A model generated the notes under the pieces. The model was not told where the DNA came from and made no database searches. It saw only the letters and a list, made by a program, of their open reading frames with translations. Positions 1 through 20,000 of a stretch of DNA of 20,000 bases are shown here, one piece after another (positions within the stretch are counted from its first letter, which is position 1; each line of letters starts with the position of its first letter). The translations under genes and the position numbers were made by a program. Source of the stretch: an uncultured virus (IMG/VR IMGVR_UViG_3300028805_000097) (taxonomy: Duplodnaviria > Heunggongvirae > Uroviricota > Caudoviricetes); the IMG/VR virus record IMGVR_UViG_3300028805_000097, positions 56,970-76,969 of that record; one strand, written 5' to 3'.

Positions 1-10
1 TTTGTCTCAT
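1..10 (-). CDS. 5' end of a gene running off the window (MRQ...)
   Basis: ATG at 10-8 after an A-rich leader and the promoter at 64-96. Confidence 0.5.
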
Positions 11-63
11 AATAATGTTGTATTAAAAGTTACTACCTTTGCGGAGTGCATCGGTTTTCGCTG

Positions 64-96
64 GCAAAGGTAATAATAATATTTCATACTACCAAA
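64..96 (-). promoter_or_regulatory. Bacteroidota sigma-A promoter
   Basis: TTTG-N20-TACCTTTGC. Confidence 0.8.
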
Positions 97-304
97 GATT
101 TTAACGTTTTTTATGAAAAAAGTGTGTTTGTAAAAAAATCGGAAAGCTACGGCTGGGATATACTATATAGGCAGATAGATTGTAAATAAAAAATCATGTG
201 CAGGTTAAAAGTGGCTTGTGCTGGCTTGTTTTAGTGCTGGGGGTATAGTTATAGGGTATGCTGGGTAAAACGTCCTTAGAAGGGCAGGAAATAGGCTTAA
301 ACGT

Positions 305-335
305 AAAAAGACCCACCTTATTAGGGTAGGTCTTT
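305..335 (-). terminator. intrinsic terminator after the helicase
   Basis: AAAGACCTACC-loop-GGTGGGTCTTT followed by T run. Confidence 0.8.
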
Positions 336-354
336 CGTGCTGGGATGCTGGGTG

Positions 355-1863
355 TTACTTGTTGTCGAATTTAAGTTTGAATAGGTCTTTTTGTTCAACG
401 TCAACAAAAACCAGTTCTTTCTTGGCTCTTGTATAGGCTACATATTGCAGGTTGCGCTCTTGTTGGTATTGCCAATCAAGCTGATTTTTCCATGTCAACG
501 GCAACTTGTTAGGCAGCAGGATAACGACACGATTACTTTCCAAACCCTTAGACTTGTGGGCGGTTGAAAGCGTAACGGCATTCACGATATTTTCGTCACT
601 GAAAATCTTATTAATATAGTCTTTAACACTTTCCAACTTGGAAACATTTTCACCGATGGCGAAGATACAATTAACTCTATCCATATAGGCTATATAGCGA
701 CCTGTTTCCTCCGCTTCTTCGGCAGTGCAATTTTCCTTCTTGCAGATGTCCTTAACCAGCTTTTGTTTCTCAATCTCTACGTAACTTTCGAAACCCTTCA
801 TAGTCTTAGCCTCCGACTTGTCGATAAGGTTAATCAAACCTTCTGCAATATCACGACCTTTAACGATAGCGGTTACACCAGCTTGTATCAGTTTGAAACA
901 CATAGAGACCAACGGAGCAGTGGTGCGGCAAAGCACCATATCATTAGGCTGGAATAGTCCTAAAGTGATTTCAGTCACACGATTAACGTCACCTTCGATA
1001 GCACCATTATGTGCTTGTATTGCAGGAACGATTTGCTGGGCAAGTTCAATCATAGCACGACCACAACGATAGTTAACGCTAAGTGGCAATTCTTTGGTAT
1101 TAGGCAGGGTTGCAATCTTATCGAAACTATTGCAGTCAGCACCAGCAAAGCCGTTAATAGCTTGGTTGCGGTCGCCAACGGCAACAAAACGTCCTCTTCT
1201 TGCAGCATATAGCATCAGTTCACGCTGGGCGCAGTTAAGGTCTTGGCATTCGTCAATAAACACGAACTTGTAGGAAGGGATATAACACTTATAGGTCAAG
1301 GGTAAAACCAGCATATCGGTAAAATCAATTTCGGGTGCTGGCACATTATCCAGCTGATAGCAATCTTTCAGCAGGGCATTAACGATGGTCATTTCGTTAC
1401 CCATAGTTACTATCTGATGTTCGTCGCATATAGCATTAATTGAACTCATGTCACCAGACTGAACCAAATTAACCCTGCAAAGGTTAAATAGCTTGTTAGT
1501 GTTATTCACGATGGCGACAAAGTTCTTGTCATTCCTATCAACCTTTTCACGTATAAAATTAATATATTTACGATTATTAATCTTAACCTTAGAGTTAACC
1601 TTGCGGAGCACTGCAAAGCCAAAAGAATGCAGGGTGGAAACGTCGGCATAGTTACCGATTTTCATTTCAAGTTCTTGTACGATAGCTTTATTAAAAGCCA
1701 AAAACTTTACGTCAAACTTGTTAAGACGTAACAACTTGCAGCATTCCACAATCGTAGTGGTCTTACCGCTACCAGCAACCGCATTAATAGCTAAATTGCC
1801 TTGTCCGTTTGCTACTTCATTGAAGATAGCCATCTGAAACTTTGAAAAATTCATTTTGCTCAT
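355..1863 (-). CDS. Superfamily 1 UvrD/Rep-like helicase
   Basis: AVAGSGKTT (Walker A), STLHS, DECQD (Walker B), VGDRNQAINGFAGAD, LSVNYRC, STAHKSKGLE, YVAYTRAK. Confidence 0.95.
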   Translation of the reverse strand: MSKMNFSKFQMAIFNEVANGQGNLAINAVAGSGKTTTIVECCKLLRLNKFDVKFLAFNKAIVQELEMKIGNYADVSTLHSFGFAVLRKVNSKVKINNRKYINFIREKVDRNDKNFVAIVNNTNKLFNLCRVNLVQSGDMSSINAICDEHQIVTMGNEMTIVNALLKDCYQLDNVPAPEIDFTDMLVLPLTYKCYIPSYKFVFIDECQDLNCAQRELMLYAARRGRFVAVGDRNQAINGFAGADCNSFDKIATLPNTKELPLSVNYRCGRAMIELAQQIVPAIQAHNGAIEGDVNRVTEITLGLFQPNDMVLCRTTAPLVSMCFKLIQAGVTAIVKGRDIAEGLINLIDKSEAKTMKGFESYVEIEKQKLVKDICKKENCTAEEAEETGRYIAYMDRVNCIFAIGENVSKLESVKDYINKIFSDENIVNAVTLSTAHKSKGLESNRVVILLPNKLPLTWKNQLDWQYQQERNLQYVAYTRAKKELVFVDVEQKDLFKLKFDNK

Positions 1864-1896
1864 AATAAATTAAATTAATATTAAACGATTTCGGCT

Positions 1897-1929
1897 GCAA
1901 AGTTAGGCATTTTTTGGCAACCAGCCAAA
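1897..1929 (-). promoter_or_regulatory. Bacteroidota sigma-A promoter
   Basis: TTTG-N20-TAACTTTGC. Confidence 0.85.
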
Positions 1930-2333
1930 GAATTTATGAAAAATTAAGATTTGTTTCAAATCGTTTACATTTGGCTTGCTGGATGGATGCTGGCTGGGTT
2001 TTCCGATTTCTTTACAACTGCCAGCATATACTATATAGGGCATGAAAAGTTTTTACAAACCGCAGGCTGGCAGGATGCAGGCTGGGTGTGCTGGTGTACT
2101 ACCCAGCTGGTACACTGGTTCGCCTATATATAGATTAATATATATTATAGCGTGTGGGTGCGTAGCTGAGGTTATGCTGGCGACACATTATCCAGCACGT
2201 CACGATACCTTGTGCTGACTCTCGTGTGCTCGTGTTGCCAGCACACTTACCTGCCTTCGTGCTCGTGTTGTGTAGGGAGGCACGCCTGGGCTGCTCCTGG
2301 AGGGTGCACCACCCGCATACACATTACGTATTA

Positions 2334-2349
2334 TGTTTCACGTGAAACA
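2334..2349. promoter_or_regulatory. parS: parS centromere-like site
   Basis: Perfect palindrome TGTTTCACGTGAAACA matching the chromosomal ParB/Spo0J consensus. Confidence 0.85.
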
Positions 2350-2382
2350 CGTGAGACAATTGAGACACGTACACACATAAAG

Positions 2383-2416
2383 AAAAATCCTGCTTATCTT
2401 CTCAGACCAGCAGGAT
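2383..2416 (-). terminator. intrinsic terminator, GAGA tetraloop
   Basis: ATCCTGCT-G-GTCT-GAGA-AGAT-A-AGCAGGAT-TTTT. Confidence 0.8.
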
Positions 2417-2530
2417 AAAACCTAAAACCATGAAAAACATGAATAACTAAAAACCTTTTGAATATTATTATGAGCAAATCGAGTTGTATCTTCCTATATA
2501 TGTTGTAATGTACTTTTTTAAGTCCTTTAT

Positions 2531-2563
2531 AAAAACTTATCTATCTTCGCAGACTGATAAGTT
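2531..2563 (-). terminator. intrinsic terminator, GCGA tetraloop
   Basis: AACTTATC-A-GTCT-GCGA-AGAT-A-GATAAGTT-TTT. Confidence 0.75.
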
Positions 2564-2635
2564 ATTGATTAACTAATCCAAAACAAAATATAATGTGTTA
2601 TGCCTATGTACCTTTATGTACTTTTTTAAGTCGGT

Positions 2636-2668
2636 GCAAAGTTACACATTTTCCATGTAATAACCAAA
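2636..2668 (-). promoter_or_regulatory. Bacteroidota sigma-A promoter (no ORF downstream)
   Basis: TTTG-N20-TAACTTTGC; 37 nt identical to 10166-10202. Confidence 0.85.
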
Positions 2669-2746
2669 TCCCTTAACATTTATTATATATTATGCAGGGT
2701 ACACCTTATCGTATTTCTTCTCACATTTGGAGTTGTAGAAAGTAAC

Positions 2747-2974
2747 TTAACGTGCCATAAATCTCGGTGAACCACCACGATGAGTGTCGATGTAGTAAAC
2801 ATCTTCCTTTACATCAGTCTTTTCGTAGGTAACTTTCTCACCCATTAGTTTGGCTGCCCTCTTGCATTCTTTTACCGCTTCCCAATCGCAGCCAGTAGTC
2901 GTGCGATAATTCCAATCACCTCGCCACCAATCTACCGAATATATGTTGGTCTTCTTTACAATCTTTCTTGCCAT
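2747..2974 (-). CDS. hypothetical protein (75 aa)
   Basis: Last ORF of a tightly packed operon; ATG 4 nt after the upstream stop. Confidence 0.75.
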   Translation of the reverse strand: MARKIVKKTNIYSVDWWRGDWNYRTTTGCDWEAVKECKRAAKLMGEKVTYEKTDVKEDVYYIDTHRGGSPRFMAR

Positions 2975-2978
2975 AGTC

Positions 2979-3194
2979 TTAACTCTCTGCTATCATGTCT
3001 AATAACTCTTGTAAACTTAACTCTTCGTAAGCCTTGTTACCTCTGGAGATAAACAATGGCTTATGGGTTTCGTGGAATCTCTCCAGAGCCATAAGTAATG
3101 ACTTCTGGGAATCAGCATTAAACCACTGCGTTTCTCTATCCAGAATCTTACCGCTTTTTGTTTGCCCTAATCCTACTCTAATAACGTTTGCCAT
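2979..3194 (-). CDS. hypothetical protein (71 aa, MANVIR...)
   Basis: Start moved to the ATG at 3194, just after the upstream stop. Confidence 0.75.
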   Translation of the reverse strand: MANVIRVGLGQTKSGKILDRETQWFNADSQKSLLMALERFHETHKPLFISRGNKAYEELSLQELLDMIAES

Positions 3195-3198
3195 AATT

Positions 3199-3549
3199 TT
3201 AATTATTTTCAATAAAAAATACATCCGTGTAATTACCTCCCATAAACTTCGGGGTTAACTTCTGTCTGCCCTTAAAGTCCTCCATTGCTTCTGTCCTATC
3301 GTTGAAATAGGTAATGTTCTGATAACCTACCAAGCCATTGTTATAGCGGATGGATGCAGGGACACCAAATCTATTCTCATATTTTTCCCCACAATCCACT
3401 TTAACCTCTGTGTAGGCTACTGCATACTTGCAAGCATTAAAAGAGCCACTAAAGACCTTTTTCTTGTCCTCTCCGATAACGTAATAGTTGTTATCAACAC
3501 TGAAAGAAATTCGCTTGCCCTCTGTTGTAAATGATTGCCTTGCTCTCAT
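3199..3549 (-). CDS. hypothetical protein (116 aa)
   Basis: ORF with A-rich leader inside the operon. Confidence 0.8.
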   Translation of the reverse strand: MRARQSFTTEGKRISFSVDNNYYVIGEDKKKVFSGSFNACKYAVAYTEVKVDCGEKYENRFGVPASIRYNNGLVGYQNITYFNDRTEAMEDFKGRQKLTPKFMGGNYTDVFFIENN

Positions 3550-3563
3550 AACCTTATATGTTT

Positions 3564-3665
3564 TTAATCGTTCTTACCACAAGCAATCCAGCCAATCGGT
3601 TTACCATCGTAGGCGTAGCCTATTGCCTTGTGCTTGATTCCGTTAATATACTTATACTTCTTCAT
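3564..3665 (-). CDS. small hypothetical protein (33 aa, MKKYKYINGIKHKAIGYAYDGKPIGWIACGKND)
   Basis: Not in ORF track; ATGA overlap with the upstream stop and fills the gap. Confidence 0.65.
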   Translation of the reverse strand: MKKYKYINGIKHKAIGYAYDGKPIGWIACGKND

Positions 3666-3967
3666 GACCTTATATCAATATTGTTAAACAATTTAGATGA
3701 ATCCCACATATTTCTGTTCTCGTCCTCGCACCACTTGTCGTATTGGTCGCAGGATAATCTTTCTTCAAGTTCCACCTTGAACACGCATACCTTTTCGCAC
3801 ACGTATTGGTAGAGTAACCTATTCGCTTTCTTTCTTGCGCTCTCGAAGTATTGGTAGCACTTCGGATAACGTCTAAAGAACCATGCTAAGACGTTACCTT
3901 CTTGCAGGGTGCATCCAACACCATCAATGAACACCACTACGATGTATCTAACCTTGCTCTTATCCAT
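3662..3967 (-). CDS. hypothetical protein (101 aa)
   Basis: First ORF after promoter 3993-4025. Confidence 0.8.
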   Translation of the reverse strand: MDKSKVRYIVVVFIDGVGCTLQEGNVLAWFFRRYPKCYQYFESARKKANRLLYQYVCEKVCVFKVELEERLSCDQYDKWCEDENRNMWDSSKLFNNIDIRS

Positions 3968-3992
3968 AACTCATGTTTGTTAAATTGATAGT

Positions 3993-4025
3993 GCAAAGTT
4001 ACACATTATCCAGCATATATCCAAA
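3993..4025 (-). promoter_or_regulatory. Bacteroidota sigma-A promoter
   Basis: TTTG...TAACTTTGC. Confidence 0.85.
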
Positions 4026-4044
4026 TTATTTAATATTATTTAAT

Positions 4045-4080
4045 AAAAATGACTGACCCTATTCGCATAGAGCCAGCCAC
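4045..4080 (-). terminator. intrinsic terminator, GCGA tetraloop
   Basis: 14-bp stem GTGGCTGGCTCTAT/ATAGGGTCAGTCAT with GU pairs, then T run. Confidence 0.8.
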
Positions 4081-4099
4081 CAAATATGAAAAACGAAAA

Positions 4100-4789
4100 T
4101 CACATTCCTTCCCTAAACACCTTCTTGTATATGGTAATAAGTTCCTCTTCGGTCTTGCCTTCCAAGTCATTGACGTGCTCCTTAGCATAGTTTTCAATAG
4201 CTTCCTTGCCATTGCAGTATTGTTTGTATCTCGGTGTCGTAGTGGCATAAGAGAAAGGCAGGTTACTAAGCCTTAACTCCTTATAGAAATAGTCACACAC
4301 TGGGTTTACTACCTTGTAGTTCAGTAACTTTGCTATACGTTGTGCCTGCTCCCTATCTGCTTTCTCAATGTAGGTGTAATACACATACTCTGCAAGGATG
4401 CAGCGAATAACGTCTGCCACCTCGTCAGCATCATATCTAAAGCTACCCAACCTGCAAGAACCACGATACCCATTGCAGGAATTAAATTCAGTATAGCTGA
4501 CACTTGTAGATGTATCAGTTTTGTCACCCTGCACATAGAACATCAGCATTGGTCTATTACCATAGATATACAAGTGCTCGATGGTGCTATCCCAATTGTT
4601 TCCTGCCCTGCGGTCAGAATCAATCCAAAAATCACCATCATCATTCTTGCACTCACTAATGATGCGAAGGATAGTTGCAGGTGTGGTTTTACGAATCTCC
4701 TGCGGTGATGCAGTCTTGATGTAGTGTAAGATGTTCTCGGCAGGTGTGTTGCTGAAAACCATTTTGTTAATGTCGATAAACTTTTCCAT
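4100..4789 (-). CDS. hypothetical protein (229 aa, MEKFID...)
   Basis: Start moved downstream of promoter 4818-4850; followed by a terminator. Confidence 0.85.
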   Translation of the reverse strand: MEKFIDINKMVFSNTPAENILHYIKTASPQEIRKTTPATILRIISECKNDDGDFWIDSDRRAGNNWDSTIEHLYIYGNRPMLMFYVQGDKTDTSTSVSYTEFNSCNGYRGSCRLGSFRYDADEVADVIRCILAEYVYYTYIEKADREQAQRIAKLLNYKVVNPVCDYFYKELRLSNLPFSYATTTPRYKQYCNGKEAIENYAKEHVNDLEGKTEEELITIYKKVFREGM

Positions 4790-4817
4790 AATGTTGTTAT
4801 TTAATTGGTTTGATGCT

Positions 4818-4850
4818 GCAAAGTTACAAAAAAAGATTGGAATAACCACG
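4818..4850 (-). promoter_or_regulatory. Bacteroidota sigma-A promoter
   Basis: TAACTTTGC with degenerate -33. Confidence 0.8.
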
Positions 4851-4929
4851 TATTACTCCAATCTTTTATAGTTTATTAACAATCAGTGAGGTCTTATCTT
4901 GCTGATACTATGGCGTTGCAAGTTCTTAT
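4818..4929. repeat. direct repeat, copy 1 (112 bp)
   Basis: 105/112 identical to 6278-6389. Confidence 0.95.
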
Positions 4930-5032
4930 TAAAGTCAGCCTTTACCTCTCTCATGCTCCTGCGTGGCATCATGCTGGGGTAGGGTGCAATCCTTCTCCCT
5001 GTAAGCCTGTCGTAAAACCTGTTATCGTTCAT
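4883..5032 (-). CDS. small basic hypothetical protein (49 aa, MNDNRFYD...KNLQRHSISKIRPH)
   Basis: Not in ORF track; C-terminus shared with ORF 6343-6999. Confidence 0.6.
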   Translation of the reverse strand: MNDNRFYDRLTGRRIAPYPSMMPRRSMREVKADFNKNLQRHSISKIRPH

Positions 5033-5049
5033 ATATAGTGTATATATTA

Positions 5050-5550
5050 TTAGCGCACGACAATCACCTTCTCGATAATCTTAATGTCCTCATAGTAGTC
5101 ATCGCTGGGGTCGTTGATATACCAGCGGTCATCGTCCTCTTCAATCTCGAACTCTTCTTCCAACTCTTCTGGAGTGTAGTGGTCGTAGTGAGGGGAATCT
5201 TGCAGGATAGTGTTCTTTTCGTTCTGTAATACCTTTCTTGCAGCCTCCAGAGTAGCGCATGGTACAGCGTTGATAATAATCTCTCCGTCCACGTTACTCT
5301 CTTGTAAGACGATGTACGTTTTCTGAAGGCAATATGGATGACTTATAACATAGCTGCCCAGCAACAACCTTGCAACCTGTTCCCTGTCAGCTAATGGTAT
5401 AATCGTGTAGTAATCACGTAACCAATCCATCAAATCTCCGTAAATGGTCTGGCGTTCACTATCACTCTCCAGACTGCTCTTGTCAAGAAGTTTTTCAACC
5501 AAGTTTGGGTACTTGGTCATAATCTCTTGGTAAATCTCTGATACTCCCAT
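5050..5550 (-). CDS. hypothetical protein with acidic C-terminus (166 aa)
   Basis: ORF with A-rich leader. Confidence 0.85.
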   Translation of the reverse strand: MGVSEIYQEIMTKYPNLVEKLLDKSSLESDSERQTIYGDLMDWLRDYYTIIPLADREQVARLLLGSYVISHPYCLQKTYIVLQESNVDGEIIINAVPCATLEAARKVLQNEKNTILQDSPHYDHYTPEELEEEFEIEEDDDRWYINDPSDDYYEDIKIIEKVIVVR

Positions 5551-5603
5551 AATGATTGCGTATTAAATAACCTACTTGTACTGATTTAAGTACATTTATT
5601 TGT

Positions 5604-5852
5604 TTAGTTGTTAATAATGTTTACAATCTGATAGCCGTAACACCACTTATGATTATCAAGGCTGAAAGTGTATTCAACACCATGCCCGAAATCTCCAGCC
5701 CTATCATCGAAGTTTACTTCGTCGATGGGTTCACCATACTTTTCGCCACACTCGCATTCCTCAATGGCTACAACCACTGCTACATTGGTTTCTTTATCGT
5801 TGGGTAAGCGATATTCAACCTTCGTACCTTTTTTAATGACTTGTTTCTCCAT
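5604..5852 (-). CDS. hypothetical protein (82 aa, MEKQVIKKG...)
   Basis: Start moved downstream of promoter 5875-5907. Confidence 0.8.
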   Translation of the reverse strand: MEKQVIKKGTKVEYRLPNDKETNVAVVVAIEECECGEKYGEPIDEVNFDDRAGDFGHGVEYTFSLDNHKWCYGYQIVNIINN

Positions 5853-5874
5853 AACTAATAATTGTTTAGACGCT

Positions 5875-5907
5875 GCAAAGTTACACAAAAACCATGAAAT
5901 AGCCAAA
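5875..5907 (-). promoter_or_regulatory. Bacteroidota sigma-A promoter
   Basis: TTTG...TAACTTTGC. Confidence 0.85.
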
Positions 5908-5918
5908 TAATTAGTGTT

Positions 5919-5957
5919 AAAAAAAATTAAGGGTGCTGACCGAATTGTCAACACCCT
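5919..5957 (-). terminator. intrinsic terminator
   Basis: AGGGTGTTGAC/GTCAGCACCCT then TAATTTTTTTT. Confidence 0.75.
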
Positions 5958-5997
5958 GCATCAACTTATAAGATATGAGCAAAGAAAAGAAATCGTC

Positions 5998-6249
5998 TTA
6001 TATCATCCGTAGAGTAACCTTTTCAATATCACGATGTTTCAAACTAATCTCGAAACAGATGTTGCTATTAAGCCATTCCTCTGGGGTCTTGCAATCTGGC
6101 TCGTACATACTCCATAACTCGTAAGTGCCAATCACCTCGCCATCATAGAGCATTTCAATCTTCTTGCCATAACCTGTCATTGCGGTCATGTTGTGGTACT
6201 TCGTTGCATAGGTCTTAACCTGCTTGCGTAATTTTGCAATCTTTTCCAT
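5998..6249 (-). CDS. hypothetical protein (83 aa)
   Basis: Own promoter and terminator. Confidence 0.8.
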   Translation of the reverse strand: MEKIAKLRKQVKTYATKYHNMTAMTGYGKKIEMLYDGEVIGTYELWSMYEPDCKTPEEWLNSNICFEISLKHRDIEKVTLRMI

Positions 6250-6277
6250 ATAATTCGTTATTTAATTGTTTGATGGG

Positions 6278-6310
6278 GCAAAGTTACGGAAAAAGATTGG
6301 AATAACCACG
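6278..6310 (-). promoter_or_regulatory. Bacteroidota sigma-A promoter
   Basis: TAACTTTGC with degenerate -33. Confidence 0.8.
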
Positions 6311-6389
6311 TATTACTCCAATCTTTTATAGTTTATTAACAATTAATGTGGTCTTGTCTTGCTGATACTATGACGTTGCAAGTTCTTAT
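6278..6389. repeat. direct repeat, copy 2 (112 bp)
   Basis: 105/112 identical to 4818-4929. Confidence 0.95.
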
Positions 6390-6999
6390 CACTATCCGTA
6401 TCGTAGATAGCACGAAGACTCTCCAGTTCTTTTTCTTCGAACTTTTCCATTTCCAGTATGTAGTCACGCTCTTCCGAAGCACCTTGCCAGTCCAGTTCAG
6501 CCTCGAAGCGTAGTGCTGCGCTGCGTACAAGTTCTACAGCGGTGTCGTAGCCATAGACTCCCGACATATTGTATATCTGTTTGTATATATCGGCAGCAAG
6601 CAGGATAAAGGTTTCAGCCAGTTTGAAGGCGTTGTCTCCAGTTGATTTTACATACGCATTATTCTTTGGGTCGCAATCCAGTTTACCATATTTGAGACAA
6701 ACGTCATACTGGTTAATCCCGTCATCAATGCCAGTGTAGTCACAGATGGCATTCTGTTTCCTCGTGCATTCCTTGATACACTCCATCTTAGAGTAAGTCA
6801 TAAACAGACCGCTACCATCTGTAGCTATAGCCAGTCCATCGTAGAACTCCATTTCAATTTCACACTCTCCGTTTTCGTCGAACTCGTGGAGTTTGTTAAA
6901 TGGGTGCTCCAGTTTTCTCAATGCCTTGCGGTTAGCAGGCGTATCGTACACTATAATGGTGTCGATGTAGTTGGGGATAATTTCAAATGTTCTTTCCAT
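6343..6999 (-). CDS. hypothetical protein (218 aa) with a possibly chimeric C-terminus
   Basis: Own promoter; last 14 codons lie in a duplicated segment. Confidence 0.85.
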   Translation of the reverse strand: MERTFEIIPNYIDTIIVYDTPANRKALRKLEHPFNKLHEFDENGECEIEMEFYDGLAIATDGSGLFMTYSKMECIKECTRKQNAICDYTGIDDGINQYDVCLKYGKLDCDPKNNAYVKSTGDNAFKLAETFILLAADIYKQIYNMSGVYGYDTAVELVRSAALRFEAELDWQGASEERDYILEMEKFEEKELESLRAIYDTDSDKNLQRHSISKTRPH

Positions 7000-7024
7000 A
7001 ATACATATAATTTAAATTGACGCT

Positions 7025-7057
7025 GCAAAGTTACACAAAAAAGTTGGAATAACCATG
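7025..7057 (-). promoter_or_regulatory. Bacteroidota sigma-A promoter
   Basis: TAACTTTGC with degenerate -33. Confidence 0.8.
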
Positions 7058-7082
7058 AGTTACCCCAACTTTTTAACATTTT

Positions 7083-7364
7083 TTAATGAGCTGCATGTCG
7101 CTGTGCTCTGTCGTACCGCTTGTTGTAGTTGCGGAATGACTTCTTTAGCTCGTGCAGGGCTACCTGTGCCGCACGAACACGAGCACGTCCCAGAGACAGG
7201 GAGACTGATAGCTCAGCTACTACAGAATCCTTTGACTTGTCATCCCAGATGGGCGTAATCTGTTCTCTAAGTGACTTGTTCTTTTCCTCCTGTTCCTTAA
7301 GACTCTTTCGGATGGAGTTCTGGGCGTGAGCTATGCCACGCATTCTTGCTAATGTCTTGTTCAT
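7083..7364 (-). CDS. basic helical/coiled-coil hypothetical protein (93 aa)
   Basis: ORF with A-rich leader. Confidence 0.75.
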   Translation of the reverse strand: MNKTLARMRGIAHAQNSIRKSLKEQEEKNKSLREQITPIWDDKSKDSVVAELSVSLSLGRARVRAAQVALHELKKSFRNYNKRYDRAQRHAAH

Positions 7365-7396
7365 AATGTTATGCTTTTATAGTTTATATATAATAT

Positions 7397-7642
7397 TTAC
7401 TGCCAAGGAACAAGTTTAAACCAGACAAACAGGGCATCACTTCCGTCGCCTCCTGTAGCTCCGTCTGGAGAATAATGCTTGCAGTTGAATACCGTCGGGT
7501 CAACATCATCAACACCCCAGTTACAGCAACCTATGGGGTCATCCTCGAAAAACTCCTGTGCCTCTCCAAAGCCCATTGAAGCCAGTTTCTTCACGTCGTA
7601 TTTCTCTGGATTAACGGAGGCGTGTAATATACGTATCTTCAT
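7397..7642 (-). CDS. hypothetical protein (81 aa)
   Basis: ORF in operon. Confidence 0.75.
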   Translation of the reverse strand: MKIRILHASVNPEKYDVKKLASMGFGEAQEFFEDDPIGCCNWGVDDVDPTVFNCKHYSPDGATGGDGSDALFVWFKLVPWQ

Positions 7643-7683
7643 ACCTGTGTTCTTTTTATAGCTCTCTTGTACTTATTCAAGTC

Positions 7684-7956
7684 CTAACCAATCAAGGGCA
7701 TTACAGGCACGTCTTCAATGCCAAACTGGTATCTACCCATCTGACACTCCAGCTCGGCAACCTCATTGTGAGCCAGCTCCCATGCAACAGAGCCACACAC
7801 ACCCTTTCTGCCAAAGCCGCATACCTCTAACTCGTCTCTAATCTTTTCAACCACCTTGCTGTCTCGCAAATCCTGTGAGCTATCCACCACCAGAAATGCT
7901 GACTTGTGGCTATCATCCATGTCCACATAATAAAGGACTCTTGCTGTCTTACTCAT
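7684..7956 (-). CDS. hypothetical protein (90 aa)
   Basis: First ORF after promoter 7987-8019. Confidence 0.8.
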   Translation of the reverse strand: MSKTARVLYYVDMDDSHKSAFLVVDSSQDLRDSKVVEKIRDELEVCGFGRKGVCGSVAWELAHNEVAELECQMGRYQFGIEDVPVMPLIG

Positions 7957-7986
7957 ATCTAAATGTTTTATTAATTGTTTGATGGG

Positions 7987-8019
7987 GCAAAGTTACGGAA
8001 AATATCTGAATTAACCAAA
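7987..8019 (-). promoter_or_regulatory. Bacteroidota sigma-A promoter
   Basis: TTTG...TAACTTTGC. Confidence 0.85.
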
Positions 8020-8034
8020 CCTTGCCCCAATCTT

Positions 8035-8700
8035 TTACCATTCTTTAACAAATTTCACATTTACTGACGTGTCCTTAACGCCTACCTTGCGCAAATAGTC
8101 CTCCAGTACTTTTTTAAGTCCATCTACAAGACCTTCTGGGTTATCAATACGTTTGTGCATCGTAGATGTATAGACTTCAAACTTCTCTCGGAATTGATAG
8201 GTTCTGGCTATGTAATCTTCCAGTGCCTCATAGTGTTCATCTGCAAGTTCCCCTGCCTCGTAGTGGAAGTTTGCATCATCAAGCCTATCTTCCAACAGGA
8301 TTTTCATACGTTTGTCAGCCTTCTTATGCTCCTTTAGAATCTGCATAAGTGACTTGTAACCATACGCCCACTTGCATTTGTGGTTAGGTTTGTACACATA
8401 CTTTTCTCGCTCGGCTTCGGTGAAATAAATCTCCTTGCCAGAAATCATGTTGTCGATGCACTCCTTTAGCTCGTCCTTTGTCTTTTTCGTCACGCCATAA
8501 GCCTGTGAAGGTCTGGTTTCCTCACCCTCCTTGCAGAACTCGTAATAGACCTCTCTCTTAGTCTCGTACTGCCTGCTCATTTCGTAACGCTTATTGAAGT
8601 TATTCCACCAATGGTGAACTGCCAACACTCTAATGATTGCAAAGCCCTTGTAGCTCTCGGACTTGCTTCTGCTCTTTGTTATTCCATCTAATTTACTCAT
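8035..8700 (-). CDS. hypothetical protein (221 aa)
   Basis: Long ORF with A-rich leader. Confidence 0.85.
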   Translation of the reverse strand: MSKLDGITKSRSKSESYKGFAIIRVLAVHHWWNNFNKRYEMSRQYETKREVYYEFCKEGEETRPSQAYGVTKKTKDELKECIDNMISGKEIYFTEAEREKYVYKPNHKCKWAYGYKSLMQILKEHKKADKRMKILLEDRLDDANFHYEAGELADEHYEALEDYIARTYQFREKFEVYTSTMHKRIDNPEGLVDGLKKVLEDYLRKVGVKDTSVNVKFVKEW

Positions 8701-8722
8701 AGTTGTAAAATTGTTAAGTTGT

Positions 8723-9031
8723 TTAATATACTATTACCTCTCCTAATGTCTGGTGAAAAGCACCTATACTATCTTCCAGAGTATAGATGTCAGCACCTTT
8801 TGCTAACCCATCCTGCAATGCTTGTGCGTAATCTTCGTTACCTTCACTAAAAGCATCCGAAATCCAGACGTCCACCATTTCTGGGTCTGGTTCTTCCAGA
8901 GAATAATTGCCGAACGAATCAGAATCAGTTTCCAACATCTTTAATACAATGTCATTCTGGTCTTTTGTAATCCCCAGAGTAACCACCTTTGTGCCATCAG
9001 TAAGCACGTTTTCAAAATTTTGTAATTCCAT
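8723..9031 (-). CDS. acidic hypothetical protein (102 aa)
   Basis: First ORF after promoter 9060-9092. Confidence 0.8.
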   Translation of the reverse strand: MELQNFENVLTDGTKVVTLGITKDQNDIVLKMLETDSDSFGNYSLEEPDPEMVDVWISDAFSEGNEDYAQALQDGLAKGADIYTLEDSIGAFHQTLGEVIVY

Positions 9032-9059
9032 AATACTTAATATTTAATTGTTTGACACG

Positions 9060-9092
9060 GCAAAGTTACACAAAAAAATCGAGAAAACCAAA
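9060..9092 (-). promoter_or_regulatory. Bacteroidota sigma-A promoter
   Basis: TTTG...TAACTTTGC. Confidence 0.85.
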
Positions 9093-9141
9093 GGTCTCCT
9101 CGACTTTTTAACAATTTTTATAATTATGGATACTTACAGCC

Positions 9142-9891
9142 TTACCATCCATACACCTTTGCCACGTAGGGGCGTAGGCTTCTGGTTGCCTTTCTAAACT
9201 GCTCTTCTGTCATACCCTTGTAGGCAATGGCATTAATAAGGTTTTCAGCCTGCTCACGGCTCTTTGCAACCCTGTAAAGGTAGTAGTTAGTGCCGTCGTG
9301 ATGCGAAGCCCTACAGCGGACGTTATGCTGGTCACAATACCAATCCAGATATTCACAATCAGAACGCAGAATTTGTTTAACGTTAGTGCCGATAATACCA
9401 CCACCATTATGTCTGCCATCCCAGAGTCCAAGGTCAACGAAAGCCACGATACAGCCATCTACTTCAATATCCAGATTAGCCCTTTCGTCATCAAGACACA
9501 GGTCACAATCTTCGTGATAACGTTCGTAGTCAATAGTGATACCTTCTTCTTCCCTTGTTTCCTCGTCTGGATAGTCGATAAGCATACATGCTTCCCACTC
9601 GTCGTAGTTGTCGTTAGTCCAGATAACCCTGTGATTGACGTCGATATAACCATCAGACGTAACAGGGCGAGCGCACATCATTTTAAAATGCCGACGTACA
9701 TCATTCTCTGTACCATTATCGAAGTTAACAGCCTCAACCTTAACGAGTCTGTGCCTGTTTGGTGAAGTTGTGACATCCCACTTATCTTCATACATAACAC
9801 CACGCAGCCAAATGCCTGCCTTACCTTCGTGCTGGTAAACCTTCAATAGTTTGTTAGCCAGACGATACCTTGCAATTAACTTATTTCCCAT
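9142..9891 (-). CDS. hypothetical protein (249 aa; LGLWDGR...HHDGTNYYLYR)
   Basis: Long ORF; motifs recall an uncharacterised gut-phage family (from memory, unverified). Confidence 0.85.
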   Translation of the reverse strand: MGNKLIARYRLANKLLKVYQHEGKAGIWLRGVMYEDKWDVTTSPNRHRLVKVEAVNFDNGTENDVRRHFKMMCARPVTSDGYIDVNHRVIWTNDNYDEWEACMLIDYPDEETREEEGITIDYERYHEDCDLCLDDERANLDIEVDGCIVAFVDLGLWDGRHNGGGIIGTNVKQILRSDCEYLDWYCDQHNVRCRASHHDGTNYYLYRVAKSREQAENLINAIAYKGMTEEQFRKATRSLRPYVAKVYGW

Positions 9892-9912
9892 AATCTTATA
9901 ATTGTTAGTTGT

Positions 9913-10143
9913 TTATAATAAGACCTTATCGGTCAGTGAATTTGTCATATCCCAGAGATTACCCATAGTGACGTGCTTCTCTCCAAGTAAGCGGTTATCA
10001 CTGCTATACTTATATATATGCACGCTAATAGTCCACTGGTCAAGCCCATTCCTAAGAATAGCCGTAACGTCTCTCCATTGCTTCAACCCATTCTTATACT
10101 CTGGGTCAGCATTTTTCTTTTCAATGATTAAACTATATTCCAT
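9913..10143 (-). CDS. hypothetical protein (76 aa)
   Basis: First ORF after promoter 10167-10199. Confidence 0.8.
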   Translation of the reverse strand: MEYSLIIEKKNADPEYKNGLKQWRDVTAILRNGLDQWTISVHIYKYSSDNRLLGEKHVTMGNLWDMTNSLTDKVLL

Positions 10144-10166
10144 AACTTTATTGTTTTATTGACGCT

Positions 10167-10199
10167 GCAAAGTTACACATTTTCCATGTAATAACCAAA
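10167..10199 (-). promoter_or_regulatory. Bacteroidota sigma-A promoter
   Basis: TTTG...TAACTTTGC. Confidence 0.85.
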
Positions 10200-10223
10200 T
10201 CCTTTAATATTTTTTAAGAAAAT

Positions 10224-10258
10224 AAAAGGGCTGCAACCTGCCTAGCAAGCCACAGCCC
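10224..10258 (-). terminator. intrinsic terminator
   Basis: GGGCTGTGGCTTGC/GCAGGTTGCAGCCC then TTTT. Confidence 0.8.
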
Positions 10259-10295
10259 AGCGTCAACAACTAAATATTAGATATGGAAAGAAGCG

Positions 10296-10763
10296 TTATA
10301 TCAAATCCAGATGCTCATAGTAGACCTCGTAGTCGAGCCAGTTCCCACAAACACCCATAGTCAAGCTATCAATCATAGTGTTGAAGTCAGCCAGAACCTC
10401 AGCATCTTCATCGTCTTCTTCTGCCAGTGCTAACCGCTCTGCCAGAATCTCGTATAGCTCTTTGCGAAGGTCATCAGTTCCAAACTGCTGGTCACGAACG
10501 ATGCAGACTGTCTGTTTATCGCCCTCTTCGTCCTCGAAGCACAGGACTGCCATCTTTGGGTAAATATCCCAGATATGGTCTGGATTGAGTTTAGAAGGGT
10601 CTTTAACTTCCGTAACCACTGCCGATGCTACTTCCTTCTTTGAAACGAGCATGTTTGTCTCTTTAGCCATCTTAACGATATTCTCGTTACTGGTCGGCTC
10701 ACATCTAACATACTGGGTCTTCTTACCCTTGTTAGTCTTAATTTCGTAAACTTTCTTTTCCAT
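10296..10763 (-). CDS. hypothetical protein (155 aa, acidic C-terminal half)
   Basis: Own promoter and terminator. Confidence 0.85.
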   Translation of the reverse strand: MEKKVYEIKTNKGKKTQYVRCEPTSNENIVKMAKETNMLVSKKEVASAVVTEVKDPSKLNPDHIWDIYPKMAVLCFEDEEGDKQTVCIVRDQQFGTDDLRKELYEILAERLALAEEDDEDAEVLADFNTMIDSLTMGVCGNWLDYEVYYEHLDLI

Positions 10764-10844
10764 AATCTTTTAAATTAAATTGTTTGTTAATATTTGAAAG
10801 GGAGCGAGGACTCGAACCTTCTTTCTCCCTTGTTGTTTGGTGGT

Positions 10845-10878
10845 GCAAAGTTACACAAAACCCAGGAAATAACCAAAT
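10845..10878 (-). promoter_or_regulatory. Bacteroidota sigma-A promoter
   Basis: TTTG...TAACTTTGC. Confidence 0.85.
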
Positions 10879-10891
10879 TCCTTAACGTTTT

Positions 10892-11266
10892 TTAAGAATA
10901 TCGCTCCACAATGTCACGGAACTTAAGCGGATAGTTCCCCAGATTTACCTTTATGGCAGCTACCATCTTATCGAACTTGCTTTCCACGAACTTGGATAAA
11001 ATGTCCTCAACACTCTCCTTGAAGTCGAAATGCTTAAATTCGATAATGGCATTACGCTTGCCTTGTGAGTCTCTGATAGCCTCGGAAAAACGCTTGTAAC
11101 TCTTAGGGTCGTTCAAGTCAAATTCACTACCGAACTTGCCCAGAAGGATAATTTCAACAATGCGTGCTACACCACAATTCTCGCCAAGATAGGCACGGCA
11201 CATCTGGAAGTTCAGCAGGAAGTCTGCACTCCGCTTGTAGCCTTCGTAAATCTTAGTATTCTTCAT
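10892..11266 (-). CDS. hypothetical protein (124 aa)
   Basis: ORF in operon. Confidence 0.8.
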   Translation of the reverse strand: MKNTKIYEGYKRSADFLLNFQMCRAYLGENCGVARIVEIILLGKFGSEFDLNDPKSYKRFSEAIRDSQGKRNAIIEFKHFDFKESVEDILSKFVESKFDKMVAAIKVNLGNYPLKFRDIVERYS

Positions 11267-11284
11267 ATATCTAATGTTATTTAA

Positions 11285-11506
11285 TTAATCTACTTCAAAG
11301 TTGTTTTTATCAAACTCCTTATAGTCGAATATGCAAGCAAACATTTCACTTGAATTAGCCCAGCAATATTCGTTTAGTTCATCATTGGTAAGACCATTTT
11401 CCTTAGCAATCTCACCCAACCTTTTATCAATGATTTCAATTTTCTCTGGAGTGTAGCAACTCTCCAAACCATCAATTAATTGTCTCCTTACTTCTTTAAT
11501 ATCCAT
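11285..11506 (-). CDS. acidic hypothetical protein (73 aa)
   Basis: ORF in operon. Confidence 0.8.
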   Translation of the reverse strand: MDIKEVRRQLIDGLESCYTPEKIEIIDKRLGEIAKENGLTNDELNEYCWANSSEMFACIFDYKEFDKNNFEVD

Positions 11507-11530
11507 AATACTATTATTTAATTATACTTA

Positions 11531-11656
11531 CTAATGGTCTATCTGCGAATTATATCCACTACGATAGATACCCTGTGCTCTCTCACATGCATACTGCTCA
11601 TCTAACCACTTTTCTTGTGGGCTTTCATAAGCATGGTTTCCAAATTGACTACTCAT
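11531..11656 (-). CDS. small hypothetical protein (41 aa, MSSQFGNHAYESPQEKW...)
   Basis: Not in ORF track; first ORF after promoter 11696; ends TAG TAA; leader duplicated in the next gene. Confidence 0.65.
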   Translation of the reverse strand: MSSQFGNHAYESPQEKWLDEQYACERAQGIYRSGYNSQIDH

Positions 11657-11695
11657 ATTACTTTATTATTTAATTATACTTATTGTTTATCGTTG

Positions 11696-11728
11696 GCAAA
11701 GTTACAGAAAATTTTCGAAATAACCAAA
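11696..11728 (-). promoter_or_regulatory. Bacteroidota sigma-A promoter
   Basis: TTTG...TAACTTTGC. Confidence 0.85.
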
Positions 11729-11740
11729 TTTTTTCCTAAT

Positions 11741-11780
11741 AAAAAAAGTGCATTGAACACTCCCCAATGTCCAACGCACT
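11741..11780 (-). terminator. intrinsic terminator
   Basis: AGTGCGTTGGACATT/AGTGTTCAATGCACT then T6. Confidence 0.85.
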
Positions 11781-11793
11781 GATTTTAAAAGGT

Positions 11794-12240
11794 TTACTCC
11801 TTAGAATCGTTTTCAATACGCTCCTTCATCTTATAGAACATATTGGCATATTTCTTAGCCTCGTCGAGTTGTATCTGGAGTTTGGGCAGTCTCACTTCTG
11901 CCTCCCACCAAAGGTAATACTTAACGTCATCCAGAACCTTCTGCAAGTCCTTTGTAAACATATCGTCAAGCGCAACCTTCTTAACAAAGCTACCTGTCAT
12001 CCTGTTATAAACGATAGGGAACTTCTGGATAGATGTGCCATATTCCTCAGCATTTTCGTCATACTTATAGACCGCAAAGCATGATACAAATAAATATTTC
12101 TTAGTGATAGAACTATAAGGTCTTTCCTGCCCTACACAATGGCAAGCGTGACCTGCCTTGTTCAAATAATCTTCGGAGAACGTGAAGGTCTTACCTCCTA
12201 CGATGTTGCGAATCTCCTTTAAAATCTCTTCTCTTTCCAT
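11794..12240 (-). CDS. hypothetical protein (148 aa)
   Basis: ORF followed by a terminator. Confidence 0.85.
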   Translation of the reverse strand: MEREEILKEIRNIVGGKTFTFSEDYLNKAGHACHCVGQERPYSSITKKYLFVSCFAVYKYDENAEEYGTSIQKFPIVYNRMTGSFVKKVALDDMFTKDLQKVLDDVKYYLWWEAEVRLPKLQIQLDEAKKYANMFYKMKERIENDSKE

Positions 12241-12252
12241 AATGATATTGTT

Positions 12253-12546
12253 TTACTTAAATAAAAACTCTATTGTCACTTGCTCTGTGAAAGCCTTGAA
12301 ATACTTACACATCACTCTCTTATGCCAAGGGGTCAGCACGCAGCATTGAGATAGATTAAATACGGCAACATCGTGACGTAAATCACTCACCTGCCCCATA
12401 AACATTGTAAGAGCCTTAAACTCCGCTTCATTGAGACACATAGTAACCACAATAGGCTCGCCATAGTGTCCACCAATGCAACTTCCATCATCGAACTCCT
12501 TGTAGAAGCCGTTCCTGTCCGTAATTCTTACTTTATACCTTTTCAT
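12253..12546 (-). CDS. hypothetical protein (97 aa)
   Basis: First ORF after promoter 12571-12603. Confidence 0.8.
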   Translation of the reverse strand: MKRYKVRITDRNGFYKEFDDGSCIGGHYGEPIVVTMCLNEAEFKALTMFMGQVSDLRHDVAVFNLSQCCVLTPWHKRVMCKYFKAFTEQVTIEFLFK

Positions 12547-12570
12547 ATCTTTATTGTTTAAATTGACATG

Positions 12571-12603
12571 GCAAAGTTACACAAAAAAATCGGGAAAACC
12601 AAA
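12571..12603 (-). promoter_or_regulatory. Bacteroidota sigma-A promoter
   Basis: TTTG...TAACTTTGC. Confidence 0.85.
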
Positions 12604-12631
12604 TGTTCACCCGATTTCTTAACATTATTTA

Positions 12632-13267
12632 TTAAATAGCAGGAATGAAATACCCATCAATTTCTTTCATGCCCTTGATGGCATTCTTGGAGTTGGTAAC
12701 TCCGATGCGGTCGTAAGCCCATGAACCGATACGCTTATCCTTCTGCCAGTCGTAGTTGTCTCTTTTTACAACGTAGTCACCACCACCTTCACCATTACCA
12801 TCGCAGCACAGGATTGGAAGGGGATGCGTTCGCCATTCTTTTTTGTTATACTTTTTAATCTTTACGTATTCCTTCTTGGTGAAGTTGATAGCGTAGGCAT
12901 AGTAGGGTGCATCGTCGCCATATTCACGAGCGAATGCCAGAGCGAAGTCTTTAGCCTTCTTACTCTCCGCAATCTCTCGTGCCATAGGATAGAGATTGCA
13001 AGTTCCCTCATCATTTTCATCGGCTGGATAAGCCTTTGTTACCTTTGGGTCTGCATAGTCACCAAGCCACACAAAGGGTTTTCCGTAGTATTCGTTTGCC
13101 AACAGCCAGCAGGCAGCAGCAACAAATTTATTACCGCACCATGAATGTTCAGTGAGTTTCTGACCGCAAAATGCTCCATAATCATAAGAGCGAATCGAAT
13201 AAGCAACTGGCTTCTTTACTCTCTTCCAGTTCTCCTTTAAAAAGGTTGGTTTATAATATTGTCCCAT
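12632..13267 (-). CDS. conserved phage hypothetical protein (MGQYY...KLTEHSW...WLGDYAD...HPLP...GNGEGGGDY...GSWA)
   Basis: Own promoter; motif pattern recalls a widespread uncharacterised phage family (from memory, unverified). Confidence 0.85.
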   Translation of the reverse strand: MGQYYKPTFLKENWKRVKKPVAYSIRSYDYGAFCGQKLTEHSWCGNKFVAAACWLLANEYYGKPFVWLGDYADPKVTKAYPADENDEGTCNLYPMAREIAESKKAKDFALAFAREYGDDAPYYAYAINFTKKEYVKIKKYNKKEWRTHPLPILCCDGNGEGGGDYVVKRDNYDWQKDKRIGSWAYDRIGVTNSKNAIKGMKEIDGYFIPAI

Positions 13268-13298
13268 AATTGAAAAAAATTAAGTTGTTTAACATGGT

Positions 13299-13331
13299 GC
13301 AAAGTTACACAAAAAAATTGAGAAAACCATA
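13299..13331 (-). promoter_or_regulatory. Bacteroidota sigma-A promoter
   Basis: TATG...TAACTTTGC. Confidence 0.8.
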
Positions 13332-13360
13332 AGTTCTCTCAATCTTTTAACATTTTTTAG

Positions 13361-13450
13361 TACGTCGGGCGGGGGTCGAACCCGCAAGACGCTTTTGACG
13401 GCATCTGTCAGATTTTAAGTCTGATGTGTACACCATTCCACCACCGACGC
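13361..13450 (-). tRNA. tRNA-Leu (anticodon UAA)
   Basis: Acceptor GCGTCGG/CCGACGT, D-loop GGAATGGT, anticodon arm TCAGA-CT TAA AA-TCTGA, long variable arm, T arm GCGGG-TTCGACC-CCCGC, discriminator A; CCA not encoded. Confidence 0.93.
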
Positions 13451-13451
13451 A

Positions 13452-13467
13452 TGTTTCACGTGAAACA
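13452..13467. promoter_or_regulatory. parS: parS centromere-like site
   Basis: Second perfect TGTTTCACGTGAAACA. Confidence 0.85.
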
Positions 13468-13469
13468 AT

Positions 13470-13507
13470 AAAAAACCATCCATTGTCTTCACAGATTCTG
13501 GATGGTT
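13470..13507 (-). terminator. intrinsic terminator, GTGA tetraloop
   Basis: AACCATCCA...TCT-GTGA-AGA...TGGATGGTT then TTTT. Confidence 0.8.
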
Positions 13508-13532
13508 ACTTTTTATGACAAATAAATATTAC

Positions 13533-13799
13533 TTATTTCGCCTCAAATTTCTTAAAGACGTGATGCAATCCGTTCTGGGTTTTACCCCACGTCACAATAC
13601 CATCCAGTTCTCCGTTACTGAATGCTAAGCATAATCGGTCATGTGTCTCGTCGATATGCTCCATCTTTATTGCTTCTGGCTTCTCTGTGAAAACCTCGTA
13701 GTCTGCAATCCTCTCTGTTATAATGTCGCAGGCTTTATCCTTGTTGATAAAGGTGCAGTTTTCAAAAGCCTTGTTTATTGCGTTAACTCTCTGTGCCAT
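13533..13799 (-). CDS. hypothetical protein (88 aa)
   Basis: Own promoter and terminator. Confidence 0.8.
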   Translation of the reverse strand: MAQRVNAINKAFENCTFINKDKACDIITERIADYEVFTEKPEAIKMEHIDETHDRLCLAFSNGELDGIVTWGKTQNGLHHVFKKFEAK

Positions 13800-13835
13800 A
13801 GTTGTAATATAAATATTGCTTATTGCTATTTTTGT

Positions 13836-13868
13836 GCAAAGATATAAATTTTTTTCCAGAAAAACAAG
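13836..13868 (-). promoter_or_regulatory. Bacteroidota sigma-A promoter
   Basis: CTTG...TATCTTTGC. Confidence 0.8.
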
Positions 13869-13871
13869 TTT

Positions 13872-14012
13872 TTAACGATTTTTTTTCGCTTTCTGCCATC
13901 CCTTTAGCTTATGTCGCTTTCTGGGGTGAAACTCCGCATCTGTAGTTGTGATAATGCAAGGGAGAAAAACGTCCCTGTAGCTGTAGCTGAATGATAAACT
14001 AAATATTCTCAT
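13872..14012 (-). CDS. small basic hypothetical protein (46 aa, MRIFSLSF...KGWQKAKKNR)
   Basis: Not in ORF track; A-rich leader, fills the gap. Confidence 0.5.
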   Translation of the reverse strand: MRIFSLSFSYSYRDVFLPCIITTTDAEFHPRKRHKLKGWQKAKKNR

Positions 14013-14124
14013 AACTCTTATTCTTTAACGTTCTTAAGTTTCTTTTTAAATTCTGGGGAAGTCACCACATCGGCAACCATGACCCCCAGAGATAATAGTA
14101 GAAATAATCCAAATCCCATAGCAT

Positions 14125-14592
14125 TCAATTTTCAAAGAAATCCATCTGCCAGACCTTATCCGTGAAATAACGGCTGTAGAAGTCTTGATATTCCTTTACC
14201 CTGTCAACATACAGCAGGACGTATGGAATGAGCGTATCGAGGCTGTTAAGCAGGAAATTCCCTATGTTATCCACTGGCATCATGCCCTCGTCAGCCTTGC
14301 CGTTGAACATAAACAATCCATCTGGGTAACGGAAGGGAGTGTTAACCACGAAAGCGATAGCCTTTGCTGACATCATGCCTTTTTGTACAAGGTACGCCAA
14401 ATCTTCTGTCTTGTTGATGTTAAAGATGTAGTCAGTGCCACCACGTTCGTCCTCTCGCATTCTGTTGTAAGCATCCAGAACAATCTGGAGACCATTACCT
14501 TTGCGGAAGTCATCTTTCACTTGTTTCTTGATGAACTCTGTGATAAACTCCAGAGCGTCACTCATTTTCATGTTTGTTGTTGTCTTATCCAT
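14125..14592 (-). CDS. hypothetical protein (155 aa)
   Basis: First ORF after promoter 14624-14656. Confidence 0.85.
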   Translation of the reverse strand: MDKTTTNMKMSDALEFITEFIKKQVKDDFRKGNGLQIVLDAYNRMREDERGGTDYIFNINKTEDLAYLVQKGMMSAKAIAFVVNTPFRYPDGLFMFNGKADEGMMPVDNIGNFLLNSLDTLIPYVLLYVDRVKEYQDFYSRYFTDKVWQMDFFEN

Positions 14593-14623
14593 AACTGATT
14601 AATATTAAGTTGTAAAATATGGT

Positions 14624-14656
14624 GCAAAGTTACACAAAAAATCTGGAATAACAAAG
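14624..14656 (-). promoter_or_regulatory. Bacteroidota sigma-A promoter
   Basis: TTTG...TAACTTTGC. Confidence 0.85.
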
Positions 14657-14671
14657 AAATTGCCTTGTTTT

Positions 14672-14956
14672 TTAATTATTATTCACAATTCTATTATACC
14701 ACTGACTATATTCTTCATCACATTGCGATTTCAGAATATTATAGTTCTCCGTAGTATCTGGATAAAAGTCATTTAAGTCATTCATGCGTAAACGAATCTT
14801 AATCCCCTCACTTTCAATGATAACCTTATCTTCTGCTTCATTTACAGAGAGAATAACGCTCTGTGTAACTACATGATGACACTGCATATCCAGACCAAGT
14901 GATAACACCTTGCAAGGAAGCAAACATTTGACACCTTTGATTACTATTGTTTCCAT
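14672..14956 (-). CDS. hypothetical protein (94 aa, METIVIKG...)
   Basis: Start moved to the ATG 4 nt after the upstream TAG. Confidence 0.8.
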   Translation of the reverse strand: METIVIKGVKCLLPCKVLSLGLDMQCHHVVTQSVILSVNEAEDKVIIESEGIKIRLRMNDLNDFYPDTTENYNILKSQCDEEYSQWYNRIVNNN

Positions 14957-14960
14957 AATT

Positions 14961-15260
14961 CTATTTATAAGTTTCCCAATTCCAGACATCCCAAGGGAAT
15001 GTGTTTAATGCCCACAGGATTTCCTTTTGTATATCCTCTGGTAGTTCAGATACCTCCCAACAAGGGTCATACTCTCCGTTCTCATCCTCGTCATTTGAAT
15101 CGTAGGCAATCAACCCAGAATTAGTAATCTCAACTGCATTTACAATTCTTGGGTATTCATCACCATCTTCATCGAACTCTGATGTGATTTCGACATTGTG
15201 ACCGAATCCCATTCTGGTCATTCCTTTGCTCTCTAATAGAGCGATAATCTCTTTTTCCAT
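14961..15260 (-). CDS. acidic hypothetical protein (99 aa)
   Basis: First ORF after promoter 15288-15320. Confidence 0.8.
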   Translation of the reverse strand: MEKEIIALLESKGMTRMGFGHNVEITSEFDEDGDEYPRIVNAVEITNSGLIAYDSNDEDENGEYDPCWEVSELPEDIQKEILWALNTFPWDVWNWETYK

Positions 15261-15287
15261 AATTCTATTGTTTAATTGTTTGACGTG

Positions 15288-15320
15288 GCAAAGTTACCAA
15301 AAAAGATTGGAATATCCAAG
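15288..15320 (-). promoter_or_regulatory. Bacteroidota sigma-A promoter
   Basis: CTTG...TAACTTTGC. Confidence 0.8.
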
Positions 15321-15345
15321 AGATACCCCAACCTTTTAACGTTTT

Positions 15346-15567
15346 TTAAATCAAATCCTTGAACTCTACTTCGATTGGGTCTGGGTCACCCTCTGGGTAA
15401 TACTGGGTGTCAGTAATCCAATCCCATGAGTAGTCACCTTCGAAGGCGTAGTTGTCATTGATGTACGCATGTTCGTCACCACCATACTTTTCTTCCAGCT
15501 CCTGTTCGTTAACGTCCTCAATAAGCAGTTCGTGGTCGTGGTGGTCAATAATAGCAATCCTTTTCAT
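15346..15567 (-). CDS. very acidic hypothetical protein (73 aa)
   Basis: ATG 4 nt after the upstream stop. Confidence 0.8.
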   Translation of the reverse strand: MKRIAIIDHHDHELLIEDVNEQELEEKYGGDEHAYINDNYAFEGDYSWDWITDTQYYPEGDPDPIEVEFKDLI

Positions 15568-15571
15568 AATC

Positions 15572-15997
15572 TTATAGTTCCATTAGTGTCCATTTAATCC
15601 CTTTACTTTTCTTGGTGTAGTGCTCGTCTGGCTCTGTACCATCCTCATAGTCACCAGTGTTAATCCACATATCCAGAGAGATAAGTTGTCCACAAGCATC
15701 TACCGTAATCTCGTACACATGACCCTTGTAGGCAAACGTTGCTGAAAACTCTGTGTCCTCGTCAGCCTTGTTTTGAAGTTCTCCTGTGTAGAAATACTTA
15801 CTAAAGGTAAACGTTGTTTCCTCTTTCGCATCCTTGTCTTTAATGGCGACGATTAATCCATTCTTGGGGTTTACGAGGTTATTGTATTCCTCGTTTGTAA
15901 TCGTCTGGGTGTACACATCTTTCACCTCATAGTGTCCGTAGAAGCTGTTGTCATAGACCTTTCTGGTGGTCTCTACCTTTAAAAATCCTATTACCAT
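15572..15997 (-). CDS. hypothetical protein (141 aa, MVIGFLK...)
   Basis: Start moved downstream of promoter 16024-16056. Confidence 0.85.
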   Translation of the reverse strand: MVIGFLKVETTRKVYDNSFYGHYEVKDVYTQTITNEEYNNLVNPKNGLIVAIKDKDAKEETTFTFSKYFYTGELQNKADEDTEFSATFAYKGHVYEITVDACGQLISLDMWINTGDYEDGTEPDEHYTKKSKGIKWTLMEL

Positions 15998-16023
15998 AAT
16001 CCTATTGTTTAATTGTTGATGGT

Positions 16024-16056
16024 GCAAAGTTACACATATTCCAGAATATAACCAAA
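16024..16056 (-). promoter_or_regulatory. Bacteroidota sigma-A promoter
   Basis: TTTG...TAACTTTGC. Confidence 0.85.
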
Positions 16057-16075
16057 TTCCTTAACGTTTTTTAAG

Positions 16076-16113
16076 AAAACAATGTGGGGACACCCCATCT
16101 GGAGCATCCCCAC
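16076..16113 (-). terminator. intrinsic terminator
   Basis: GTGGGGATGCTCC/GGGGTGTCCCCAC then ATTGTTTT. Confidence 0.7.
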
Positions 16114-16165
16114 CTCAACCTAACAATTCATTATGGAAAACAACAGCGTTTCACAACGCAAAGAG

Positions 16166-16302
16166 GGGGGTCTGCTGGATTCAAACCAGCCATCGGAGCG
16201 TCAACTTAGGTACTGGATGGGAACAGTCTATTTAACCCATAAACCTATATTACCATGCAATATAATCCTAAGCGTCTCTTACCAACTCTAAGCGGAGACC
16301 CC
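16166..16302 (-). ncRNA. tRNA-like RNA with an enlarged, branched anticodon domain
   Basis: Acceptor GGGGTCT/AGACCCC, D-like loop AGTTGGTA, T arm GCTGG-TTTGAAT-CCAGC; anticodon arm replaced by a roughly 80-nt branched region. Confidence 0.65.
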
Positions 16303-16689
16303 ACGTTAGAAATGGTCACCTTATAGCTACTATAATTATCGATGTAGTGACTTCGGGCAACCAAACCACTCAAAAAGAAAGGTTATATGTATAGTGAGCG
16401 GTAAAGTCAGATACGTACCATGCCCCATCAGCCTATGTTGAGTTGTCCCGTGAAAAGCCTGTAAACGTCTTAGTTATGCGGCTCTCTGGTGGCACGTATA
16501 CGAATAAATTTCTTATAAACTATAATAAAATCAGTGTAAAATATTATCCCTTAATAGGGTCGGTCTCTCTGTCTCATTATTCTCTAAGTTTTATATTTCG
16601 GCATTAAAATACATAATAAATAATAATTCTTATATCCCTTAATTGGGCGGGGGTCTTTCACTATTATTCATTTCTCTACATTTTAATTG

Positions 16690-16911
16690 TTAATGAATCT
16701 GGGAAGATGGGGGAGGCTTCGGAGGCGGCTCTGGCTGCTTATTGCGCCATGCGGCTCTGCGCCTTGCCCCTGTTCCCTTTTTTGGTCAACGCATTGGACG
16801 AACTTTATACAGCTGGGTCTTAGTTCCGTCCTCGTTCTCTCTGACCTTGCTTGGCATAGCTACCACCCGAATGTTGCGAGTGAGCTTATCCAGTCTCTTT
16901 TGTCCACTCAT
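16690..16911 (-). pseudogene. basic Pro-rich ORF interrupted by an in-frame TGA (41 aa, or 73 aa if read through)
   Basis: MSGQKRL...KVRPMR-TGA(16786-88)-PKKGTGARRRAAWRNKQPEPPPKPPPSSQIH-TAA. Confidence 0.5.
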
Positions 16912-16990
16912 AAGTGCTAAAGTTTTAGTAAAGTAATTTTCTCATAAGCCCTCATAAGTTTTAAATTGTTCTACTTATTGTTATTGCGGT

Positions 16991-17023
16991 GCAAAGATAC
17001 AGATTTTTTTCGTAAAAACCAAA
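16991..17023 (-). promoter_or_regulatory. Bacteroidota sigma-A promoter (micro-ORF/ncRNA unit)
   Basis: TTTG...TATCTTTGC. Confidence 0.85.
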
Positions 17024-17047
17024 TTCTGGTTTACTTTTTTATCTTAT

Positions 17048-17266
17048 TTAACAATATGCACCTTGATAGTCCAGAAATTCCTGCGTCTCCAGAGTTGTCT
17101 TAATTTCATCGTCGAGCTGGTCATCGTCTATCTCGTCGTTCTCGTCTCGGAAGTGGTCGAGTGTAAGACCTTCAAGCCCACAAACGTAGTCTCCGTGTTC
17201 GTCGTAGATGTCAATACCACCTAAACGCTCCTTAGCTTCGTAGCCGCTTTCAGTTGTATGTACCAT
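17048..17266 (-). CDS. very acidic hypothetical protein (72 aa)
   Basis: ORF with A-rich leader. Confidence 0.8.
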   Translation of the reverse strand: MVHTTESGYEAKERLGGIDIYDEHGDYVCGLEGLTLDHFRDENDEIDDDQLDDEIKTTLETQEFLDYQGAYC

Positions 17267-17370
17267 ATCTCTATTCTTTTAAAGTAGGCTGGGTGGCAGG
17301 ACAATCTGCCGCTTATGGCGTTGTACGCACTGCTCCGCTGTCCTATAACGCACCCAAGCCTGTGTTGTTA

Positions 17371-17721
17371 TTACTTATCTAAATTCTCATAGATGAATGC
17401 AGCCACGTCGTACACTTCATCCCAATTGATATTCTGGATGGGATATTCGCTGCAATCCTCTGTCTGGAGTTTGATTTCTCCATGCTTGTCGAGGTGTACA
17501 CCTTCTACCATTGAGTAAGCATTACTGGCATACTCTGGATGGTTGCCACCATCGTAGGTCACTGTCACCATTTCTTCACACTCTGTAAAGTCAGCACTTC
17601 CACCATTCGCTTCCAAGAACCGCTTGATGTAGGTCTCGCATTTACTACCAATCTCCTTTTGTTTGGAGATAATGCTGTCGTAGATTTCGTCAGCTTTCTT
17701 AAAATACGTTTGTCTTTTCAT
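17371..17721 (-). CDS. hypothetical protein (116 aa)
   Basis: First ORF after promoter 17747-17779. Confidence 0.85.
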   Translation of the reverse strand: MKRQTYFKKADEIYDSIISKQKEIGSKCETYIKRFLEANGGSADFTECEEMVTVTYDGGNHPEYASNAYSMVEGVHLDKHGEIKLQTEDCSEYPIQNINWDEVYDVAAFIYENLDK

Positions 17722-17746
17722 AATGTCTTATTGTTTGATTGATGGT

Positions 17747-17779
17747 GCAAAGTTACAGAAAATCTGGGAAATAACCAAA
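17747..17779 (-). promoter_or_regulatory. Bacteroidota sigma-A promoter
   Basis: TTTG...TAACTTTGC. Confidence 0.85.
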
Positions 17780-17830
17780 TGTTTCTTGAATTATTTTTGT
17801 TATACGTATAACTTTTTCTGGTTTCTTTAC

Positions 17831-17867
17831 AAAACACTATTGGGGACGTAGCCAATCCTACGCCCCC
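17831..17867 (-). terminator. probable terminator hairpin
   Basis: GGGGGCGTAG/CTACGTCCCC with a weak U tract. Confidence 0.6.
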
Positions 17868-17909
17868 TCATCTAACAATAACAATAAAACAATAAAAAAC
17901 TATGAAAAA

Positions 17910-18080
17910 CTAATCCTGCCTCAAAATCTGGCTTTCACGCTCTCCACAAATGGTAAACTCCTTAATGTCAGCCTCTTCTGCCATGTTACGTGCATTATCC
18001 AGTGCTTCACCCTCGTCGTTACCTGTTGCTTCCACAATGATGGAAGCATTGTAGTTTAATTGAATAGTATATTTACGCAT
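17910..18080 (-). CDS. small hypothetical protein (56 aa, MRKYTIQLNYNASIIVEATGNDEGEAL...)
   Basis: Not in ORF track; A-rich leader, protein-like composition. Confidence 0.75.
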   Translation of the reverse strand: MRKYTIQLNYNASIIVEATGNDEGEALDNARNMAEEADIKEFTICGERESQILRQD

Positions 18081-18118
18081 GATGTTTAATGTTTAATGTT
18101 TCCATAATAAAGTGAATA

Positions 18119-18445
18119 CTATGCCGCTTCCTTTGGCTTAACCTCTACGCCATCCTTATACAGCGTATTGAACGCTATTAGGACGTGCAGGACACTAATC
18201 TCGTCGGCACACTCAATCCCTCCTACTGACTCGATAATGGCATCAGCCATTTCTTTGCTGTCCTTTATCGCTTTCATCTGGGGATAAAACATATCAAACC
18301 TGTGACCCCTGTAGTTTTCACAAATGGCATGACCATCGTAAATGTCAAACTCGATAGGCTTCTTAAAACCCTCGATATTCAGTTTCTCCGTACAAACCTT
18401 CTTGCCGTAGAACTTTTCCCAAATTTTGTTTTCTTCTCTCTCCAT
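18119..18445 (-). CDS. hypothetical protein (108 aa)
   Basis: First ORF after promoter 18472-18504. Confidence 0.8.
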   Translation of the reverse strand: MEREENKIWEKFYGKKVCTEKLNIEGFKKPIEFDIYDGHAICENYRGHRFDMFYPQMKAIKDSKEMADAIIESVGGIECADEISVLHVLIAFNTLYKDGVEVKPKEAA

Positions 18446-18471
18446 CGTTTATTAATGTTTTATTCGATGGT

Positions 18472-18504
18472 GCAAAGATATATAAAAAAATTCAGAATCC
18501 AAAA
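18472..18504 (-). promoter_or_regulatory. Bacteroidota sigma-A promoter
   Basis: TTTG...TATCTTTGC. Confidence 0.85.
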
Positions 18505-18567
18505 TGAATCGGACTCTGAATTTCTTAAAAAAATTTAATTTAACAACTTATAATTATGGAAACATTA

Positions 18568-18957
18568 TCACCAATCATATTCTAAAGCCTCATATACTGC
18601 GTTATAGACACTTTCAATACCATTCATGGGTATGATGTGAGAGTAATCGGTTGCGTCGTAGGCTTGATAAGCATCACCGATGTCACCATTCTCATTTTGC
18701 TCTGCCAGTTCTTCCGTGTCGATGTCAAGGATAACGTCAAGGACTATTTTATCATCTTCCAGATAAACCTTGCTGACCTCCATAGAGATAATGTCATCTT
18801 CGTCATAGCCCATAACCTGTGCGTGCTGGCAGTTGCTACCTAACAGGTCAACCTCGTCAACCTTGTGGGCTACCATAAGGGCTTTAATCTCCGCTACAAC
18901 CTGCTCGTGAAAACCTTTAATCTGGTTGCCAAACTCTGTAAAATCTTTTCTTTCCAT
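18568..18957 (-). CDS. acidic hypothetical protein (129 aa)
   Basis: Own promoter 18984-19016. Confidence 0.85.
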   Translation of the reverse strand: MERKDFTEFGNQIKGFHEQVVAEIKALMVAHKVDEVDLLGSNCQHAQVMGYDEDDIISMEVSKVYLEDDKIVLDVILDIDTEELAEQNENGDIGDAYQAYDATDYSHIIPMNGIESVYNAVYEALEYDW

Positions 18958-18983
18958 AATGTTTTATTATTTAAATTGATGCT

Positions 18984-19016
18984 GCAAAGTTACAGAAAAA
19001 TTTCCAAATAACCAAA
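18984..19016 (-). promoter_or_regulatory. Bacteroidota sigma-A promoter
   Basis: TTTG...TAACTTTGC. Confidence 0.85.
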
Positions 19017-19048
19017 CGTTTTATGATTTTTTTTGTGGAAAGGGTGCA

Positions 19049-19903
19049 TTAAAACACCCAATCCACATCTGGGTTATTAACCATGACTACGAAATCACTA
19101 TTTGGTAAGCGGTACTTACGAATACCATCCTTCGGGTCAATGTAATAGTTACTGGCAGTCGTATGGTAGTGCAAGCCAACAATATGCTTTGCAGGGTCAA
19201 GGTAACGCATATCGTATTCGTTACCATCACAAATAGGATAGCCCCAAAAACTCTTAGGTAACTTGCCACCAAAGAACACTACAGCCACCTTGCCGCCCTG
19301 CTCCAAGAAATTCTTGCATTCGTCTGCATTATGTCCGTCGTAGGACAAAGTAAGGTCGTAGTTATGGTATTTCTCCATCAGCTTGATACGGCTCGGAACT
19401 TTCGTATAGTCGTAGAACTGAACATTTGGAAACAATTCCAAGATGTTAAGACCAGTGTCGGGGTCTTTAAATAACTCTGGAGAAAGGTCACTTGTGCCAT
19501 TCAAACGAACACTGAAACCCATCTGCAATCTCTTAGCACGCTCCATCTTAGCCCTAATCTCATGTATCAGTAAGCGCATGAATAAATCCCTATCACTATA
19601 GAATAACTTAGTCTTTTTGATACGGCTGCGGTTAACGAACGAATCAAGAACGTTGCCGCCATTATCCACTTGCTGCAATTGTGCTGCCTTGTTGTGTCCG
19701 CTGCCGTTAAGACAAAACTCATGGCAGTACTGACCGCCTGGGCATACTTGATGTCCGCTCATATTCCAAGGGGCAAGGTAGAGACAATATGTCAGCGTAC
19801 CATTCTCATAAGATTTGTGCATCTTAGCACTCTGATTTGCGTTACCCAAGTAAGAGATACCTAAGTTCGCCTTTTCCTTTGTGTAAATAAATCCTTTATC
19901 CAT
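19049..19903 (-). CDS. GP88-like phage protein, putative Fe-S/radical-SAM-like fold (284 aa, MDKGFIY...)
   Basis: LYLAP...C-x5-C-x3-C, RLNGTSD, FYDYTK, YDLTLS, DMRYLD motifs; family assignment from memory; start moved downstream of promoter. Confidence 0.6.
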   Translation of the reverse strand: MDKGFIYTKEKANLGISYLGNANQSAKMHKSYENGTLTYCLYLAPWNMSGHQVCPGGQYCHEFCLNGSGHNKAAQLQQVDNGGNVLDSFVNRSRIKKTKLFYSDRDLFMRLLIHEIRAKMERAKRLQMGFSVRLNGTSDLSPELFKDPDTGLNILELFPNVQFYDYTKVPSRIKLMEKYHNYDLTLSYDGHNADECKNFLEQGGKVAVVFFGGKLPKSFWGYPICDGNEYDMRYLDPAKHIVGLHYHTTASNYYIDPKDGIRKYRLPNSDFVVMVNNPDVDWVF

Positions 19904-19938
19904 AATTAAAAAAATTAAGTTGTTGTTTAAATCTGGGT

Positions 19939-19971
19939 GCAAAGTTACAGAAAAAAATCGAATCTACCAAA
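19939..19971 (-). promoter_or_regulatory. Bacteroidota sigma-A promoter
   Basis: TTTG...TAACTTTGC. Confidence 0.85.
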
Positions 19972-20000
19972 TATTTTTGGGAAAAACTTATAAATCTATA

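Follow-up and report, generated by a model that had tools for sequence, protein, structure and literature searches.

What does a consensus promoter transcribe when no gene lies behind it? This question is raised by a noncoding locus of an uncultured virus, which a preliminary description had read as an early promoter driving only two tandem, related small RNAs. We analysed the locus within a window of 20,000 nucleotides, the final 20 kb of a 76,969-bp virus record, with a G+C content of 39%. All likely genes of the window are on its minus strand, as are the features described below. Among the 36 window proteins, two have matches in Pfam and three in PHROGs, the remainder being without a match; these matches include a UvrD-like superfamily-1 helicase of 502 amino acids, encoded at 355-1863 (ATG at 1861-1863) and preceded by its own promoter of the Bacteroidota pattern at 1898-1929. 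A gene for a sigma factor of 240 amino acids follows directly downstream of this first helicase gene, and elsewhere in the genome are genes encoding a portal protein, a large terminase, a Lon-like protease, a thymidylate synthase, tRNA-repair-type enzymes and a second UvrD-like helicase. The nearest cultured relatives, judged by the helicase (41% identity), are the Bacteroides thetaiotaomicron phages SJC03 and DAC19. The sequencing runs that hold the stretch are labelled sheep and bovine gut. To our knowledge, members of the phylum Bacteroidota have neither Hfq nor ProQ and lack classical Shine-Dalgarno sites.

With 2300-2760 as nucleotide query, no match was obtained against 50,697 phage records, and a scan of genome contigs gave no bacterial or prophage relative. 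Rfam 15 contains no family that matches 2378-2668 at gathering threshold, the sole match at this threshold in the window being a tRNA at 13361-13450.

Anatomy of the promoter and the two noncoding units

The promoter is located at 2637-2668, with a −33 element TTTG at 2665-2668 and a −7 element TAACTTTG at 2637-2644, and in both elements and in their spacing it conforms to the pattern TTTGG-N19/20-TAnnTTTG, as predicted for a Bacteroidota sigma-ABfr promoter. This pattern is present at 17 sites in the window, all on the minus strand, and at 23 sites in the 76,969-bp genome. The enclosing 37-nt block, GGATTTGGTTATTACATGGAAAATGTGTAACTTTGCA (2635-2671), is identical at 37/37 positions to the promoter block of a gene at 10166-10202, which bears out the identity previously reported for 2636-2668; a 33-mer search recovered the two promoter sites with 0 and 1 mismatch, respectively, where 0 are expected by chance.

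Four nucleotides past the −7 box lies the 17-mer GACTTAAAAAAGTACAT (M1, 2616-2632), a copy of a clade-wide motif, (G)TACTT-N4-AAGTACA(T/A), that we refer to as M. It is followed by the non-coding and poorly conserved body of unit 1 (2564-2615) and by a terminator, T1 (2531-2563), consisting of a hairpin at 2534-2563 and a U tract. Six nucleotides past this U tract, an exact second copy of GACTTAAAAAAGTACAT (M2, 2508-2524) opens unit 2, the non-coding body of which (2417-2507) has a core block that is 100% conserved in the relatives L002 and L021 and leads into terminator T2 (2378-2416), a hairpin at 2387-2416 with a GAGA loop, again followed by a U tract. The two tandem units do open with an identical 17-mer, as claimed (the first copy had been placed at 2617-2633), and their bodies do contain several CAU triplets. 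Since the anatomy was confirmed at each part, the preliminary description is correct save for offsets of 1-3 bases. The window contains two exact copies of the 17-mer and two more with 2-3 mismatches, for a chance expectation of 0.17, and 0/200 shuffles gave four matches. An exact search of IMG/VR with GACTTAAAAAAGTACAT returned 18 stretches, of which six were inspected (including L006, L011, L012, possibly L016, and L020). The context is common only to L006, L011, L012 and L020; exact matches outside the helicase clade, in coding or other sequence without relation to it, are apparently fortuitous.

The transcribed strand of the stretch contains no ORF of at least 40 amino acids, and its ORFs of 20-30 amino acids are not conserved in L002, in line with the view that the promoter has no ORF downstream. 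A small protein was considered and rejected, because a 12-aa ATG ORF of unit 2 (spotted by eye) and a 27-aa TTG ORF are disrupted or frame-shifted in this relative. ARAGORN detected no tRNA in the two-unit region. Two metatranscriptome runs from one sample yielded contigs spanning 2290-2664 and 2503-2738, at a depth like that of the flanking genes, which bridge T1 and, in one run, T2 as well. As these contigs carry no readable ends, strand or expression level and may be derived from DNA, transcription of the units remains a prediction.

Terminators, motif M and the lineages of relatives

The T1 hairpin has the sequence AACTTATC-A-GTCT-GCGA-AGAT-A-GATAAGTT followed by T5 (2531-2563), that is, an 8-bp stem, a 1x1 loop, a 4-bp stem and a GCGA loop, and T2 has the sequence ATCCTGCT-G-GTCT-GAGA-AGAT-A-AGCAGGAT, likewise followed by T5 (2378-2416). 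Both of the homologous GTCT-GNRA-AGAT hairpins with different but paired outer stems that had been noticed earlier are therefore real. Thirteen hairpins from ten loci (the window phage and nine relatives) could be aligned without gaps in one register, and share an 8-bp outer stem, a 1x1 internal loop, a 4-bp inner stem and a GNGA loop. Standard pairing is found in 98.7% of cells in this alignment and both sides have changed in 11/12 pairs; 0/500 shuffles reach the observed values, and slid partners pair in 34-41%. As judged from their sequences, hairpins of the T1/T2 type with their U tracts are genuine intrinsic (Rho-independent) terminators. The inner stem varies with lineage, being GTCT/AGAT in group A only (the lineage of the window phage, see below), AGTT/AACT (AGTT-GTGA-AACT) in most others, and TGTT/AACA and AATC/GATT in L029, so that what had been called a constant 3′ hairpin is constant in architecture but not in sequence. 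The predicted folding energies are −10.5 kcal/mol for T1 and −16.4 kcal/mol for T2, and T1 is predicted to be weaker than T2 in each of the three two-unit loci (−10.5/−16.4, −9.7/−15.6 and −14.8/−20.6 kcal/mol), which would permit both a short RNA and a read-through RNA. The Rfam family BTnc201 (RF04177) gave 19.3, 27.7 and 18.7 bits against a gathering score of 105, its likeness being restricted to the GUCU-GNGA-AGAU hairpin and U tract; with scores far below gathering, the region belongs neither to this family nor to FopS, considered below.

Relatives were collected by searching IMG/VR and JGI metagenomes with the helicase. Besides the window phage, nine close loci with helicases of 66-78% identity were obtained (L021, L023, L024, L026, L027, L028, L029, L030 and L034), together with four more distant or fragmentary loci (L025, L032, L033 and L037). 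In L002 the noncoding region is 76% identical and the helicase 70-71%. A search for relatives with alignment A2 as query returned just the two loci already known. M is present in all ten close loci, 620-810 nt upstream of the helicase ATG and usually twice, the copies being 77-117 nt apart with a terminator between them, and was found in 0/4 of the distant loci. In SJC03 and DAC19 the spacer upstream of the helicase gene is just 126 nt, and there are 0-1 copies of M in 167-179 kb.

The close loci fall into four lineages. In group A (the window phage, L021 and L030) the order is promoter, M1, body, terminator, M2, body, terminator, M1 in L030 being 32 nt behind the promoter rather than 4 nt. 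In group B (L023, L024, L028 and L034) the stop codon of a different upstream gene is followed by a perfect-palindrome M1, a body, a terminator, M2 and a C/A-rich stretch, in which the scan revealed no second terminator. Group C (L029) has a terminator, M1, body, terminator and M2, and group D (L026 and L027) a stop codon, M1, body, terminator and a variant M2. The first M is accordingly preceded by a stop codon in 6/10 loci (groups B and D) and by a terminator in L029, not by a promoter. The tandem array of two terminators is present in 3/10 loci, one of the four lineages, so that the two-unit array is specific to group A. The expectation that handle and hairpin would be conserved in relatives thus holds for M and for the terminator architecture (10/10 close loci), and fails for the hairpin sequence, which is bound to lineages. 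Much the same applies to the small-RNA anatomy proposed at the outset: a promoter, non-coding bodies and two genuine intrinsic terminators are there and are kept in relatives, but the array itself belongs to one lineage only.

The reading of the 17-mer as a dedicated 5′ handle of small RNAs did not hold, because it is one form of the near-palindrome M, (G)TACTT-N4-AAGTACA, which also occurs at protein genes. The pattern ACT[TG]-N4-AAGTAC is found six times in the genome against 0.46 expected, and a looser pattern has five coding-strand copies, including M1 and M2. The search of the rest of the genome that had been suggested for the 17-mer thereby uncovered further copies, protein genes among their sites: GACTTGAATAAGTACA (7668-7683) directly follows the stop codon that ends ORF 7684-7956, with the next ATG 24 nt further on; TACTTAAATCAGTACA (5577-5592) is located between ORF 5604-5954 and ORF 5050-5550, ~27 nt before the ATG of the latter; and the fifth copy, outside the window, is just past the terminator of the sigma-factor gene. 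Three related contigs contain 7-11 matches each (forward and reverse counted, perfect palindromes scoring on both strands), compared with 0-3 for a reversed control pattern. These matches cluster in the early region, the asymmetric ones being on the coding strand. M sites follow stop codons, come directly behind terminators, or precede the ATG of a protein gene by 24-30 nt. A perfect palindrome, GTACTT-N4-AAGTAC, in which the centre varies, is seen in many copies, whilst the GACTT form is one left-half base short; changes at the innermost positions are uncompensated (variants ACTG..AAGT and ACTT..CAGT). A YTAT sequence follows 6-7 nt downstream in 13/15 of the copies that precede genes or other units (counted by eye in printed contexts) and is mostly absent from copies in the units upstream of the helicase. 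Tiny units, comprising M, 11-17 nt and a terminator, also exist, and clusters of M-headed noncoding stretches gave no tRNA or Rfam match. The placement of M after stop codons and terminators and before genes suggests that it is a recognition element marking where transcription units start in this clade. It might serve as a promoter or activator box, of which the phage sigma factor would perhaps be the user; alternatively, its transcript might fold into a hairpin that a phage protein binds or cuts.

Complementarity between the unit bodies and the helicase start region

Unit 2 contains a segment (2465-2485) that is complementary to the start region of the helicase gene (1848-1868) over 21 nt at 86%. 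Within it, TTTGCTCATAATAA (2465-2478) matches TTATTATGAGCAAA (1855-1868), at −5 to +9 of the helicase mRNA, as a perfect complement. This uninterrupted Watson-Crick run of 14 nt compares with a mean of 7.7 and a maximum of 12 for shuffled start regions, 0/500 of which reach 14, and is the longest at any of the 109 predicted gene starts in the genome; the next longest, of 11 nt, occurs at two genes. One of these is the sigma-factor gene, a candidate second target, whose start region ATTATTATGAG (6-16, ATG at 8-10) is complementary to the same segment of unit 2. A generic repeat finder also returned the pair formed by unit 2 and the helicase start (21 nt, 86%) as the top inverted repeat of the region, and in L024 the matching pair of body and helicase start is likewise the top inverted repeat (26 nt, 77%). 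The anti-helicase segment is unpaired in the predicted centroid fold, and a 22-nt block around it is identical in L002. The earlier claim of variable bodies holds among the relatives, and an anti-start-codon segment is indeed present, that of unit 2 being antisense to the helicase start.

In all ten loci, the best local antisense alignment to the phage's own helicase start falls inside a unit body, and in nine of them it overlaps the start codon, the exception being L029 (+5 to +20). The positions covered are −11 to +14 in group A, −20/−24 to +6 in group B and approximately −3 to +20 in groups C and D. Hybrid energies were then compared in 24-nt windows with 108 real start regions as decoys. 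The number of decoys that equal or better the phage's own helicase is 1, 4, 15, 10, 2, 2, 1, 1, 1 and 0 of 108 in the ten loci; the weak loci are L030 (15/108) and L029 (10/108). Against the unit 2 body of the window phage, one other gene start slightly outscores the helicase (−19.9 versus −19.1). An all-versus-all matrix of unit regions and helicase starts is block-diagonal for groups A, B and D, the RNAs of group A giving −15.5 to −19.1 with group A starts and −8.2 to −13.4 with others, and those of group B −17.5 to −21.8 with their own starts and −7.6 to −13.6 with others, while for the body of L029 the starts of groups B and D are as good a partner as its own. Between group A and the other lineages the bodies share no sequence relationship, and the block-diagonal matrix implies that body and helicase start region change together, with the proviso that the lineages are related, so that there are only about four independent comparisons. 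The match to the helicase start is therefore beyond chance and is kept as the sequences change in groups A, B and D, weakly so in L029 and L030.

The outcome is affected by the scoring scheme, since the sequences are rich in A and U. With a local alignment that permits G-U pairs, 1-36 of the 108 decoys tie with or beat the helicase. In whole-unit duplexfold the helicase ranks 20/109 for unit 2 and 45/109 for unit 1, a calculation that is dominated by long-range loops, which is why 24-nt windows were used instead. When the bodies of L021, including terminators, were scored against 51 start regions on its own contig, the helicase was outside the top three. Complementarity to a gene start was not evident for every unit. 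Unit 1 gave no convincing match to the helicase start and no convincing target in the genome, its best matches being a CATAACAC-type repeat in another noncoding region and an inverted repeat (19 nt, 74%) with 2319-2337. Six other M-headed units in the 31-kb relative G003 had no standout target, with Watson-Crick runs of at most 10 nt and top energies 2.3-4.1 SD from the mean of a set that contained partly spurious ORFs. A sigma-factor gene lies beside the helicase in L030 only, one of five relative loci examined, and the start region of this gene had no clear match to the L030 unit.

Readings of the locus

We propose that unit 2 encodes an antisense small RNA that represses translation of the adjacent UvrD-like helicase, a reading reached by computation to which we assign a probability of about one half; action in trans, repression and timing are each inferred. 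Transcription would start at the strong host-sigma-type −33/−7 promoter, or for unit 2 alternatively from the M2 box, giving RNAs of ~105 nt (unit 1) and ~145 nt (unit 2), or ~255 nt on read-through of the weaker T1. The single-stranded, conserved segment UUUGCUCAUAAUAA of unit 2 would pair with positions −5 to +9 of the helicase mRNA and, more weakly, with the start region of the sigma-factor gene beside it, thus blocking access of ribosomes and holding back replication and middle functions while the early promoter is active. Pairing at the start codon would in this way time or throttle the helicase gene. In related phages, an equivalent unit of different sequence would be antisense to the start region of their own helicase.

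Two other readings can be set against this one. The locus might be a region of control at the DNA level, perhaps origin-like, in which M, the palindrome TTTCACGTGAAA, a CATAACACAT motif and CCAGC repeats are protein-binding sites, the inverted repeat of body and helicase start is a feature of the DNA, and the terminators merely insulate the region from early transcription. That the whole noncoding block of ~800 nt upstream of the helicase is conserved as modules (M in 10/10 loci, CACGTGAAACA(T/C) in 9/10) is consistent with this, as is the fact that M keeps its sequence and not merely its pairing. M is moreover promoter- or operator-like, follows terminators, has YTAT 6-7 nt downstream in 13/15 gene- or unit-proximal copies, and a phage sigma-factor gene is adjacent. 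Nevertheless, we consider this reading unlikely. The complementary segment is always within a terminator-bounded unit and on the strand that gives an RNA antisense to the mRNA, and one position at which the repeat is mismatched in L021, L030 and group B would form a G-U pair as RNA. A unique replication origin was rejected, because the cumulative GC skew reflects the orientation of the genes and points to no origin at this place, and because CCAGC-rich regions also precede the next two genes, making three consecutive genes with such a region. In an antitermination module, which we regard as distinctly improbable, the M hairpin would recruit a phage factor to RNA polymerase for read-through of T1 and T2 into the control region and the genes beyond, with the short RNAs as by-products of unmodified termination. 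The lambda nut sites, at which boxB recruits N, and the MotA-box middle promoters of T4 are analogues for M as short, repeated early-region elements on the coding strand near promoters or terminators, but they have no sequence likeness to it. Several observations favour such a module: in many units a terminator follows M at a distance of 11-100 nt, M can fold into a stem of 6 bp and a loop of four variable nucleotides, its GACTT form, with 5 bp and a bulged A, fits RNA better than a symmetric DNA site, every asymmetric copy is on the coding strand, and the RNA-library contigs (possibly DNA) bridge T1 and T2. Against this, the M stem lacks compensatory changes (ACTG..AAGT, ACTT..CAGT), many copies either come just past a terminator or precede an ATG by 24-30 nt where no terminator is near, the helicase has its own promoter, and the two Pfam and three PHROGs matches among the 36 window proteins include no N-like or MotA-like protein or other antiterminator candidate. 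Antitermination would also leave unexplained why the bodies track the helicase start region.

A different target is envisaged if unit 2 imitates, in its 3′ part, the seed of the Bacteroides small RNAs FopS and GibS and thereby reprogrammes outer-membrane proteins of the host, an idea that is compatible with the antisense reading and that we hold to be highly unlikely. FopS and GibS are short small RNAs with a sigma-ABfr-type promoter and an intrinsic terminator, parts that are also predicted here, and in both cases an unstructured, U-rich segment bearing CAU would pair with start-codon regions in a phylum without Hfq. FopS (RF04319) is the best weak Rfam match of the region, at 2376-2440, and recurs in L030, and AUGUUUUUCAUGGUUUUAGGUUU resembles the FopS 5′ consensus GUGUUUUUCAUgGUAUUAGAUUU. 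Both matches remain far below the gathering score of 56, at 23.5 bits in the window and 20.4 bits in L030, and their E-values are 0.2-0.7 for a stretch of a few hundred bases; L021 gave no match to FopS at all, the CAUGG core being deleted there. According to the account given in PMC11697453, the 5′ seed blocks translation of SusC-like transporters at susC start regions, the FopS transcript is 65-70 nt with the seed (R1′) at its extreme 5′ end, and a FopS-like sequence occurs in a Caudovirales phage. The phage units, of ~105-145 nt, are longer, and the similar stretch (2418-2440) is located directly before T2, ~85 nt from the start of unit 2, rather than at a 5′ terminus. The best-supported candidate target here is a phage gene and not susC, and the relatives originate from ruminant gut samples. 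A distant relationship to FopS, or mimicry of its seed, remains a lead.

Known systems and meaning for phage regulation

Returning to the proposed antisense RNA, the closest known case in mechanism is, by analogy, the c4 RNA of phages P1 and P7. This RNA is released by processing from the operon transcript that also carries its target, and by pairing where ribosomes load on that downstream gene it blocks synthesis of the product, an antirepressor of a temperate phage. Like c4, the unit described here would give a small phage RNA whose gene precedes its target and shares a strand with it, with the pairing predicted, but the unit has its own promoter and terminator, its target would be a replication helicase, and no sequence or Rfam relationship to c4 exists. 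The helicase is also served by its own promoter ~600 nt downstream, which is counted against the antisense reading. In plasmid control of the R1 CopA/repA type and by the P22 sar RNA, a small RNA made constitutively covers the start region of a replication or regulatory protein and so restricts its translation; these RNAs come from the strand opposite their target and are hence fully complementary to it. Covering of the start region is likewise proposed here for the helicase, whereas unit 2 is encoded elsewhere on the same strand and its match is imperfect and just 14-31 nt long. The c4 RNA, of the immI operon, regulates ant according to PMC8201110, and a preprint reports a lambda small RNA that acts on host replication (10.1101/2024.10.31.621285).

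A broader and rather improbable view is that of a modular RNA system serving part of the early-to-middle switch, with a constant M box, interchangeable antisense bodies and a GNRA-loop terminator. M would then be bound or cut by a phage protein, and the bodies might have arisen by inverted duplication of the start region of the target gene. The result would be a few guide-like antisense RNAs in which handle and 3′ hairpin are constant and the seed varies, and of which the M-headed clusters in relatives would be further members.

The locus most likely represents, on present sequence evidence, a new case of a known type of regulator, the antisense small RNA, in a poorly studied group of phages. 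Very little is known of RNA-based regulation in phages of Bacteroidota, and the listings from our literature search included no description of a small RNA from a Bacteroides phage or of a phage small RNA aimed at a helicase start. Were the pairing non-functional, the region would still be a well-defined pair of terminators with a regulatory motif, of modest interest. If the proposal is true, a phage small RNA that tracks the helicase would be a clean, testable case of antisense timing of replication in a lytic-type phage, and M would offer a handle on the transcription programme of a clade of large ruminant-gut phages that encodes its own sigma factor.

A phage sigma factor and CCAGC-rich upstream regions

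The gene directly downstream of the helicase gene (genome positions 56257-56979, its 5' end occupying window 1-10) encodes a phage RNA polymerase sigma factor of 240 aa, which matches phrog_351 with an E-value of 1.9e-39. Among five loci examined, a homologue of this sigma factor was present in the same position only in the related helicase locus L030. Each of three consecutive genes, those for the helicase and the sigma factor and the gene that follows, is preceded by a non-coding region of 250-600 nt (window 1930-2380, minus strand; window 100-350; and genome 55,600-56,190, equivalent to L040:15600-16190, respectively). CCAGC/GCTGG repeats are abundant in all three regions, each of which also contains an AT-rich patch and shares the promoter-proximal sequence ttttttcataaaaaacgttaaa-TTTGG. 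Upstream of the helicase gene, relatives carry 7-17 copies of CCAGC. These regions may represent a repeated array of regulator-binding sites.

A palindrome upstream of the helicase gene

The non-coding region preceding the helicase gene includes a palindrome, TTTCACGTGAAA (window 2333-2350, minus strand), whose core, CACGTGAAACA(T/C), is conserved. In nine of the ten related loci it is found upstream of the helicase ATG, at a distance of 400-566 nt. The palindrome is probably bound by a dimeric protein. In one contig, obtained from an RNA-library run, a 9-nt insertion that repeats the neighbouring CACGTG-type sequence adjoins the palindrome at window 2346, which indicates strain variation at this site.

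Recurrent motifs and further candidate non-coding RNAs

The motif CATAACAC(A/G)T is repeated across non-coding regions in several lineages: in the body of unit 1 (window 2585-2601), downstream of M2 in group B (L024, 1934-1944 and 2025-2035) and in the stretch that follows the sigma-factor gene (L040, about 15905-15920). Clusters of four copies of M, the clade-specific near-palindrome, spaced 370-560 nt apart, were observed in two other contigs, G003 (the contig of L021; 3400-4900) and G001 (76186-77693). These stretches contain no convincing ORFs, tRNAs or Rfam matches, and two tiny units within the clusters consist of M followed by 11-17 nt and a terminator. The clusters may contain further M-headed non-coding RNAs. 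An M-like copy, GACTTAAAAAAGTACTG, on the minus strand at window 8104-8120, lies within ORF 8035-8700, and either arose by chance or signals that this ORF is mis-delimited.

tRNA-associated functions

The early region encodes a tRNA-Leu with anticodon TAA (window 13360-13450, minus strand). Proteins of the Thg1-like, nucleotidyltransferase, RNA-ligase and phosphoesterase types are encoded elsewhere in the genome and suggest a tRNA repair set.

Follow-up and report, generated by a model that had tools for sequence, protein, structure and literature searches.

The phage antisense RNAs c4 of P1/P7 and sar of P22 hide a ribosome-binding region, and c4 shares both its strand and its transcript family with its target. 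In the early region described here, a phage RNA may likewise mask a ribosome-binding region through pairing. However, c4 and sar each act as a single RNA on one or two targets in lysogenic immunity, whereas here several tracts would be directed at an entire class of genes, in an early region that appears to be lytic. In Escherichia coli, 3'ETS-leuZ is derived from a tRNA trailer and sequesters other small RNAs as a sponge. In Staphylococcus aureus, a 3' UTR motif of icaR mRNA pairs with the 5' ribosome-binding region of its own transcript and represses translation. Our tracts resemble icaR in that a motif of the 3' UTR complements a ribosome-binding region, but the strong ones rank the leader of their own gene 16th to 37th of 39.

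FopS and GibS of Bacteroides thetaiotaomicron are described as members of a multicopy small-RNA family in a phylum that lacks Shine-Dalgarno sequences, and one FopS member derives from a 3' UTR (PMC11697453, PMC7366714). They repress by pairing with translation initiation regions, as we propose for the phage tracts. However, as these sources present them, they are encoded in the chromosome, mostly with individual promoters and a 5'-end seed, and they target susC-type PUL mRNAs and bind RbpB, whereas the seeds of the tracts mirror the phage's own early leaders. Comparison with FopS-type RNAs, which a preliminary description of this DNA had recommended, gave no Rfam sequence or model similarity. 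In phage T4, the RegB nuclease and the RegA repressor inactivate early mRNAs as a class, at initiation regions and via a shared motif (PMC3014915). The mechanism considered here would also act on the early class via a common motif, but the T4 agents, as described there, are proteins directed at the GGAG Shine-Dalgarno sequence, whereas here the agent would be RNA and the motif is an A-rich leader followed by AUGGAAA. If true, it would be an RNA counterpart of T4's protein-based early shut-off by RegA and RegB.

Layout of the early units

The window, which is the whole 20,000-nt stretch analysed, is the early-gene region of a 77-kb contig from an uncultured phage of Bacteroidota. According to the ORF list all its real genes lie on the minus strand (gene starts are our own ORF picks), and most have their own Bacteroidota-type promoter and hairpin terminator. 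The preliminary description had listed nine sites where the sequence before a terminator reads, on the non-transcribed strand, like a leader and start codon, and all nine quoted strings are present at their coordinates (s1 to s9, Table 1). Each site is followed by a minus-strand hairpin terminator and preceded by the stop codon of a minus-strand gene or by non-coding sequence, and strong terminators adjoin the tracts, so the claim that tracts belong to the transcribed strand and directly precede terminators is borne out. Tract, terminator, promoter and next leader follow in that order inside 40-120 nt, and in five units 3-11 nt separate the stop codon from the tract. Terminator-promoter junction modules are recombining repeats.

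Early leaders of the phage share a 5' block, (R)TCAA(A)CAA, and a start block, (A/T)TATGGAAA; transcription probably starts at GCAGC-R-TCAA. As had been noticed, GCGTCAA and GCATCAA in the tracts do copy the first bases of these leaders.

Table 1. Tracts, terminators and related elements in the window (all on the minus strand; L001 and L003 are loci of relatives, located via protein homology)
Feature	Position	Strand	Remarks
s1 tract (two halves)	2417-2500		
ORF-less unit	2378-2632	-	behind orphan promoter 2637-2668; no ORF of at least 40 aa
14-nt stretch in RNA B	2465-2478	-	perfect complement of helicase gene start region 1855-1868
s2 tract, unsupported	4082-4099	-	duplex z -1.7; CAT absent in L001
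s3 terminator hairpin	5930-5957	-	adjoins s3 tract
s3 anti-leader tract, moderate support	5958-5997	-	3' UTR of gene 5998-6249; duplex z -3.5
True early leader and start, example	6992-7028	-	gene 6343-6999; best predicted s5 partner
s4 tract, weak support	9110-9141	-	profile score only 2.8; duplex z -2.0
s5 terminator hairpin	10228-10258	-	14 pairs then T-run; compensatory changes in L003
s5 anti-leader tract	10259-10295	-	3' UTR of gene 10296-10763
s6 tract, unsupported	13506-13532	-	duplex z -1.0; not retained in L001 or L003
s7 module, best small-RNA candidate	16076-16160	-	hairpins, fold, profile match, covariation
s7 U-run	16076-16083	-	part of s7 module
s7 terminator hairpin	16084-16113	-	part of s7 module
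s7 single-stranded seed (predicted)	16114-16145	-	part of s7 module
s7 hairpin 1	16146-16159	-	part of s7 module
tRNA-like T-arm and acceptor 3' strand	16165-16191	-	from sequence; directly 5' of s7 module
s8 terminator hairpin	17842-17867	-	adjoins s8 tract
s8 anti-leader tract	17868-17909	-	3' UTR of gene 17910-18080; profile score 6.0
s9 terminator hairpin	18485-18526	-	overlaps -33 region of next promoter
s9 anti-leader tract	18527-18567	-	3' UTR of gene 18568-18957; profile score 6.1

Class-wide complementarity to early start regions

In 28 3' segments (3426 nt), T[TC]CATA occurred seven times against 2.38 +/- 1.54 expected from 1000 dinucleotide shuffles, 16 of which reached seven, and TT[TC]CATA occurred six times against 0.93, a number reached by one shuffle in 1000. 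Reversed and complement-only motifs were not enriched in these segments. Motif density was 2.04 per kb in 3' segments vs 0.13 per kb in coding sense. A profile built from 20 true leaders found four antisense matches with scores of at least 6 in the window (10258-10291, 16122-16139, 17866-17907 and 18537-18562) and none in 60 in-place shuffles. The s5 match scored 10.7 and spans profile positions 5-43, and s7 scored 6.4; s3 was not matched by the profile.

Duplex energies of each tract with 39 early start regions, calculated against 60 shuffles with target structure ignored, gave z values over the top five partners of -9.4 for s5, -5.1 for s7, -4.4 for s8, -3.5 for s3 and -3.3 for s9. Energies were no better than shuffles (|z| <= 2.0) for both halves of 2417-2500 and for 4078-4099, 9100-9141 and 13505-13532. 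Hence, complementarity to start regions as a class, as originally proposed, is supported by profile and duplex energies alike, but the proposed 'at least nine units' shrink to four or five that beat the controls (s5, s7, s8, s9 and, less clearly, s3). The anticipated excess over shuffles is seen for both motifs, while s2, s6, s4 and the s1 halves stay at chance; s2, s6 and most of 2417-2455 are at chance level.

These four to five weak sites among nine are what would be expected if the tracts were chance products of U-rich 3' UTRs, and one 52-aa + strand ORF, beginning at 16133, might suggest that they are starts of real + strand genes. Both ideas are very improbable. Shuffles do not reproduce the four to five strong sites, and the composite promoter scan found 18 promoters on the minus strand of the window vs none on the + strand, in agreement with the earlier observation. 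The + strand ORFs have 3 to 52 aa and run antisense into minus-strand genes, with the frame lost or the partner changed in relatives, and no conserved + strand ORF was found in comparisons of the window with L001 and L003.

The tracts complement one class specifically, the phage's own early start regions. When 39 early start regions were compared with the 67 others in this genome (A+T equal, 0.72 vs 0.74), duplexes of -20 kcal/mol or better were formed by s5 with 10/39 early and 0/67 other regions, by s7 with 14/39 and 0/67, and by s8 with 10/39 and 2/67 (Mann-Whitney p from 1.5e-7 to 2.5e-5). Such a preference was found neither for s2 (p 0.41) nor for s6 (p 0.75). The leader at 6992-7028 gave -31.9 kcal/mol with s5, ranking first of the 39 start regions, and is the best non-self window of s5 genome-wide. 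No tract has a single outstanding target, and perfect complements are only 11-15 nt long and come from the shared consensus; those of s9 are 15 nt at 18094-18108 and 13 nt at the start region 14948-14960. The best non-self windows of s7 genome-wide include coding sites that equal start regions. In centroid folds the tract is predicted to be unpaired beside a strong hairpin in all seven folded 3' ends, that of s5 included.

The preliminary description had offered two target sets, host mRNAs (shut-off or counter-defence) and the phage's own early mRNAs (timing), and the class data for s5 and s7 favour the latter and lend host shut-off no support. Trans-acting RNAs against host start regions are quite improbable, although Bacteroidota start regions are described as A-rich and without Shine-Dalgarno sequences (PMC7366714), Bacteroides FopS and GibS are reported to repress through pairing at start regions (PMC11697453), and the s7 seed is an invariant 30-nt sequence without an outstanding target inside the phage. 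The tracts fit early leaders far better than the phage's other 67 start regions, which must work in the same host, and therefore generic host-like starts are poor partners. Moreover, the exact s7 core had no match on either strand in 185,579 species genomes, a search that shorter or imperfect host sites would escape.

We give an even chance to the explanation that the tracts are RNA elements damping the translation of the phage's own early genes. A subset of early units would end in an 'anti-leader' of 30-40 U-rich bases, predicted to be unpaired, which would follow the stop codon (or a tRNA-like gene), precede the terminator hairpin and be the reverse complement of the 5' block and start block of early leaders. 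By base-pairing to the leader and start codon, such 3' ends may keep ribosomes from entering many early mRNAs, whose A-rich leaders lack a Shine-Dalgarno sequence; they would do so either within the full mRNA or as a stable terminator-protected fragment. As early RNA accumulates, early-protein synthesis would be damped or shut off. We infer that RNA processing and accumulation occur and that pairing in the cell, in trans, represses translation.

Conservation, recombination and the next gene

In four related records, every one of the 14 antisense profile matches is followed directly by a terminator hairpin, and the genes in front of them are often non-homologous. Retained in both L001 and L003 are s5, behind a different gene, s7, and s9, whose TGTTTCCATAA follows a different upstream gene there; the CAT of s8 is also kept in both, though its position is shifted. 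Conservation in relatives is partial, and s2 and s6 are not conserved. L001 has a deletion that removes the s3 core and one hairpin arm, and s4 is retained in L001 and absent from L003. Together with the non-conservation of s2 and s6, these losses indicate that individual tracts are dispensable.

Tracts coincide with homology breakpoints between relatives: an inserted cassette (10296-10846) directly precedes s5, and s9 homology begins at TGTTTCCATAA. Similarity of s5, s3 and s7 to early leaders also extends 2-4 bases upstream of the putative transcription start; promoter-initiated mRNAs lack these bases, and trans pairing has no need of them. Such breakpoints, the extended similarity and the recombining junction modules may reflect features of the DNA without RNA function, that is, an inverted second operator for a repressor binding early leaders, inverted repeats of mobile junctions, or inverted gene starts that cassette shuffling left as relics. 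This is clearly unlikely. Arms do not best match their own partner arm, which disfavours terminal inverted repeats as well as invertible promoters, and the + strand has no composite promoter. All 18 extra leader-like copies (4 in the window and 14 in relatives) are antisense, a bias that a symmetric operator does not need, though sense copies may be selected against as false starts. The tract-leader match takes in the start codon and first codons. Furthermore, the s7 seed is more strongly conserved than any leader and is flanked by covarying RNA hairpins, which relics would not be.

The bases upstream of the transcription start would exist only in read-through RNA, where the anti-leader may instead pair in cis with the leader of the following gene and form a long stem round the terminator-promoter module. 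This stem might hide the next start or form an RNase III site, so that read-through RNA would be silenced or destroyed; sib retroregulation of phage lambda is a precedent for the RNase III version. We consider such cis action unlikely. The order of elements within 40-120 nt suits it, s5, s8 and s1a rank their own next leader 2, 2 and 1 of 18, and a terminating ribosome could modulate the tracts that start close behind stop codons. However, over 21 tracts in five genomes the next leader is no better than others (mean normalised rank 0.49); preferential fit to the leader of the own gene or the next gene was not found. The s7 seed is invariant though following leaders differ, and two s7 loci have another hairpin and a distant promoter downstream. 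General complementarity would still permit some cis pairing, and these results therefore only weaken the cis reading.

The s7 module and the remaining sites

The s7 module (fold z = -3.5, seed predicted to be largely open) may be a dedicated version of the anti-leader with its own 5' hairpin, freed from a tRNA or tRNA-like trailer. Its seed and hairpins are retained in L001, L003 and 12 further loci; invariance of the 30-nt seed over all 15 loci, that of the window included, is partly circular, since 12 were retrieved with the seed itself. Two pairs in hairpin 1 and three in the terminator covary, and G-U pairs occur in both hairpins only when the minus strand is read, which points to RNA-level selection, as does the wobble pair kept at the helicase start of L001 (see below). 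ARAGORN called a tRNA at the equivalent place in nine of the 15 loci, with identities that differ among relatives, and called none at 16165-16191 even with introns allowed. Like 3'ETS-leuZ, s7 occupies a tRNA gene's 3' trailer as far as the operon terminator, and therefore tRNA processing would define its 5' end; unlike 3'ETS-leuZ, its upstream gene in the window is only tRNA-like. Two metatranscriptome runs of one sample contain the region, as assembled contigs without ends or strand, and their word depth of 369 and 45 in the s7 bin vs at most 35 elsewhere in X1 is a weak hint in favour of the damping reading.

Among the weaker sites, s4 matches the start region of gene 19049-19903 at 19/20 bases. 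The ORF-less unit is predicted to hold two tandem hairpin-terminated RNAs, A (2525-2632) and B (2378-2524), and L001 retains the two terminators as well as the repeated 5' block. As a class match the 14-nt stretch of RNA B is not above shuffles (z -1.6). At the helicase start of L001 the target carries A->G, and the pair with this stretch persists as a U-G wobble.

Organization of the early region and placement of the tracts

The virus record is 76,969 bases long and the window is its final 20 kb. Within the window all long ORFs are encoded by the minus strand, with a GC skew that stays negative from end to end. The minus strand carries 29 TAnnTTTG boxes, of which 24 are intergenic and preceded, at a distance of about 19-23 bases, by a TTTG(G) box; this is the layout given for Bacteroidota primary-sigma promoters in PMC7366714. 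Scanning with a strict composite promoter pattern gave 18 sites on the minus strand and none on the plus strand, in agreement with the preliminary description, in which no plus-strand promoter had been seen. Most genes are therefore single transcription units, and the typical order is promoter, 20-45-base A-rich leader, ATG, gene, stop codon, short 3′ UTR and hairpin terminator. Terminator-like sites number 28, against 13.8 ± 3.8 in shuffled sequence; the minus strand holds every one of the top seven. Among 35 proteins scanned, only three matched PHROGs families, one as a Dda/UvrD-like helicase and the other two in families of unknown function. The helicase is nearest to those of the Bacteroides thetaiotaomicron phages SJC03 and DAC16-23 (41% identity), and none of 50,697 phage records matched the window in a megablast search. 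Judged from these features, the window resembles the early region of a Bacteroidota phage, of the kind devoted to host take-over.

All nine strings first quoted as antisense to translation-start regions were found at their positions, and each lies on minus-strand RNA between a stop codon (or a non-coding RNA) and a terminator. We refer to these U-rich stretches, located just 5′ of a terminator and examined here for complementarity to an early leader and its start codon, as tracts or seeds (s1 to s9 in the table). In centroid folds of seven 3′ ends as terminated, the tract was unpaired beside a strong hairpin in every case. Moreover, the terminator stems contain G-U pairs that are possible only in the minus-strand RNA. 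Read on the plus strand, start-context motifs are almost exclusively intergenic (7/8, 4/4, 7/7 and 6/6 for four motif versions), with intergenic sequence making up about a quarter of the window. Genes on the plus strand were rejected as an explanation, since composite promoters are lacking there and the ORFs span 3-52 aa and lose their frame or partner sequence in two diverged relatives, L001 and L003.

Candidate tracts on the minus-strand RNA and other features of the window. Duplex z compares predicted duplex energy, as the mean of the five best partners among the 39 start regions of window genes, with 60 shuffles; bracketed coordinates are those of the stretch compared.
Feature	Position	Coding-strand position between stop codon and intrinsic terminator	Duplex z	Complementary partners	State in L001 and L003
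s1 (two halves; s1a is one part)	2417-2500		not above shuffles (both halves)	s1a: helicase start, 14/14 bases	
s2	4082-4099	yes	not above shuffles (4078-4099)		not retained
s3	5958-5997	yes	-3.5		deleted with one hairpin arm in L001
s4	9110-9141	yes	not above shuffles (9100-9141)	gene starting at 19903, 19/20 bases	kept in L001, absent in L003
s5	10259-10295	yes	-9.4	perfect runs: genes starting at 6999, 18957	retained in both
s6	13506-13532		not above shuffles (13505-13532)		not retained
s7, seed	16114-16145		-5.1	perfect runs: genes starting at 4789, 12240, 10763, 15260, 18957	retained in both
s7, whole unit	16076-16160				
s8	17868-17909	yes	-4.4		CAT present but shifted
s9	18527-18567	yes	-3.3	perfect runs: gene starting at 14956, start-like stretch 18094-18108	retained in both
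Orphan promoter	2637-2668				
Tandem-terminator unit	2378-2632				both stretches kept in L001
Repeat block	1900-2340				
Palindrome, first copy	2336-2349				
Palindrome, second copy	13454-13467				kept in L001, one base different in L003
Junction modules	4790-4929 and 6250-6389				

Tracts exceeding chance and their predicted partners

Enrichment of the start-like motif was confirmed in the 28 3′ segments, where the six copies of TT[TC]CATA compare with an expectation of 0.93, a count equalled in 1 of 1000 dinucleotide shuffles, and the seven copies of T[TC]CATA with an expectation of 2.38, equalled in 16 of 1000. Reversed and complement-only forms of the motif showed no enrichment in the same segments. 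A profile built from 20 true leaders and searched against both strands of the whole genome gave only four antisense matches in the early region, at 10258-10291 (E 0.041, spanning profile positions 5-43), 16122-16139, 18537-18562 and 17866-17907. At a score of at least 6 there were four antisense matches, against none in 60 trials with 3′ segments shuffled in place. Together with the duplex energies, these shuffle controls reduce the nine sites originally claimed: four to five are real, and the others are indistinguishable from U-rich 3′ UTR sequence.

The strong tracts complement two conserved blocks of the early leaders, a 5′ block and a start block with the first codons. At -20 kcal/mol or below, s5 is predicted to pair with 10, s7 with 14 and s8 with 10 of the 39 early start regions, compared with 0, 0 and 2 of the 67 other start regions of the same genome, and the A+T content of the two sets is similar (0.72 and 0.74, respectively). 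Mann-Whitney tests of early versus other start regions gave p values from 1.5e-7 to 2.5e-5 for s5, s7, s8 and s9, and no early-class preference for s2, s6 and s1a. Perfect complementary runs on early start regions are 11-15 bases long. The complementarity of the strong tracts is to the early class and not to start regions in general. The best predicted phage-internal target of s3, a coding site at genome positions 33349-33398 (-37.2 kcal/mol), is treated as no more than an outlier. That the tracts are aimed at host mRNAs is very unlikely in our estimate. When the helicase was used to look for a host or prophage genome, the single locus recovered was an unrelated one from Hyphomonadaceae.

If each tract were one arm of an inverted repeat spanning the terminator-promoter junction, its best partner should be the next leader, and this would be so for pairing on read-through RNA as well as for an invertible promoter or a mobile junction. 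Instead, the next leader had a mean normalised rank of 0.49 over 21 tracts from five genomes, and its ranks in the window were 1, 30, 13, 18, 10, 3, 32, 5, 3 and 25 of 39. This value rules out neighbour-specific pairing as the main constraint and argues against an invertible promoter or inverted-repeat mobile junction, the two arms being no better matched to each other than to other copies. Among the joints listed for contigs of four runs, none shows a strand change at a tract site. Pairing with the leader of the same mRNA is also ruled out: own-leader ranks in the window were 3, 4, 17, 34, 6, 23, 8, 27, 37 and 16 of 39, and the five strong tracts place their own leader 16th-37th. Since neither the next nor the own leader is preferred, neighbour-specific and DNA-repeat readings are weakened and class-wide pairing is left.

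Two readings nevertheless have to be weighed at this point. In the first, a tract pairs in cis with the following leader on a read-through RNA; the matches of s5, s3 and s7 do extend a few bases past the likely transcription start as placed by the promoter layout, and any early leader is a fair partner, which leaves this reading a chance, but the next leader is not the preferred one and we consider it unlikely. In the second, the tracts are a DNA-level feature without RNA function, which the next- and own-leader ranks weaken and which we hold to be quite improbable. Of the readings considered, we favour one in which the tracts would pair with the shared leader and start of phage early mRNAs and lower their translation; for this class-wide pairing with early leaders we put the chances at about even.

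Conservation of the tracts and the s7 unit

A protein-based scan gave a near-identical contig (L002) and the diverged L001 and L003, with about 70-87% DNA identity. In these two relatives, found independently of the seed, s5, s7 and s9 are better conserved than their surroundings, s8 and s4 partly so, and s2, s3 and s6 not. The hairpins adjoining s5, s7 and s9 carry compensatory substitutions. For s5 and s9 the gene upstream is a different one in both relatives, so that homology begins only with the tract. The cassette 10296-10846 is missing from L001 and L003, where s5 stands behind the homologue of gene 10892-11266; the seed and its terminator therefore behave as a unit of their own that can follow different genes. 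Using the window profile, antisense matches numbered five in L001, three in L003 and three each in the more distant records G001 and G002, all 14 directly 5′ of a terminator hairpin and several behind unrelated genes. Pattern scans for s5 and for the terminator at 2385-2415 found nothing beyond the three contigs already known. In the first 27.5 kb of SJC03, which has packed operons and 6 composite promoters, two weak antisense profile matches (2.7 and 2.3) give no signal.

The s7 unit has full small-RNA anatomy, in which a 5-bp hairpin with a GNRA-type loop is separated from the terminator by about 30 open bases. Its open stretch is identical in the window, L001 and L003 save for a 0-2 base difference in an A-run, and the flanks diverge. 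The length of the A-run and other indels disrupt the frames of both a small minus-strand ORF and a 52-aa plus-strand ORF, and the stretch is thus not coding. The core was present in 5 viral and 10 metagenome contigs, and an exact search on both strands found it in none of 185,579 species genomes. Over these 15 copies, double-change pairs occur twice in hairpin 1 and three times in the terminator; 12 of the 15 were fetched with the seed as search pattern, so that seed invariance is independent evidence for the first three copies only. Leaders downstream of the unit vary between loci, and the seed is constant.

A tRNA-like 3′ end always precedes the s7 unit. ARAGORN called a tRNA just upstream in 9 of the 15 loci (Ser-tga, Gln, Tyr, four Val and two odd ones); upstream of s7 in the window there is a T-arm-like end only, and ARAGORN made no tRNA call there even with introns allowed. 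In two relatives (L004 605-678 and L006 751-824) ARAGORN gave the tRNA ahead of the unit an 'anticodon' of two bases, which means that the anticodon loop is short. On the minus strand, about 630 bases without an ORF (16150-16785) separate the unit from a small conserved ORF at 16786-16911, which encodes 41 aa and has a homologue in G002. This stretch holds two copies of a TATCCCTTAAT[AT]GGG motif and the T-arm-like end, has no Rfam match and may be an unknown structured RNA.

Of the words sampled from 9001-19000, 72% and 51% were present in two metatranscriptome runs, X1 and X2, from one sheep-gut sample. Contig word depth in X1 ranges from 0.4 to 369 along the window, and the maximum falls in the bin 16009-16675, which comprises s7 and the preceding non-coding stretch (369 in X1, 45 in X2); this depth comes from assembled contigs, sums other organisms and cannot rank genes, and uncovered parts of the window carry no weight. 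It gives a weak hint that the s7 stretch yields abundant RNA.

The tandem-terminator unit is a separate, weaker candidate. Downstream of its orphan promoter there is no ORF, but two stretches in tandem that each end in a hairpin terminator; the second contains 14 bases perfectly complementary to the helicase start region 600 bases downstream. In L001 the helicase target has G for A and pairing is retained as U-G, which is a single change.

A possible early-gene switch and other features of the region

The analysis establishes a strand-specific conserved feature at four to five sites, together with one well-formed small-RNA unit. We tentatively suggest, as a possibility well short of an even chance, that a family of rumen and gut Bacteroidota phages has an RNA-only, class-wide translational switch. 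In such a switch, every early mRNA would carry a common leader 'address', and anti-address seeds parked at transcript 3′ ends would recognise it, so that rising early RNA would shut off the entire early class. One of the seeds would belong to a small RNA derived from a tRNA trailer, its 30 nt being the same in all lineages. If true, this switch would do with RNA what RegA/RegB do in T4, and in a phylum whose initiation is not Shine-Dalgarno-based; it would give phages of this phylum, which is abundant in gut and rumen, a simple RNA route to shutting off their early genes. Moreover, natural pairs of seed and 'address' would then be usable as orthogonal translational switches in Bacteroidota, and the leader profile in antisense just 5′ of terminators would offer a computable signature by which uncultured phages could be searched for such circuits.

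RNAs that mask start regions by base pairing are well known, and P1 c4, P22 sar, 3′ETS-leuZ, lambda sib and icaR are parallels. The nearest kind is FopS/GibS of Bacteroides, which PMC11697453 describes as multicopy RNAs with an open seed and a terminator, repression at start regions and one 3′ UTR member. The seven folded 3′ ends share this layout, with the seed 5′ of the hairpin and not at a mapped 5′ end. The phage tracts match no Rfam model; they are located at the 3′ ends of transcripts, and the leaders that they mirror are those of the phage itself. Searching the whole window (E up to 1) and 16050-17000 (E up to 10) with cmscan gave no FopS or GibS match; only tRNA-Leu passes in Rfam, and every other row is far below its gathering score. 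Functionally, T4 RegB/RegA is a parallel, in which early mRNAs are inactivated at their start regions via a shared motif (PMC3014915). Among the papers listed by full-text literature searches, none describes a lytic-type phage with several 3′-end seeds against its own early leader class.

Several other features of the region were observed. The longest ORF at 14672-14989 overlaps the preceding gene, and its in-frame ATG at 14956 is the likelier start, since the two genes would then no longer overlap and this ATG stands in the standard AATTATGGAAAC context. The two terminator-promoter junction modules, with the ends of their preceding genes, are 90% identical over about 150 bases, which points to recombination or gene conversion between them. 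A perfect palindrome, GTTTCACGTGAAAC, occurs twice, each time immediately past a terminator U-run, and its second copy precedes tRNA-Leu. The repeat block, which is non-coding and lies upstream of the helicase gene, contains many CCAGC/GCTGG repeats and TATATA cores and keeps long near-identical stretches in L001 despite diverged flanks, which makes it a candidate for a replication origin or a packaging site. In addition, the 5′ leader of gene 10296-10763 (10790-10830, minus strand) forms a hairpin with a tRNA T-arm-like core (GGTTCGAGTCC), and one RNA-run contig joins 10795 to 13409, inside tRNA-Leu.

What the first reader, a model, noticed from the sequence alone, without database searches (positions are those of the whole stretch)
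16166..16302. tRNA-like RNA whose anticodon arm is replaced by a branched domain
Seen: perfect 7-bp acceptor (GGGGTCT/AGACCCC), D-like loop (CTT-AGAGTTGGT-AAG) and 5-bp T arm with a TTTGAAT loop. In place of an anticodon loop, a stem (CTTAGG/CCTAAG) encloses two hairpins, TATATTGC/GTAATATA and ATGGG/CCCAT. At 137 nt it is too short for tmRNA or a self-splicing intron. It is followed by a GUGA hairpin, an anti-start tract and a terminator. Inference: an undescribed tRNA mimic (decoy for tRNA-targeting defence) or a processing scaffold that releases the downstream sRNA.
Basis: partly seen in the sequence, partly recalled or inferred. Interest (0 to 1): 0.72.

Follow-up and report, generated by a model that had tools for sequence, protein, structure and literature searches.

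The report
Phage tRNA-shaped RNA carrying a cargo domain
A rumen phage makes an RNA with the ends and corner of a transfer RNA but a conserved 68-base folded insert where the decoding loop should be, one of a family of non-decoding tRNA look-alikes of unknown job that sit in front of a conserved small RNA.

Summary
On the minus strand (16302→16166) there is a 7-bp acceptor stem, a T arm and a 68-nt insert closed by a 6-bp stem. No tRNA, tmRNA or Rfam tool calls it.

The evidence that it is real comes from relatives:
- In all 6 diverged viral loci the same slot holds a gene that Rfam scores as tRNA (41-60 bits). The slot lies just before a conserved hairpin, an invariant tract and a terminator.
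- Across 19 distinct slot variants the acceptor and T stems covary. The anticodon arm is replaced, shrunk to 3-6-nt loops, expanded or deleted. At most 1 of 19 looks able to decode.
- A diverged copy (L014, 84 of 137 bases identical) keeps the insert. The closing stem has 4 of 6 pairs changed on both sides.

Best reading (about 0.5): a tRNA-derived, non-decoding scaffold RNA. The tRNA body would recruit tRNA end-processing enzymes and give stability, the insert would be a selected cargo, and 3' cleavage would free the downstream small RNA.

The closest known things are T4 RNA C (139 nt, function unknown) and engineered tRNA scaffolds. The decoy idea stays open, because the phage carries Thg1, RlaP and RNA ligase genes. 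I rate it a new variant of a known kind, with moderate to high interest.

The parts
16166..16302 (-). tRNA-shaped, non-decoding RNA (137 nt including discriminator C16166)
   Evidence: homologue L014 1614-1750; same slot as tRNA-scoring genes in relatives
16296..16302 (-). acceptor stem, 5' strand GGGGTCT
   Evidence: 7 of 7 pairs in window and L014, with 1 double and 1 single change; each acceptor position shows 3-7 pair types among 19 slot variants
16167..16173 (-). acceptor stem, 3' strand AGACCCC; the strain variant at 16169 turns G3-C70 into G3.U70
16174..16190 (-). T arm GCTGG / TTTGAAT / CCAGC
   Evidence: 5 of 5 pairs kept in L014 with 1 double change; G53-C61 in 19 of 19 variants; loop TTCGAAT or TTCGAGT in 15 of 19
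16274..16295 (-). D-arm-like region (CC GCTT AGAGTTGGT AAGA...), recognisably derived from the GCTCAGTTGGTAGAGC of relatives; pairing uncertain
16205..16272 (-). 68-nt cargo domain in place of the anticodon stem-loop, closed by CTTAGG/CCTAAG
   Evidence: closing stem 6 of 6 Watson-Crick in both copies, 4 double changes; 151 of 200,000 shuffles; conserved loop sequences TATGGGTYAAATA....GTTCCC and AGTAC
16246..16264 (-). inner hairpin 1 (8 bp in the window)
   Evidence: 5 of 8 columns still pair in L014, 1 double change
16217..16240 (-). inner hairpin 2 (GGG/CCC core with a 14-nt loop of conserved sequence)
   Evidence: 3 of 5 pairs kept, all invariant
16191..16204 (-). long variable-region linker; may pair with the D-loop region (4 bp: 1 double and 2 single changes)
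16146..16159 (-). trailer hairpin GCGTT GTGA AACGC with a U-rich tail
   Evidence: 2 of 5 pairs with double changes among 12 sequences
16114..16145 (-). nearly invariant tract (TTTTCCATAATGA..TTGTTAGGTTGAGG), complementary to phage gene-start regions
16074..16113 (-). strong terminator hairpin and U tract
16303..16785 (-). 483-nt non-coding leader between the small ORF and the element; length 205-790 nt in relatives
16786..16911 (-). conserved 41-aa basic ORF heading the same transcription unit
   Evidence: present in 7 of 7 loci examined; no Pfam or Atlas match
16992..16999 (-). -7 box TATCTTTG of the nearest upstream Bacteroidota-type promoter
   Evidence: 24 such promoters on this strand in the window; none between 16999 and the element

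Best explanation
The element is a tRNA-derived RNA that no longer decodes.

Proposed mechanism:
- The tRNA body (acceptor stem, T arm, remnant of the D arm) is kept as a chassis that the host's general tRNA enzymes recognise. These are RNase P at the 5' end, RNase Z or exonucleases plus the CCA-adding enzyme at the 3' end, and T-loop modifiers.
- That recognition would excise the RNA precisely from a transcript of about 0.9 kb that starts at the promoter near 16999, and would make it stable.
- The former anticodon stem has become the closing stem of a 68-nt folded cargo domain. Its sequence and closing stem are under selection. It presumably binds a protein or RNA that is not yet known.
- Cutting at the 3' end of the tRNA body would at the same time set free the conserved downstream RNA: hairpin, invariant tract complementary to phage gene starts, terminator.

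Shown: the structure, its descent from a tRNA slot, its conservation, its presence in RNA libraries.
Inferred: the processing, the stability, cargo binding, and release and action of the trailer RNA.
For: (1) Slot homology. In 6 of 6 diverged viral loci the element directly 5' of the conserved trailer scores as tRNA in Rfam (41.2-60 bits, cut-off 29). ARAGORN of 6, and 6 of 6 with the intron option.

(2) Non-decoding family.
- 19 distinct slot variants keep the acceptor and T stems through many pair types; G53-C61 is present in 19 of 19.
- The anticodon-arm analogue folds with 3-6-nt loops, is a 32-nt or 68-nt domain, or is missing. Only L006 can be read with U33 and a purine at 37.
- L005 and L008 are near identical in scaffold and flanks but have unrelated arms. 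L042 and L044 share one arm in different scaffolds.
- Two further variants (L036/L037, L038) were found with the model.

(3) Selection on this version.
- L014 is 84 of 137 identical with no indel in total length. Double changes keep the acceptor, T and closing stems.
- In a DNA contig of another sample the element has 2 substitutions in 137 nt. The 246-nt leader beside it has at least 17 substitutions and 7 indels.
- All 3 strain variants inside the element fall in loops or give G.U.

(4) Transcript context.
- There is no promoter between 16999 and the element.
- An RNA-library contig covers 16163-16370.
- The trailer is conserved, with covarying hairpins, in 12 of 12 aligned sequences.
- 1 of 19 variants encodes CCA. 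From established knowledge of RNase Z, that enzyme cuts CCA-less precursors right after the discriminator.

(5) Precedent. Engineered tRNA scaffolds with an insert in the anticodon stem are processed and stable in E. coli (PMC3753655, passages read). Plant mitochondrial t-elements act as RNase P/Z signals (PMC1920247, abstract read).
Against: - No end mapping. The RNA runs are contigs, so they give no 5' or 3' ends and no evidence on CCA. RNA-contig ends at 16298, 16320 and 16163 are only weak hints.
- A pure cutting signal would need only the minihelix, as in L013 (49 nt). Processing therefore does not explain why a 68-nt cargo is conserved, and the cargo's partner is unknown.
- The insert structure rests on only two distinct sequences. 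Alternative helices, possibly a pseudoknot, fit equally well.
- The T loop here is TTTGAAT, so C56 is replaced by U. Positions 8-9 are CC rather than UA. Recognition by tRNA enzymes is therefore not assured.
- The element fails the Rfam tRNA model even at E<=10.
Confidence: 0.5

Rival explanations
1. Decoy, sponge or partner in the conflict over tRNAs. The RNA offers a tRNA body without a cleavable anticodon loop. It could soak up or inhibit a host tRNA-targeting nuclease or tRNA-modifying toxin, or it could work together with the phage's own RNA-repair enzymes. The swapping of arms would then reflect an arms race.
For: - The same contig encodes Thg1 (8.5e-31), an adjacent RlaP nucleotidyltransferase (8.1e-22), an RNA ligase (1.1e-19) and two phosphoesterases. 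Jumbo-phage comparative work reads these as an answer to host attacks on tRNA (PMC7824862, passages read).
- The element lies among early genes with host-type promoters.
- Arms and whole scaffolds turn over fast between close relatives, for example L013 versus the window and L005 versus L008.
Against: - Anticodon nucleases recognise specific anticodon loops, and none of the arms resembles one.
- Acceptor sequences differ freely among variants, which argues against a sequence-specific acceptor binder.
- No decoy of this kind turned up in my literature searches.
- No defence or anti-defence gene is linked to the slot.
Confidence: 0.2
2. Decaying tRNA gene. It would be a phage tRNA no longer needed, accumulating an insertion and point changes, with no function of its own.
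For: - The D arm is degraded, U replaces C56, and no anticodon loop is left.
- The closest relative by flanking protein (L013, 93% identity) has only a 49-nt remnant.
Against: - Compensatory changes keep three stems across a divergence at which the leader is no longer alignable.
- The total length is identical (136 nt acceptor to acceptor) in both copies.
- The element changes several times more slowly than its leader between strains.
- All variants keep a paired acceptor and T arm.
Confidence: 0.08
3. A working tRNA with an intron or an unusually long anticodon arm, spliced or used as it is.
For: The insert sits where tRNA introns sit, and relatives in the slot score as tRNA.
Against: - ARAGORN with introns of 0-300 nt does not call it.
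- Removing the insert leaves no 5-bp stem and 7-nt loop (read from the sequence).
- The insert is far too short for a group I intron, and Rfam finds none.
- Relatives without an insert also lack usable anticodon loops.
Confidence: 0.04
4. A miniature tmRNA-like or Y-RNA-like (YrlA-type) tRNA mimic that works with SmpB or Ro.
For: - RNAalifold pairs the D-loop region with the stretch just 5' of the T arm, as helix P2 does in the tRNA-like domain of tmRNA.
- A strain variant has G3.U70.
- The cargo may form a pseudoknot.
Against: - There is no tmRNA call from ARAGORN and no tmRNA or Y-RNA hit in Rfam at E<=10.
- G3-C70 is found in both the window and L014.
- There is no tag reading frame.
- No Ro, SmpB or similar gene was seen among 101 ORFs scanned. 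Only about a quarter of the genome is in hand.
Confidence: 0.04
5. The conserved DNA serves a 52-aa gene on the plus strand (16133-16291). Its start, ATTATGG, would be what the 'anti-start tract' really is.
For: The ORF exists, and its start context looks like that of the phage's genes.
Against: - In 14 slot variants the antisense frame is 11-66 aa long and shares only the first 2-3 residues.
- All neighbouring genes, promoters and terminators are on the minus strand.
Confidence: 0.01

Closest known systems
Bacteriophage T4 RNA C (species 1 RNA, rnaC; 139 nt)
   Same: - Similar size (139 versus 137 nt).
- Encoded by a T4-type phage. This contig has a T4-like portal, terminase and prohead protease.
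- In my fold of the annotated T4 gene, the 5' and 3' ends pair next to a canonical T arm (CCGGG / TTCGAAT / CCCGG) and extra hairpins fill the middle.
- Not in Rfam.
- Function unknown (PMC3014915 and PMC9697503, passages read).
   Different: - No detectable homology. The model built from the window and L014 scores T4 rnaC at 11.4 bits, E = 1.3.
- The T4 acceptor-like stem has mismatches, and its inner hairpins are arranged differently.
- T4 RNA C lies at the end of a tRNA cluster. This element follows a small ORF and a long leader.
Engineered 'tRNA scaffold' for recombinant RNA (Ponchon and Dardel; PMC3753655)
   Same: Same design: acceptor stem, T arm and D arm are kept, and the anticodon stem-loop is turned into an insertion site that holds a structured RNA. 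The chimera is processed and protected like a tRNA in E. coli (passages read).
   Different: That is a laboratory construct. Here the design is natural, the D arm is degraded, and processing is not shown.
tRNA genes of related phages in the same slot (Rfam RF00005)
   Same: Same genomic slot, the same trailer, and a recognisably related D-loop and T-arm sequence.
   Different: - The window element fails the tRNA model and ARAGORN.
- The relatives themselves have non-canonical anticodon arms.
t-elements of plant mitochondria and tRNA punctuation
   Same: They are tRNA-like structures used as RNase P / RNase Z cutting signals at mRNA ends (PMC1920247, abstract read). This is the mechanism I propose for excision and trailer release.
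   Different: - They are organellar.
- They carry no conserved cargo.
- Their cleavage is shown experimentally; here it is only inferred.
tRNA-like domain of tmRNA; YrlA (Y-RNA-like) tRNA mimics
   Same: Both are non-decoding RNAs that keep the acceptor/T-arm elbow and replace the anticodon arm by another domain. The YrlA features are recalled, not from a call. PMC7824862 mentions the Ro partner RNA.
   Different: - No model hit.
- No conserved G3.U70.
- No tag frame.
- As I recall it, YrlA has its ends in the Ro-binding stem, not in the acceptor.

Membership tests
tRNA (Rfam RF00005) | 7-bp acceptor stem stacked on a 5-bp T stem with a 7-nt T loop | tested here: met
   The loop is TTTGAAT, with U in place of C56.
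tRNA (Rfam RF00005) | 5-bp anticodon stem with a 7-nt loop (U33, purine 37) | tested here: not met
   A 68-nt domain stands in its place. No canonical arm is left if the insert is removed.
tRNA (Rfam RF00005) | D arm of 3-4 bp with G18 G19 | tested here: inconclusive
   The 3-bp CTT/AAG stem with GG in the loop is present in the window. It is kept in L014 only with a 2-nt shift. An alternative long-range helix is predicted.
tRNA (Rfam RF00005) | Score at or above the family's gathering cut-off (29 bits), or a call by ARAGORN | tested here: not met
   No hit even at E<=10 on 171 or 801 bases. ARAGORN gives no call with or without introns. L014 also gives no hit.
tRNA (Rfam RF00005) | CCA end and aminoacylation | not testable with these tools
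   CCA is not encoded. The RNA runs are contigs only.
Intron-bearing tRNA | A canonical tRNA remains after removing the insert; the intron is of group I type or has a bulge-helix-bulge | tested here: not met
   and reading
tmRNA | G3.U70, a tag reading frame, pseudoknots; a call by ARAGORN or Rfam | tested here: not met
   G3-C70 in the window and L014; G.U only in a strain variant. No call.
Y RNA / YrlA | Rfam model match, and a Ro (TROVE) protein encoded nearby | tested here: inconclusive
   No model match. No TROVE domain among 101 ORFs scanned, but the contig is estimated at 26% of the genome.
T4 RNA C-type tRNA-like stable RNA | About 140 nt, paired ends next to a canonical T arm, extra hairpins in between, T4-type phage | tested here: met
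T4 RNA C-type tRNA-like stable RNA | Sequence or structure homology to T4 rnaC | tested here: not met
   11.4 bits, E = 1.3 with model R1
tRNA-like processing signal (t-element type) | Cleavage by RNase P and/or RNase Z at its borders | not testable with these tools
   Only contig ends near the borders: 16163, 16298 and 16320.

The most novel reading that the evidence does not exclude
T4-like phages of rumen Bacteroidota use the tRNA body as a natural chassis with an exchangeable cargo slot. The anticodon arm is swapped between phages as a cassette: unrelated arms occur in identical scaffolds, and the same arm occurs in different scaffolds. In the window lineage the arm has grown into a 68-nt aptamer-like domain that binds a host or phage factor, for instance a defence or RNA-repair protein. 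The tRNA body would give precise excision, CCA addition and long life. This would be the natural counterpart of the engineered tRNA scaffold and would suggest a job for the long-unexplained T4 RNA C class.
Probability: 0.25. Interest if true: 0.8.

Novelty: new variant of a known kind. Interest (0 to 1): 0.6.

Why it matters
Phage tRNA genes are usually read as codon-usage or anti-defence supplies. Here a whole slot family keeps the tRNA shape but has given up decoding, so automated tRNA counts in phage genomes include RNAs that do something else.

The window's version shows that the anticodon stem can carry a selected, folded domain in nature, which is the trick used in the laboratory to stabilise recombinant RNAs.

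T4 RNA C, an RNA of similar build, has had no known function for some fifty years. A diverse, comparable family with a conserved partner RNA gives a way to approach that question. Candidate experiments are end mapping, RNase P and RNase Z assays, pull-down with the cargo, and deletion of the cargo.

The coupled downstream RNA, whose invariant tract is complementary to gene starts, may be a phage-encoded translational regulator in Bacteroidota. As far as I recall, that phylum has no Hfq-type small-RNA system.

Tried and rejected
Family and protein look-ups:
- Rfam at gathering thresholds on the window, and at E<=10 on four sub-ranges, gave only chance microRNA, xrRNA or snoRNA hits.
- PHROGs and Pfam named none of the immediate neighbouring genes. 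The ESM Atlas had nothing for the 41-aa ORF.

Homologue searches that gave little:
- blastn against the phage collection found no match.
- Exact or degenerate DNA patterns of the element in viral contigs found only the near-identical contig.
- Single-protein locus searches found only that contig or nothing.
- Genome contigs: the trailer pattern gave 0 hits. The cargo pattern gave 1 hit in an Ekhidna MAG with no tRNA context, which I read as chance.
- Model R1 over 39 sources (202,576 bases) found no further members of the insert-bearing type.

Statistical tests that did not discriminate:
- Free energy alone: z = -1.26.
- A permissive shuffle test for any 6-bp helix between wide zones was uninformative (1385 of 5000). 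I replaced it with the test at homologous columns.

Structure:
- The MFE folds of the window and L014 disagree inside the cargo, so I do not offer one inner structure.

RNA runs:
- All are contigs.
- 15972-16151 has no cover in the three RNA runs.
- RNA contigs end at 16298, 16320 and 16163.
- None of this shows or excludes processing or termination.

Readings rejected: the antisense 52-aa ORF, tmRNA, Y RNA and intron-bearing tRNA (see the rival explanations).

Literature searches for phage tRNA-like decoys or non-canonical phage tRNAs turned up no description of such a family. These searches cover open-access papers and preprints only.

Full report
WHAT IS THERE

The window is bases 56970-76969 of a 76,969-base IMG/VR viral contig that CheckV puts at 26% complete. 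All plausible genes lie on the minus strand. Twenty-four of them or their transcription units are preceded by a Bacteroidota-type promoter, TTTG-N19-TA(A/T/C)CTTTGC.

The finding reads on the minus strand, 16302 -> 16166. Its parts are:
- acceptor GGGGTCT/AGACCCC, discriminator C, no encoded CCA;
- a D-arm-like stretch;
- a 6-bp stem CTTAGG/CCTAAG enclosing 56 nt with two hairpins;
- a 14-nt linker;
- T arm GCTGG-TTTGAAT-CCAGC.

Behind it come a GTGA hairpin with a U tail, a tract containing CCATAAT, and a 13-bp terminator.

WHAT THE STANDARD TOOLS SAY

- ARAGORN finds only tRNA-Leu(UAA) at 13360-13450. It does not call the element even when introns of 0-300 nt are allowed.
- Rfam finds nothing at gathering thresholds or at E<=10 on short ranges.
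- The free energy is unremarkable: z = -1.26.
- A strict acceptor-plus-T-arm scan of the whole contig gives two sites, this one and tRNA-Leu. Shuffles give a mean of 0.4, and 32 of 100 give at least one.

The shape alone could therefore be chance.

RELATIVES SETTLE IT

The downstream 141-aa protein has homologues at about 55% identity. An alignment of them retrieved 6 diverged viral loci and 30 metagenome loci. A trailer DNA pattern added three more viral contigs.

In all 6 viral loci, the element directly 5' of the conserved trailer is scored as tRNA by Rfam at 41.2-60 bits. ARAGORN labels them Gln, Leu, Lys, Ser and Arg, plus 'Pro' with an intron.

I tabulated 19 distinct slot variants:
- Each acceptor position shows 3-7 pair types.
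- T-stem pair G53-C61 is present in 19 of 19.
- The T loop is TTCGAAT or TTCGAGT in 15 of 19.
- A canonical D arm is present in 13 variants.

The anticodon arm is never ordinary. Constrained folds give loops of 3-6 nt on lengthened stems. ARAGORN's forced readings have C33, A33 or U37. Only L006 could pass as a decoder. Other variants have a 32-nt arm (L005), one short hairpin only (L013, 49 nt in all), or unrelated inner domains (L016, L027, L045).

Pairs with near-identical scaffold and flanks carry unrelated arms (L005/L008; L010/L035). L042 and L044 share one arm in different scaffolds and flanks. Two further variants in a more distant clade (L036/L037, L038) turned up with a covariance model.

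The slot therefore holds a tRNA-derived RNA that keeps the generic tRNA body but not the decoding function. The real tRNA-Leu of the same phages is canonical throughout.

THE WINDOW'S VERSION IS CONSERVED

L014, whose neighbouring protein is 56% identical, has a copy of exactly the same length: 136 nt acceptor to acceptor, 84 of 137 bases identical without gaps.

| Helix | Pairs kept in L014 | Changes |
|---|---|---|
| Acceptor | 7 of 7 | 1 double, 1 single |
| T stem | 5 of 5 | 1 double |
| Closing stem of the insert | 6 of 6 Watson-Crick | 4 double; 5' strand shifted by one base |
| Hairpin 1 | 5 of 8 | 1 double among the pairs kept |
| Hairpin 2 | 3 of 5 | invariant GGG/CCC only |

For the closing stem, only 151 of 200,000 shuffles give 6 Watson-Crick pairs at the homologous columns +-1.

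Loop sequences TATGGGTYAAATA....GTTCCC and AGTAC are conserved.

RNAalifold adds two small helices with compensatory changes. One joins the D-loop region to the linker. The other would form a pseudoknot with the closing stem. Two sequences cannot decide between these models.

Strain data agree with selection. A DNA contig from another sample has 2 substitutions in the 137-nt element, against at least 17 substitutions and 7 indels in the 246-nt leader. The three variants seen in the element are a G-C -> G.U change and two loop or linker changes.

The upstream leader of L014 is not alignable to the window. The closest relative by flanking protein (L013, 93%) carries a different, 49-nt mini version. 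The slot therefore evolves by replacement as well as by point change.

CONTEXT

The unit starts at the promoter near 16999. It then encodes a conserved 41-aa basic protein, present in 7 of 7 loci and with no family match. A leader of variable length (205-790 nt) follows, then the tRNA-like RNA, then the trailer.

Among 12 aligned trailers, 35 columns are invariant, chiefly TTTCCATAATG...TTGTTAGGTTGA. The hairpin before this tract and the terminator after it covary: 7 of 20 predicted pairs show double changes.

The tract is complementary to the ATTATGG-type start regions of the phage's genes. 8 of 105 start regions reach the 1% quantile of random windows in duplex energy. The plus-strand ORF that this complementarity creates is not conserved: 11-66 aa in 14 variants.

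An RNA-library contig covers 16163-16370, that is, the whole element. Others cover the leader and stop at 16298 and 16320. Because these are contigs, this shows presence in RNA libraries and no more.

The rest of the contig shows a T4-type phage: Portal_T4 at 5.5e-87, plus terminase and prohead protease. It also carries Thg1, RlaP, an RNA ligase, two phosphoesterases, a ClpB-like ATPase and a sigma factor.

MECHANISM

What every variant keeps is what the general tRNA enzymes read: the acceptor/T-arm minihelix and, mostly, the D loop. This follows from established knowledge of RNase P, RNase Z and the CCA-adding enzyme.

I therefore propose that the tRNA body serves for precise excision and stabilisation. 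I further propose that 3' cleavage sets free the trailer RNA; 18 of 19 variants lack an encoded CCA, which is the RNase Z substrate type. Finally, I propose that the arm is a cargo position, grown here to a selected 68-nt domain with an unknown partner.

The engineered tRNA scaffold works in just this way (PMC3753655, passages read). Plant mitochondrial t-elements are natural cutting signals of this type (PMC1920247, abstract read).

None of the processing steps is shown here. The decoy reading remains a serious rival because of the repair genes (PMC7824862, passages read; PMC12776372, abstract read) and the fast turnover of the slot.

COMPARISON AND NOVELTY

The nearest natural object is T4 RNA C. 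It is 139 nt long, with paired ends next to a canonical T arm and hairpins in between (z = -4.57). It is absent from Rfam, and it is described as of unknown role in PMC3014915 and PMC9697503 (passages read). Homology is not detectable: 11.4 bits, E = 1.3.

The element fails the tests for tRNA, intron-bearing tRNA and tmRNA; the test for Y RNA is inconclusive (see the membership table).

Earlier notes of this scan describe like objects in other phage genomes. They are leads, not support. I had already fetched and folded T4 RNA C before I read them.

I rate the element a new variant of a known kind, with interest 0.6.

Noticed in passing
window 16074-16165 (minus strand): Candidate small RNA directly behind the tRNA-like element: a covarying hairpin, a tract of about 30 nt invariant in 12 of 12 relatives and complementary to ATTATGG-type gene starts, and a covarying terminator. 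8 of 105 start regions on the contig reach the 1% quantile of random duplex energies. The best are at window 14592, 3967 and 13267.
   Followed up: partly
window 16786-16911 (minus strand): Conserved 41-aa, Lys/Arg-rich ORF heading the same unit in 7 of 7 loci examined. No Pfam or Atlas match. It could be an RNA-binding partner of the RNAs behind it.
   Followed up: partly
window 16548-16559 and 16637-16648: Two copies of a short palindrome (CCCTTAATAGGG and CCCTTAATTGGG) inside a motif, on the minus strand GAcCCCCGCCC-N6-GGGATATA, that recurs in the leaders of relatives. The 87 nt between them is missing in other strains, in both a DNA and an RNA run. Read depth peaks here in all four runs. 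It may be a promoter for the phage's own sigma factor or a protein-binding site.
   Followed up: partly
window 10798-10831 (minus strand): A 34-nt minihelix with a T-loop (AAGGGAG ... AGG TTCGAGT CCT ... CTCCCTT) in the 5' untranslated region, right after the promoter at 10853 and before the gene starting at 10763. It resembles the acceptor and T arm of slot variants L016 and L027.
   Followed up: no
window 1864-2746 (minus strand): About 880 nt without a convincing ORF, downstream of a consensus promoter at 2644, with G+C-rich repeated words (CACGAGCAC...). ARAGORN's intron mode makes a spurious 'tRNA-Thr' here. It may be another non-coding RNA.
   Followed up: no
window, minus strand, 24 sites from 72 to 19947: A very uniform promoter, TTTG-N19-TA(A/T/C)CTTTGC, followed by a shared leader (..CAAACAATTAAACAAT..ATTATGG), in front of almost every small gene. 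The region is an array of single-gene early units.
   Followed up: partly
contig outside the window: G000:C1 31585-33622 and 45369-46025: Adjacent Thg1-like (8.5e-31) and RlaP (8.1e-22) genes, and an RNA ligase (1.1e-19). Together they form a tRNA/RNA repair kit in a T4-type phage of Bacteroidota. A sigma-70 family gene ends at the window's first bases (56257-56979).
   Followed up: partly
window 16169: In an RNA run and a DNA run from other samples, C70 of the acceptor is U, giving G3.U70, the pair that marks alanine tRNAs and tmRNA. It is absent from the window and from L014.
   Followed up: no
L005 2722-2809 versus L008 2737-2809; L042 versus L044: Cassette-like behaviour of the anticodon arm. 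Unrelated arms sit in near-identical scaffolds and flanks, and an identical arm (5 bp with a GATA loop) sits in scaffolds with different acceptor and T stems.
   Followed up: partly
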